Source: Psammoneis japonica
Taxonomy: Eukaryota
NCBI GenBank assembly: GCA_008632985.1
Contig: QPGO01000317.1
Span: 1 to 58,484 of the forward strand
DNA: 58,484 nt
Reading direction: 5' to 3'
Every line of letters begins with the position of its first letter. Positions within the stretch are counted from its first letter, which is position 1. This document shows positions 1-58,484 of the stretch, piece by piece. The notes under the pieces are model-generated. The model saw only the letters and a program-made list of their open reading frames with translations, was not told where the DNA came from and did no database searches. The position numbers and the translations under genes were made by a program.

Positions 1-596
1 CTGCAAAGGCCAATGAGATCATCATCATCTTTCACTCCAGTGATGTCTTTCATGAGCTCCATCTGGCGTCTGCGATGCGTGTCTTCCACTCTCTCCTTCT
101 TCTCCACCTTTGTGTCTCTGAGTGCCAAGTCTTCTGCAGCTTTGTCTTTGTCTTCTTCTTCCTTGTCTGCATCTTCCTTCTTGTCCTCAGTTGATTCATC
201 CATGGCCACACCTTGATCTTACTCCTCCATGTTTTTTTTTGCAGCTGCAACCTTGCAGTGCCAGCCACGGCCTTTTGCAGGTCATCCGTCCATTCAGTGC
301 TGTCCTCCCCCTCTTCTGTTTTGTCCATGTCTTCAGCATGCTCCTTCAACTCTTCCCTTCCCTCCTCCAACTCTGCCTTGTCACATGCATCCCATGTAAA
401 AGCGTTGTGCATGCAACAATGGTGATGGATCCTTCTGCAAAATTTGTGCCACACAAGCCCGGGAGCCACCTTGCACCAACCAGCTGGGTGATCCAGCCAG
501 CGGCTTCTTGCAGCAGTCCTTCCTGCTTGGGCCCCCCGGGAAGTGAGCTTCAAAGATGTGTTTGTTGTTGTTGATGGCCTCCACTAACTCAGAGTG

Positions 597-2149
597 TCAT
601 TGCGGTGCAGGAGGCTTGCACACCTGGTCCGGCAGACACGGATGGTGTTTGTCTTCATCAACATTGAGCAGCCGCATCACATGGCTGTGCCACCAACCTG
701 CAATGATGTCAAACAATGCCTCCAATGGCAGCATCTTCTTGGGGTCACATGACTCAAACAGTAAAATCCTCTGGCAGCCCATCAAACAACAGACAAGCAC
801 TTTGCACTTTGCATCACTGGGAAGCTGGGCAATGTGCAGATCTTGCAACATGTCATCATCTGACTGTTCAAGCTTCTCCTTTTTGCAATGCTTGTCATGC
901 AAAACACAGTCGCAACTGTCAGACACATTGCTCTTCTTCAACTTCTTATGCTTGGTGGGTGGTTTGCGATGCTGCTTTTTGTCCACCTGCCTCCTCTGAG
1001 CAATTTTGTGAGGAACAGAGCAATGGTTGATGGTTTCACCCCAGTGCTGTTTTGCAGATAAAATGGGATGACTTGTTTCACAGTGGAACTTGACATGCAA
1101 TCCCTTCAAAGCCAACATTTCAAAATGATTCTTGAACCGCTTTGGAGACTTAATGTCCCACCAACTTTTGTGCATGACATTGCCAAAAGGCAGCCACGCT
1201 TTCTTCCTCAAATCTTTGGTTGATTTATCTGGATCACAGGTTTTTAGGTGTTGAGTGTTGACCAAAGATTCCTTGTGAAATCGGACCTGGGCATTCAGCA
1301 AATGTTCAGCAACACAGGTGTCTTCATCAAGTGGTTCCTCCCAATGGTCTTCATTTTGGCTGATCTCTGTTCTGACGTTGTCACACTTGAGGCTGGAATG
1401 AGGCAATGGCAAAACAATTGCAGAGCTCATTGGAGCAATTGTCTTCTTGGCACACAGGGCAAGAGTGTTGCCTTTGCCCTTCTCCATGAGATCCCCCCAC
1501 TTCCAGTGCTTTTTGATGTCCGCCAGGTCAGAACGTTCACTCATTGTGTCCATGATGTCCTTGAAAACCAACACTCCCATGAAGCAAGACTTCAATGTCT
1601 TCTGACAATGAAGACATGCATCCATCTTCTTGGTGACACCATGGCAAATTGCTTGGGCAAGTCCAATCAAAAAAGGACAAATGCCTTGACTCAAAGGCAC
1701 AGTCTTTTGTTCATCATCGCCCGTCCTGAACACCACAACCTTGGAGTCTCACACATGGATGTAATCAACAATCAGGCCAATGTTTGTCTTGACACAGTGC
1801 ATCAAAACAGCAGCAACATTTTGGTTCTCCTTCATGATGTCCCTGATCAACATTCCTGATGGCACCGCAACCAGCATCAAGAGGTGCTGGTGCTTGTCTT
1901 TAATGCAGTTCTTCAGCTGCTGTTTATTCTCAGGGTGAAATGCTTCACAAAACCAATCGACAACAGCGTTGTGGAACATGTTCCATGTTTTGGAACTGTT
2001 GAATCCATCAGAGCCATTGTTGTGATGAAGAAGATGGAAGAGAGGGCTCTGGTCTTCTTGATTTCATGATCTCTCATGGCAGAGACGTCATCCGTGGTCA
2101 AGACGCTCAAATCCACAAGACCTTGTGGGCACACAAGGGGATCAACCAC
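597..2149 (-). pseudogene. Degenerate TE-associated ORF of unknown family, possibly with a GNAT-like segment
   Basis: Collinear minus-strand ORF pieces at 1913-2149, 1749-1979 and 597-1736. IVDYIHV...SQGICPFLIGLAQ weakly resembles GNAT motif A. Confidence 0.25.
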
Positions 2150-2375
2150 ATCTTGGAGAGGTGCAGTGTGCCAAGTTCTGCCTTTGCCCTTCGGTGGGCA
2201 ATGTTCCTTGAGTGCCTCAACACAGCGCTTGATGCAAAAGGGACACCTTCAATGGGCTGGAAGTGTCATTGTCAGCTTGAAAGGAACAATTGCCACCAAT
2301 GGAAGAATCAACCATTCCTTGACATTTCTTGGCAGCTGCTTTGGCCAACATGTCCATGGCAATTGCACTGCTTTT

Positions 2376-2630
2376 GCACTCCTGTTTGTACAACAAATGC
2401 ACTCCAGAGAGGGGGACAACGTCAGTTGCCGCAAAATTGATGCAGATGAAAAGAGGCAGCCTCCAAGGCAGTTCCAGATGCTGGAAAGTGTCAAACAGCA
2501 AGCTGCACTTCCGCTTGTATGACAAATGCACTCCAGAGAGGGGGCCAATGTCAGTTGCTGCAAAAGTGATGCAGATGAACAGAGGCAGCCTCCAAGGCAG
2601 TTCCAGATGCTGGAAAGTGCAAACAGCAAG
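2376..2630 (+). repeat. Tandem duplication, 2 x about 129 bp
   Basis: acaaatgcactccagagagggg...gcagttccagatgctggaaagtg occurs twice, in units starting at about 2376 and 2505. Confidence 0.9.
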
Positions 2631-5600
2631 TGTCACAGTGCAATCAAACCAACACAAGATTGTTCCAGTGGCAACTGTTGCGCAGAAAACGTTGGGGCAA
2701 ATGCTTGAGTGATGTGGGAATTCCAAACAACCTGGTGCAAAACAACCACAAAACGGGGCGTGAGAAGCAACCAGAAAAAATCACACGTGCAGTGACATGC
2801 GGCAACAACAACATGATAAATCAAGTTGCCAAATTTGAAATGAGAGAGTGCAAAGAGATGGTGTTGTCTGCAACAACAGCAACTCTACAGAGCCGCAATC
2901 ACAATGTGACAACAATGATGTGACTTTTAAATGAATGGAACAGACGGTTCCATGCAACCGCAAGGGCAAAGAGGGGGTTGTGGAGTGGCAACAGTGGTGT
3001 GCTGCATTGTGGCTGGTGTTGTGTGTTGGGCTTTTTGATGTGGACGGCACGTGCACGTAGAAGTCGGTGTTGTCCTGCGCATCGCCAGAACAACATTAAA
3101 TGCCAACTGACACGATTCCACCTGTGACAAAATGTGCACCTTGGTGGTCGGAGATGATCATTGACATCCCATGTGTCCCATCATTGGAAAATTAATGTTC
3201 GCAAAAAGCCAAAAAGTGCGAGCTCTGCCGGGTGGAGACAAAAATGTCTGGTGCTGAAAACTCCATAGAAAATCTTGCGTGATGAAAAGCTGATCACCTG
3301 GAGCTGGAACAGGCCAATGGAGAGCAATGTGAGATGGAAGATCTGATCAAACAAAACCATCTGGCCTGCTCTTCTGTCAACCACATGAGCATTGCACAGC
3401 ACCAGACAGGTTTGTCAATCTCCCTGCCATGATGGGAAACAAAATGAGTGAGCCTTGTGAAGACTCTGCAGCTGCAAAGACCCAACACTGCGCACTGCGT
3501 CACATTGACTCCAATGCAAATCAAGCAGAGGTCATGCATTTGTCTGCACACAACATTGTGTGTCTGTCAACACAGCACAGTGCAGCTCTTTTCTTGACAA
3601 GACCCTGGATGTCACAGGAAGTGTTTTGGTGAACTGGGTTTTGAGGTCATTGTCATGCAGGTTTTGGAAGATGTGTGTGTGCAACAATGGTCTTGCCCTT
3701 TTTTTCTGTGTGCAAAGTGCCCAGTGAGCTGCCATTTTTGATTCAAAGCAATGCAACATGCTTTTGTCACATGGAAAAGTTGCGGATGGTGGGTGGGTCC
3801 ATTCAACCCCACATTTTTCTGATGCATGGAGCTGAAGCCAAGACCTAGGACTGGCAGATGATTGAGCTGATGGCCAATTTTCGCAAGCTTCAACCTTCCC
3901 AACCTTCTTGCAATCTCACCACATGCTCAAGACCACAACCATGGCATCATTCTTTTTGAAACAATGACTTGGATTGCTTGTTGCAGATTGCAATGTGGCT
4001 GCTGTTGCCATTCATCATTTAGAAGACAGTTGGGTTGTTGTTGTAAAATTCTGCATGCAGCAGGGGACAAACAGCTGGAACAATTCACCCAAAACACATT
4101 TTTTGCTGGTGTGTCCACCATCTAAATTTTTCTGCTTTTTGTGTTGAGTGTTGATGTGGGAGATTGCATTGTTGCACAAATGTCTCTGTTGTCCCTGTTA
4201 GAAGGCATCTGTGGCATGACACATTTTCCCAGTCTTGGCTTCTTGAGAGTGGGTCATCTTGGCACCTCTCCCTGTCTCTTTCTCTCAATGAGCATCACCT
4301 TGCTGTTGGCTGCTGCTGCTGCTGCCGCTGCCATGAAGGTGCCCAAGACCTCACTGGCAGAGGCTCATGACAACAAGGTTCATTCATTCATTGAATGACT
4401 TGAGATTGACAATGGTGATTTTCATGGTGTGTGGTCTCCATGAAGATGTCCTGGGCAGTGGGTCAAAACAGAGGGATCAAGTGGCTCCTCTTTTGCATCC
4501 CTTGCACTCTCCACTCCAGCAAATTCCTGCAATGTGACTGCACATCATTTCTTGTTGCATGTGGGCAGCACCACAGAGAGAGAACAAAAGAAGCTCAGAC
4601 AAGAGACATTGGCCATGCAGTGCTGGCAACAGCTGCTCCAAAGAGCTGTCCCAAACATGAGGAGCACACACATGCCCCAGTGAAGGCCGGGTCCTTCATG
4701 ACAACAGAGAGCTCAGCTGCCACAAATGGAGCAAAATAGCTGAAGTGCAAATTCAATGTCTGTGTTTCCTGCACCACCTGAGAAAGACATTTCTCCTTCA
4801 TTTCCAAAGCACAAGCTGTGCTGTGGTCTCTCCCCATGTGTGCCAGAGTCAATTCCATCTGCTGCAACTGAGCTGCCGCACCAACCCATGCTGCTTTGTG
4901 CAACAAGTGGACAAAGTTCTGTCCATCACAAGAGGCTCTTGACAAAACATCAGAGCTGGTGGGAGGCTGTGCACCAGCTCTTTGAGCCTTGCTGGCATGG
5001 AAGTCTGCCTCATGTCACTGTGGGAGACTGTGTGTTGAGAGCACTCTGCTGTCACAGTTGGGAAAGAGCATGTTGCAATTGACCTGCCAACAGCACTCAC
5101 CTGCTTCCAAGTGCAGCATGCAGTGTGCAGTGCCAGTGCAGCAAAACCAGCCATTGACACAAAACAAAGAGCAAGCTGCTGCACATTCTGCACCCCACAA
5201 CAAAGTGCACCAGAGGTGCAGACTGCACTGCAAAACATCAAAGACAGCATGCAGTGTGGACGGTGGGCTGTCATTGCTGCAAGAGTGGCACGCCAACACC
5301 ACCAACAACAAGAGGCAGAAAGAACAGAAGAGCTTCAGGAGACTGGCTCTTCCAGAGAGTGCACAGTTGTTTCTGATGAGACCATCATCAGAAAGTTGTG
5401 GGTGCCACTGTGCTTTTCCTTGTGATGGAAATCAGCAGGCCCCCTGAGTCCTGGCAGCACATGCTCCTGTAAGATGAGCAAGAACTTGGGGGCAAAGCAA
5501 GGGTGGGCACCTGCTTTTTGGCTGGCTTGGCACCTGATGCATCATGTGTGCCACAACAGACAATGCAACAAATCATGACACATCCATGACCTGTGTGTGC

Positions 5601-6236
5601 AGTGTGTCAATTTGCTCAGCCCAGGCACTGAGTCAAGCAAGCAACTGGCTGAGCATGTGTTGATCATTTGAGTTTTGAGTGCAAGGATGGTGGCTCATCA
5701 GAGGCCACAATGTGGTGCTGTTCACTTTCTCCTTTGTCTCATTTGGGACATTCAATGTTGTGTGAGTGCATTGTTTTTTTTTTAACTTTGCTTGCAAAGG
5801 TGTCAGTCACGTTGAAATTGTTGTCACCTTTTTGTGTGTGTTGTTGCTGCCTTTTTGTTTTGATTTAATTTCAGCAATGCATTTTCATTTCAATTTCATT
5901 CGCGCACAATGCGTTTTCTTTTGACAACTTTGTTGCATGTTCATCAAAATGTTAAATTTGACAGTTCTTTTCAACAGCTCCACCCCACTCATGCACCACC
6001 ACAGAGGATGGCATTTCTTCTGTGCCCAAGTCAGCCCCATGAGCACTTGGCTCATTGTTTTCACCTGCACTTGCCAGAATTTCAGTCCATTGCTCTCCAC
6101 CTGGTTTTTGGTGCATTTTCTGCATGTGCAATGCTCTGCCTGTTTCATGACAGTGCATCCTCTGCCCAAAATGCATTTGATGAGAGTGTGTGCTGTCATG
6201 ATTCATGTGCATTCTACATGAATCGGCAACTGACTG

Positions 6237-9200
6237 TTGGCCATGGCAGCCAACAACTTTGCCTTGTCTCAAGACAAGGTCGACCCTGACCCTTCCTTCC
6301 AAATTGCCGATGACTGCAATTTTGATGAAATGGAACATTTCACCAATGGTTTTGGATTCGAATTGTTTGGACCCAAGCTCAAAAGCAGAATCGCAACACG
6401 TGCATTCAAAAAGCAGTTTTTGGAGATGACAAATTGGACCCCCTCTCCAGAATTCCTTGCTCTTCCCTTCCTTTGCCACAAGCCAAAGTTGCGTCATGTT
6501 CCATGCATTGTGGAAGTCATCCGCACCAATGACATTGCAAGGAAAACTCTTGGCTGTCCCAACATCTGGTCCCACATCATGACTCAAGGTTGGTCCATTG
6601 AGAAATCTCACGTGCTGAAAGGTGAATGTGTCCTTTGACACAAAAATCTCAAGGAGGCTCTCTGTTTCTCCAAAACATCTGGAGAGACAGAAAAAGAAGA
6701 GCAGAACTGTGTGCTTCTCCACTGCAACATCCAGGCAATGGCAGAATTTGTCTGTGCAATCATCACCAGTGATGACCCAAATGATCCCGTCTCTGGTGAG
6801 CCTTGTTTCCGTTTTTTACGTTGCAAAAGTCTCCAAAATTTGATCAACAAACAAGCCCAAGTCCTCCACAGTGCATGCTTTGTCACTGACATTGTCATGC
6901 ATTGCGTTCAGTGCAAACCCAAGGACATGGGCTGTTGGTTCCTGAAGATTTTTTGTCATGTCAACACCCAAAAGGAATGGCGCATGTTTGTCAACAGCTT
7001 TCTGGTCACATGCGCTGCCAATGATCCTGGTTCCCAGGCGGGTGAGATCAAAAACACCGTGACACGTTGGGGGCACACGAATCATGAATTTGGGAAGCGT
7101 TGTCCTGAGGAGCAAACTGGCATCCAACCCAGGTGCAGCAAGCAGCTCACAATGCTTTGTTGCAGAATGCATGATCAGAGGGCTGACTGCTTGGCAGATG
7201 ATGACAAACAAGAGTGCAAATTAAAGCAAATGCAAAATTAAGAGGATCTGCAAAGATGGCACCTGTTTGTATGATGGTGAGCAACCCCCCCCCCTGCCTT
7301 CATTCCCCTGCCTGCATCTGTTGTCTCAAGGCCCCTCCTCCCACCCTCTGACTTTACATGCCCCACCAGAGCCTTCCTTGACCATCCCAAACAAGAAGGC
7401 CAAGCCTGCATCTTGCTCAAAACCAGCACCTCCTTCATTGTCTGGTGATGTGCCATGGTCCAGGGAGGCACACCAGACTCTCAATGCCAATCTTCTGTTG
7501 CTCTTGGAAATCATGGATCCCCAAAAACCCTCTCCTGCTTCCAAAGGTGCTCCCTCCAAATGGCACTCCTCTCTTCCATCTGTTTTGGCAAATCCTGCTG
7601 TCATCATGTCTCCTCCCACCAACCCCAATGACATGTCGTGGCTGGACAAGTCCACCCTCCACGATCGCGTTGACCCGTCCAAGTGTCAGCCTGTCACCTC
7701 CAAGGAAGTTGCTTCTCATTTGTCACATCTGCACATCATTGACAAAGCCACCGACACTGATCGTGTGCTTCATCATTCCGCTGCCAACTTTCACCTGGCA
7801 GACAACTTGCGGGAAAACAGGCACATGTTCTCAAACAAAACTCCTTCATGTGATCCCGCCACCACATCTCATGTCCAAACCAAGCACCCTCCTCACCTTG
7901 ATCACTTCTCTGAGGAACTGTCCATCGCCCAACAAGCCGACTCTCTGTACAAAGGGCACTTTGGGTGCCTTCGTGCATGCATTCCCACCCGTCTGCTTTT
8001 TATTTTGTTGAAGGGTGAGTCAAATTTGACTGATGATGGACTGGTTGCAGTTCAAAATGGCAAAGGATGTAGGATGAAGTTTGGTTGTGCCGGGCAAGCG
8101 CATCATCCAAAGGTGCCCGGCTCCACCAAACTTGCCAAACCCAAGGCCACCTGTGGACTTCATGTTTTCGAGCAACGCCAAGGAGTTCTCCAAAATCAAG
8201 GCCATGGCAGCAGACATTCTTGACTCGATTCAGCCACACAAAAACGAGGCAGAGCTGCAGGAAAACGAGGTAGAGCTGCAGAAACTGAGCAATCCGCCAC
8301 CATTCAACTGGTTGTTTTGGTGCAAGGAGCATTCGAAAGTGTTGTGCAACAAAATGGGTTGTCTTTTCTTTAAATGCAAGGACGTCACTGCGCAGGGATT
8401 GTGCATTTCCTGGGATCAAGTCTGTGATGGTCACTGCGACATCAAAAACTGCACCTGGAGTTGATGTGGGAAAACAGCCACAGGTTTTTTTTTTTGTGGA
8501 TGCCTTTGGTGACACATGGTCCTTCAAGGCAGTTGCCAATGGCAGAACCCCCACTGGTGAATGCTGTGATGACCAGTGCGACATGAAGCCAATGCTGACT
8601 TGCGTGCTTGACTTTGCACATAAAGACTTGGACCTGCAACACAATGGTCCCTCCCACCCTGATGTGTTGCTTTCCAGCAGTGCATTCAAGCATCTTTCCC
8701 TTGACAACAACAGGCCGTGGGACAATGTTGCAACAGGCGGAGGTGGCAAATTGGGGTGTCTCAAGGTGTGCATGGATCAGCTCAAGTTCCCAACATTCCC
8801 AGTTCGGGACTTTCACTTGTCTGCTCCAGTCACAGTGCTCTGCCGTTTCAAGAACATTGTGCACCAATCTGGGCCAGACCCAAAATGAGTCATCAGATTG
8901 GCAATCCATGCAGAGGTCATCCAACTGGACATCACCGCTTTTGCCATGTGGGGGACAAGCATCTGCCTGACCTTTGTTGCAAAGGCACAGACCCATTTGT
9001 GCAACAATTTGCCAATTGCTTGATGAGTGCATTTGGCATGTTGTTCGGCGACCCACAGGCTGGACAGATCAGCCCCACCTGCAGCATGCGACTGTCATGT
9101 GCATGCACATGATTGCACATCATTCACATGTCAATCGTGCCACAGTCGTGGATGCGTGCGAAGGACAGAATGATCACACAGAGTTGGTCGGATGTCGAGA

Positions 9201-9257
9201 ATTGCAAATGCGATCGTACGATGATGTTGACATCTCATGTGTCAATGTCAATTGTAC
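6237..9257 (+). pseudogene. Long degenerate ORF of unknown TE, interrupted by the ISL2EU insertion
   Basis: Successive plus-strand frames 6237-6638, 6711-7241, 7267-8223 and 8424-8888 are broken by TGA stops and frameshifts. No family motif recognised. Confidence 0.35.
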
Positions 9258-9352
9258 AGACCTTTTTTGGCGGATGATTGATGGACCATTGTGACAGCGC
9301 CAACTCTTCAGACCGCAGAAGCCACAAAACATCAGAATCAGCCGCAACGACG

Positions 9353-11911
9353 ATGACACCCCAGCTCACACTGCTGACCTCACCATGTCGTTTTTTCGTG
9401 ATTTACACACTGTCGAGCAAGCATCCAAGTTCCTTGATGTCTTTGCAGCGGCCTTGCACGTTGTGGAGCTACTTGAGGGGGAAACATGCTCCATCTCTGG
9501 ATGCAACTGCCCTGCCGTGTGCCGCAACAGATCAAGAGGACCTGGCTCCGGTCACTTTTGCATTCTCCACTGTCAAGGGTGGTTCCCAAAAGCTGATCAA
9601 GAAAGCAATTGTCAAGGGTGGGGTCTCTGTGGGTCTCAACATCTCTGTGATGAAGCACTTGGTTGCAAACAGAGTTGCTGTTGCTGTGACGACAGCTGCT
9701 TGAAGATCGGCTGCTGCACAACCAACGCAAGGATGCCTCGAAAGAAGGAAATTTGGACCAAGATTGTAAATGCCATGGGTGGAGACCTCTCAGATGTGGT
9801 GAAGGACAAGCTTCAAAATGAGCCATGTGCGGGACTGTGGCTGGCCCCGTGGCATTTTAGACTGGAAGAAAGGACACACAATCCCAAGACGAAAGAATGG
9901 ACGATGAACGAGATTGATCCCAACAAGCAATGTCATGATGGCGACCACTTTGCACGGACTGGTTTTCCACCACCAAACCACCTGCCTTCAGACTGAATTG
10001 CATGCAAGCTTTCTGATCCTGCTTGGGAACGACCAATTGACAGGTGGAAAAGCAAGCAGGCGGCATCAGTGCGAGCCGCAGGCTTGCCGTCGTGGGTTGT
10101 GGCACACCGTTTGGTCAAACCACTGAGTGAGCGTGATCCCAAAACTCCTCTTACACAAAACTCAAGTTGTTGCAAAGAAAATGTCTAAGATGGCTGCATT
10201 GAAAACAGAAGAGTCAGAAAAGAAGGATGACATCATTGCAAATCTTCGCAGCACCCTTGCACTCGCAAACCACGACAAGAATGTCTCTGAGAAGAATGCA
10301 AAGCAACTTCAGAACCAACTGGAGTCCTGCAAATTGGAACTCATTAAGTCCAAAGAGACAATGCTCGAGTTGGAAGACGAGTTGGTGGCTGCTCATGCCA
10401 CAAACAAGGATCGTCCTTTGTCTTGCAGCAACCTTGCGCCAGGTGGCAGACTTTCAAAGGCAGTGAGGACGCATGCGCATTTTTCCAACTGTGATTCTAA
10501 TGAGGCCTTCCTGCGTGTTCTGAATTGGGATGATGACACAGAGGGAGGTGGTTGCGACCATGGCGATGGACTGTGTGTTGGCTTTCGTCAACACAGCAGG
10601 GTGTCTGCCAAAGAACGACTCAGAGAAGTGGATGTCAGTGACCAGGAGTTTCCCACCAAACCTGAAGCAAGAGTTGTTGATTGGAAGACCAAATGCTTGA
10701 TCTGTTCTGTGCATGCAAAACTTGGAATCTCGTACGAAGCCATGGAACCTTTGTTTGCCATCTCTCCTGGCATCATCAGTGACATGACACATGCTTGGGC
10801 TGTCTTCTTGAATCATTCTCTGTCACTGTGGTTTCCGACTCCAACCAGATCACAAATGCTGCGGGCTTTCCCTGATCAATTTGTGTGGGCTTATGGACAT
10901 GCCCTTGTCTTCTTACTTCTCGATGCAACAGAGTGTTGGACACAGACAACAACCAAGAGTGATGCTCACTCGAGTGTGCACAGTGACTGCAAAGGTCATG
11001 ACACAACAAAAATGCTTGCAGGCACAGATCCCATTGGTTGTTCCCATGATGGATCCATCACGGAAGATGGGTGCCCGGGATCAATTTCAGATCCTGTCGC
11101 AACAAAGATGAGCAAGCTTTTGGACAACGTGCCCTTTGGTCACACGACTCTGGATGACAAAGGATTCACGATCGACAATTTTGCAGCACGGAAGGGCGTT
11201 GGGACCCAACGACCTCCGAAGAAGACAAAGCTGCAGGTGAAGCAATCAGAAGCGGACACGGCTGCAACGCAAAAAGTTGGGAATCTGTGAATCTTTAGCA
11301 AGATGGTGAATGGAGCTGCAAAGATGTTGACGCATTGTTTTGATTTGCCAGTGCCGATCCTCCAGCTTGGTCTTGTGCCTTTGATGTTTCGAGTGGCACA
11401 TCTGATGCAGAACTTTCATCCTGCATTAATTCATGGGCAGACGTCATCATTCGTTGACAAAAATGGCAAGGTGCAGTCAAGAAAGCGACCATGCCGTGGT
11501 GAGATCCGATGGTGCGGCGCAACAGATGAAGGCCTGTTGGATTATAGAGGTCACATTCATCTTTGGGGCAACGTAAAAGAGGTTGATAGATTCACTTTTC
11601 TGAGAAACGAGCACCTAGACAAGAGTCTTGTCGAAACAGGCGAGATGGCACTGCAAGAGAAATGGGACAACAAGCTGCGAGAAGGTCACACGAAGCATGC
11701 AGTCGGCAACCCACAAATTATAACAACGAATGTCGACACTGTCGTTACAAAAAAGAGTGACCTTGCTGTCATTACAACAACGAGTAAAAGTGCTGTCGTT
11801 ACAAAGCATGTCGATGCTTTCATTGCAACACCAAGTAAAAGCACCACAGTTGCAATGCATGCCACCAACATCATTGCTGCAACAACAAGTGCCGACACGT
11901 CACCACTCTAA
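9353..11911 (+). pseudogene. ISL2EU/Harbinger-type DDE transposase with Cys-rich/THAP-like N-terminus, inactivated
   Basis: Motifs WFPTP..MLRAFP, LLDATE, HSDCKGHDTTKMLAGTDPIG (consensus YSxYKxxNTxKxLxGxxPxG), PGSISD and DDKGF. In-frame TGA at 11288 (probably from CGA) and a frameshift near 9390. Confidence 0.8.
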
Positions 11912-14166
11912 GACTCTCGCAGTGTTCTGAATAGATCTTTAATTGCGGCACGATCACTGCGAAAGCAAGCTTCATCAAGCATTTTCTTGCGTTTTGCTGT
12001 GGTCCCATGGATTTCGAAGTTAGCTCCGACACCCTTTCTAACATTTCGAAAGGTGTCCGAATCACGCTTCTTTGAAAGCTTCTTCTCCCCTTCCTCTATG
12101 GTCCTGGGTGCTCTGGCAATCTGCATCTGTGAAACGTGACTTGTTGTTCTTGTTTGCGGTCGGCTTGAAGATGGTTGGAGCCACGTGCAAAAGTCAATCG
12201 TTGACGGCTTCTCTACAAGGCAGTCTTTGCCCCAATGAAAGCACTGGGACCACATGGTCCTAGCTTTGTGACTGCAGCAGCCCAGCCCGGCAGCACATGG
12301 GCCCATGCAGAGTGATGCAACAATGCCCGTGATTCGACCAAGGTTGTGTTTGTCCTTGTCAAACGAAGTCTCCTCCACTCGCAGCACAAGCAATGTCAGA
12401 TGCAACCGTCGATGAGCACGTTCGCCCGGATCCGCATTTCGTTTTGCAGTGGAATCGGTTGTCATGGATGCCGGTTGTTTTGCCAGGACATGCAGCAGCT
12501 CTCTGTCCTCGGAGAAACAGATGGCGTGACAATGCAGCTGTTTCTCCTCGCATGCATGCTGCAACGTCCCCCCAATGCTTTTCTGATCAATGTTTCCACC
12601 AATGTGAGCAAAGCATTGACATGTTGTAGACTCTGGCAGTTCAGGACTTTCAACGCAATTGTTGTCAAAGTCATCACTGAACTTTCCTCCAACAAACAAG
12701 TTGCGGCAGTCCTCGAGGTGCTTCTCAATGTGGCAGCTCCGTGGATCCAAAATAAACGGGTCGCTCAATTGATTGTTCAAGATTCGGAGAATGGATTCTT
12801 TGCTGTTGTCATGTTTTGTCTCAATTTTTTTGAATGATCCACTGGTCTTCTTATCTCGATTGCATGCATGACATGGCTGGGGAACGGAAGAGAACAGGTT
12901 TTGGAAGCCTCGTGCCGACTGCCTCATTTCGTCACACGACATGGCGGATCCCATGTCATTCACTGTGTTTCCACCATGAGCACTCAAGCAGTCTTTTAAT
13001 TCAGCAACAGCACAATCCTCCACTCCCTTGTTCTTTGGCAGTGAGAAGCTGGCCATGCTGTCGATCTCCTCTTTCGAACAATGAAGTAACTGCGACGTGC
13101 TCATTGACTCAAGTGCTCCTTTCTCCTGGTTGGAAAATTCCTCGCACATTCGTGGATTGATCAATCCGCCAGAATGCTGTCTTGTCCTTTCATTTGACCG
13201 CTCTATCATTTTGCCAGACTGTACAATGTTGCTGTTGCTGTCACAATGGTGACAGTCTTCGCAACACGTCACAACGTCGCGAATGTACGTTTCACACCGT
13301 TCCACAGCATGCAAGTCGTCGTGAACGTTTTTGTTGAGTTTTGAGCTAAGATGGAGAGCAAAGCTAGTGACCAGCAATTCAACTGTCACACCTGGACAAC
13401 TCAACATGGACTGGAATGTGTCAGCTGCCGTTTGCTTCCCAGCACCGTGTGTTCCACTTTTGTCCGGCGCATGATCACATCCGAAACAAGCTCCACAAAT
13501 CTGGAACACAGTGTGGCCGAACTTCTTGAAAGATTTCCAAATTATGGCAGATGGATTGTTTGAGTCGAGCTCTAGACTGTCTGGAATTGATGCAAGATCA
13601 AAGCATCAAAAATCCTCTCTTGAACAGCTGTCAACCACCATGACACGCTGGTGCCCAAGCGCAAGGAGATCGCTGTCGCCCGTGATTGCAGCATGCGGAC
13701 AGCCACCGTCATCATTGTTGAACCCAGTCAGGTGGCATTGGTGATCTGCCTCTCCATGTGCAACAATGGAATCGATGCCAAGGTCATTGCACACCTTCTT
13801 CATCATCACCATGAACAATGGAGCCGTTCGACTGCTTGCTTGTTTGCCATGTTCAGCAGCTTCTCGGCGGAGGGCATCACGATGCTCATGTTCATGGCGT
13901 TTGTCGGCCAAGTCTTGACCATCAAAGACCACAAACATGTTCCACTGACATGTGCATCGGAAGCAATAAATCTCACGAGCAAAATGTTGGAGTGGGGCGG
14001 AGCAATCAACATTCTCCTTGTCGGTTGAGGTGCAAGACATCACACAGCTTCGGAGAAGGCCTGCTGCATCAAACGAAACACGGTTTTTCCCAAAATTCAG
14101 CTGACGAAACGTCTTTGGCCTGTCCGGGGGTAAAGGCACTGGTGGTGGAAGTCCGTGGATTCCCAT
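11908..14166 (-). pseudogene. XPG/FEN1/EXO1-family 5' nuclease with H3TH, SAP-like and SWIM zinc-finger regions
   Basis: MGIHGL start, VVFDG..DKRHEHEHR, VAHGEADHQC and ITGDSDLLALG (XPG-N/I). GCDH..GAGKQTA is H3TH-like, AVAELKDCLSAHG is SAP-like, and CMGPCAAGLGCCSH is SWIM-like. Frame break at about 13510-13606. Confidence 0.75.
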
Positions 14167-15141
14167 GGGTCTGCTCAGAGATGATGCTCAGCATGTGAGT
14201 GCTTTGACAAGCGCACCTCGACGTTGTGCGATGGAGTGTCGAAAATCCAGAAAAAAGTCAGCGCTGTCACAAACAGCGATTTTCGTCTGCATGTCTTCCG
14301 CCAAAAAAGGTCTATCCAGACAATCTGTTGTCACGATCTTATTCTCCGAAAGGCCTTTTGTCTGTAGAGGAGCAGTGCAAAAGGTTTGGGCCATTGAGAA
14401 CCCGTTCGGAGAAACCCAAAATGATTGAGCAGAAATAATTCTCACAATTTCCACTTTTCGCACACCATTCTACTTTCGTTTGCACTCGTTCTTCAAGCAC
14501 AGTGCACACCAATTTGACGCACGAGAAGATTTTGGAGGCATTTCTAGACCAGAGGTGCATCGCCATGGCAAATGACCCAGTTGACACAATGGTGGACAAA
14601 ATCTGTTCTGCACTCCTTTGGATGAACATCAACATTGACATCCAAGAGTTCTGTCCCAATTTAATGGCAACGGTGCAAGGTGGCGTGTGATGCTTGGGCA
14701 GACCAAGGAGCAGATTTTAGCTAGATTCATCTCATGTTGGCACTGCAATGTCTGGTGCCAGCTGGTGTTGCAGTGAAGGGCCATCCACACCTGAACAACA
14801 TTGTGCATCCTGTTTTCAATTCCAGAGCTGCTGCACAACTGGAGCACATCGACCCGGAAGAAAGGCCGCTCATGCACCAACAGATGTCATCAGAGACAGG
14901 AACCAAAGAGCACAGTTGGAATGGAACTGAGCACAAACTGTGTGAGAATTCCAACAATTGCTGTGCCTGCATTTTTGATTGTGTGTTCCATGGTCCCTGT
15001 TCAGGACAAGACCTGTTCACCTTCTCTCCCTCTGGTCAGCATCTCTGCAAGCCATGTGGGTTAACTGAGTGTCAAATTTTGGAGTGTGTTGATGATGACC
15101 CCAACATTTGCAAATGATGAGACAACCCAGAAGCAACCTCA

Positions 15142-16503
15142 TTGGTGGGTGATTCCGCCATGCACTTGGGCAGCTCTGTTTCCTCTGCACATGACGGACA
15201 AGTGGCAGACAATGAACTGCACTCATTGTCTGAGGACGGCAACAGCGTTTCCTCTGCATGTGACAGACCAGCGGCAGGCAATGAACTGAACTCCTTGTCA
15301 GAGGACGGCACTGGCATTTCCTCTGCAAGTGAGGGACTTGTGGCGGACAATGAACTGAGCTCATTGTCTTTGGAGGACTGCTCATGTCATGATTCTGAAT
15401 GCCACGCTCCAATTGTCATGGCAGAATCAGTGGTCATTCAGTCATCTGAACAAGAATCAGGTGCAGATGATGCACGTGACAACATTGTGGACAATCAACC
15501 CATGCCACCAGTCCTTTCACAAGTGCAAAATTTTGACATGGACGATTGCATGGGTGCCATTTTTGCACAAGTCTTTGAACTGCCAACCAACTCATTTAAT
15601 GTTTTGGTGTGTTGTTTTACACAAAATGTCACCTTGGAGATCACCAGACACAACAGAGGTGCAAATGTCCTGTGGCTGTGCATGACAAGGCCTGTCAATG
15701 CAGGAAATCTGTCCTCCTTGGACGATCTTTGTTTGGACCGTGGCGTGGTGGCTGTCCAATCCACACAGCAAAGAAGAGATGAGGCAAGGTGCCAAGTTGC
15801 AAAGGATCTTCACACAAACTCAAATGTCTGGGTTTGCACCATGTCCCCACAGGATGGAAGCGCCATGCATCACTTAAATTGCAACATCTCTGCAAAGGAT
15901 TTCATCACATGCGTCAAGTTGCGATTTGGAAGTGTGATTGATTTTAAGACCAGCAGATTTATTCAGATTTGCATTGACTGCTGCTGGATGCAAAGAGGGG
16001 AGTGGCAGCAGACAACATTTGGAAAACAATTCTTTTGCAAAAAACTGAAAGAGATGATGGAAATGTTGTTTCATCTGAAGCTCAAGAGGTGCCGCATCAT
16101 TGTCCCGTGCAACCTGTGGTCACTGGCCCAAGTTGTGCACAATTTGGAACACACAGAAGAACATGCACTGGTGCTGGGTGTGACCAAGGAGATGGCGTGT
16201 AACGAAGTGACAATTTGCCAGGCTTCTTGGGAAATTGTTGAGCAGGACCATGGGGATTGGTTGGGCAAACCATCTGACCAGGAAGCACTGCATTTGGGAG
16301 TCACAGAACAGGAAATTTGGGAAACACTCCCAGATGCAGAAGCCTGCAATTCGCACATGAGTGTCCCAGTTACAATGAAAAGAAACTGTTCAAGTTCTTT
16401 TCATTCAAGAGGAGAACGCCAAATTGGAAGGGGCAGGCAGGCAGATGGCCTTGCAGTTTTTTGGAAATGCAGGTCCATGTCAGTTTTGTGTTTGGTTCCT
16501 TAA
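15142..16503 (+). pseudogene. Degenerate unknown ORF with three 69-bp (23-aa) acidic repeats
   Basis: SSAxxxxxADNELxSLSEDG units at about 15178-15380. Tyr-free 453-aa frame. Confidence 0.35.
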
Positions 16504-16509
16504 AGCAGG

Positions 16510-18279
16510 TGAATGATTGTTGTCTCTGTCATCCAGATCATGTCCCTGCTGCACATGACAGTTGCTCATTTGTTTTCATGCACTCTTGTGAAATGGCTCT
16601 CCTCATGTTTTTCTGCGGTCTTGGACTGCCCAAACATGCTTTGTCCTCTTGTGTGTCTCTGCAATGCCGGGTTGCTCCTCATGCACCAACAACTTGTCAC
16701 AAACGGCGTCGATTGGCACCAAGTGCAGCTTTGGTGAGCACACTGTGAGTTCAGAAGTGGACAAAGCTTGGTTTTTCACTTGGTCCAATTGCCAGCAACT
16801 GACCAGGTCAGTGTGTTGGTGCATGTGTTCCACCATGGAAAACTTGTCAGCTTGGTGCACGCAAGGGTGAACAACTGCATGTGACTCACCATCGCTTTCC
16901 TTTTTAAAGAAACAGTGCAGTCATGATGGGAAGCACAAATCCCCCCTTCTTGTGCCAAAGTTCACATTTGCAGTCATGAAGGGGTCCTTCACTGTTGCAG
17001 TCTGGGTGAGCACGGTGAGTGTCCTCCCCATTTTTGTTGTGAAACTCCATTTTGCAAATGAGATTGATGGAGAAATTCTCTCCTGCTCCAACGCAATCCC
17101 TCCATTTCTTTTGAAAGAAATTGAGCAGGACTGGGCACACCTGACATTTCTTTTGCTTTCCATGCCAGAGGAAGCTGACTGCCTTGTTTGTTGCACTGTG
17201 TGTGATGGAAAATGTGCTGCCACCCAGTTTGTGATCTTCAGTCTCACAAGTCATGTTGTTTCATCCCAGTTTAGATGAAATCCATGGGTTCACCAACAGT
17301 GCATGGTGCACCGTCATTTGGTCTTGCACGCGTGACGCCACCTGACTCAGGAACATGTCAAAGCTGCGTTGTTGTGCCGTGGCTGATGGCAATTTGAAAA
17401 AGTCCTTTAACAACAATTCACCAAGACCCACGTCAAAGTTCATGGCATGACAGAAATGATGCAGAAAGATTGGAAGGTGAAGAAGCTTGTAAAGCTTTTG
17501 CAGCTTTCACCCAGCCCCTTTGTGTCCAGGGGAACAATGGACAATGCAAGACACCAGCAACCAAATTTTCTTTGAGATTTTGTTCAGGTTGGTTTTGTCG
17601 TTTGGTGGGTCACCCAGTTGATGGCAAGCATGGAAGGTCAGCAAGTCTTCCAGCAACTGGACACATTGCCTGACACTGCAGCCAAGGGGCTGTCTCTTTT
17701 TTTTTTGCTTTTCCATTGATTGCTGTTGTTGTTTCCTTCCTCCTTGGACTCGTCCTGTTGGTGTTCCATGGAATTGTCAGCGTCGGTTTTGCATGGAGCA
17801 TCTGTTTCATTGTCAGGATCACACTCATTGTTGGGGTTGTGCTCTTCCGGGCTGTTGAAGCAATTGATTTGGAATTTGGGAATCCTGCACCCGTTTGGCA
17901 ATGGAGGAGCATTGGTTTGGTCATGCTTGTCAGGAGTTGGCCCAAGCAGGACATTCGCAACAGATGCCCCACGTCGTGACCTCCTGAGCCAGGGTGGTGA
18001 CAAGCAATCTGATGAGGAAGAAAGGTCAAGATCCGCCGACCGCTGTCTGTGCAAGATGTCATTTATGCCAGGGGAAGTGTGACCCACAACACTGATGGAC
18101 AACTCTGGCAATGGGCAGGTGGCAACTGTCTCTTGACGTGACAAGCTGGACATCTCTCGAGCAAAAGAAAAACATTGCGGGTTGTGATGGAAATGGGTGA
18201 GCATCTGTTTGAATGATTGTTTACAACACGGACATGCAACTGCACCATCCTCAACCTGCCAACCAGTGTTTCCTTCCAA
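16510..18279 (-). mobile_element. Plavaka/EnSpm-like transposase remnant, internally deleted
   Basis: NFDVGLGELLLKDFFKLPSATAQQR and HRAHPDCNSEGPLHD (ancestral YRAHPDY..GPxYD) match C-terminal motifs I associate with Plavaka-type transposases. N-terminal CPCC..H...C finger at about 18240. Confidence 0.5.
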
Positions 18280-19847
18280 TTAGAAAATCCAGGGCATTTG
18301 TGTGCTCCACAAATGCATGTGTGGAGCAAATGCCTCACCGGTTTAGACAATGAAAAGTGAAATGATTGTGGCAGGCAGCAAGGAAAACACGACATGAATT
18401 GGTGCAAAAACATGGGTGCATTGCATGCTTCCTGTCAATGTAAACATCAACAGGTGGGAATGAATTGAATGCAATGCAATCATTGATTGCTTTGAGCATG
18501 AACAACAGATTGCAAAGGGGTTCAATCTACAGAAATGAGAAAGTAAGTTGCAATGTGATGGTCACAAGCAATGTGGACAAACCACACCGTGATGCTTGAT
18601 TGAGTGTGATGGCAGGGGTGCACCCACACCTGCAGCAGGAGACAAACACATCGCTGTCAACCATGAACGTCATTGTGAAAAATGACAGATTAATGGCCCA
18701 TTGGCCAAATGACTGCTGACAATAATTTGATGCTTTGTTGACAAACATGACGAACAAAAGAAGACAACAAATTGTGCAAGCAGAGTGCAACGCGGCTTTC
18801 AACGAAGTGGAGCGCTTGACAAATTCAACAGACTCAGGGAGAATGGTGCATTCTGATGGCACTGGTGGCAGTTGGTTCAAGGAGGGGAGGAGGGAACATG
18901 TGGATGACTCTCACCTCTGCCGTGACTGCATGGACCTCTGTTTTGCATGTTCTCCAGTGCACAATGGCGTGGGGATGATGACGATTGCCGGTTGATTTGG
19001 GAGGAACACTGGAAGAAGAGATGCAACTTGATGGTTTGGGTGTGCAACCATTTGAAGGGATGGAGTGATGAAGTGATTGAGTGCATGCATGCCAGCACAT
19101 GCATGTTCTCCATGAACAATGACCTCCACTGGGTGAACAGCGTCGTTGATTGTGGGGTCAACACTCACAAGTGCAAGGGCTGTTGGAACTGCATTGCAAC
19201 ACACCAAGACAGGCAAGAAAGGAAGTGCTGTGTCTGCAGTCATTGCCACAACAATGGAGAGAGTGAAATGAGGGATGAGTTGGCGGTGGGGTCCTTGTTT
19301 TACAATGCAAAACTTGTCATGGACATGAGAGACATTTTGGCATTGAGAGAGAAGTTGAGCGTCAGCTTGCCAACTTGTGGAATGGACAAAAGAGGCATGT
19401 GCGAACCATTGGGAGAAACATCAAGGTGGGGAGGCACTTGCAGACCAGTGATGGACAAGGAGGGGATTGCGTTTGATGCATTGAAAATGGTGAAGTGGTT
19501 CCAGCGTGACATCTTGTGGGACAGGCATGAAAGACTTTGGTTCTGTGACATGAACCAGAGTTCTTTCTTTTGTCTCCCAGGACTGTCAATGAATGGATGC
19601 TAGATTTGAATGCAAAGGAGAATCAAGGTGAAATTTATGAGCAGCAGAATTTTCAAAGCAGGAGAGAGGAAAGGTGTTGGGTGGAGAAACTGCGGTGTGT
19701 TCAAGCAGACAGTTTTGTGAGATGTGTCAGAGCAGAGTCATTGGCTTTCAATTGCATGACTGATTGTTCTGACGCCGGGTGTCACAGCAGGTTTAGAGTT
19801 GTGAGGCTAGAGGGAGATGACAAAGTGAACCAGATGACAATGTGGCA

Positions 19848-20797
19848 CCAAAAATGCTGGTTGTGCTGCAGCACAAGTGAGACACCGGGATGGTGTCAAT
19901 GCATGTGTCGTTTGTTCATTGTGACAAAAAAAAATTCATGGTTGCATCTCTTTAACATGCCTTTTTAAGTCAGACACCTGTGCTTGCCATTGAATGGGTT
20001 GGAAGTGAATTTTGACATTGCAGTCATGAAGAGGTTTGAACTGGAATTTGTGTGGATCGAAATTTTTCAAAAATGATGAGGAATGGCAAAATTGACAAAT
20101 TTAACACATGTTAAAAGTTTTGGACAAATCTCAATTATGTTGCAATTGAGAAAAGACAATCATTGGTGAGAGTGTCAGGTGTTCAGGTTGCTGGTTGCCG
20201 GTTGTCAGTTGCTGGTTGTTGGTTGCTGGTTGTCGGTTGCTGGTTGCTGGTTGCTGGTTGTTGGTTGCTGGTTGGCGGTTGCTGGTTGGCGGTTGCTGGT
20301 TGCTGGTTGCCAATTTTTGGTTGCCGGTTGCCGGTTGCCAGTTGGCGGTTGCTGGTTGCTGGTTGCCAGTTGCTGGTTGCCAGTTGCTGGCTGCCGGTTG
20401 CTGGTTGCCAGTTGCTGGTTGCCAGTTGGCAGTTGCCAGTTGCTGGTTGCCGGCAGCTGCCAAAAATGCTGGATGCACTGCAGCACAAGTGAGACACCGG
20501 GATGGTGCCAATGCATGTGTCATTTGTTCATTGCGGTTAAAAAAACCTTTTGTGGTCATATCTCTGAAACATGCCTTTTCAAGTGAGATGCTTGTGCATG
20601 CCATTGAATGGGTTGGAAGTGAATTTTGACATTGCAGTCATGAAGAGGTTTGAACTGGAATTTGTGTGGATAGAAATTTTTCAAAAATGATGAGGAATGG
20701 CAAAATTGACAAATTTAACACATGTCAAAAGTTTTGGACAATTCTCAATTGTGCTGCAATTGAGAAAAGACAATCATTGGTGAGAGTGTCAGGTGTT
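19848..20797 (+). repeat. Two diverged direct repeats of about 337 bp (19848-20183 and 20460-20797) flanking a heptamer array
   Basis: Both copies run from ccaaaaatgctgg to gagagtgtcaggtgtt. Confidence 0.92.
20184..20459 (+). repeat. 7-bp minisatellite (RGTTGCY)n
   Basis: About 39 degenerate ggttgct/ggttgcc/agttgct units. Confidence 0.95.
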
Positions 20798-20895
20798 TGG
20801 TGTTAAAAGAGAGGTTTGAAATTTTTGCAATGGTGACACACACAAGGGACCCAAGGCACAGAGCCACCCCACAATTCACAACAGTGGCACAGGCA

Positions 20896-22099
20896 ATGGC
20901 AAAGAAGAAGAAGAAACAGAGTGTGGAGGTGGCTGGAGATCAACCAACCAGCCCAAGGCCAACCGCGGCATTGGTGAGGGTGGGAGCCACTGGGGATCAC
21001 CAGTCTACAAAGAGAGAGGTGGAAGAGGTGGCACGGAGGGAGCTGTTCCCAAAGGCAAAGTTCCTTGTCAAGGCAGACATGGCAAGCAGTGACAAAGTGT
21101 CACGGCTCATCAGGAAAAAGACAGCCGGTGGCAATTGCAGCAAGCAAGACTGGGCAGGAGCGTGGGAAGACTGGGCAAAGAAGTGCGACATGCATGTGAT
21201 CAACACAAAAAGGAGAACCGTCACCAGGCAACACAGAAGAATGCAAAAGCTGGCAAGTGTTTTGTGGTGCACAGCATCTTGATTGTTGTTGCACTTGACA
21301 CTGGTGTGCCCCTGTTTGCTGAAGTTGTGTTGACAGAGGACCAAGCCAAGGAAACACGTGGTCAGAAGAAACCTGCAGCAAGGGGAAGAGGGAAGAACAA
21401 GAAGAGGAAGAAAAACAATCAGATGGTGGATGAAGAACCATTCCTGGCAACTTGGGAGGAGGAGACAGTGACAACAATTGTGAAGGACAAGCGCAAGAAC
21501 AAGGAAGCACATGCTTGGTTCTATGACAACATCCTAAAATTCACAAAGAGCACCACGACATGGAGAAAGAAGGCAGACTTGGGTGAGATGAAGGCACCTG
21601 GTTTGACTGCGGCAAGCAACAAGGCTCTGGGGCTGTTGACATTGGAAAACTGCTGGAAGAGTTGGGAGCACAAGGCCCTTCATGAAGAAACTGTTGGAGC
21701 GGGGGGGACTCAGAGGATGAGGAAGAGTCGGAACCAGCACCCAAGTGCGCAAACCCGACCTGGCAGCAAGACTCGTGGAAGGATGAAGGGATGTTGCAAT
21801 TCAACGAACTGCTTGCAGAAGTGAAGGAAGACAGGTCAAGTGAGGAAGGTGTGCAGTTTGACACATGGTGCAGCAGCGGCAAGAAAAGGAAGAGTGACAA
21901 AAAAAGCAAGGGAGCAAAAAGAAAGAAAAAGCTGGTGGGGAAGGAGGCAAGAACACAGGCAATGACAGAGCTTTCAAGTGATGACAAGGAGAACGAGGAA
22001 GAGGTGATGGACAAGAACAAAGGCAATGAGGACAGCAAAGAAGAGGAAGAAGAAAGTGAAGAGGGAAGCAAGAAGGAAGCAGATTCAGACAATGAGTGA
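20896..22099 (+). pseudogene. Plavaka-type accessory ORF, degenerate, with a Lys/Glu-rich C-terminus
   Basis: RRELFPKAKFL, INTKR, ALGLLTLENCW and SWKDEGMLQFNELLAEVKEDR resemble the EAFxLLxxEN..W / GWSxEG...FN.L...V..DR pattern of TE accessory proteins. Frameshifts present. Confidence 0.45.
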
Positions 22100-24287
22100 G
22101 CTGCAGTGTGAAAAGGTGGCAGAGCCTTTTGTCAGTGCAAGAATGGAAAGTGGCAAAGCAATGCATCAGTGTTCATTGTAAACAGTTACAATGTGGCAGT
22201 GCAGCATTTTAGTGTTCATTGACACATGATCCAAACTGTCAATTGACAACCAGTGTTTGCAATGGAGCACTCCTCAAACCCATGAAACGTGTTGATCAGC
22301 AGTAATTTGTCATTTAAAAAGACTTTCAAACATCACAGTAAAAAGGTAAAAAGGGATGGCATTCTGAAGGTGGAATGAGTGGTGTGTTCATGGCCAAGGG
22401 TTGGATCTCACAGGGAAAGGTGGGTTCCAATGGCATGAAATGCTGGTCTGTCACAATTGATAAAATGTCACCATGCACACAACTGTCAAGGTTTGAAATC
22501 ACAACAATTGTCGCCACAATGGATTAAAAAACACCTGTGAGAAAGGTGGTCAGGATCACTGTAATGTGCGCTCTGATGCTGGTGTGTTTCCCATGAAAGG
22601 GTGCAGTGTTTGACACAGTGTTTCTGTTGTGTGTCTTCAAATTGCTCAGGCCTTGATTGCAGTGGATGAAGACTCATCCCAACTTGCTGTCTTTGATGCT
22701 GCTCTTGTCATTTGTTGGGTGTTGTGCTGCCTCCTCCAACTTGCAAGAAAAATGGGACTCAATTTTCCTCTCAGTCACGTGGCATTGTGCTCACACTCAT
22801 GAATGAAGGAAGTGCACTTGCAGTTGAGGGATTCATCAATCTTGTTAGAACAGGCTGGTTTCATTTTCCTGATCACTCCACAGCAGCCACTGAAATGCAA
22901 AATTTGTGGGTCACAAATTAATCAACAAAGACAAATGGCTCAAATTTTTTTCAAAATGAAAGCATGTGCAAGGTCTCTGAGCACTTCATTTTTCACTTCA
23001 AATGAGCAAATGCTGCTGTTTCGAAACCACAGGTCTGCAAGTGATGTGAAACAACTGGCCAATCAGATTGTTGTCATTGCAAAGAGCCATGTGATGTTTT
23101 TGTTGAAATCTTGCGATGCATCGTTGTGAGTTGCCACCAGAAGAAGGCAGTTTCCTTTGAAAATGATGACTTCTTGTCACTTCTCATGCATCATGTCTTT
23201 TCTCAATCAAAGTAAAAAGAATGCCTGCACCTTGAATTGCACCAGAGGATGTTGTCCGCACTGCAAAGACAATCTCTTGGAGAGTGACAAGGTCATGTCG
23301 CAACTCACACGGCACGGTGATTGTGCGGGGATTCAGAATCTGTTGCAACTTTTTTGATTCAGCAGGTCTGGCAGGGCACCGCATCAAGTGTGATCATGTT
23401 CTGCTCTTGGTTCTGTGGATCACAATGTTGTGGTGACTCTGCCACTGCCCCCACTTCCCACTCCTGCTGTCTTGCCGTTGACATCGCCGTTCCAAAGCCT
23501 CTGCCGCTTCCAGCTCCTGGACTGCCTGCTCCATTCAAGACCCTGTGACCAAGGCACACCATGCAAGCATGGAACAGAAATTCCATGGAACCCATGAAAC
23601 TCAACATGGCACCACCATCATCAACTCTTTGAATGATTCCAAAATCCACCTCATCCCTTTTGCCATCGACCACCTTGGTGCACCCGGATGCTCAGCTCAC
23701 CATCTGCTCTTTGGTGACACCTAAAAAACCCTCTCCCTCCCCCATCCCCTCCACCCTGGAACTTGAAATCCTCCTTCCAACACCCAGCCACCTGCACATG
23801 CCAGTGCCCGACTCTCCCCCCCCCCAGGAAGCCTCCTCCCTGTCGCCATGACATCTTGGACATCCATCACCTCAACCAGATTCGGGCTCACACACCACGC
23901 CACCACCCCGAGCCAATGGGGCTTCCAAAGCTTCAATCTTGTGGTCCCTCGCTGACCATCCTTCGCCACTGCACCAAACTTCAATCACAACTTGCCAATC
24001 CAACTCCGAGAACTCCCCACCTGCATGACGCCGCGCGCAGCGTTAGTTTCATCCCACTGCGCCGTCTGTGCTTCACACCGCGCCACTAGGTGACGTTGCG
24101 CGTGACCTCCTCACGCAAAAGCCTTCACGCTCCGCCCTTTGCGATGATTCCATGATTCCCTCCAGAAGCAGAAGTGCCAGCATGAATAGGTCGAAAAGAG
24201 AGGGTCTGCAGATCGAGGAAGCAAAACGTTAATATTGTGTAATGCTCTTTTGCATTTGATCTGTTGATTCTTCTCTAATTTTCCGCT

Positions 24288-25405
24288 ATGTCGTCAGTGC
24301 CTGAAACCATGAAGGTATGTAGAATAAAAGAACACGCTTGAAGTGTGGTGCACGTTTTCCTTTCAACTTTCAACTCCTCCAAACGATTCAATTCTCATCG
24401 CAGGCAGTAGTGATTCATGCTACTGGGGATGCTCAATCTCTCAAGGTCACGACTGATTATCCGGTACCAACTCTCCAGCCCGGACAGGTCCTAGTAAAGA
24501 ACGAATTTGCAGGAATCAACTTTATTGACACCTATCACCGCAGTGGACTCTATCCTCGTAAGTTGCCCTTTATCCTTGGCGTGGACGGTGGAGGCGTTGT
24601 TGTAGCGGTAACTCCCGAGGCTGCTGACGTCAAAGTGGGAGATCGTGTTGCCTACAGCATGGTGGAAACCTATTGCGAATACACGGCGGTGCCGGCATCC
24701 AAGCTTGTTCCTGTTCCGGACGATATGGACATGACGGTTGCTGTAGCGTGCATGGTCCAGGGCTTGACGGCTCACTACCTCACCACGTCGGCTCATGCAA
24801 ACCTGATTCAAAAAGGAGAATGGTGTCTCATTTACAGTGTTGGTAGTGGAACTTGTCAGTGGGCCGCTCAAATGGCAAAAGCAAAAGGTTACAAGGTGAT
24901 TGGAACGTGTTCCAAAGGAAAGGCTGACGCTGTGCGAGCACTGAATTGTTGCGACGAGCTCATTGTGTTGGAAGAAGTTCAGGGAGCGTCGTATTCGGAT
25001 TACAGCAGCGTGGATATAGTTGAAAAAGTAATGGAGGTTTCGGGTGGGGAGGGCGTGAAATGCATTATTGATGGAGTTGGAAAGTCAACGGCCGACGTTT
25101 CATTGAGTTGTCTCGCAACAAGGGGCATTTTCATTTCGTTTGGCAACGCGTCAGGGCCTGTACCTGCCTTTCCAGTGCTAAAACTGGGTGGAAAGTCAGC
25201 TTTTGTGACTCGCCCAAAGGCGAGCGATTACACAGCCACGCGTGAAGAACTCATGGATCGAGCGCGCGATGTGTTCGGTTGGGTAAAAGACGGAACACTG
25301 AAAATTGTGGTGGACCAGGTGTTTGCCTTGGAAGATGCTGTGGATGGTCACGTCTATCTGGAGTCCGGCAAGAGCAAGGGGAAGCTCCTTTTTCGCGTGT
25401 CCTAG
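24288..25405 (+). CDS. NADPH:quinone oxidoreductase (zeta-crystallin/QOR, MDR family); exons 24288-24314 and 24404-25405
   Basis: MSSVPETMK then a GT..AG intron (24315-24403) in frame with AVVIH. Motifs GINFIDTYHRSGLYP, QGLTAHYL, DGVGK, SFGNASG and LESGKSKGKLL. Confidence 0.95.
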
Positions 25406-26138
25406 AGCTGAGTCCGCATAATACTACCGAATCTAGGACCGAGTGTTTAGAGTTCTAAAAAGTTACGCGAAGTGGGGAGCATTGGCCCCGCGTGCACCGT
25501 ATGGCTACCGATAGAGTAGTTACCATTGCATCTTGTCGTCATGCTACCAAACGGCCGGGCCTAGAGCGCTGTACTAGCAACTGCTGTGAGCCATCAACGA
25601 GAAAGAAGCGATGAATAATCACTCCCTCTTGTCCGGAATCAAGAGCTTCTTTTAAGTACGGTACCTTTGTCCGCCGGCTTGAAACATCACAGTACTATAC
25701 GATTTCATATCCCACGTGGCACAAGTCGCTGTGAATGAACGCCTTCATATATCAGGGCCCAAGAGAAATGCCATTCAATGGGGTTGAATCGCGTACCGTC
25801 GCACGAAAAAAGGATTTAGATTAGTCCATCATCGCAATCAATCACTGGCTCAACCGACGGGCAGCCGATGAATCTCGCGAACTTGTCGAGAAATTTTAAT
25901 TCTGCACCTGTTGCGATTGGTATGCTGATTTTGGTAGAATTAAAACCGGAATCTCAAAATAAGCAGAGTGGACCTTACTCGAACGGAAGAAAGCACTGGA
26001 ACCAACCCACCAAACAAATAATCAGATGTAGAGTACTTCTCGATCTTTCTGTCGTCACATACGATGTGTCGCAATGTTCAAATTGTCAATTTCTGTCGAG
26101 GAGAGCATGAAACGCGAACGAGATCGATCCCTTCTTCT

Positions 26139-26141
<3 letters not shown>

Positions 26142-26234
<93 letters not shown>
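26142..26234 (+). repeat. Compound microsatellite (TC)n(CA)n
   Basis: Directly visible in the sequence. Confidence 0.98.
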
Positions 26235-26237
<3 letters not shown>

Positions 26238-26592
26238 CCGTTGGTGGCATTCGAAGATCGAAAAGGTCAGCATGAACATTGAAAATAGCGTCTGCGTTTC
26301 CCCGCCAACATTTTTCATGTGTGACAACATTTCCCGCCATTTTTTCCTCTTGTCTAGCCGTTTTTTTTACCGTTGAATGATTTAAACAGGTTTGATTGAA
26401 GTTGAATAATAGCCACTAAGGGATAAATATGAAAATTCTATGTATCCCAATATTATTTTATGTAAGTGTTTATGATTCAAAATTTATGAAGGAGAGCATA
26501 AAGTTTTATTTCCAAATGCCCGCCAAGTCGCGGCGCGAAAAAGCGAACGGAACAAAAAAACAGGCGCAATAACAGCCTTTAACGATCTTGAC

Positions 26593-27648
26593 GATGGTAA
26601 TTCCTACCCGTACCAGCGGAAAACTGGTCACTACCCATTTGGCGTCGTTAAAGGGCTACTCCGCAAAAGGAGGTTACGTGCAGGCACTGACGAGGAATCA
26701 TCCTCGACTGGCAGGCTTCAATGGCAATGGACTCGTCCCGAGAAGAAACCAACGATCTGTTCTGTGGACGACCTCAGCCAGCCTCTCGTCGTTACCGTGG
26801 AATTTACTTCAGATAATGCAGAGTCGAAAAACTTGGACTCTCGACGATATTTTCACAGCAAATCATTGAAAGGTGATGTGATTGAAAAATACTGTGTTCA
26901 TAGCTGCCCGGCTTCAGGCTCAAACTCCTCCACCGGTATGAACAAAAAGGTTGAAGTTGAGATCGACCATGGCGATGACGCCGACGACAGCCTCTACACT
27001 CTGGATTTTAATCTGATCGAAGAATCAAAGAGCCTCGAAGACACGGTAGAAGAAAGTGATACAGAGCAAACGGTAGACAACGATGTGCCTAACGCACATC
27101 TCGCTGCAAGGCGATCGAAAGACATTGAGATTGAAAATGAAATGCTCATTTTGGATTCAGTAAGTGGTATGCAAATTGACGAGTTTGCCAAGTGGAAATC
27201 GAAAGCAGCCGCTCTTTCCTCCAGATATGATGAACGCTATCGACGGATGGCGGAGTTCACCCCCATGTTTGAGGAAAAGGCGCCCGAAAATGAAACGACA
27301 GGAAAGAAGAAAGGTCATGAGCAGTCGTCGTTATACACTGATGAAGAGTACGACACGCTCGATGATCACACCCGTAGAACACTGGAGGGTGAAAGGACCT
27401 GGGGCGAAGCCACTTGGGAAACCACGTCAACAAATTCTACTCTTTCCGCCACCAACATTTATTGTATCGATGGTCCAATGTCTAGTGCAGTCAAAGAGGC
27501 AGAGCTTGCTCATGAGATACTTGTCGAGTTTGCGGAGTCAAAAGGAATCCCCGTTGCTCATTTCACCGATTTTTTGGATAATGCCTGCCGCGCGATTCAT
27601 GTTAAAAGAAAGGAGGGTTCGAGCTGGGTCTATTTCTCTTCATCGTGA
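26593..27648 (+). CDS. Hypothetical protein, short paralog of 34591-37902 with one repeat unit; 5' end uncertain or frameshifted
   Basis: Shares DxSQPL, DSLYTLDFN, EFAKWK, FxPMFEE, ATWET and AHxILxEFxE with the 1103-aa ORF. A 1-nt frame offset relative to the paralog lies near 26670. Confidence 0.6.
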   Translation, partial: DGNSYPYQRKTGHYPFGVVKGLLRKRRLRAGTDEESSSTGRLQWQWTRPEKKPTICSVDDLSQPLVVTVEFTSDNAESKNLDSRRYFHSKSLKGDVIEKYCVHSCPASGSNSSTGMNKKVEVEIDHGDDADDSLYTLDFNLIEESKSLEDTVEESDTEQTVDNDVPNAHLAARRSKDIEIENEMLILDSVSGMQIDEFAKWKSKAAALSSRYDERYRRMAEFTPMFEEKAPENETTGKKKGHEQSSLYTDEEYDTLDDHTRRTLEGERTWGEATWETTSTNSTLSATNIYCIDGPMSSAVKEAELAHEILVEFAESKGIPVAHFTDFLDNACRAIHVKRKEGSSWVYFSSS

Positions 27649-27804
27649 GCCAGTCAGAGCTCCTTGCCTGCTGTCACCGGGTGGTAGAAACTGCTCTGCG
27701 GTTAAGTAGAGAAACCGCAAAACTACATTCTAGAAGATTTTCATTCGTTACACACAGTGCGGCATTCCTGACTTTGTCTCTATTATACGAAGTACACACT
27801 CAAA

Positions 27805-28070
27805 ATGCAAGAAGATGCAGACCTTACTCACGAGGTGCGTTATCAAGTTTGCAAGAAGATGCAGACCTTGCTCACGAGGTGCTTTGTCAAGTTTGCAGAA
27901 TCAAAAACGGAATTCCTTGCTCATCTCGCAGATGTTCTTACACTGACAACGCATCCCGCATGCTTCGTTGTAATCGAGTTGAAGGAGGCTTCGAGCTGGG
28001 TCTGTGTGAGCCAGTGTCAGCCCCTTGCTTGCTCTTGCTGTGTTGCAGGAACCTCGAAACTTCATTCTGA
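27805..28070 (+). pseudogene. Degenerate duplicate of the 3' end of the 26593-27648 gene, with an internal duplication of about 44 bp
   Basis: gcagaccttgctcacgaggtgc..gtttgcagaatcaaaa..ttcgagctgggtct..gtgagccagt matches 27498-27670. Confidence 0.7.
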
Positions 28071-28079
28071 TAGATTTCT

Positions 28080-29630
28080 CATGTCACACACAACTTAGCA
28101 TCCCTTGCTTCCCCTGGAAGTGCAAAACCTGGGCTGCTGTGCAGACAGTGATTGTTGCAAGGCATGTGCCCCCAGCAAAGAGCACCAAGCCAGCCCGTTG
28201 CGGCACCTCAAAAGGAAGAAGAGCATGTGAATGACTGGAGGTGCACACAGAGCCCACATTGAAATGCTGTGGCCAAATGCAAGAAAGTGGGTTTCTTGTG
28301 GAAGTTGGGTCAAGATCCCCCTCTCTGACCTCTGACCCTTGGAAGAGAGAGTTTTGAGCAAACTTGTTCAAGAACACCTCTGAAGAGGAATGAAAAAATC
28401 ATGATCCATGGAAGAATCCATTGCAACTCAGAACTTGATCACAACAAGTGCCTGACAATTGAAAACATTTGTCAATCTTTCTCAACAGTGTTGGTGGGTC
28501 TCATCCACCACACCATTTTGGCTTTTCCAGAGAGTGCTGAAAACAAAGGGACCCCCCGTGCTCTCCTCACCACCGCCACCTGAGCGCCTTTGTCCATGTC
28601 TCTCCCCATGCATGTTGAATTTTTTTTGTGAACAACACTTTGTTTTGCAGTTGTTGAGAAATCTAGTTTGAGTGTGCATGGCAAAGGTGTCCAAACAGAA
28701 GTGTCCCAAAAAGGGGTGGCAAGGTTCTCACTGGCGCAATGTTTTCCTCTGATGTGCAAATCTGCCACCTTGTCAACTCTCATTTTTGGACAATTCACAT
28801 GCTCTGTGAGGTGTGCAGTGGAGTGAAGGAAACAACTGTGCAACAGAAAATGCACAAACACTGAGCAAACCCGCTCTCCTCTCAAAGCAGCTGGAGCGCC
28901 TCATGTGCACCGCACAAAGGAGAGCTGCTCAAGGGCACCTTTCCACACAGCATCTCAGAACAAGCCAATGCCAGGTCTGTTGGCCTTTGTGGACATTTCT
29001 GGCACAGCAAAAAGAACATGTTTGAGCCTCTGATGGGTGCAGCAAAATTTGTGAGAGCTGCTGTGCTCACCCAGAGAAGTGTGCTGTGCCAGCCAAGAAA
29101 TTCAGAAACTTCAACTGCAACAAGCATCAAACTGCAGGGCTGGAACAGTGCTCTTTTGGGCAGAAAGAGATGACCACTTTTTCAAAGTTTTGGAAAGAAG
29201 CGTGCTCAGCAGAGCAGTGGGGAAGCAGAGAACAGGGTGGTGCTGGCAAACAAAAACTGCAGCTGGGGCTTTTTGCCTGGGCTCTGATCTGCCAGAAAGG
29301 CAAGAAGAGTCTTGAATTTGTGGCGCACAATGCAGTCAGATTGCTTTGCAGCTTCTGTCCCACCACACACATCATGTGGGAAAGATGCTCACATTTTGCA
29401 AGCAGCTGTTTTTGCGTGCGTGCTCGGCACTGAACCCTCTCTGGTTGGTGTGGCAGAGAGTGGTCGGGGCACTGCAGCTTCATTCTGGCACCATAGAGAG
29501 TGTGCACCGCACCATGTGACAGACCAGGTCTGCAACCACACACCTGCACAGCCGGTGCACCACAGCACTCGCCCATGCTGTGCGGTCGCATGGCACCTTC
29601 TGCCTGTGCGTTCGATGCCGGCACCATGAA
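28080..29630. mobile_element. TpA-depleted TE remnant of unidentified family
   Basis: Near-absence of TA, an abrupt compositional switch at both ends, and only broken Cys/His-rich ORFs. Confidence 0.55.
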
Positions 29631-29729
29631 TTCCCCGCCCCCCCATAGATCTATTTCGCGCGTCAAAATGAATGCGTGACATTTTCATCGAGACAATTCT
29701 AACAGGTCTGAAGCTTGAACAATTGTTAT

Positions 29730-32700
29730 CCCCCGTGAAGATTTTCGTCTGTTTTTTGTCCGTTCGTGCCCACAGGGGCACGAAAGGAGGCTACGTAGGA
29801 CTGTACCAGCAAATCCTGTAGATGCACGTTTCCATGCCAACAAGATTCATGAACCTCTCAAACGAAAAGAGACAATGGCGTCGTTCTGGATCAACGCCGT
29901 AGTTGCTGCGTCTGAAACCGCAGCGCGCCGCTTTTCTGCTCGTAGACTTGTACGCTGTCCTGGTACAAAGGTCATTGCATGCATGGAGTCTACGATGAGG
30001 TCATGCTGAAGGAAGAATTCTCGAATTTGAATTCTCAGCAATCAACCGAGTTTGTGTACTTTCTATTTTTTTATGCTGCCAACCAAGTCTTACAATCACA
30101 CATCCCTGATTCTACCTGCATAAGACGACACTGAGATTTCAGTCCACACATAAGTTCACTTGCACCAATGGATGAATCGGCGTTGCACTCGGTGACGACG
30201 TCCGAATCAGATTGGGTGGAGCATTTCAATCCAACAGAGGACTTGAATTTTTGCGACGAGGATCTCCACTTGATTGAGGACAGCTTGATGGATAAGCATG
30301 ACAGAACCGAGCAGTCAAAGGACCGTCCAAAATGGAAAGTGGACAATGATGGGAAAGATGTTAAGATCACCTTTAGCCAAGCTCCCCAAAAGGTGTGGGA
30401 GACGGCCAAAGCCGAGATTCAGGGATGTCGCGAGAGGGTGCAAAAACTTGCAGGAAAAGAATTCAAATCGATTGATCCCATTGAGGACATTGTGTTGCTG
30501 TTTGTGGGTGGTGCACGTCCTCTCATGCAACTTCTGGAGTCAGAGTTGTCGCTCAAGTTTCAAGAAGCTTCTCAATTTCTTGCCACCCCACTGCAAGCAA
30601 AAGGCATGTCGGTTGTCAGTTGAAGAGTTGTATGATGATGACGACATAAATTGTGCTGGGCTAATGACCAAAGAGAAGTACAAAATGGTGTGGAAGTTAA
30701 TGGGCCGTTCAGGCGATGCGTCATCGTCAACGGCTCGTAAGAAAAAGCCATTCTGGGAAAAATTCCAAGATGGGTTCAACGAGACGTGTCAAGAAATAAA
30801 TGTGAGCCAGTCAGCATCCTTGATTGTTTCATTGGACGACGATAAAAAGAAAGCTGCAGTCAACAATGGAGATGACATGCTGGGTCTGAAGCAGGTTGTG
30901 CATGCAGACAAGCGAAAGGGCATCGTCGGTCACACAGCCGTGTCCCCTGCAACTCTTTTGACGTGCGGTGTTTGCTGGGAACGAGTGGGCGACACAACTT
31001 GTGATTGTCATGTAAATCTTGTTGAGACAACATTTGGACGGAGGCCAACGCTCGACCGAGTCACGTTTTGCTCTGATCGCGGTTGTTGGACGATGAAGCT
31101 TCTTACATGCTTGCTCGAGAACGGAGCCGACATTCATGGGACGGTGAGGCGTCAGCATTGGCACCACTTTGCTTATGACCAGACATTGAAGATCAGCGAC
31201 CCCAGGGTTTTGATTGACACGACAGGGCCGGCAACACTTTGCACGGGGGTTGCATCAGTTTCGGAACGGAAAGTGGATATAAATGCTTTTCGAAACGGCA
31301 CGAATGGCGTGGTGTTGTCTATGTCAACTATGCATCATGGTGCCCATTGGGATCTTGTCCTCAAGGGGGGGAAAGAGCAAGTGTCAAAGCGTGTTCCACT
31401 TGTTTTAAGTCCCGAATGTCGTCATGCTCACACGTTCCGACGGTTTCTTGAAGATCAGCCAATTGATGAAGAGACGATCAAGGAATTGTCGAGGTTGAAT
31501 GTTGATCATGTTACAGAGCATCAAGGTTATTCAGAATGGTTCCAAGGACGCAAGTGTGCATTGACCTCCTCTGGTTCTGATGCTCAAGTTTCAGTTCACC
31601 TTAGATTGGACAAAGCGCGAGAGCAGAGGCAGTCGCATTGGGTGTGCCTTGAGAAGCATCTCGACACGGCATCTGGTGTCGAAGATTTGGTGTCTCAAAA
31701 TGATGACGATGATACGGCACCGGCTCAGAATGGCAACAATGATGCCACTGCACAATCCAATCCAATGACTGTTGGTGAAGGGAATGCTGCTGGCTCAGAG
31801 GACACCGATGATGATGACATTGTAGATTGGGCTGAGTTGGAAAAACACTTAGATTCAGACATGGAAGAGGAGGAGCGGATTTCTGTTATCGAGAGTCGCC
31901 GTTGGGAAGCAAAGGAGGCGATGAAGAAAGCAAAGGAAATTCTTAGTGATGCAGTTGACTCCACCGAACGAAATGAGGTGTTGCGAGCCAAACTAACATC
32001 GGAGTTGAAAGCTGGCGAGCACAAGGATCTCCTGAAGGCGTTCGTCAAACAAATGGGGTGGAAGGTTTGTAAGACGCACAAGGCAAACCTGAAAAACGCA
32101 GTTACGTGGCTAGAGTGTACCCCCGCCTCTCGACCCTACATCGTGCTGAACAAGGAGCAACTGAAGGTAAGCATGTGTAATTGCTGCTACTGACATTGTT
32201 TTACTATAGATCTAACCGAGTCGCTCCGAACCATTATTTGCTGACAAAGGCAAAATACCGAGAATGTATTAACAGCACGATACCGTCGAGTGTGACAAAA
32301 AACGATGACTTCATAGCGATTCTGAGCGGTGAAGTCTCCGCACCAGTTGCAAGAGATGGCGACAGTGAGCCAAAAATGCCACTGGAAGCAATGGTGAAAA
32401 CCACTTTTCTTCCACCACTCAAAGGTGAGGCGGCGGAGCTCTGTAGATTGGGACATGAGATGGAAGAACAGTACGGAAAAGATTTTCTTGGTGTTGCAAG
32501 CGGCGAAGGAGTGCGACTCGAAAACGGATCCGTATTTGTTGCAAACAATCTCTTCAGAGCCGGCCTGATACAGAAGCAAAATCGCCCTTATCAAAAGGAC
32601 AGTCCAGACTTCCTCTGCACTGGAACAATAGACGATAAGCGAATCGTAGCGGTTGTCGAGATGAAGGCGCGTTGCAAATCTACTACCGCCGCCAAGGAGC

Positions 32701-34234
32701 GTCAGCGCATCTCCGAAGTTGGTGAATTTTCGTTTGTATCATGTGATTCGCCTGAGTTACGCAAGTTCATACTTAAACGTTCAGAGGCAGTTCAGGTGAG
32801 CTGATGCACGGAATAACTATTTGATACTGTCGTTGTAACGGTAACTCACCTCAGTCTCCACGACTTCCTCGCTACAGTGCGCTCATCATGCAAGCACCCT
32901 TGGAGTCAACCACGTCATTCTTGCCACTGGAGACAGAGTAGGCCTTACAGCAATGGTGGTTATTGAGTACTCCGACGAGTTCCTTGAAAACTACGAAAAG
33001 TGCATCAACGACATGTACGAGTCGGCATTGAAGTGGGCATACGAGGAGGGCGTCGACATTCCAACGGAAGAGCTCAAGGCTGCTGTGAAAACTGCACGAG
33101 TAAAGGTGGACTATGAGTCATTTATGAAATCGGTTTACTTTTGGAAAGAACTGACGAAGCCTCAGTACTTACCACTCCCACCGTGCGAGAGGATCATTCC
33201 CATGCAGGATGCGTACTGGAACAACACCAAGCATGGGTCGGACGTCAAAACCCAGTACTGCCAAAACCTATCAGCCCCAATTCCTGTCACATCTGCCGGA
33301 GCTAAGGCATACGACCGCATGCAAATGACAGCACTATCCGACATCCACAAAGGCGCTACCATGTTTATTACCAAGGAAGATCTCAACCAGTACAATTCCC
33401 TTCACGACTTCAGAGACGATGCAAAGCACAAGATGAGCTTCAGAAAAGCACTCCTTCGATTGTCTAAGTTTTTCAAGAAGCTGAGCCAGCAAAATCTCCA
33501 AAGTGGAATTGGTTCTCCTTCGTCTTTTACAGGGATCGTTACACCATCACCAGCAACTCCAGTACAGCCGCCGAGGTGGATGCGCGGTGAAATTCAAAAG
33601 GAACCAACCAATTTTGTAGCAAAAGGAACTGGAAAGTCTCCCAAGCGCTCTCACCTAGAAGCTCTACTGAAACCAAAGGACAGTTCTGAAGAGGTCCCTT
33701 CCAAGCGATTCAAGAGTTGTCGGGGTGTACCTGTGTTCAGAGCAAATGAAAACAATGGAAGTAAGAAAGGGAGTGGAGCTTTGGCGCGATGTATCATGTG
33801 CGACTCCAAGACACATTGGTATTGCTCTGGCTGTCGTCAATGGTATTGTTGCGATAGTCCCCGTCCGCAAAGCGCTGGAGTCCCATACTTTCAAGATTCG
33901 TCAACGTACCGTGATGGGAAAAACAGGGATCGACCAATCGCCGGCGTGTACACATGCTTTATGCACTGTCACCCATCCATTGTGAACCAGGGATAGTAAT
34001 ATGTATTTGTATTTAGTGAATATATCATCTTTTTGACCACCGGCGTAATTGTAGTACTTTGGAATATCATTTGTTGACAAGACGAGCGTCGCTTGTGTTG
34101 ATGCTTTATCAATGAGAGCCGGTGTTTGTTTTGCACGTACAACTCGGTATGAAACCTACAGGGGCGTCGTTCGTGCCCACAGGAGCACGAACTTTTGCGT
34201 TCGTGCCCACACGCGCACGAAACTATCACGCGGG
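29730..34234 (+). mobile_element. piggyBac-like DNA transposon, 4505 bp
   Basis: TTAT TSD at 29726-29729 and 34235-34238. Imperfect TIRs begin CCC (cccccgtga / tcacgcggg). Subterminal palindromic boxes ttcgtgcccac..gcacgaa at about 29763, 34170 and 34200. Confidence 0.85.
30168..33996 (+). pseudogene. piggyBac-like DDD transposase with an inserted YqaJ/lambda-exonuclease domain and C-terminal Cys-rich domain; frameshift at about 30585; predicted introns 32167-32249 and 32796-32877
   Basis: piggyBac motifs: IVSLDDDK (D1), FCSDRGCW (D2), IHGTVR, YWNNTKHGSD (D3, compare YNxxKGGVD) and RCIMC..KTHWYCSGC. YqaJ motifs: QGYSEWFQGRKCALTSS, LGHEMEE, DSPD, VEMK and VQCAHH. Both predicted introns are GT-AG and preserve frame. 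Confidence 0.8.
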
Positions 34235-34590
34235 TTATTACGTTGTTTTCCTGAGGATAGAAGATGATGACGAGTCACCGACGCGACAATGTCTGTACGT
34301 ATGTACAATGTTATTCCAGAAAAATGTGAATATTTGAATATGACACGTACAGGCATTACAGTATATGTATGTTTGTGAGAATGTATGTATTCATTTGGTA
34401 CTTTTCTCAGAAATGGTTTCTTCAAAGACTAAGACGAATCAAAAATATCAAATATTCAATGATACATTTTGTTGAAATTCATGTACATGACTAAATTTTT
34501 TGAAATCGGCGTCCATTACACATTTTTTCAATCGCCATCAAAGCGGCAGGTCCGGTCAACTTCCGCCAAACTACTCGCAGATGTTGGACG

Positions 34591-37500
34591 ATGGTAGTAA
34601 TTCTAACCAAAAGGGGCGGAAAGCTGGACACCAGCCAAGTGATGCCGTCGACATGCGCATCCAAAGGAATGTTAGACGATGGAACAGACGACAAAGTCGT
34701 TCGAGACGCTGCTAGACAACTTCAAAAGCGATCTACTAGTGCCCTCCGGCCACACTTAAAAGCAATCGGTTCTGTCAACGATGTCAGTCAGCCTCTCTCC
34801 CTTTTTGTGGAAATGTTTACTTCAGGCAACGAAGAGTTCAGAAACGTGGACTCTCCACGTCCTTTTCACAGCAACTCATTTAACGAGGATGGGATTGAAA
34901 TAGACTATTTCCAACGCTGCCCGTCTAGCGCGGACCACGCGGAATACAAACTGCTTGAAAGCGACAACGGGGACGACGAAGGCGACGGCCTCGATACTCT
35001 CGACTTTAACCAGATTGTTGCATCCCCGATTTCCAAATACAAAACCGAGAAAGTTGAAACTGCACAACCCCTTGACATTGCACTCGATCGTTTCCTCGGC
35101 AACGAAAAGAGCTCTCGCCTGAACACCTCACCAACAAACACTGGCCCAAAACCATATCTTTTGAAGAGCTTTGCCGAGGAGCAACCAATACACATAGAAA
35201 TTGACGAGGACGGTCATGAAAGCCTGTATGCTCTAGACTTTCGCTCAATAGAACGACCCAAGGACCTCGAGGACAAAACCGAGAAAGTTGAAACTGTACA
35301 ACCCGTTGAGAGTGCACTCGATCGATTCCTCTGCGAAAAGAGCTCTCGCTTACACAAACCACACACAAACAATGGCCCAAAACCATATCTTTTGAAGAGC
35401 TTTGCCGAGGAGCAACCAATTGACATAGAGATTGATGACGACGGTCATGAAAGCCTGTATACTCTAGACGTTAGCTCAAGAAAACGGCCCCAGGACCTCG
35501 AATACAAAGCCGAGAAAGTTGAAACTTCACAATCCTTTGACAGAACACTCGATCGTTTCCTCTGCGAAAAGAGGTCTCGCTTACACAACCCACAAACAAA
35601 CAATGGCCCAAAACCGTATCTTGTAAAGAGCTTCGCCGAGGAGCAACCAATCGACATAGAGGTTGACGAGGACGGTCATGAAAGCCTGTATACTCTAGAC
35701 GTTAGCTCAAGAAAACGGCCCCAGGACCTCGAATACAAAACCGAGAAAGTTGAAACTTTACAATCCCTTGACAGAACACTCGATCGTTTCCTCTGCGAAA
35801 AGAGGTCTCGCTTACACAACCCACAAACAAACAATGGCCCAAAACCGTATCTTGTAAAGAGCTTCGCCGAGGAGCAACCAATTGACATAGAGGTTGACGA
35901 GGACGGTCATGAAAGCCTGTATACTCTAGACGTTAGCTCAATTAAACGATCCAAGCACCTCGAGATCAAGAATGAGAAGGTTAATCACGGGCACAGGAAA
36001 GTGTGTCCTTCAGCTGGCAGCCAGCGAACCAAACTCGCTTTGAAGAAATCAGGATACCGAGGGACAGACGACGACATCCTCTATACTCTTGGCTTTAACC
36101 AGATAAAAAGATCTGAGAGTCATCTCGAAGATCAGGCTGAAAAAGCCTATTCTGGCGAGACAAAGCCCTGTGACGGAGTGGTTGATCGCCTCTGCCCCGG
36201 GACGGACTCACCTTCAGACAGCTCTGTAACCAAATTTGAAAGACCGTTTTATGTAAAGCACCTCGCTTCGACGAAACCAAGATACCTACAGGCCGACGAA
36301 GACAGCCTCTATACTCTTGACTTTAACCAGATGAAAGGATCGGGGAATCTCAAAGACAAGATTCAAACAGCTGATACTAGTGCGGCCGAACCCTTTGACA
36401 ATGTGGTTGATCGCCTCTGCCACGTGAAGGAAAGTCCTTCAGAAGACAGTCCTCCAACCAACGATGAAAAACCATATCGTGTGGCGCACTACGCCTCGAA
36501 GAAATCAAGATACCGAGAGATGAATGACAGCTCACTAGCCAAAACAGAAGAACCAAATCTTGCGAAACACTGCGCTACGAAGGATTCACAATACAGAGAG
36601 ATTGATGACGACACTCTCTATACTCTTAATTTCAACAAGATGAACGGGTCCGAGAATCTTCTTGGAGACAAGGTCAAAGAAGCTGAAACTCGTGCGGCAC
36701 AACAACCCTTTGACAGCGTTGTTGATCGCCTCTGCCGTGGGAAGGACTTGCCTTCCGAAAGTTCATCAACCAACATTGAAAAGCCATATCACGTAAAACA
36801 CTGGGCTACGAAGAAATCAAGATACAGAGATGTTGACGACGACAGCCTCTATACTCTCAACTTTAACCTGATCAAAAGATCTGAGGTCCTCGATGACAAT
36901 GTTGAGAAAGTTGACGAGGCAGAACCCTTTGACAAGGTAGTCGATAATCTTTGCGACGGGAAGGGCTGTCTGTCAGAAACCCCACGAACCAAAAATGGAC
37001 CAATACCAGAACTCGTTGAGAAAACTTGTAGTGCAGACCCCATCGACGCCATACTCGACAGACTCTTCAACGGGAAGGACCTTTCTTTAGAATTCCAAAT
37101 ACTCTTCGGTGACCAAAAACCTTATCTTGTGAAGGAGTTCGCCGCGAAGAAAGCTAAAGACAGAGAGATTCAAAATGAAAGCCATGTTTTGAATTCTAGC
37201 GGTGGCATGAATATTAAGGAGTTCGCCAAGTGGAAAAGGGAGTTTGCCAAGTTCAAAAAGGAGAAAGCGAAAGCTGCTACTCTTGCTGCAAGAGCGAGAG
37301 AACGGCGTCGACGGCTGGAGGCCTTTAATCCCATGTTTGAAGAAATGTTTGATAACAAGAGGACGAGTAACAGGGTTAGTGGCGAGCAGCCGTGGGCATT
37401 CACCGACGAAGACTGGGACTCCTTTGAAGATTTTACGACAAGGGAAGGTCGTGCATCCGGAGATGACGCCACATGGGAAACCGCGTCAACATATTCTACC

Positions 37501-37902
37501 GGTACTTTTCCCGACATCAGCAAGCACTGTGTCGTTGACGAGTCGATATCCAAAGCAATGAAAGAGGTAGAGGATGCCCACGCGATACTTGCTGAGTTTG
37601 TGGAACTTCACGGCATCCCCTTTGCTCGACTCACAGAAATGTTGGAGAGCACCTGGCGTCCGAAACAAGAACATGCCTCGAATTCTCATTTCGACAGTAA
37701 AGCAAAAAAATCAGCCAAAGGTGTTCGTGGTGTATTCAGGAGGTCGAATCCCCGTCACTACCGTGAGGAAAAAGCCAAAGATTCTGGTGGCGATGATTGC
37801 AGTGTCGATTTATTCGGGGGCTCGAATCCACGTGAGAAAAAAGCCAAAGAAGCTGATCGTGATGATTGCAGTGTCGATTTGTTCAGGACCATGCTACTCT
37901 AG
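34591..37902 (+). CDS. Hypothetical 1103-aa protein with repeats of about 77 aa
   Basis: Long intact ORF with normal Tyr content. The motif (D/E)SLYTLD/NF recurs about 9 times. Confidence 0.8.
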   Translation: MVVILTKRGGKLDTSQVMPSTCASKGMLDDGTDDKVVRDAARQLQKRSTSALRPHLKAIGSVNDVSQPLSLFVEMFTSGNEEFRNVDSPRPFHSNSFNEDGIEIDYFQRCPSSADHAEYKLLESDNGDDEGDGLDTLDFNQIVASPISKYKTEKVETAQPLDIALDRFLGNEKSSRLNTSPTNTGPKPYLLKSFAEEQPIHIEIDEDGHESLYALDFRSIERPKDLEDKTEKVETVQPVESALDRFLCEKSSRLHKPHTNNGPKPYLLKSFAEEQPIDIEIDDDGHESLYTLDVSSRKRPQDLEYKAEKVETSQSFDRTLDRFLCEKRSRLHNPQTNNGPKPYLVKSFAEEQPIDIEVDEDGHESLYTLDVSSRKRPQDLEYKTEKVETLQSLDRTLDRFLCEKRSRLHNPQTNNGPKPYLVKSFAEEQPIDIEVDEDGHESLYTLDVSSIKRSKHLEIKNEKVNHGHRKVCPSAGSQRTKLALKKSGYRGTDDDILYTLGFNQIKRSESHLEDQAEKAYSGETKPCDGVVDRLCPGTDSPSDSSVTKFERPFYVKHLASTKPRYLQADEDSLYTLDFNQMKGSGNLKDKIQTADTSAAEPFDNVVDRLCHVKESPSEDSPPTNDEKPYRVAHYASKKSRYREMNDSSLAKTEEPNLAKHCATKDSQYREIDDDTLYTLNFNKMNGSENLLGDKVKEAETRAAQQPFDSVVDRLCRGKDLPSESSSTNIEKPYHVKHWATKKSRYRDVDDDSLYTLNFNLIKRSEVLDDNVEKVDEAEPFDKVVDNLCDGKGCLSETPRTKNGPIPELVEKTCSADPIDAILDRLFNGKDLSLEFQILFGDQKPYLVKEFAAKKAKDREIQNESHVLNSSGGMNIKEFAKWKREFAKFKKEKAKAATLAARARERRRRLEAFNPMFEEMFDNKRTSNRVSGEQPWAFTDEDWDSFEDFTTREGRASGDDATWETASTYSTGTFPDISKHCVVDESISKAMKEVEDAHAILAEFVELHGIPFARLTEMLESTWRPKQEHASNSHFDSKAKKSAKGVRGVFRRSNPRHYREEKAKDSGGDDCSVDLFGGSNPREKKAKEADRDDCSVDLFRTMLL
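35041..35968 (+). repeat. Coding tandem repeat, 4 x 231-234 bp
   Basis: aaa(a/g)ccgagaaagttgaaact units start at 35041, 35275, 35506 and 35737. Confidence 0.95.
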
Positions 37903-38059
37903 CTCTTAGCATCTGGTCTTGTGCTGCATTTGCTACATTCTTGTGCTACATTTTGCTATGTTCTTTGCAACTAATGCACAACAATTTTCGAATCCCATTG
38001 CCACACTTCGCAAAACGGCGCTTCTTGTTCCTCGCATTCTTGCGACTCCAAACTTCTTA

Positions 38060-38345
38060 TGCAAAGCTTTACTAGGGTACTATACTCTCCAGAAGGAGTT
38101 AGTAGTGGGGCCCTAGGCTACTAGGTCTAACCCCCTGTAGTCTACTCTCTCGCTCTCGTACCGAGGAAGGTGTTTTCTAGTCTCTACAGTGTGAAACCAG
38201 TGGCCCTCCCTATAGCTAGGCCCTACATGTTTATGTAGGACCCTCTCTACTCTAGACTCTAAAAGTAGTAGCTACCGTACTACTCTAGCTAGTACTCTAC
38301 TCTCCAGTAGCTACTTCTACAGCTAGAGCTAAGAGCATTTAGAAG
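38060..38345. promoter_or_regulatory. TpA-rich (CTAG/TAGTA/TACT) intergenic tract upstream of the AP-3 mu gene
   Basis: About 20 TA in 38221-38340 by hand count. A regulatory role is inferred from position only. Confidence 0.4.
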
Positions 38346-38624
38346 TTACGTACCGGCATTACAGTACTTTTTAGCTTTGCCTCCAGAAGACGTACGACGC
38401 ACGCACTCAAGCCAAGAACCGGCCCGTCCGTCCATCGGTGCGACTGCACAAGGCAGGTGAAAAAACAAAAAACCACGAACCACGGGCTAAAACCGCAAAA
38501 TGGCGGTGAGGCTGTGAGGCTGCCAACAACCACCGACCACATCAACTGGCTGAGATACTCATCGCCAATACCGTTTTGTACACAGGCTCGTCTGAATCCC
38601 CACCTATTTTCTGCTTCTGAAACA

Positions 38625-40119
38625 ATGATTCAGTCTCTGTTCATTCTTTCCCCCACCGGAGAGGTACTGATTGAGCGACACTTTCGCGGTGTGACTTCTC
38701 GTGCTGTTTGCGATTACTTTGGGAACAAGCATCTGTCTCGCTGAATCACCACGGTGGACTTTCGACTGCCAGCTCTGTTATTCCATTTGATGACAATGTG
38801 AATCTCACTGTTCCGCCCGTCATGGAAGTACCAGAAACCAACCACGGCACCCTGTACCTGTTTCATGTTTTGCGAGACGGCTTGTCTTATCTAGCCGTGT
38901 GCCCCGCTGAAGTCAGTCCGTTGCTGGTATTGGAATTTTTGCATCGAGTAGCAGACATATTTGTGGACTACTTTGGTTCTCCTGCAGATGAGAGTGCGAT
39001 CAAGGACAATTTCAGCACTGTTTATCAGCTGTTGGAAGAGATGGTCGACTACGGGTGGCCGCTAACTGTGGAGCCGAATGCTCTCAAGGCAATGATTCGA
39101 CCACCGACAGTAATGGGAAAGGTGTGTGTCAAAAGAAGTGTATTATACTGTGAGTGCTTCCTAACTAGAGAATTGTACCTCTTATCAGGCGCTCTATCTT
39201 TTCTCTACTCGTGCGCTAGATACAAAGTGTTGTGACCGGAGGCTCCAATGCTATTGTTTCAGACGCTTTACCCAGCGGAACTATATCCAACATGCCATGG
39301 CGTGCAGCTGGAGTCAAGTATTCTCAGAACGAAATCTATGTTGACATCAAGGAAGAAATCGATGCCATTGTCGATGTTGCCGGCAATGTAGTCAGCTCAG
39401 ATGTGTCGGGATCGATTCAGGTGCAGTCTCATCTTAGTGGAGTGCCGGATTTGCTCTTGACATTTAAGGATCCAGACGTCATTGATGATTGCTCCTTTCA
39501 CCCATGTGTGCGATATGGACGGTATGAAATGGACAGAGTTGTTTCTTTTGTACCTCCCGACGGCGACTTTGAGTTAATGAAATATCGTGTCCGAAACAGT
39601 GCCGCTCGTCTGTTTACGCCACCCATCCATTGCAAACCACAGTGGAGCTATGGGGACTCAACCGCAGCGTCCGGTGGTGGTGCTTCTTCTGTCAGTGGGC
39701 GTATTGTTCTTGATGTGGGCGTTCAATCCATCAGTTCGCTTATTTTCTCCGCTTCGCGCAAAGGACCGGTGGTGTTGGAGGACGTAGCTGTAATTATTCC
39801 TTTTCCTAAAGCTGTAAACACAACCAAGTTGAACGTGACAGTGGGACATGTGATCTATGATGAGGCGGCCAAGGTTGCCAAGTGGACAATTGGAAAGCTC
39901 GACACGTTAAAGAAACCTCGTCTGGACGGTACAATGGTATTGGACGGCCCGAAACGACCAGAAGAGAACCAGAACCTTACGCTGAAATGGAAGATTCCCC
40001 TTGCATCTGTAAGTGGGTTGAGTGTAAGCGGCCTGAGCATGTCGGGGGAGAGTTATCGACCTTACAAAGGAGTGAGAAACATTGCCGAGAGTGGACGCTA
40101 TCAAATACGATGCAACTAA
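38625..40119 (+). CDS. AP3M: AP-3 complex subunit mu; intron 39122-39219; apparent 1-nt deletion at about 38720
   Basis: MIQSLFIL..GEVLIERHFR, PLLVLEFLHRV, IKDNFSTVYQLLEEMVDYGWPL, MPWR..GVKYSQNE, DDCSFHPCVR, SFVPPDG and YKGVR. Confidence 0.9.
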
Positions 40120-40362
40120 TAGCAAACAATGTTCCCCAAGCTGCATCTACCTTGAAATAAGATTCTTTGTCATTATTTTCACTCAGATTCTTTAGAAAGT
40201 GCAGCTGTAGGGCCCTAATAGCTTTCCCCTCAAGGATACTGTGGTTTCGAAATTGGAAAGGATATCGCAGGCATAAGCGAGCGCAGCAAGATGATCAGCA
40301 ACCAATGTCTGTCTGTCGCCAGTTTTCGGGAGCAAAAGAAGAAACCGGCTCAAAGCAATACC

Positions 40363-41609
40363 ATGGCGGTGATTGAACGCGTCAGAGCCAGATCCTTGGA
40401 GTTGGCATCACATTCTGTACTGATCCGGTTGCTTGCATCATATCGAAGATTTTTATTGTCGGGTCTCGTGTTTCTAGCCATATTGACCCAATTTTTGCTC
40501 TCGCCAAATTTAGCACGAGAGAGTGCGAAACAAACGAATGCAGCAATTGCCACACTTGTTGGAGGACGAAAGCGGGACATGGACGACTTGTGTATAGCTT
40601 TGGAATCCTTAGAAAATCTACCAGATTTTGCTAGAAAGCAGAAAACAACAAGAAAACATGCCACCATGTCGTCCGCATCTCCTGCACCGGTGTTGGTATT
40701 TCATGAACCCAACGATTTGAGCGAAGCAACGAAGGACCGATTGAGGAAATGTTCTTGCAGTTCTGACGGTCCATGCCGTCCTTTATTCTTCCCAACCGTC
40801 AATTTTACCTCTTATCCGGTCGGTTTCAATCCAGAAATAGAGACACCCAACTGGCAGAAACGGACCAAGGTACGTAAGCTGTGTTGTTCGTGTAGGGTAG
40901 ACTGCCGCTCCTCTCCCGGCTTTTAAATATCTGTCTCATCTCGCTTTTTCGACGCCACAAAAAGTGGGGATACCATCAAATGTGTAGGTTTTGGATTTCC
41001 AAGATTTGGACTCATGAGGCCATACAAGACTACGATACCATTCTGAGACTCGATTCCGACGCCTGCTACGCCAAAACCCTTCATGGATATTTGCCTCGCA
41101 ATCATCGATCCTTGCCAAGTCTTCCAACGGATGATGCCGTTTATTGGTCATTTCTCAACCTGAATAGATTAGAACGCTCACAAATCGACGGATTATGGAA
41201 CATCACGCAACAATATATCAAGAAGGAAAGCATTGTACCTGCAAACAAGCGCTTGTGGCGTGTGTTGCAGCGACTAGCCGATGATTCCACAATACCAACC
41301 TTTAAAAATCACTTTGAAGTGAGTCGAGTGTCCTTTATGAAGCGGCCTGATGTGCAGAAATGGCATGAGAGAGTGACGGAAGCGGAACCCTTTGGTGTAT
41401 TTCGAGAACGATGGGGCGACGCTCCACTAAGATTCATCACGATGGCACTTTTTGCGCCCGACAATGCCGTCGTGTATGGTAAACCATATGGGTATGAACA
41501 CAAGTGTCGCAGAGCTGGCTATCGCAGCAATGATTCTCCCTTGAAGGCAAAGTGGTTGCGATTCAGGGAAGACTTGACACATCATTTTTCTCGCTTGTGG
41601 AATTGGTAG
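40363..41609 (+). CDS. Glycosyltransferase family 15 (KRE2/KTR-like alpha-1,2-mannosyltransferase), type II membrane protein; intron 40870-40964
   Basis: N-terminal TM helix, VLVFHE, GYHQMCRFW, LRLDSD, NHFEV and ERWGDAP. Confidence 0.85.
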
Positions 41610-41979
41610 GGACCCACAGCAGTACAAGCGGTGAATTCGTGGTGGTCTCAGGTAGTTTCCAAAGCGTGGGTGCCTCAGAATTCTAGTACTGTACTGTTTT
41701 CGAAACCAGGTCAACACCCGGTGGAGATGGGGCCATCGTTGATGAAGCTGGCCGCCCTTGTAATTTGGTCGAGATGGTCGATTTAGTCGGCGAAGTCGAG
41801 TCTTGGATGTTGTGTCACGCATTATGATGTCAATGTGACACCCGATTTCTTCTGAGAGAAGGTCATGTCGTCGCAATTCTGTCGCAATTGCATCATTATT
41901 GGAACTTGAGCCCTCGAAGTGATGGTGGGGTTCTCATCTCCCAATTTCACAAAAAAATCTATCAACTGCACTTGTAACA

Positions 41980-42693
41980 ATGGAGACGACCAAACCCGAG
42001 ACAACAGCGGCGGATGGAGCCGACGAAGCTCCTCACGTAGATGCGACAAATCTCATCGAAAAGGCCGAAGACGCGCTTAGCGCTTGGAAGAAAGTTGTCA
42101 ACGAGGAGAAAGAAAAGGCTGAAGATTTGCGTTACTATGCGGAAGAGCTGTGGCTTGAGGATAAGAAGGTTTGGGCATCCGGAAAGCGCAAGGTTCTCAG
42201 CAAGGAGTGGACTGTCGAACATTTCAACCAGGAGGTGAACGCCCTGAAGAAAAAGCAAGTACCAGTGTGGGACGAGCTTGAGAAAAGGGCTGACGCGATC
42301 ACCTCGGCTCTCAACCAACCTTGGAAAGACGTCGAGGAGGCACATGAAGTCATCAAGGATGCCCTTCGTCCCAAGGAAGAAAAGCGCCTACTTCCTGTGG
42401 TGAAGAATCCTTTTGGTGGGAAGGACACGTCGGAACAAGGCAAGCTCCGTCACCACTACCAGATGAAGTTGCGTGAGCAATTCAAGGAGGCTGAGGATGC
42501 TCACCAAAACCTTTGTGGCTACCCCGAAGGCATGTTGGCAAAACCTCGATTGTTCAGAAAGAACGCGGCTGACGAAGGGCGCCACATCATCGAGCTAGTC
42601 CACAAGGATGAGTATTGGCTTAGCCATGATAAGGAGGCAGGCCATGGAGGAGAAGCTGTCGAGGAAGGCCAAATGGAGCAAGTTGAGCAGTAG
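41980..42693 (+). CDS. Hypothetical charged/helical protein, 237 aa
   Basis: Intact ATG-TAG ORF with coding-like composition. No family recognised. Confidence 0.7.
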   Translation: METTKPETTAADGADEAPHVDATNLIEKAEDALSAWKKVVNEEKEKAEDLRYYAEELWLEDKKVWASGKRKVLSKEWTVEHFNQEVNALKKKQVPVWDELEKRADAITSALNQPWKDVEEAHEVIKDALRPKEEKRLLPVVKNPFGGKDTSEQGKLRHHYQMKLREQFKEAEDAHQNLCGYPEGMLAKPRLFRKNAADEGRHIIELVHKDEYWLSHDKEAGHGGEAVEEGQMEQVEQ

Positions 42694-43167
42694 TGTCAGT
42701 GTCGTATGCGGTTGCTTATAGCTCCTTGTTTCTGTTTCCAGACCTCGTAGGTTGACAGGTGAGCGTTTATAATTGTCTTTTTATTTTAAGAGTAGCTGTC
42801 GATGATACATGAAATACAATACAAAGAACGTAACAAATTCTATGGAGTAAGCTTGAATCCATGGCGAACCGATGCCTCTATCTACAGTATTCATGGTCGC
42901 AATGAACCCCTCCTTGTCTGTTTCACATCCTAGAGGGCCTGTGCATGGTAACTGCGTTTTTCTTTGCAAATCATATCACCCCCACAGAAGCTACAGCTCA
43001 TGCCGAGGCCTCTGACAATCTATATGAAACTCCTTCGTCAATTGATGATACAGATCCCTTCATGGAAGTATTCCATTTCATTTCTGAGCAGTGCTTGTGA
43101 AGAAGACGACAGTTGCATTGTCGAGACGTCCCTCGACTTCACTGTACACAACGGTTATTCAGAGCGG

Positions 43168-44136
43168 TCAATAGTAGACGCGACGGCTGTCGCCGCCCAG
43201 CAAGCGAGTCTGCGGAGGTCCTTCATGCGATGGAGTACCAAACACTTGTACATAGTAATGGGATTCTCCTGAGACAGCATAGCCAACTCCCATATCGGTG
43301 AACTGACCACTCAAGAGTGAGGAGTTAGGCTTCTCAAGCCACCCTTTTACTGCACTGTACGGGTCATTGAAGGGTTCACTCTGGAAAAAGCCTGCCGCAA
43401 AGAAACTGTATTGATATTTCTCTGGGCGACGAATGTCATCAATGGATGAAAAGGAACCCCGGCGAGCAGCGTTTTCCGCATGCTGTTGTGCCACGGCGTT
43501 GAGCTCGGCTGACGAGCTCAGATAATGCAAGTTTGAGTTCCTTCGCGCTTGATTCGTCAAAAGATACAGAATTTCTCGAGTGTCACCCTCACCCTGCACT
43601 GCTGGGGTGCCAATCGGTTTGCCAAAGACCTGAACGTAGTAGTGGGTGTCACCTACCGGACAATATCCGTAACCGACCTCAGTAAAGTCTGGGTTGAGAA
43701 GATTCTCTCGATGGCCTTTCGACGTCATCCATCCATCCACGGCGGCTACTGGACTGTTGCTCGGTTGCTGCATGAAAAGATTTTCGCCAATGGATCTATA
43801 ACGGTAGCTTGTCGTTTTGACTCGATCACCCAGAGTTGATCCTGTGTAGCCGGTATGAGAGAAATACCCGTTTCGTGCCATACACACCGCATGCTGCTGT
43901 GCTGCCTTGGAAAGTTCGCTGTCGTATCGAAGCTGGCTTAACCCATACTGGCTTCTTTTTTCATTCGTATAGTGCCATAGAAGCTCAACCGTGGCGTCAT
44001 ATACATCCACGGGGGCTTGTCCCGTAAAAGCCGGTTGTTGATTGCGACTCCAGGAGGAGGGTAGTGACGACGACCAAGCTTGGGCAGAACTGACAAAGGA
44101 AGCTGAGAGAAGCACCCCCAGCAGACGAGCAAGCAT
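43168..44136 (-). CDS. Secreted protein with two CAP/SCP (YkwD-like) domains
   Basis: Signal-peptide-like MLARLLGVLLSASFVSSAQA. Motifs TNEKR..GL..L, AAQQHA..MA..GYFSH, GENL, WMTSKGHRENLL and YYVQVFG (twice). Confidence 0.88.
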   Translation of the reverse strand: MLARLLGVLLSASFVSSAQAWSSSLPSSWSRNQQPAFTGQAPVDVYDATVELLWHYTNEKRSQYGLSQLRYDSELSKAAQQHAVCMARNGYFSHTGYTGSTLGDRVKTTSYRYRSIGENLFMQQPSNSPVAAVDGWMTSKGHRENLLNPDFTEVGYGYCPVGDTHYYVQVFGKPIGTPAVQGEGDTREILYLLTNQARRNSNLHYLSSSAELNAVAQQHAENAARRGSFSSIDDIRRPEKYQYSFFAAGFFQSEPFNDPYSAVKGWLEKPNSSLLSGQFTDMGVGYAVSGESHYYVQVFGTPSHEGPPQTRLLGGDSRRVYY

Positions 44137-44887
44137 TGTAGAGTTTGTTAAAGAAAAAGAACACACCAGACTTGACGCAAAGATCGAGTGAAGAGTCCAC
44201 TTCCGACAAACGCCAGCAATAACCAGCAACAACCTCAACCGTCGCAGAGCGCAGAGTCAGTCGCACACGAGTGTTCCGCCTTCCGCCGTGTTCTGTTCGA
44301 TGTTGGTGTGCGTGCGAACGCGCGGCTTACCCCATACTGTACAAAAGAAAATCCAAAATTGGTTCCTCCTCTTTTAGGTGGAACTCTCTACCGGTAGATC
44401 GAAGTCTGAAACCGAAAGATTTTGGATTGCCGCCCTCGCTGCTGTCAGAAAATAGAGCCATGACGATTGCCTGCACCAATCATTTTGCTGCATTTTGCGC
44501 CGGGCGTTCGAATCAATTGCAACACACAACGGTTGTTTCGGTGCGCACTTTTGCGTGACCCACGCGACATGACCACCCCAACATGTGTCAGTGCATGGTG
44601 CTGGTTGTTTTGCTTCTGACCGTTCTGTCTTCTGTGAGGTTTCATGAGGCTGTCTGTGCGTGTTGATGTTGTCTAGTTGTGCATGTTGATGTTGTCTAAG
44701 GCAAGCTGCGTTGGATTGAGTGAGTGTGGAAATGTGCGAAATTTGCGCATTGTTGCAGCTTCTTTGCCAAACAGTTGGTCCCTGTTTGTGGCCGTGCTCA
44801 ATCCGCGGCGGCTTGAGTGAAAGTCCATGTGCGCGCATTTTGCGCATTGATGCAGTTGTCTTTGCCAAATGGTTGTTTGCAATTTGC

Positions 44888-45289
44888 TCAACTCCATTCT
44901 TTCTGGCCGTGCTTCTTCTGAAGGGACTTTGCTTGCTCCTTCTCCTGCTCCGCCATCTCCTCCTCGGTGAAAAATCTCCCCGACCGCTGTGGAATCGCCG
45001 CTGCACATGCTGCTTTTGGCTCCTCCATGGTTGAGCCATCCTTGGGCGCGACCGTTGTTTCCACATGATGACTGTCCGCTGTCGTGTTGTCTTGCACAAG
45101 TGCAGAAGTGACATCAAAATTTCCCAAAGCAAGGTCAAACGCCACTCTTGCTTCTTCCAAGGTGATCTCCTCTTTGTCTTCCTTGTTCGTCAATGACTGA
45201 AGAAGTTCCGCACGTGTCTGCACCTTTTTCTTGTCCTCGCCAGTTTTCTTTGGCTCGTCTGCCTTCTTTGCATGTTGTTGCAAATCCAT
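44888..45289 (-). CDS. Small charged ORF downstream of the helicase, with a UBA-like segment
   Basis: ITLEEARVAFDLALGNFDVTSALV weakly resembles a UBA-like fold. Tyr-free. Confidence 0.3.
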   Translation of the reverse strand: MDLQQHAKKADEPKKTGEDKKKVQTRAELLQSLTNKEDKEEITLEEARVAFDLALGNFDVTSALVQDNTTADSHHVETTVAPKDGSTMEEPKAACAAAIPQRSGRFFTEEEMAEQEKEQAKSLQKKHGQKEWS

Positions 45290-45504
45290 GTTTTCTCCAT
45301 TGCTGCGTTTTCTGTGACGGTTGCATTCGCGTTTCTTGGTTTGTTGGCCAAAATCCATTCGACGTTGTGTGATGTGTGTGCAGATTTCTGCGCCATGTGC
45401 TGATCCAATCAAAATGTTTCATTTTACAAAATTTCCGCATTTTTGCGGTTGGGGTCGCTGGACAGTTGTGCAGTGGTTGAGCATCCCAATCCAATGTTTG
45501 CGTG

Positions 45505-48500
45505 CTACGTTGACATTTCTGCGCACTGTTGCTGAGAAAAACACGTGGCGCTTCTCTCCTTCATGAGTCTTGTCAAGGCTTTGCAGCCTTCTGGGACCTT
45601 GCATTTTCGCAGGTCCTTGCTCAGTGGCTTTCGCATGAACAGCCCTTCTCTGGTCTTTACTCTGGAGAGCACAACACACACCCAATTCTGAGTGTAGCTC
45701 CAAGAGTGCACAAACAACTGCGGGACTCCACTCCCTTGCAGTTTGTGCCCTGCAGTGGCATTGTTGATGACAAATGGCAGCTGGGTTGCCTTCAGTTGGA
45801 AAGTGTGCCTTTGTTCATCGCCTTCTTCTAAAATTAGGCTGGGCTTGGCGATGCAAGCCCTGAAAGCATTTGTTTTTGGCTCAACTAAAAACTTCGCGGG
45901 GTCGATGCTTTTGTTGCAGTGTTCCAATGCAACGTGGTCTACCTGACTGGCAAGTGCAGCAGGAATGCTGATGTTGTTGTCTAAAGTTGCCAGTCTTGGT
46001 TCCTGTCCTGGTTTGAGAACGACCTTGTCAACAGTGGCTTGCGTTCCGTTTGCTTGACCGTTTGCTGCATTTTCGTTGAAAGGTGTCATGACTCTGCATC
46101 TTCTGTAAATTCGTAAGACTGGATCCATTCTTCCAGATTGCATGATGACGTCTCCTTCACCACAGTTGTTCCAGAAGCTGTTGCAAACCGGAAATGGTTG
46201 GTAGAGTCTCGTGCCATTCTGCACCTGCAAGTCATCACTGAAAATCAACATTGAGTCAAGGACGTCTCCATCTCTTCTGTGCAGTGTTTCTGCTCTTTTT
46301 TTGAACAGGCCAGTGTCAATTGCATCTCTGTCCTCATTTGCGCACGCAGCACAGCGGAGGTCACTGGGCAGATCATCTTCATTCTGAACTGCTCGTTCGT
46401 TGATGTGCTCCATGTCGTCAACTGCAATCTCACCAGTGCGGAATCTCTCAAGCAGTTTTCCCCATGATGGATCGTCTTTAAACCTGTGTACACCACGAAG
46501 TTCTGTGCAGCAGTTGATCCACTCGTGAAACTCGGGACATGCATCTTTGTGCAGTGGTTTCACTCCTTTTCCGACTGGTTCTAGTTGCCTGAGGTCACCT
46601 GCGAAAACAATGTTCACACCACCGTGCGGCTTGCTTGATTCGCTCTTCAATGCTGTCAAATTCTCATGGAGTTTTTCCAGTTCTCTCTTGCTTGCAAAAG
46701 AAATCTCGTCTGCCACCAAAAGTCTTGTGTCTGACCATGCTTCAATTTGCTCTTCAGTTGTTTGCTTTCTTCTCATGAGGCATGCAACTCGGTGGATTGT
46801 GTCCCCTTTGAGAACAGTCGCATCCACTCCAGTCAGTGCAGTTGTTCTGATTGTGCTTGTTGTGAACGGCTGCTCAATGAGCGAGCAGCACTCTCTTCCG
46901 CATTCCACGACGAGGTCTGTTGTGGTTGATTTGCCACTTCCACCTGCACCATGTAGAAAACACACAAGTTGCAACGTTCCACGTCTTTGCACTTCCACGA
47001 GTTTCTTCAATCGGCGAAGGTTTGTTGCGAATTCGTGTCTGCCATTTCTCCCATTGAGTCCATTGCATGACGTCTCGTCTTGAAGAGCGTCTTGGCAGCA
47101 AGTGAGCACAAAGGTTCCTGCTAGAATTTCAAAGGCACGCTGCTGTTGCCTGTCCAGTCTTGCTTTCCCAGCCCAGTCTACGATGCTCACTGCAGATCCG
47201 TTTGCTTGACGTACATCGACGTGTTCTTCCAAACCTGTCACATCCTCAAACGACCTTCTTGTTCTTTGCGCTCTAGTCAGTGTCACTCGAACAATGTCGT
47301 CTCTTGACAGTGGTCTGCTGTGGATGTGTTGTTGCACTCCTTCATTCTGGTCTTCCTCGTCGGTGTCATCGCCGCCCTCTAGATTCTCAAAAAGTTGTCG
47401 TTCATTGACCTGGCTTTCCTCGTTTGGTGGGTCAGTGTGCATGTCTGCCAAGCATTTGCAACCACCCATGTGTGAACCTTTCTGTCTTGCACGTTTGCCG
47501 CTCAAATGCACAGGAACAACTGCTTGGTCGCTCAACCCAATGTCATCATCTTCTGGCTGCTCTGCCATTTCTTCCAAGAGTGCATCCAGCAGTTGACCCT
47601 GAACGGCGCCTGAAAGACCTTCTTCCTCGTCACTTTCGCAACAGTCAAACGCAACGTCAGCAGGTCTGGGTTGCTCTGTCTTTCTTTGCAGATCGTCAGA
47701 TGCACTTTTGAGACGAAGGCAGTTGGACTTGGCATCCTGCAGGTTCTGCAAGAAGTTCAAGTTTTCCTCTGCAATGACACCGGCTGCTGCGGAGAGTTGG
47801 AATTCACGCAGGCATGCACGGGTCATTGGTTTGAGTTCCGTCATTGTTCTGCAAGGCGCAAACAAGGCCAATGCCAACTTGCAGTGCAATTCTTTGTCTG
47901 GGTGTTGTTGGTTGCTGCGGATCTACAAAGGCAACTGCCAAACTTGGCTGCATCAGGAAAATCACACTGAAGTGCTTTTAACAATCGCGGTTGCTGTCGC
48001 TGTCTGACACCTTGAAGAAACTTGTTCTTCGTTGAATTGTAAGACGGGTGCCTGTGCACTCTGTTGTCGAACATCATCATGCCATGTTCGTTTTTCCTTG
48101 TGTTGCGAAGAACTTCGCACTCACTGAAAAACGCAAACGGACTGAGATTCTCCAGTGCTGTTGGACGACATGGGCAGTGCAAGGCCTGGCATTGGAAGAA
48201 CGGTGCATCGCCAAAATGGGCTACAGTCGCAGACACTTCGTCTCTTTCTAGTGTGCTGACAATGTCTTTCAAGGGGCACCATGCGGTCAAATGAGATTCG
48301 ATGAAACGGCTTCCGTTCCTTGTTGTGTAAGATGCAAGTGGTGGTCCAATGACGTTCGTCTTGTTGTGCGAGCAAGCACCCCACATGAGATGTCTGATTG
48401 CTTCCGATGCATCAGATGTGTGTTTCCGCAATTCCGTCGCTGTCCTGTTCGTAGTTCGAAGCACTTCGTCGTACGATGCAGTGTCATCTTTCTGGGCATC

Positions 48501-51158
48501 TTTTAGGATGTGCTTGATCGTGTGTTGAGCAGACGGTCCAGGCATCAACAAAGCAATGTTTGTGTTGCATGTCAGTTTTGATCTGCTTGTTGCAGGGCAC
48601 GACACGTTTTGAAAAGCATCGCACTTTCTCCTCTTCGGAACAACTTCCTTCACGCACCGATGCGTGAAAGTTCCATCCCAGCTGAACCACTTTATCTGAG
48701 TGTCATTTGCGTTCCTTGCCAAATTATTTGGACATGAAGCAGCTGGTTGCCTGTGACGGCAGTCACCCAGTTTGAGCTCCTCTCGTTTCCTTTTCCTTGA
48801 CTGCGTGTCCAGTTCCTCGTGTGGGGTTTTTTTGCGCATTTTACGCAACTCCACGCATTTGGGAAAACACGACTTCGTAACGTGCATGTGATGGTTGTAA
48901 GCTGCGTCCGGCACATGTGCCTCCATTGTCCCTTGCGGACCACTTCGCTGGTGTTGTACACACATTGCTTTTAGTCGCTTTGCATGGTCATCTGGATGGC
49001 GAGTCAGGCCAGGCACATGGTGCCGTGACTGTAAAAAGCTTTCTACAAACTCAACGTTTGTCCAGTGCTTGGTGCAGTGATGACAATGAGCAAACATTCT
49101 GCTCTTCGACTGCTGGCCGTCTTCATGCCTCAGGTTTCTTAGCTGTTGGTCGTCTGCTGCTTTTGGAGAGGTGCGACACATTTTTGGCACTGCACAGTCA
49201 TGATCGAATGCTCCACGCAATGCGTCAGTGCTGAAGTCCTCGCTGCAGATTGGCTCCGTGCTGCAGATCTTCTGAACCATGTTGGCAAGGCACTCAGCAC
49301 CTTCGCGTCGGATCTGTCTCATTGGCGAATGCAGTTTCTCTCTTGCATTGTTGATCAATGTGAACCAGATCTGCATGTGTCCATGTGCTGTCAGACGTCC
49401 CTGCTCCTCAACTGCGGCTAAAAATGCGGCTGGCCTGCCAATGTAGAAGTTAAAGTTTTCTCTTGGTTGGTTGGCACTCAGATCCCAACCCACTGCCTCT
49501 TCCACTGCAATGTCAAACAAGCACTCGAATGCAAAGGCTGTTAGACTGGGAAACTTTAGACGTGGTTCATTACGTTGCTTGGCCCTGCCAGCAAGAATTT
49601 CGTCCATCAGTTGTGTCACGTCTTCGTTTGGGTCCAGGATGACACCCGAGCACAGTTGTGCAAGAAACGAATTTGCATCGTCCAGACTGACGGTTGAGAA
49701 AATGCCACCCTGACCAAAATGATGCTGACAAGTTTCGGCGTTTCTCCTCATTTTCTTTGCTGCTTCATTGCTGTGTGGCAGAGACGCAGACACAACGTCG
49801 AGTGCACGCAAAAAGTGGTGCCCGAGTCCACAATCTCTTCTCTCGCCCAAGTTGCGATCACAAACAGCTCTGTCCACATCGTCCACTGTCAGTTCATTTG
49901 CAAACTGTGCAGCCTGATTCTTGTCCCTGACTTTCCACCCTGCACTCTGTGGCATCCTTTGCTTCATTGTCAAGTTGCAGCATGTTAACACGAAGAGCTG
50001 CTCGTGGAAGTGAGGCTGGGAAATCCATGCCAAGTGGTCGGCACAGTGTGCAAGGTTGGTGCCATCTGCAAGACTTCCGTCTTTCTTCATTCTCGTCTCA
50101 TTGATTCCTCCTCTGCCAAAAGGAAACCGCAGCAGACACGCGTCAATGAAGTTGTTGCCTTTGAAATCACTCGCAGATTCTTTAGACAACTGTGCTTGCA
50201 CCTCTAAATCAAATCCGTTGGCAGTGGCTTCGTGTACAAGATCTTTGAAGCAGTCCAGGTTGTGCTGACCACCAGTCGCAGGAGACATGGTTCCATCAGG
50301 AAAGCAAACATGAAATGACTCTGAGGTCTCAATGTTCGCATTTTCTCCTTCTTCTTCGCTGGTGCCATCGACAAGCACGGGATTCCGCAGATTACGCCCA
50401 ACTTCGTCTAGATTTGTCTGTTGGCACACCCACTCTTGGTCATGGTGCAACAGCCATTCCATCGCCCTCAGCATGCAGTGCGTCCTAATTCTGTTCTTTG
50501 AACGCGCAAGTTGTCTTTGCTCCGGAGTCATCTTTCCAGTCATCAGCACAATCACATTCTGATGTAAATTCAGTGCGTCGAAGTGCACAACAGTTCTTAC
50601 GATGCTTTGTGTCTTGACTTTGCAGTGTGTCAGACTTCCCTGAAGCTTCTTCTGTTTGCCGCCAAGGTGGCTGAAGCAGTGTCCGCATGTTTTCACTGGT
50701 GTGAGCATTGCCAACTCTACTTCGGTTAGAGACAACAGTTTGTGCGGCGGGGCACCGAAACAGCAGTTGTTCGCCATCGCGCACATTGGCATGACGGCTC
50801 TTCCCAGGCTTCTTCGGCATTCGCTGCAGCAAGTGAATCCGTCGACGCGTCGTCTGACTTCCTGTGCTGCGCATTGGGCACAGGGAGAAAGCAGCAGGTC
50901 TTTGATCCAATCAGCATCTTCATGCTCTACAGTGCAGCAGGACTTGAGACGATCAGATGCGCTGTTCCAGTCTGAAGGGGTGAGCAAGTTTCTTGCTGAT
51001 TCCAATGTTTTGAGCGGCAAGCAGCAAACTTCTCTAGGTTTCAGCAGAACGTCACAGACCAAACATGCGTGTGGTCTAAATTCTCCGTCTCTGTGCAGAT
51101 GAAGCATCTCAAACTTTCTGTTGATTGCACTGCAAACACTGGAGTTGGCCTCGTCCAT
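45505..51158 (-). pseudogene. Helitron Rep/helicase (HUH Y2 endonuclease plus PIF1 helicase), frameshift at about 47885
   Basis: Rep motifs: MANNCCFG..P..L..LTEVE, FPFGRGG, EEQGRLTAHGHMQIW (HUH), HMH..SC, CNTNI and HTIKHILK (from YxxKY). Helicase motifs: GAGGSGKS, ALTG, DEISF, GGVNIVFAGDLRQL, HRF, HKLQG and VVLSRV. Confidence 0.92.
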
Positions 51159-51249
51159 TTTAATTTAAGCTGACACTTTGGCTCAAACAAATTTCAAGAA
51201 GCCACTCAGCAAAAACAGTTGTTTTTTCAGTGCGATCACCGTGAAGCTG

Positions 51250-51925
51250 TGATCGGTGCTGTCCAATCACCACAGCGATGTGTGTTTTCTCACCACCTGC
51301 AGCACTGCGACTGGTGTCGTCCAGTCACCGCAGTGGTTCTGTCCAGTTGATCAACGAACCGCGTCGGTGCCACCCGTTCACCGCAGCGCTGTGTCGTCTT
51401 CTCACAACCTGTGCAATCAGGTCGCTGTGAGTGCTGCAACTGGTGCTGTCCAGTCACTGCAGCTGAGTCAATCAGTTGCTTGACGAACTGCGTCGGTGCT
51501 GCCCGATCACCGCAGCATTGTGTCGTGTTCTCACAACCTGTGCGATCAGGTCTCTGCGAGAGCTGCGACTGGTGTCGTCCAGTCACCGCAGCTGAGCTTG
51601 TGCATTGTCTCACAACCTGCATCACGAGGTGCAGCGCTGTGTTGTTTGCTCACAACCTGTGCAATCAGGTCGCTGTGAGAGCTGCGACTGGTGTCGTCCA
51701 GTCACCGCAGCCAAGTGAATTAGTTGCTTGACGAACTGCGTCGGTGCCATCCGATCACCGCAGCATTGTGTCGTGTTCTCACAACCTGTGTGATCAGGTC
51801 TCTGTGAGAGCTGCGACTGGTGTCGTCCAGTCACCGCAGCTGAGCTTGTGCGTTGTCTCACAACCTGTGTTGCCAGGTCACTGTGAGAACTGAGAACTGC
51901 GATCGGTGTGGCCCAATCACCGTAG
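51250..51925 (+). repeat. Complex hairpin-containing minisatellite upstream of Rep/Hel (higher-order unit about 248 bp)
   Basis: ctgcgactggtgtcgtccagtcaccgcag occurs about 5 times and ctcacaacctg about 6 times. 51401-51620 matches 51649-51870. Confidence 0.88.
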
Positions 51926-52084
51926 TTGGATGCTTTTCGTTTCCCTTTGCGCAAAGGTTCTGTCACAAAAAAGTGAGACGAAAGTGTGCCTCTTTCACCT
52001 CGACGGAAGAGTGACGTGTGCGTTCCTCCCACGCCCTTCTTTGCACCAGACGTGCGACATCCCACTTAGTTTCGTCGACGTTGA

Positions 52085-52185
52085 AATCCCATGGGACAAG
52101 ATTTGGATCTTGTTCAAGTTGTTTCGACCATCTGCTCTGAACATTCCATGGGGTGAGATTCGGATCTTGTTCAAGTTGTTTCGGC
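52085..52185 (+). repeat. Short direct repeat, 2 copies about 55 bp apart
   Basis: ccatggg..agatt.ggatcttgttcaagttgtttcg occurs twice. Confidence 0.8.
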
Positions 52186-52730
52186 AATCTTGGTGGTGGG
52201 CGCAGCTTTGCGCAAATTCCGCAGAATCACGCTTTGACGAGTGGCGGGGCAGTTGAGTCAGTCGTGTGGCAATGACAATGCGATTGACGTCATTCGTGTT
52301 TCCAAAGTGCGCGTGAATCCTCCAAATGGGTGGTGGGCCCACCTCAGCCAACTGTCGGCACAGCATGTGGTGACAGCGATGGCGTTGACCGTTTGACGAC
52401 TAGATTTTGTGCGCGATGGCCGCGCGGCAGCAACGGCTGAAATGCACATGAAGCACGGACGGAATTGCACGTGATTTTGCGCATTTTCAGCAAACTCAGT
52501 GCGACTTTGCGTGCTCCGATCCTTGCATCTGTTTTGTTCAAATTGAATCCATGCACCACTTGCAAGTGCTGACACCTGGAAGGTTGCCTTGTTGCAGTTC
52601 AACGTGTTTGGATCTAGTTGCTGACGTTGCCAGTTCTCCTTGGCATGATGCACGCAGCTCTGCTGGGTCTTTCTTGGCACTTCTGAACGATCGCACTTTT
52701 TGTTCCCACAATTTCTCTCCGACTGATTCG

Positions 52731-53603
52731 ATGGCACGCAAAAGAAACACAACGACCTCCCCGGCTGCGAAAGCCAAAGTCACCGAAACCAAACAGAAGA
52801 AGGCAAAGACGAAGTTTTCTGATGCTCTGTTGAAGAAACTAAGTCCGCCCCGCAAGACCAACGGCTTGACCGACGACGACCTTAAGCCGGAAGACTGCCT
52901 TGCCAAGCATGGGTTCAAGCTTTTCAAATCTGCCGGTTCTGACGATGGCAGCCATTCCGATGAGGACGCCCTCCTGCGCTGTGCCACCGTCACTCTCGGC
53001 CACAAGAAAGGCGTCGTTTTTCGTTTCCAAGCCAAGAATCCCCTTTCAACCAATGTTTGGTCGGAGAAGGTTCTGTTTGATGACCTTCGCAGCAGGACTC
53101 CGTGGGCAGTTCAAGTCGGATTCCACCCTTGCACTGGCAGGTGGGTTCACGAAGGCGAGTTGCAGATGAACGCCAAGAACTGCGCCGTGCGTCTCTTCTT
53201 CATCTTCCTCGAAGAAGTCCCAACCAATGCCAAAGTGTGCAGCCTCGGGAAGTGCACCGCAAAGCAGCTCAACGATGACCCTGAGAACAACACCGAGGTC
53301 TTCGTTGAAGACGACTTCTTCTGGATGAAGGATGCTGTTTGGTCCGAAGTGATCGGCAACGAGGCGGCGCCCACCGAGCTTCAGAAGGAAGGTGGTCAGT
53401 TTCACATCGGTTGGCACGCCCAGAACAAGAACTTGCTTCACAGTTGCTTCTGCGAGGGGTCGTTGCCTGTGGAACTCTGTCGTCTCATTGGAGCTCCGGC
53501 AGAAGAAGCTGGAGAAGAGGCCGACGATGATGTCGAGCTCAACTGCGAAGTTGACCTGAACGTCGATGACGACTTGGTGCTTCAGGACAGCGACGAAGAC
53601 TGA
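52731..53603 (+). CDS. Hypothetical protein with basic N-terminus and acidic C-terminus; probable Helitron cargo, hypermutated
   Basis: Open frame MARKRNTTTSPAAKAK...LQDSDED with coding-like codon usage. Tyr-free. Confidence 0.6.
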   Translation: MARKRNTTTSPAAKAKVTETKQKKAKTKFSDALLKKLSPPRKTNGLTDDDLKPEDCLAKHGFKLFKSAGSDDGSHSDEDALLRCATVTLGHKKGVVFRFQAKNPLSTNVWSEKVLFDDLRSRTPWAVQVGFHPCTGRWVHEGELQMNAKNCAVRLFFIFLEEVPTNAKVCSLGKCTAKQLNDDPENNTEVFVEDDFFWMKDAVWSEVIGNEAAPTELQKEGGQFHIGWHAQNKNLLHSCFCEGSLPVELCRLIGAPAEEAGEEADDDVELNCEVDLNVDDDLVLQDSDED

Positions 53604-53759
53604 GTTGTTTTTTTTTTTTGCCGGTGCAGTGTAAATTTGTAAATGTTTGGCAAACTAAGTGTCGATTGCAACTCAGCTTTCCTCTGTCTCTTCAAGCGTG
53701 TGCCATCTCCGACGACAACTTTTCGTTACCGCGAAGCAATGGCGAATTGAGCAGAGTAG

Positions 53760-54668
53760 CTAGCGTGTGACGTCCAGTGCAGCGACAGCAAAAAAACAGT
53801 TCAGTTGAGTTCTTTGGCCTTTCGCGACGGGCAAATGCTTCCGTTCCAAGTGTGTCGGAGTGGGACGTCGCATGTGCTGGCTGGTTGACTGAGAAGTCTC
53901 CTCTTTCTTGGTGCACTTGTGGAAGACGAGATGTTTCACGTCTCCGCTGTGCCACAAAAAGTCGCCATCATGGCAATCCGCCGTGAAGGACTCGCACATC
54001 CACTCTCCCGCGTGCGACGCGAACAGCGGATCTAGCGCCACCACCACGGTCCCAGCACGACACAACTTCGAAAGCATCGCCTCTGCCTTCTGCTGTGTGT
54101 TCTTGTCGTCGACCATGCGGGAGTTGCAGTTGTTGAAGAACACCTTGAGTCCTTTCTTTTTCCACAAAGGAGCCAGCCTCTCGTCCAAGAATGACTTGTT
54201 GATCAACTCTAACCCGCCGTTCGAGCGAAGGCCAGCACGATGAGCCCAACGTACAGCCTCTTGGTGACGATCGTGGTCGGCCTCGATGCTCACCACGGTG
54301 CAACGGCGACGAAGTAACTTGAGCCCGATGCTGGGTCCGGCAACTCCCCCGCCCATGTCGACAGATGTGTCGCAGGTGTGATTCACGCCAAGAAGGCGTT
54401 CGTTCAAAAACACTTCGCTGCTCAAAGCGAAGCCAACTTCGCCGCCGTGCGAAGATCCGCTTCCGTCTCCGGAGACACGCCTGCTCTGGAACGCGGAGTC
54501 CGGAGCCGTTTGAAGACAAAACTCCCTGACACTTCTGCAACGATGGTTCATCGCATCCAACCTTGTGGCAACATCAACCTTGCTTGCAGCGGGTTCGACC
54601 AGACGTCGCGTTTCCAAACCAAACTGTGACGTGCGCAGAATGCGTAAAATTACCGTCGCACCCTCCAT
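53760..54668 (-). pseudogene. DOT1-like class I SAM-dependent methyltransferase, hypermutated
   Basis: SHGGE (compare DOT1 YGE), VDMGGGVAG (motif I), VVSIE (motif II), SFLD, VFFNNC (compare DOT1 IFVNN) and GTVVVAL. Confidence 0.6.
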
Positions 54669-55133
54669 GCACGCGAAATTTTCAAATGCGGCGTGCTGCC
54701 TCTACCTGCGCATGGAGCGACGTACAAAGTCATTTTAAACAGATGTGCAGACGCGTTGAAACAACAAGACGCCTTTGGGCGATAAAATTTGTTTTGAATC
54801 TCGGCCTGCTTCTCATCGTTGCCGCACTTGTACATCCATGTAATTCAAACGCACGAGCTGGCATGGCACGTGACGCACTTCTACGCGAGAACTCGCACTG
54901 AGATTGCCGTGGGATGATCCTCCCTCCGCGGAGACAAAAACAACGCGACAACACTTCCGTCATTGTGTTTTGAAACACATTTCAAATTGAGACACACCAT
55001 GTCGCAACTGCCTCGTGCCTCGCTGCGTCGTCCCACCAACGACAAGCACTTGTCGCGATCGAGTTACAGCCGGTCTCGACAGTGTGGGGGTTTGGGACGT
55101 GCAGCTCGCAGCCCGACAACAAGCAAATGCTTC

Positions 55134-55302
55134 TCGCGATTGGGTTTCGACCCCACTCCCCTGGAGTCCGCCGGTCCCTGTCAACAGAGTTTTGCTTTGG
55201 GTGCTCTTGAGGCAACGGAAAGCAGACACATCTCTCGATTGGGTTTTGACCCCACTCCCCTGGAGTCCGCCGGTCCCTGTCGACAGAGTTCTGCTTTGGG
55301 CA
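55134..55302 (+). repeat. Direct repeat, 2 x about 70 bp
   Basis: cgattgggttt.gaccccactcccctggagtccgccggtccctgtc.acagagtt.tgctttggg occurs twice. Confidence 0.9.
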
Positions 55303-55388
55303 CTGTTGAGACGACAGTGACAGTGTCAAGCAGCGGAACATTTGCCGGCAAGTTCGCACACACGTTCTCTGCGAACACCGCATCGTCA

Positions 55389-56429
55389 ATGCGCACCAGG
55401 ACACACGAGAACATGTTGAGGGCTCAACCGCCACTTCGTAAGGCCCACCGCAGCCGCAGGCGAATCCGCAGCCGCGCCAGCAGGAAAACATCCAAGATTG
55501 CTCGCCTCGTTCCACTCGCACCGTGCGCCACTGAGAGTCTCTCCATGCACTGCGTAGCTGACCGCACTCTAGTTTATAACGGCGACTACACTCAGCCTGC
55601 ACCACCTTGTCTTGCTGACATTGACTTTGCCGAATTGGCTCCTCTGGTCGTCTGTGACCCTGTGCTCGATCTGAAGCCTTTCTTTGGCTTGGACGGTTGC
55701 CGCTGCGACAACACCTGCACCCTGCTGCCGCGTTCTGCTGTGGTGTTCAGCTCCCCCAACCCAGCAGAACTAGTTGCTCAGTGCCGAGCGCTCGAAGCAC
55801 TAGAATGCTGCACCGCCCAGTCCACCGTGCGCGGCAAACAACGCGTTACCTTCATGGAGACGGACAGGAGCAAGCATTCCACGATTGGCCTGGCTGCCAC
55901 GAGGGACGCTCGAATTTCTTGCAAGCAGCCTGGCACAGCCGACCAACACACTCACCACCTCACCAGACTTCTTTCACGCATGGAGCACCTTGTCAATGAG
56001 TGCGTGGACTGCCATCCTCAGGGCATCGCTCGTGTCAAAAAGTTTCACAACTGGAAATCCCTGGTGCGGTCAGATGGCATTTTCTCCTCTCTGGCGGCTG
56101 GGCGCAATGTCTTCCTCAACGCCCATCGGGACCAGGACTTCTTCCTGTCAGCAGTCACCGTGGTGGGAGTCCCTCCGTCCGGCAGCTACACCATGAATGA
56201 CGGGATTGTGGCGCACTTCTGCTTCCCCACCGAAGGCATCTCCGTTGCACTCCGGCTTGGTGATGTCATCATTTTTAACCCCACCAAGTGCCACTGCATC
56301 TCCAGCAGGACAAACTCAAACGACGAGTTCTTCTGCGTGTCTCTCTACCTGAAGAGTGCTGCAGTGGGCAAGAACAACAATTCAATCCCCCTTTCTCTAG
56401 AGGAAGAGACCATTCTCAGGCGACTGTGA
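55389..56429 (+). CDS. 2OG-Fe(II) dioxygenase, TET/JBP-like (start uncertain; frame open from 54963)
   Basis: FSSLAAGRNVFLNAHRDQD (HxD), VAHFCFP..GISVALRLGDVIIFNP..CHC (distal His) and terminal strand CVSLYLK. Confidence 0.7.
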   Translation: MRTRTHENMLRAQPPLRKAHRSRRRIRSRASRKTSKIARLVPLAPCATESLSMHCVADRTLVYNGDYTQPAPPCLADIDFAELAPLVVCDPVLDLKPFFGLDGCRCDNTCTLLPRSAVVFSSPNPAELVAQCRALEALECCTAQSTVRGKQRVTFMETDRSKHSTIGLAATRDARISCKQPGTADQHTHHLTRLLSRMEHLVNECVDCHPQGIARVKKFHNWKSLVRSDGIFSSLAAGRNVFLNAHRDQDFFLSAVTVVGVPPSGSYTMNDGIVAHFCFPTEGISVALRLGDVIIFNPTKCHCISSRTNSNDEFFCVSLYLKSAAVGKNNNSIPLSLEEETILRRL

Positions 56430-56543
56430 CAGTGCAAAATAACTTGCTAAATTTGCGTAAATTTGCTGACTTTCTGTACTCAGGCGACTGTGCAGGCACC
56501 TGCTAATTTGCTAGATTTGCGTAAATTTGCCGACTTTCTGTTC
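56415..56543 (+). repeat. Tandem duplication, 2 x about 64 bp, spanning the dioxygenase stop codon
   Basis: ctcaggcgactgtg...tttgcgtaaatttgc.gactttctgt occurs twice. Confidence 0.8.
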
Positions 56544-56651
56544 TTCCTCGTTCCCATTTTTCGAACCACAACTGGGGCTACGCCTTTCCAACTAATGCTG
56601 CAGTTTCGCTGAAAAACACCAACACACTGTGCTGCTAATTTACAGAGCACA

Positions 56652-58181
56652 CTACACGGCAAACGTTTTGCCAGACGCAGAGCTTCTCCCCCCCGACTTG
56701 GGGAGTAGACGCGATTTCTTCTTCCGATTCATGGCACCCGACGTCGCCTTCCTCTTCTTCTTCTTCTTCTCCGATTCGTCCAAGTTGCATCTGCAGAGAA
56801 ATTCCTCCCCGGGCATGATTCGCTTCGTGACTGCCAAGCACCCGTCATTGTAGAACTCGCAGTTGTTGTCCGCGTGTTGGCTTGCCTTGATCTTCTTCTT
56901 GTCCTTGAACGACTCGGTGGCATCGTTCACGCAGTGCATTCCGAGGTAGAGTGGATGGGAATTCTTGTTCCCTGGACCGCTAAAATCAAGCGGTTTTGGC
57001 TCCACTGTGACGCAGTGGCCCTCGCTGTCACGGATGGTGGAGCAGCACACGCTGTGGTCTTCTCCAAACTTGCTGTCATGGTCGTGCCACGAGCAGCTCC
57101 TCGTCGTACCGGGCACCCTGGGGCCCACGTAGATTCCAACCGTGCTGCCTTTCTGGAACTGGCGCAAAGCAAAAAAACCAATGCCTGCGCCCCTCCGTTG
57201 CGATGCGCGTAGCTCGCCCACCTCCACCTCCTTGGGGCCTGCGGAGCGAACGGACTTTTCGAGGCAAAACAACGCAGGTTGAAGTGACACGGCGCCTCAT
57301 CCAAATGTGCACACTTCTGCACTTGCTCTCTTCACGAGATGGACCAGTGCGAGCGACCACCCCGCTTCGAAAGCCTCGACGGCGGTCTTGAACACTTTGT
57401 TGCTCTTCGGCGTCGAGTCTGGGATGCCCCTCTCGCCGACTTCCGTGCGGCACTCCACACCCACTTGCAGTGTTCGCCGTGAGCATTCGCGACGGCTTCA
57501 GGGTCGCTCCTGATGCACCCCAGTTCTCCCAGCGCGGGGAACCAGAGGTCGGGATCATTCGGCGCATCCTTCATCAGGCACATGGACTCCTGGAATTTAT
57601 CGGATTTTTCGTGCCGCAACACCCAGTCCCACAAGTCGAATGACGGATCGTTGGGGTCCGGAAATTGCTTTCCTTCTTCTTCCTCTTCCGCCGTTGCTTT
57701 CGCGACCACTTTGGCCGCGGGCTTGGCTGCCTCCTCGCTTTTGCCGCTGCAAAAAGGTGGACCTCCGGTTTCACAAAGGTGGCCTGATCACCCACCAACT
57801 CGATCTTGCAACCGGCCTCAAGGAGCTGCTCGGCGGTGCAACCCAGCTGCTGTGCTTCATTCCAACCACAAATTTGAAAGGTTGGCTCCGGCGGCACGGC
57901 TTTCTCCTCTTTTCAGTTTGGGACTGCGCCGGCTTCTCCGACATCCTTGCGCGTTCGGACTCGACGGACACACCCTCGGCACTTCCCTCGGCGCCAAGTG
58001 CAGTCATGGCAGCTGCCGCCGCGCCTTCGGCGCCCGTGAGTTCTGCCATTGGCACTTCCCTCGGCGCCAAGTGCAGTCATGGCAGCTGCCGCCGCGCCTT
58101 CGGCGCCCGTGAGTTCTGCCATGACTTCCGAGCTGCTGCATCCTCTGCTTTGCCAGACGCAACGATGTTGTCCTCCGCCAT
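56652..58181 (-). pseudogene. SET-domain lysine methyltransferase with low-complexity N-terminus, frameshifted and hypermutated
   Basis: GAGIGFFA..QFQKG..VGIYVG, LGMHCVND, NNC and KRIMPGEEFLCRCN (compare GEELxxxY). Upstream pieces in other frames reach an ATG at 58181. Confidence 0.75.
57978..58122 (+). repeat. Tandem repeat, 2 x 72-73 bp
   Basis: ggcacttccctcggcgccaagtgcagtcatggcagctgccgccgcgccttcggcgcccgtgagttctgccat occurs twice. Confidence 0.95.
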
Positions 58182-58484
58182 TCTAGCACCGTGATGACAG
58201 AGCTGCACTCACTGCTGTGTGGTGTGCTGCTTTGTTCCAGCCGTTGGCGATCCACATCCTTCTGCGCACGCAAACGTGTGACACTTTGCACCAAATTCCA
58301 CGTAGTCGTCTGCACCTGTCTGCGTCCGTCTTCACTGCTGTGCGCACTACGCACTGCAGCGCACCCTTTCAAACCTTCATCAATGTTTGTTTTTTCCTTC
58401 CTTTTCCTTTTCTCTTCTTCTTCATCTGGCTGGGAGGAACTGCTGGACAGCCGGCCTCATTTCTCGGCATGTTGCCACGCAGAA

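Follow-up and report, generated by a model that had tools for sequence, protein, structure and literature searches.

Near-complete loss of TpA from mobile DNA in a diatom points to targeted hypermutation

Mobile DNA in the window, the stretch of 58,484 nucleotides from Psammoneis japonica (contig QPGO01000317.1) analyzed here, has very probably undergone targeted hypermutation at TpA, which affected a Helitron, a Harbinger-type element, and other multi-copy sequence and spared host genes. The window is DNA of a diatom nuclear genome. The original prediction presented the phenomenon as one without a description; however, TpA hypermutation, the same type of mutation, has already been described once, in the unrelated alga Bigelowiella natans (bioRxiv 10.64898/2026.01.13.699255). 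The window adds a new case from a second lineage, with much greater saturation.

Results

Dinucleotide counts over the window gave a TA observed/expected ratio of 0.10 in 1-24090 (157 TA), 0.04 in 28051-29600 (4 TA), and 0.17 in 44301-58484, compared with 0.56 and 0.60 in the host blocks at 24091-28050 and 32001-44300. The ratio of 0.30 in 29601-32000 is intermediate between TA-poor and host-like DNA. At the host ratio, 965 TA are expected in 1-24090 (Poisson P(≤157) = 3e-229). In 200-bp bins, TA switches at approximately 24.0-24.2 kb, 28.0 kb, 29.5-29.6 kb, and 44.4 kb, and the borders between TA-poor and host DNA are about 200 bp wide. The counts first reported for this DNA, 3 TA in 1-600 and 25 in 24421-25020, were exact on recount, and the sharp borders and normal host exons claimed with them were confirmed by the bins and the observed/expected table; host blocks stay at 0.56-0.60 and do not share the depletion.

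CA and TG reach 1.72 and 1.74 in 1-24090, versus 1.07-1.20 in host DNA. AA (1.23), AT (0.88), and TT (1.20) showed no depletion there relative to host DNA (1.12-1.19, 0.84-0.89, and 1.15-1.16, respectively), and GC content is equal in TA-poor and host DNA. TA, and partly CG, are the sole depleted dinucleotides and CA and TG the sole ones in excess, so the process is TA-specific. Both positions of TpA are affected about equally, with 2543 CA versus 2643 TG in 1-24090 and a CA/TG balance of |z| <2 in 10 of 12 two-kb bins. The predicted loss of TA stood, but CpG is also low in 1-24090 (observed/expected 0.36) and 28051-29600 (0.22); in 44301-58484 it is nearly normal (0.86). CpG decay to TpG/CpA, as cytosine methylation would produce it, overlies some TA-poor blocks and is separable from TA loss. 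The two losses are uncoupled, because 51201-58484 contains 524 CpG versus 521 expected and 63 TA versus 216.

Composition and contig depth define 1-24090 as a large TA-poor mosaic of repeats. Summed contig depth reaches 266-10392 over 10001-23340, whereas host DNA over 24675-29343 has a depth of about 50-64, and at least 10-23.3 kb is therefore multi-copy; the depth test spanned 10001-30000. The earlier assignment of the first 24.1 kb to transposons is putative for 1-10 kb, where ORFs had no Pfam match in the domain search. A PIF/Harbinger-type transposase remnant lies at 10127-11290 on the plus strand (DDE_Tnp_4, PF13359, E 1.4e-09, 38.2 bits), and Tyr makes up 0.5% of its residues. Two adjoining multi-copy ORFs at 11908-14187 on the minus strand (contig depth 330-416) contain 0.2-0.5% Tyr and 10-11% His plus Cys. 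They had been called an XPG nuclease, a call based on a weak XPG_N match of their N-terminus (E 3.2e-4, 21.5 bits), which falls just below the 22-bit cut-off; a search of the PDB gave no relative. All six peptide strings quoted in the original prediction were found in the translations.

Host genes with normal TA occupy 24091-28050 on the plus strand, as assigned by composition, domains, and homologues. They include a zinc-type dehydrogenase/quinone reductase (24323-25405, plus strand) recognized by a domain match and diatom relatives; the best named relatives of the host protein in this block are from diatoms, at 64-68% identity. The adjacent TA-free, CpG-poor piece at 28051-29600 is single-copy at ≥80% likeness by composition and depth: bins over 28010-29343 have a depth of 59.6, the host level, from one contig spanning 26243-29724. 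The earlier wording that the process is restricted to repeats is too strong for this piece. The partly depleted block at 29601-32200 (plus strand, TA 0.30), with a contig depth of 470 over 29344-30000, carries a 634-aa ORF (30289-32193) with 0.9% Tyr, to which family searches assigned no family. This block probably represents a mobile element that is younger or has been less exposed.

A second host block with normal TA (32201-44300, TA 0.60), identified by its domains and by relatives of its genes in diatoms, contains AP-3 mu (39220-40119), a mannosyltransferase fragment, and a CAP-domain protein (43168-44256, minus strand). The Helitron (44401-51200, minus strand) contains DUF6570, Helitron_like_N, and PIF1 domains and has 1296 homologues; its Rep ORF (47841-51164) and PIF1-type helicase ORF (45505-47922), both on the minus strand, overlap in different frames. 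GC-richer TA-poor DNA, defined by composition, makes up 51201-58484, where the domain search gave sub-threshold PHD and SET hints only.

We balanced the loss of TA plus CG against the gain of CA plus TG, relative to host-expected counts, in four blocks. Loss and gain were roughly equal in all four, at 1630 versus 1749 in 1-24090, 124 versus 115 in 28051-29600, 282 versus 349 in the Helitron, and 151 versus 188 in 51201-58484, with the ancestral composition of repeats lacking a family assignment taken as host-like and the Helitron alone having its own baseline. The Helitron contains 65 TA versus 248 expected and 294 CpG versus 393. In 51201-58484 the gain of CA plus TG comes from TA alone, because CpG is unchanged there.

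Tyrosines were followed at columns where Tyr occurs in 50% or more of a set of 37 full-length Helitron homologues of normal Tyr content. At these 34 columns the window has Cys in 16, His in 9, Tyr in 5, and Phe in 4, so that Tyr is kept at 5/34 versus 527/685 for non-Tyr residues (Fisher P 1.6e-13) and 40/46 for Arg. Of 411 majority residues other than Tyr in the Rep alignment, the window retains 310 (0.75; median 0.75 and range 0.64-0.83 among 44 homologues); of 20 Tyr it retains 3 (0.15), versus a homologue median of 0.71. A near-invariant pair of Rep tyrosines with YxxxY spacing is among those changed to Cys or His. The two host-protein controls keep Tyr at 19 of 21 majority columns, with none changed to His or Cys (9 of 9 in AP-3 mu; 10 of 12 in the quinone reductase, the other 2 being Phe). 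Judged from this end state, the change is mutational and runs from TA to CA/TG, and the loss of TA was fast relative to ordinary decay.

Adjacent TG<->CA doublets account for 22 of the 123 positions that differ among repeats within TA-poor DNA, and for 0 of 66 in a host tandem repeat. Of about 2300 variant rows from short-read contigs, the 40 listed include 12 that form 6 such doublets. These differences indicate that different copies mutated independently. The unpolarized spectrum between copies comprises 433 A>G, 421 G>A, 393 C>T, and 358 T>C, with 64-97 of each transversion. Four independent tests, namely the mass balance, the change of Tyr to Cys/His, the doublets, and the intact AA, AT, and TT, support the predicted process of T:A-to-C:G transitions at TpA confined to mobile DNA.

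The flanking bases have a marked influence on TA survival. Relative to host DNA, survival is 0.01 for ATAT, 0.01 for ATAC/GTAT, 0.12 for GTAC, 0.30 for CTAG, and 0.57 for TTAA, an effect roughly multiplicative per side; ATA and TAT are nearly all gone, and TTAA is the best survivor. Against a baseline of 16 normal Helitron loci, the Helitron of the window has 0 ATAT, 0 ATAC, and CTAG at 0.83. At the lost Tyr columns, A or G precedes in 8 of the 9 His outcomes. The ATA preference is absent from one environmental relative (L029). The most affected pair is the one whose 5' neighbor is A or G, so that on the opposite strand its A has T or C after it; this corresponds to a motif of 5'-TAY-3' for A-to-G change or, equally, 5'-RTA-3' for T-to-C change. 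Because TpA is palindromic, the sequence cannot tell which of A and T is altered. In 17 polarized late TA<->CA/TG differences, the base 3' of the mutated A is T in 8, A in 6, C in 2, and G in 1; these events agree weakly with the flank rule, possibly since only poor-context TA remain.

Discussion

We propose that A:T pairs of TpA are changed to G:C in mobile DNA, with TpG or CpA as the product depending on which pair of the TpA is altered, and that host genes within a few hundred bases of it are left unaltered. The agent may be an enzyme directed at silenced or foreign chromatin and not at repeats as such. Our leading guess and, tentatively, the most likely chemistry is that a TadA/ADAT2-like deaminase converts adenine in DNA to hypoxanthine. 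By the genetic code, change of TA to CA/TG is unable to make an in-frame stop codon; elements are therefore disabled by missense, chiefly Tyr to Cys/His, and they retain long open frames.

Thymine could instead be the altered base, which we consider rather unlikely. A TET/JBP-type oxygenase would convert T in 5'-RTA-3' to 5-hydroxymethyl- or 5-formyl-uracil, whose mispairing with G gives T-to-C change. Since TpA is a palindrome, this accounts for all results in the window as well as A-to-G change at TAY does. 5-Formyluracil mispairs with G, and the 5-hydroxymethyluracil of dinoflagellates is enriched at TpA. The preprint prefers adenine deamination, by argument alone (10.64898/2026.01.13.699255).

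It is very improbable that the elements were TA-poor originally, either because they were acquired horizontally from a TA-poor genome or because selection on them favored TA avoidance, with no host mutator. TA is under-represented to some extent in most genomes, and the host DNA itself is already at 0.56-0.60. However, the change of conserved tyrosines, including the YxxxY pair, to Cys/His is loss of function and not adaptation, TG<->CA doublets separate the copies, and non-coding and unrelated elements show the same loss. Moreover, Tyr content is 2% or higher in 136 of the 150 best homologues, and the TA observed/expected ratio is 0.47-0.90 in 32 of 39 environmental relatives of the Helitron.

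It is likewise very improbable that ADAR- or ADAT-type enzymes edited transposon transcripts at UA and that reverse transcription fixed the changes in the genome. Repeat RNA is hyper-edited by ADARs, which prefer a U 5' of their target A (10.64898/2026.01.13.699255, Discussion), but the identifiable elements, the Helitron and the Harbinger-type element, are DNA transposons without an RNA intermediate, the domain search found no reverse transcriptase among the 125 ORFs of TA-poor DNA, and CA and TG gained equally, without transcript-strand bias. A general drive from AT to GC in repeats seems very improbable: GC-biased gene conversion and error-prone synthesis by Pol eta, which favors WA, both push A:T to G:C, yet AA, AT, and TT are at host values, TA alone is lost, and GC content equals that of the host. 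The undepleted AA also disfavors the Pol eta-type WA-to-WG synthesis suggested earlier. An artefact of sequencing or assembly is scarcely credible. Run X1 short-read contigs reproduce two borders (0 differences over 23540-24279; 7 differences and 5 gaps over 26243-29724), although the runs with this sequence all come from one sample, possibly the assembly's source, so that they are not the independent short-read support proposed earlier. The pattern tracks element borders and codon logic, and the same signature recurs in 8 of the 150 best database proteins and, among unrelated environmental contigs, in L009 and L029/L030.

Hypermutation by a host deaminase, as proposed here, serves as a defense against mobile and viral DNA in the case of APOBEC3 of animals. 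Unlike the process in the window, APOBEC3 converts C to U on single-stranded cDNA, giving G-to-A change with strand bias, and acts on retroelements only, in another dinucleotide context. Ascomycete RIP shares targeted transition hypermutation of mobile DNA, sharp borders, and dead elements left in place, but it changes C to T, creates TpA where the process here removes it, and makes stop codons, which the process here cannot. The dinucleotide counts give 0.11 and 1.81 in the comparison with RIP. RIP also requires duplicated DNA, whereas the TA-free 28051-29600 is single-copy (≥80% likeness). Since the host is a diatom, fungal RIP is a mere analogy. CpG decay of methylated transposons, through deamination of 5-methylcytosine, likewise yields TpG/CpA and is present in part of the TA-poor DNA, but it cannot remove TA.

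TadA/ADAT2-ADAT3 and ADAR resemble the proposed process in that the deaminated A follows U or T. TadA naturally acts on U-A-C of the anticodon loop, a site similar to the TAY motif of the window. The substrates of these enzymes in known roles are RNA, whereas DNA would be altered here. ADAR, for its part, requires double-stranded RNA and would produce a strand bias, and the window has none.

The closest parallel is B. natans; the preprint cites the ADAT2 enzymes of amphioxus and Trypanosoma as DNA-acting (10.64898/2026.01.13.699255). According to its main text, two integrated viral regions of mutation-accumulation lines carried 231 mutations, of which 230 were A-to-G or T-to-C, all 230 at TpA, at a directly measured rate of about 6e-7 per site per generation; the giant-virus region has a TpA rho of 0.45, and there is no depletion in the virophage region. 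A word search of that main text returned no flanking or trinucleotide context and no diatoms. B. natans is a chlorarachniophyte (Rhizaria) and the window is from a diatom; the rate is measured directly there, whereas the process here is deduced from its end state, and the mild depletion there contrasts with near saturation here (0.03-0.17 over tens of kb). As reported in the preprint, however, B. natans shares with the window transitions at TpA alone, giving TpG and CpA, clusters poor in TpA and rich in CpA plus TpG that are tied to DDE transposase or reverse-transcriptase domains, and the targeting of a single-copy region. The two systems are probably of the same kind.

TA depletion is confined to sharply bordered blocks

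Base composition is even across the 58,484-bp window, and the TA dinucleotide (TpA) is lost from parts of it. In 1-kb steps, its observed/expected ratio (o/e) lies at 0.03–0.25 across 1–24,000 and 0.49–0.70 across 24,001–28,000, falls to 0.05 at 28,001–29,000 and about 0.25 across 29,001–32,000, returns to 0.47–0.98 across 32,001–44,000 and remains at 0.09–0.35 from 44,001 to the window end. The pooled ratio is 0.10 for 1–24090, 0.04 for 28051–29600, 0.30 for 29601–32000 and 0.17 for 44301–58484, against 0.56 and 0.60 in the two host blocks; the host genes (0.56–0.60) do not share the depletion of the TA-poor blocks (0.04–0.17). Were TA as frequent in 1–24090 as the host ratio predicts, this block would contain 965; it has 157 (Poisson P = 3e-229). 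CA and TG reach o/e values of 1.72 and 1.74 in this block compared with 1.07–1.20 in host DNA, and AA, AT and TT in TA-poor DNA keep their host values.

The TA depletion in the window is real, and the original prediction, which read it as hypermutation of TpA to CpA/TpG restricted to transposons, was essentially right. Its spot counts of 3 and 25 TA were exact on recount, and all six peptide strings that it quoted were found in window translations. The borders are as sharp as it claimed: in 200-bp bins the TA ratio switches at about 24.0–24.2, 28.0, 29.5–29.6 and 44.4 kb, each change between host and TA-poor DNA taking place within about 200 bp. Its account of composition was correct for TA and passed over CpG, which is also low in much of the same DNA, with o/e values of 0.36 (1–24090) and 0.22 (28051–29600), and near normal (0.86) in 44301–58484.

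Mobile elements and host genes of the window

The best-defined target element is a Helitron with Rep/helicase, carrying Helitron_like_N and PIF1-type domains. Pfam places its Rep, with DUF6570 and Helitron_like_N, at 47841–51164 and its PIF1-type helicase at 45505–47922, both on the minus strand; the Rep ORF has 1296 homologues, the top match (E = 1e-293) being aligned over residues 12–1081. Pfam also identified a Harbinger-type transposase remnant (DDE_Tnp_4, 10127–11290) and a sub-threshold XPG_N match (13606–14187). Among 125 further ORFs of at least 100 aa in TA-poor DNA it found no significant family and three sub-threshold hints, so most of this DNA carries no named element type. Viral-contig scans with the ORFs 30289–32190 and 11911–13605 returned no relative, the protein atlas held no usable match for ORF 30289–32190 or for one host ORF, and a PDB sequence search with the XPG-like ORF, one stop being read through as X, gave no matches. 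The stretch 51201–58484 has a GC content of 52–60% and is TA-poor and CpG-normal; its long ORFs (52452–53603, 53760–54701 and 54918–56429) belong to no family and show only sub-threshold PHD and SET hints.

The host blocks encode a zinc-type dehydrogenase (24323–25405), AP-3 mu (39220–40119), a CAP-domain protein (43168–44256) and a mannosyltransferase fragment, all recognized by Pfam. The top named relatives of AP-3 mu are all diatoms (Thalassiosira, Mayamaea, Phaeodactylum, Seminavis and Fistulifera, 58–62% identity), with environmental sequences reaching 78%. Those of the dehydrogenase are exclusively diatoms as well (Cyclotella, Corethron, Mayamaea and others, 64–68%). Since the named relatives of both proteins are all diatoms, the window is diatom DNA and not fungal, none of the named diatoms being a close relative. 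A further host ORF of 1132 aa (34504–37902), with spurious Pfam hints only, normal TA and 2.7% Tyr, includes tandem repeats that recur about every 230 bp (35036–35982, 84–90% identical) and that served as a control for repeat divergence.

Contigs of the sequencing run X2 cover mainly the host gene part and almost nothing of the TA-poor part. One of them skips 89 bases with GT..AG ends at 24312–24402, in the frame of the dehydrogenase, within its 5' part. Although listed as 'DNA?', X2 may contain spliced cDNA; none of the sequencing runs is listed as RNA. Contigs of both X2 and a second run, X1, skip 249 bases with AT..AA ends at 24571–24821 within the same gene, which could reflect a deletion-bearing allele or a paralogue.

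Affected DNA is not always repeated

Copy number was assessed over 10001–30000 by placing short-read contigs of X1 at a likeness of at least 80%. Most of the 2104 contigs placed match the window at less than 95% identity. Summed depth is 266–10392 over 10001–23340 and about 50–64 over 24675–29343, and this large excess marks 10001–23340 as multi-copy. The TA-free piece at 28051–29600 was covered by one contig only, at host depth, and is single-copy at a likeness of at least 80%. When the window was compared with itself, the only repeats were short and local, and no one element had dispersed copies.

Two X1 contigs bridge borders, one spanning 23540–24279 without a difference from the window and one spanning 26243–29724 with 7 differences and 5 gaps, an agreement to be read with the limit that X1 is possibly the same sample as the assembly. 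At 14003–14669 summed depth rises to 10392, about 170 times that of host DNA, with numerous loose ends at 14314, 14319 and 14422, suggesting a short element of about 100–150 bp, present in very many copies, inside the TA-poor block. A second high-copy stretch (20673–22006, summed depth 3200–3450) adjoins local tandem duplications at 19848–20797, which hold 8 TG↔CA doublet positions among 27 differences.

TA has been converted to CA and TG

To establish the mass balance, host o/e was taken as the expectation, and missing TA and CG were compared with surplus CA and TG in each block. The missing and surplus dinucleotides number 1630 and 1749 in 1–24090, 124 and 115 in 28051–29600, 282 and 349 in the Helitron, and 151 and 188 in 51201–58484. 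CpG is unchanged in the last stretch (524 vs 521), so its gain of CA and TG came from TA alone. CpG decay aside, only TA is lost and only CA/TG gained, and the balance holds in all four blocks, as expected for the predicted T:A→C:G transitions at TpA.

The same change is visible in protein sequences. Tyr makes up 0–1.0% of transposon ORFs, in which His and Cys are raised, and 2.7–6.1% of host ORFs. The two Helitron ORFs of the window were aligned to 37 homologues that are full-length and have a normal Tyr content. At the 34 columns where at least half of these homologues have Tyr, the window has Cys (TGY) at 16, His (CAY) at 9, Phe at 4 and Tyr at 5; the reported replacement of conserved transposon tyrosines by His or Cys thus applies to 25 of 34 columns. 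Other majority residues are kept at 527 of 685 columns (Fisher P = 1.6e-13 against Tyr). Columns 881 and 885 (YxxxY), which we take to be the catalytic tyrosine pair, are Tyr in 97% of the homologues; both are CAC (His) in the window, and the Helitron would accordingly lack an intact pair. Further over-represented replacements, Val→Ala (7), Ile→Thr (4), Ile→Met (2), Leu→Pro (4), Thr→Ala (5) and Asn→Asp (3), match the expectation for TA lying within or across codons.

In a leave-one-out comparison of the Rep with 44 homologues, the window keeps 0.75 of non-Tyr residues (median 0.75, range 0.64–0.83) and 0.15 of Tyr (median 0.71, range 0.50–0.95). Because residues not linked to TA are preserved as in relatives, the TA changes appear to have outpaced ordinary decay. 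In the host controls majority Tyr is kept at 10 of 12 columns in the dehydrogenase and 9 of 9 in AP-3 mu, and none has become His or Cys.

Diverged copies carry a further trace of the process. In five local repeat pairs of TA-poor DNA, TG↔CA doublets account for 22 of 123 differing positions and TA↔CA/TG for 5; the tandem repeat of the host gene has no doublets in 66 differences. Among the 40 X1 variant rows displayed of about 2300, 12 form six TG↔CA doublets, 15 involve CpG, and two show a window TA that is TG in other copies. Such a doublet arises when one ancestral TA (or CG) has been hit once in each of two copies, independently.

Flanking bases, strand symmetry and coding consequences

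The two strands are affected alike: 1–24090 contains 2543 CA and 2643 TG, and |z| stays under 2 in all but two of the 12 two-kb bins. Loss of TA depends on its neighbours. Relative to host DNA, survival is 0.01 for ATAT and for ATAC/GTAT, 0.08 for ATAG/CTAT, 0.12 for GTAC, 0.16 for GTAG/CTAC, 0.17 for ATAA/TTAT, 0.30 for both GTAA/TTAC and CTAG, 0.44 for CTAA/TTAG and 0.57 for TTAA, approximately the product of one factor per side. When 16 normal Helitron loci were used as the baseline for the window Helitron, the order was that found with the host baseline (ATAT 0, ATAC 0, ATAG 0.03, GTAC 0.22, CTAG 0.83, TTAA 0.33). A or G precedes in 8 of the 9 His outcomes, where the T of TAY has changed, and C or T in 9 of the 16 Cys outcomes; this split by preceding base indicates that a flank promotes change of the adjacent pair. 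The motif read from these patterns is 5'-TA[T>C>G,A]-3' for A→G and 5'-[A>G>C,T]TA-3' for T→C. Seventeen directly polarised late events, with a 3' neighbour of T in 8, A in 6, C in 2 and G in 1, agree weakly with it.

TA loss is uncoupled from CpG loss, since it is strong in 51201–58484 despite normal CpG and the Helitron retains Arg in 40 of 46 columns. It follows from the genetic code that TA→CA/TG cannot make an in-frame stop: TAA becomes only CAA or TGA, a TA across codons (NNT|ANN) gives NNC or GNN, and NTA gives NCA or NTG. Hence the Helitron still has frames of 1107 and 805 aa despite the loss of 29 of 34 Tyr.

The signature occurs outside the window

Among the best 150 Helitron homologues in a library of 1.8 billion proteins (median Tyr 3.3%), 8 have less than 1.2% Tyr, among them two, of 1355 and 866 aa, that contain no Tyr at all; the low-Tyr ones are all environmental. 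These public 'proteins' (P0256, P0259, P0362 and five others) show raised His and Cys. They are hypermutated dead elements called as genes, because this type of mutation never creates stops.

A metagenome scan with the mutated Helitron protein as query yielded no relative; with the alignment as query it yielded 39 Helitron loci. TA o/e is below 0.2 in three of them (L009, 0.02; L029, 0.18; L030, 0.11), 0.33–0.42 in four forming two near-identical pairs, and 0.47–0.90 in the remaining 32, which makes most of these relatives normal. CpG o/e in L009 (6634 bp) and L029/L030 is 0.06–0.30. L029 and L030 are 98% identical, and their 42 differing positions include 12 TA↔CA/TG and 8 doublet positions; the counts are 3 of 51 in the control pair L023/L027 and 80 of 782 in the diverged control pair L024/L027. 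The presence of the signature in L029/L030 and L009 shows that it is not peculiar to the assembly of the window. L029 is without the ATA/TAT preference found in the window; lineages may follow different flank rules, or the preference may be diluted in L029 by unmutated flank.

Possible mechanism and implications

Taken together, these sequence patterns point to a process that is TA-specific, strand-symmetric, flank-dependent and apparently fast, changes A:T to G:C and is confined to mobile DNA. We infer that it is enzymatic, the enzyme acting on mobile DNA and finding it through chromatin state or a guide of some kind, not through repetition, because the single-copy piece 28051–29600 is affected, as is a single-copy viral insert in the chlorarachniophyte Bigelowiella natans. 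Targeting of repeats, as originally proposed, holds insofar as the DNA is mobile and 10001–23340 multi-copy, and fails for 28051–29600, single-copy at a likeness of at least 80%.

The leading chemistry, which we give somewhat less than an even chance, is deamination of adenine in DNA at TpA, which would yield A:T→G:C. The natural tRNA site of TadA has a U-A-C context, which the TAY preference in the window resembles. To our knowledge, no natural enzyme has the role of converting A:T to G:C in cellular DNA, and the adenine base editors of the laboratory were obtained only by evolving TadA. Thymine oxidation would fit the sequence data as well as adenine deamination, and we consider it unlikely. 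A nuclear DNA editor common to diatoms and chlorarachniophytes, converting A:T to G:C at 5'-TAY-3' and directed at mobile or viral chromatin that is silenced, not at repeats, is a tentative and rather doubtful reading.

Mutagenesis by Pol eta at WA→WG, one of the mechanisms first put forward, and GC-biased gene conversion are rejected, as AA, AT and TT are untouched. RNA editing by ADAR/ADAT fixed through retrotransposition is rejected because the identifiable targets are DNA transposons and CA and TG are about equal, without strand bias. Ancestral TA-poor composition or selection is discounted by the destroyed conserved Tyr and the normal relatives. A sequencing or assembly artefact is rejected because the signature is present elsewhere and the X1 contigs agree with the window, with the reservation that X1 may be the assembly's own sample.

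If diatoms and chlorarachniophytes do share such a nuclear editor, it would be a natural DNA adenine editor serving as genome defence across the SAR supergroup, and invaders would be disabled by erasing tyrosine codons and TA-containing signals, stop codons never being created. The process influences how transposons evolve as well as base composition locally, and elements are inactivated by missense changes only. It has an annotation cost: hypermutated elements keep long frames and enter public protein sets as tyrosine-free pseudo-proteins. With a second, strongly affected lineage, the enzyme becomes findable through comparison of genomes that carry the signature with genomes that lack it. Diatoms rank among the major primary producers, and because some of their species are genetically tractable, what was seen in B. 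natans can now be tested genetically.

Comparison with known systems

Fungal RIP (C→T at CpA) is recognized by TpA/ApT of at least 0.89 together with a (CpA+TpG)/(ApC+GpT) of at most 1.03 (PMC7884421). The values for 1–24090, 157/1427 = 0.11 and 5186/2865 = 1.81, miss both thresholds, and the named relatives of two host proteins, all diatoms, speak against a fungal host with a RID-type methyltransferase. CpG methylation decay is present in parts, yet TA is lost where CpG is normal (51201–58484), and it is rejected as a sufficient cause. The earlier view that neither RIP nor 5mC decay explains the TpA loss is upheld.

Searches that missed most subscription journals found no description of TpA hypermutation in diatoms and, for TpA hypermutation in general, only one preprint, on B. 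natans (bioRxiv 10.64898/2026.01.13.699255). The matching passages of PMC9258296, which mentions diatoms and hypermutation, and of PMC7884421, on Rhizoctonia, are irrelevant to it. The process had been thought undescribed; the preprint already reports TpA hypermutation. In B. natans mutation-accumulation lines, two integrated viral regions have a mutation rate about 1000-fold above that of the remaining genome; of the 231 changes in them, all but one are A→G or T→C, and each of these 230 falls on TpA. The genome holds 124 clusters of TpA-poor, CpA+TpG-rich windows, and TpA-poor coding sequences are enriched in domains of the DDE and reverse-transcriptase types. As a candidate the authors put forward an ADAT2-like protein, by argument (bioRxiv 10.64898/2026.01.13.699255). 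A word search of the preprint's main text gave no mention of diatoms or flanking context.

The window shares with B. natans both the confinement of A:T→G:C transitions to TpA and the mutation of mobile or foreign DNA with host genes spared (19 of 21 host Tyr kept). First reported in 2026, the phenomenon gains a new and far more saturated case from a second major lineage; what the window adds is the flank rule, the separation of TA loss from CpG decay and the consequence that no stop codons arise.

Follow-up and report, generated by a model that had tools for sequence, protein, structure and literature searches.

The window, a stretch of 58,484 nucleotides from Psammoneis japonica, carries at 29730-34234 a single unit of 4.5 kb that is delimited by an imperfect terminal inverted repeat, TTAT flanks and 22-nt palindromes. 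It encloses one gene of ~1220 codons, with two GT-AG introns in phase 0 (83 and 82 nt) and one +1 frameshift. In window coordinates, its features are:

29726-29729, unstranded, TTAT, left copy of a putative 4-bp target-site duplication, identical to 34235-34238; a single case and weak alone
29730-29750, + strand, left terminal inverted repeat, start CCCCCGTGA, aligned to the reverse complement of 34214-34234
29763-29784, unstranded, subterminal 22-nt palindrome, bp 34-55 from the left tip, one of three copies
30168-30587, + strand, coding piece 1a, 140 codons from the ATG, placed by tblastn of P0012, P0009 and P0001, frame open; acidic N-terminus and beginning of the helical DNA-binding/dimerisation domain
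30586-30589, + strand, run of four C with one extra base, a +1 frameshift relative to all homologues
30589-32166, + strand, coding piece 1b, 526 codons; first and second catalytic Asp (D1, D2), GTVRR, beta-rich insertion domain and first part of the nuclease, then an acidic linker and a SAP/HeH-like motif (32029-32112)
30832-30846, + strand, LDDDK, with the first catalytic Asp
31072-31086, + strand, SDRG, with the second catalytic Asp
31138-31152, + strand, GTVRR
31447-33204, + strand, lambda-exonuclease/YqaJ-like insert including both introns, bounded by the junction in P0009 (which aligns up to 31446 and from 33205)
31534-31572, + strand, EWFQGRKCALTSS, the EW..R..LTSS motif in the first part of the nuclease
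32167-32249, + strand, intron 1, 83 nt, GT..AG, phase 0, donor after the QLK codons
32250-32795, + strand, coding piece 2, 182 codons; nuclease core with GHxxE, DSPD, ExK and Q
32451-32468, + strand, GHEMEE
32598-32609, + strand, DSPD
32655-32672, + strand, VEMKAR
spanning intron 2, + strand, EAVQ-CAHH
32796-32877, + strand, intron 2, 82 nt, GT..AG, phase 0, from tblastn and the sequence as read
32878-33996, + strand, coding piece 3, 372 codons and stop; end of the nuclease, third catalytic Asp, second half of the helical domain, basic linker and Cys/His-rich domain
33217-33243, + strand, WNNTKHGSD, with the third catalytic Asp (D3)
33790-33972, + strand, Cys/His-rich tail
34170-34191 and 34200-34221, unstranded, two subterminal 22-nt palindromes, bp 44-65 and 14-35 from the right tip
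34214-34234, - strand, right terminal inverted repeat, end ...CACGCGGG, from alignment of the tips
34235-34238, unstranded, TTAT, right copy of the putative duplication, read from the sequence

When scored as inverted repeats, the 21-nt termini reach 8.0, compared with -6.6 +/- 3.1 for random 21-mers from the window, and this score is attained by 0.02% of 5000 such 21-mers. The tips read CCCCC...GCGGG, that is, termini of the piggyBac type, 5'-CCC...GGG-3'. The 22-nt palindrome occurs three times (at 29763, 34170 and 34200) against an expectation of 0.00 from 100 shuffles. The CCC...GGG ends and TTAT duplication claimed in the preliminary description can thus both be read at 29726-34238, the duplication being a single case. 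Two related elements, L001 and L005, have the same layout of palindromes, one on the left and two to four on the right, and tips that vary (CCTGGGG...CCCCAGG in L005, CAATATCC... in L001); a clean target-site duplication was looked for around these two and none was found. The window holds one copy of the element. Many other transposons lie in its neighbourhood.

All four coding pieces are open, and they join into one spliced frame, as had been proposed, given introns at 32167-32249 and 32796-32877 and a single +1 correction within 30586-30589. Homologues run straight through the C-run, where the frame of the window switches between 30587 and 30589. The extra base could reflect a genuine mutation or faulty assembly of the homopolymer, and because of it the window copy is either inactive or mis-assembled at this point. 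At the donor of intron 1, the seven relatives that reach this point in alignment A1 read K/R, then V, and soon a stop, and we therefore regard them as reading through a conserved donor; no other acceptor both joins the frames and agrees with P0012. The order D1, D2, GTVR, YqaJ motifs, D3 and Cys-rich region, reported earlier for this locus, is found on the + strand from LDDDK at 30832 to the end of the tail at 33972.

The gene belongs to a family with 789 representatives at E<=1e-3, 352 at <=1e-10 and 72 at <=1e-30; an organism name is attached to three members, all of them from diatoms. A search for homologues with the same domain order showed that full-length members (~1150-1380 aa) share it throughout. 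The closest of these, P0012 (1177 aa, transcriptome-derived, source name Extubocellulus spinifer), carries the whole order and aligns to the window by tblastn in four colinear pieces (pairwise E 6e-92 and 3e-101), with 33-45% identity depending on the segment. Since this transcript-derived protein is colinear with all four coding pieces, a fused mRNA exists in a relative, and the possibility that the exons represent separate transcripts is contradicted. Alignment A2 (117 sequences) has 38 rows with residues at both the D2 and D3 columns; the gap between the two is 392-739 residues in 32 of these, 25 of which retain all nine key residues. The intact rows, together with P0012, imply that the fusion did not arise from separate transcripts being wrongly joined. 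Judged from the A2 rows covering each column, both catalytic sets are conserved across the family (88-100% per catalytic column). The counts for the key residues are D1 67/70, D2 70/70 and D3 79/85 in the transposase core, and R 57/60, E 85/90, D 88/99, E 84/90, K 79/90 and Q 79/93 in the nuclease. Conservation reaches 84-98% at the W, R, T and S positions within W..R..(T/S)S and 91-97% at the Cys/His columns of the C-terminal domain, and the consensus around the third Asp is WN..KGGSD.

The structure predicted for this relative, rather than for the protein encoded by the window, underlies the fold assignments. P0012 was modelled by AlphaFold2 with A2 (pLDDT 80.9, pTM 0.78), and the model was used for a structural search in which 984 Foldseek matches were re-ranked by VIA-align, and was also compared with all 48,161 representative PDB chains. 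Foldseek gives E 4.9e-6 for piggyBac (6x67_C), 1.1e-5 for Tn5 and 7.6e-3, with probability 1.00, for lambda exonuclease (3slp_A). In VIA-align, piggyBac 6x67_C ranks top with Z 26.0, residues 117-539 of the chain matching 100-1044 of the model (369 aligned, rmsd 3.5), and it is top again, at the same Z, among all 48,161 chains. PiggyBat (9c0f) follows at Z 21.8-23.8 and Tn5 at 17.3-18.5, with Hermes and Sleeping Beauty each at 5.9 in the 48,161-chain search. The piggyBac-like fold is interrupted by residues 438-925 of the model, which form a nearly complete lambda-exonuclease fold: lambda exonuclease aligns with this insert over 205-208 of 225-228 residues (Z 15.2-15.6) and LHK-Exo (3syy) over 179-180 of 194-195 (Z 14.3-14.4), and Cas4 and Dna2, which share the fold, are found at Z 7.3-9.6. 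A separate AlphaFold2 model of coding piece 3 of the window (pLDDT 83.3) gave no Foldseek match. The Cys-rich part matches piggyBat 9c0f_D 499-569 with Z 4.5 (63 aligned, 19% identity), which lies within the tool's noise range.

The protein is thus predicted to contain an RNase H-like core that bears a DDD triad and is interrupted by a beta insertion domain after the fifth strand, an all-helical dimerisation/DNA-binding domain assembled from the segments that flank the catalytic domain, and a PD-(D/E)xK fold of the lambda-exonuclease type. All three residues of the D...E-x-K that the lambda exonuclease/YqaJ family conserves are present in the window itself, at 32598-32609 and 32655-32672. With piggyBac at Z 26.0 and lambda exonuclease at Z 15.2-15.6, the model of P0012, in which both folds were recovered, supports the original proposal of a chimeric two-nuclease piggyBac-like transposase.

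Sequence profiles tell a different story. No Pfam transposase model, that for piggyBac included, and no YqaJ model matched any of 35 sequences (E limits 1, 10, 0.01 and 0.01). The A2 profile found 23 PDB sequences at E<=10, including no transposase and no exonuclease, and PHROGs gave nothing relevant for ten proteins. NCBIfam assigned one of ten proteins to the lambda-exonuclease family TIGR03033, at E 0.01, the score of 16 bits lying well below the cut-off of 68. Pfam matches to SAP or Rho_N occur in two of 25 full-length relatives, and a Pfam scan of the sequences gave no match to the THAP domain. It had been suggested that the proposal would fall if profile searches supported neither domain; for HMM searches this is literally the case, and it is the structural comparison alone that reveals homology.

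How close, then, is the element to piggyBac? The excerpted account of the piggyBac structure (PMC7351741) describes a three-stranded insertion domain that follows the fifth strand, a DNA-binding and dimerisation domain (DDBD) termed structurally unique, a pair of helices linked by G444-G445, the second of which bears D447, and a CRD dimer that binds a palindromic internal repeat of one end. Like piggyBac and piggyBat (6x67, 9c0f), the modelled protein appears to combine the helical domain with an RNase H-like DDD core that holds a beta insertion domain; its three conserved Asp are putative counterparts of piggyBac D268, D346 and D447, it shares the GG-x-D motif on a helix pair, and its Cys-rich C-terminus may correspond to the cross-brace CRD of piggyBac. 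The CCC...GGG tips, a 4-bp flanking repeat that may be a target-site duplication and the asymmetric distribution of palindromic sites between the two ends are likewise similar. It differs from piggyBac in the ~500-residue lambda-exonuclease-like module between the insertion domain and the third Asp, in the absence of detectable sequence-profile similarity (Pfam, PDB sequences), in having flanks of TTAT (the one copy within the window) instead of TTAA and 22-nt palindromes instead of the piggyBac 19-bp repeat, and in a modelled insertion domain with more strands than the three of the excerpted piggyBac description.

The insert, in turn, resembles enzymes of the lambda exonuclease/YqaJ type (3slp, 1avq; LHK-Exo 3syy) over nearly the whole predicted fold and in the D...ExK, the Q that follows and an Arg-containing motif on the N-terminal side. 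Unlike lambda exonuclease, this nuclease is embedded in a transposase, is itself broken up by an acidic linker together with a SAP/HeH-like motif, and falls below Pfam and NCBIfam thresholds. Two groups of eukaryotic elements pair a transposase with a nuclease of this kind. ISL2EU, of the PHIS superfamily, is a cut-and-paste element whose DDE/D transposase is accompanied by a YqaJ-type exonuclease; in the excerpted description the exonuclease is a separate ORF and the transposase is PIF/Harbinger-like with an N-terminal THAP domain (PMC4122938). We reject membership of ISL2EU for the present element, given a nuclease that lies in frame inside the transposase, the lack of a THAP match and a best fold that is piggyBac. 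KolobokE elements combine a DDD/E transposase and a PD-D/ExK nuclease of lambda-exonuclease type in one fusion; the excerpted text (PMC9587614) places this nuclease downstream of the transposase part and also gives for Kolobok a C/DxxH signature, zinc fingers in the core, Glu as the third catalytic residue and RR...YY tips. None of these four Kolobok features, as excerpted, was seen in the element, and Hermes, a structural relative of hAT type, reaches only Z 5.9 against the P0012 model. KolobokE is likewise rejected, since, set against that account, the nuclease here comes after the second catalytic residue and before the third, which is Asp, and the tips are CC...GG.

Tn5, of the IS4 family, is the second-best structural class and has in common with the model the RNase H core and, at the corresponding position, an insertion domain that is all beta. 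It has a lower Z and a higher rmsd than piggyBac, it lacks a Cys-rich domain and a helical domain of piggyBac type, and its third catalytic residue is Glu. The transposase could nevertheless stand outside the piggyBac lineage, as a separate superfamily of the IS4/Tn5/piggyBac structural class whose piggyBac-like details reflect deeper ancestry or convergence. The failure of the Pfam piggyBac model on all 35 sequences, the TTAT flanks, the proximity of Tn5 to piggyBac in Foldseek E-values and its Z of 17.3-18.5 all point that way, and several eukaryotic superfamilies have no solved structure with which to compare. We consider this decidedly unlikely, however, because piggyBac leads clearly in Z (26.0 against at most 18.5) and in aligned residues (369 against ~310) at a lower rmsd, the alignment over piggyBac 117-539 includes the helical domain that the excerpted text terms structurally unique (PMC7351741), and the GG-x-D motif, Cys-rich C-terminus, CCC...GGG tips and asymmetric palindromic sites are all piggyBac-like. 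We think it extremely unlikely that the locus is by now an immobile host gene, domesticated from such a transposon. A single copy in the window and catalytic residues conserved over a wide family would suit such a gene, but the element has terminal inverted repeats, a 4-bp repeat on its flanks and palindromes near its ends, the window copy is frameshifted, diverged copies are many (one 90% cluster is found on 26 contigs), related elements differ in their end sequences while sharing the layout, and the surroundings are full of other transposons.

A different question is raised by P0009, a 'complete' transcript-derived protein (source name Gedaniella sp.) that lacks exactly the insert. It is 74% identical to P0002 up to ...RPFGSN and then continues DAFWNKTKHGSD, skipping the whole nuclease. 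Such a transcript might mean that the insert is an optional or separate unit, such as a large alternatively spliced intron or a nested gene, that the working transposase is insert-less and that the fused frame is a by-product. The codon that follows the left junction in P0002 encodes Val (GTN), and the last codon before the rejoining point encodes Gln in P0189 and in the window (CAG in the window); both would be compatible with GT...AG splicing. This explanation is nonetheless very unlikely: P0009 is the only one of eight proteins with the junction region to span it insert-less, Val follows the left junction in only three of nine close relatives and the window has no GT there, the frame is open through both junctions in the window and in full-length relatives, and the catalytic residues of the nuclease are conserved in 85-95% of rows per column. 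Nor does the insert have repeats or ends of its own.

We conclude, with a probability of roughly 0.8, that 29730-34234 is a copy of a cut-and-paste DNA transposon, apparently a diatom element, whose predicted piggyBac-like transposase contains an internal nuclease of the lambda-exonuclease/YqaJ type. The family is real, a large and previously unannotated piggyBac-like lineage, and its design, a piggyBac-like core with an internal lambda-exonuclease-like domain, was not found in the literature searched. The transposase would comprise a helical DNA-binding/dimerisation domain in two separated segments, an RNase H-like DDD core and a Cys-rich C-terminus. Between the insertion domain and the helix pair bearing the third Asp, the polypeptide would leave the core to form the PD-(D/E)xK nuclease, itself split by the acidic linker and the SAP/HeH-like, putatively DNA-binding motif. 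By analogy with piggyBac, the DDD site would nick the 3' ends and carry out strand transfer into a target with a 4-bp stagger, and dimers of the Cys-rich domain may bind the subterminal palindromes, one on the left and two on the right, as the excerpted piggyBac structure suggests (PMC7351741). The nuclease would degrade 5'-phosphorylated strands in the 5'->3' direction at breaks made by the transposase. Its W..R..(T/S)S motif resembles the 5'-phosphate pocket of lambda exonuclease, the Arg being a candidate counterpart of the one in that enzyme. What purpose this would serve we can suggest only tentatively and at somewhat less than even odds; our leading candidate is that it favours recombination when the joints, or the donor site left empty, are repaired.

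In Tn7, a restriction-enzyme-like protein, TnsA, works beside the DDE protein TnsB and cuts the 5' strand. The nuclease described here might similarly cut the non-transferred (5') strand at the transposon ends, giving a two-active-site transposase without a hairpin step. The insert exits the core beside the helix pair that bears the third Asp, both catalytic sets are conserved, and Cas4 and Dna2 are among the structural matches. Just ahead of this helix pair, according to the excerpted text, piggyBac Y439 and N440 contact the transposon-tip hairpin (PMC7351741), a contact so near the exit point of the insert that we count it in favour of such 5'-strand cutting. The best matches, however, are processive 5'->3' exonucleases (lambda exonuclease, LHK-Exo) and not endonucleases, the DDD core looks complete, with nothing to indicate that the hairpin route has been lost, and the presumed likeness of the W..R..(T/S)S motif to a 5'-phosphate pocket also tells against it. 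On balance we regard 5'-strand cutting as possible but rather unlikely.

Finally, a broader form of this idea, which we judge unlikely, is that of a two-active-site transposase in one polypeptide, in which the nuclease beside the DDD site would handle the 5' strands, whether at the ends of the transposon or at donor flanks, and the DDD site the 3' ends, with at least some hosts making a nuclease-skipping isoform, as P0009 might be. The element might then alternate between an enzyme armed with the nuclease and one of plain piggyBac-like form. Such a protein would be a natural fusion of transposase and end-processing activity, and would represent a new mechanistic class among eukaryotic cut-and-paste elements.

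All the motifs named in the preliminary description of the 4.5-kb candidate element at window 29730-34234 are present on its + strand, in the order stated there. Read through, the gene of this element comprises 1220 codons, distributed over four pieces:

30168-30587, + strand, coding piece, open in the standard code
30589-32166, + strand, coding piece, open in the standard code
32250-32795, + strand, coding piece, open in the standard code
32878-33996, + strand, coding piece, open in the standard code

Between the first two pieces, the run 30586-30589 holds one C too many. The frame of the window switches exactly at this run, where all homologues read ...FLAT-HC... uninterrupted, and the shift may reflect an error of assembly. 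The other pieces are separated by two phase 0 introns with GT..AG borders, 83 and 82 nt long, which are recognised from homology and these border dinucleotides only. The donor of intron 1 sits after ...QLK; seven relatives in one alignment of the family (A1) have K or R at this point, then V and soon a stop, which we interpret as a conserved donor being read through. A canonical-looking acceptor at 32209 was rejected, as it breaks the frame, and the acceptor at 32249 agrees both with the reading frame and with the transcript-derived relative P0012.

Does the nuclease module, which occupies window 31447-33204 between the second and third catalytic Asp residues, belong to the same protein as the transposase? 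With the first long coding piece as query, a word-indexed search returned 11 relatives, most of them short-contig ORFs that end just past the intron 1 donor, and a search for longer proteins with the last coding piece returned two, P0012 and P0009. P0012, a protein of 1177 residues from a transcriptome whose source names Extubocellulus spinifer, matches all four window pieces colinearly, at 33-45% identity per segment, and carries in a single frame the first Asp, the second Asp, GTxR, the nuclease motifs and the third Asp. A fused mRNA therefore exists in a related diatom, in keeping with the one spliced frame, as opposed to separate transcripts, that had been proposed for the element. phmmer, run exhaustively with P0012 as the query, matched 789 representatives at E<=1e-3, of which 352 reach <=1e-10 and 72 reach <=1e-30; about 30 of the matches are full-length proteins of 1146-1384 residues. 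One full-length member carries a name, the 'unknown protein' of Seminavis robusta, and the few family members with a named organism are diatoms. The nearest cluster in the ESM Atlas, which we record as a lead only, is that of a 1206-residue 'hypothetical protein'; its members are all Eukaryota, two of them labelled Oomycota, and 20% have a SAP domain.

The same domain order, which the preliminary description had suggested looking for in homologues, recurs across the family. Both the second and the third Asp columns are covered by 38 rows of A2, an alignment of 117 sequences. The two columns have 392-739 residues between them in 32 of these rows, and all nine key residues are kept in 25 of the 32; the six rows outside the 32 comprise P0009 and N-terminal fragments whose tails are misaligned. 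(MAFFT placed C-terminal fragments wrongly in A1, in a further alignment, A4, and in the P0009 row of A2.) The catalytic sets of transposase and nuclease are both conserved, column by column. No terminal repeats belonging to the insert itself were found. It is therefore excluded, for practical purposes, that the insert is a nested element or lies there by chance.

Profile support for either domain, on which the preliminary description had made its reading depend, does not come from HMM searches. No transposase model and no YqaJ model of Pfam matched among 35 sequences comprising raw ORFs and relatives, PHROGs gave relevant matches for 0 of 10, and phmmer and the A2 profile found neither a transposase nor an exonuclease among PDB sequences. 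NCBIfam gave a weak match to a lambda-exonuclease family in one of ten (E 0.01), and Pfam placed SAP or Rho_N within the insert in two of 25 full-length members. In the window, a SAP/HeH-like helix-extended-helix motif lies within the insert at 32029-32112 (+), with an acidic, predicted-disordered linker ahead of it; motif and linker divide the nuclease, leaving the N-terminal Arg motif on one side and the core on the other.

The fold evidence comes from predicted models of a relative, and at that level it settles the identity of both domains as a piggyBac-like core with a lambda-exonuclease-like insert. The AlphaFold2 model of P0012, built with A2, has a pLDDT of 80.9 and a pTM of 0.78. Its top match in a Foldseek search of the PDB is piggyBac (6x67_C, E 4.9e-6), and Tn5 (E 1.1e-5), piggyBat (E 2.2e-4) and lambda exonuclease (E 7.6e-3, probability 1.00) are also matched. 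With VIA-align the piggyBac match has a Z of 26.0 over 369 residues (rmsd 3.5, model 100..1044 on chain 117..539), compared with 23.8 for piggyBat and 17.3-18.5 for Tn5; the lambda exonuclease match, with a Z of 15.2-15.6, takes in 205-208 of 225-228 residues over model 438..925, and LHK-Exo gives 14.3-14.4. Aligned independently with the full set of 48,161 representative chains, the model again has piggyBac as its top match (Z 26.0), with piggyBat at 21.8, Tn5 at 17.4, lambda exonuclease at 15.2, and Hermes and Sleeping Beauty both at 5.9.

The piggyBac match leaves out the insert and takes in the helical domain, which is termed structurally unique in a section of PMC7351741. The same paper describes G444-G445 of piggyBac as joining two helices, with D447 on the second. 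The third-Asp consensus of the present family is WN..KGGSD, and the P0012 model has two helices at this Asp, 943-951 and 953-964. The match of these landmarks implies that the insert enters past the beta insertion domain, a few residues ahead of the helix pair. Conservation in the family extends to the Cys-rich tail, which has a weak structural match to the C-terminus of piggyBat (Z 4.5, 63 residues, 19% identity); a model of the window's last coding piece gave no Foldseek match at E<=0.001.

The sole insert-less case among the eight proteins found with the junction region is P0009, a transcript-derived protein flagged 'complete', whose source names Gedaniella sp. It is 74% identical to the related protein P0002 up to exactly ...RPFGSN, which is then joined to DAFWNKTKHGSD and the rest of the C-terminus, so that exactly the nuclease module is skipped. 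The next residue of P0002 after the junction is Val, and the C-terminal ORF P0189 reads ...PTQ/DGYWN. The junctions thus fit either GT...AG splicing at the module borders, which would make P0009 an alternative isoform, or a precise internal deletion. Val follows the left junction in three of nine close relatives and is not conserved, and GT is absent from the equivalent site in the window.

The unit in the window, present there as one copy, has the borders TTAT / CCCCCGTGA...TCACGCGGG / TTAT. Its 21-nt tips pair as inverted repeats; among 5000 random window 21-mers, 0.02% score as high. A 22-nt palindrome occurs three times against 0.00 expected, once at 34-55 bp from the left tip and twice near the right, 14-35 and 44-65 bp from that tip. 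A locus search with a narrower alignment (A3) returned 12 metagenome loci, eight of which encode relatives at 26-31% identity, and whole elements were found in two of the 12:

L001, 176-4654, element of a distant relative on a metagenome contig
L005, 413-7037, element of a distant relative on a metagenome contig

The palindromes of these two elements are element-specific and 24-25 nt long, with a single copy inside the left end and, inside the right, two copies in L001 and four in L005, at similar distances from the tips (32-38 bp left, 10-17 bp right). This layout, like that in the window, resembles the asymmetric ends of piggyBac, where the Cys-rich domain binds, as a dimer, to a palindromic internal repeat, as set out in part of PMC7351741. 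No consistent repeat of 3-5 bp that could be a target-site duplication was found around L001 and L005; the TTAT flanks of the window therefore remain a single observation, right for piggyBac in length but not TTAA in sequence. In L005, some 2 kb of additional DNA past the transposase holds an antisense ORF of 381 codons (5341-6486), which has no match in Pfam.

Other features of the window are as follows:

10127-11290, + strand, DDE_Tnp_4 (PIF/Harbinger-type) transposase ORF, E 1.4e-9
24323-25405, + strand, zinc-type alcohol dehydrogenase ORF
43168-44256, - strand, CAP (cysteine-rich secretory protein) domain ORF, E 1.1e-37
45505-47922, - strand, PIF1-like helicase/AAA_30 ORF
47841-51164, - strand, Helitron_like_N and DUF6570 ORF

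The two adjacent long ORFs of 45505-51164 (-) probably represent a single Helitron-type Rep/helicase gene that a frameshift or an intron has divided, and with the DDE_Tnp_4 ORF they point to a region rich in transposons. The CAP and alcohol dehydrogenase ORFs are ordinary host-type genes near the element. An open frame of 1132 codons (34504-37902, +), which begins 270 bp past the element and has no match in Pfam, contains several repeats of about 75-80 residues in which ...EKVET... and ...NNGPKPYL.KSFAEEQPIDIE.D.DGHESLYTLD... recur.

How does this family relate to known transposons? The window element is piggyBac-like by its predicted fold and end architecture; strict membership of the piggyBac superfamily is less certain, because the flanks of the one copy in the window are not TTAA and the Pfam model gave no match. 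Kolobok and ISL2EU were both rejected as identities on their listed features. In the parts of the sources that deal with them, YqaJ is a separate ORF in ISL2EU (PMC4122938) and the nuclease of KolobokE is fused downstream, at the C-terminus (PMC9587614), which shows recruitment of this type of nuclease by other transposon superfamilies. Of the portions of the literature on piggyBac, YqaJ, lambda exonuclease and diatoms that were covered, none describes an internal lambda-exonuclease/YqaJ domain in a piggyBac-type transposase. An uncharacterised element 'weakly related to piggyBac', noted in a diatom study from 2009 (PMC2806351), may or may not be of the same family. A survey from 2025, covering 13,000 piggyBac elements, describes N- and C-terminal fusions (PMC13461360); the words 'exonuclease' and 'diatom' are absent from its main text and from four supplementary files, and 'YqaJ' from the same four files, with one further file outside the search.

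By analogy with piggyBac, as described in part of PMC7351741, the DDD site would nick the 3' ends and join them to a 4-bp staggered target, and the helical and Cys-rich domains would recognise the tips and palindromes. The fold family of the insert suggests that it is an active, Mg-dependent nuclease. Its role may be to resect the 5' strands at breaks made by the transposase; the main rival view is that it cuts the 5' strand in the manner of TnsA. We favour resection, since the best structural matches of the insert are processive 5'->3' exonucleases and its conserved W..R..(T/S)S motif seems to resemble the 5'-phosphate pocket of lambda exonuclease. The likely purpose of such resection would be to favour recombination when the donor gap, or the joints, are repaired.

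Finally, piggyBac is a main gene-delivery tool, and its diversity has lately been mined at scale. The 789 representatives found here form a lineage that is invisible to Pfam-based annotation and has a second nuclease inside its catalytic core. It provides a third link of a lambda-exonuclease-type nuclease with eukaryotic cut-and-paste transposases, after ISL2EU and KolobokE, which suggests that 5'-end processing is a general advantage for such elements. The annotation of diatom genomes gains a handle on a group of 'hypothetical proteins', and the family offers a natural case in which a piggyBac-type core accommodates a large domain at one defined position.
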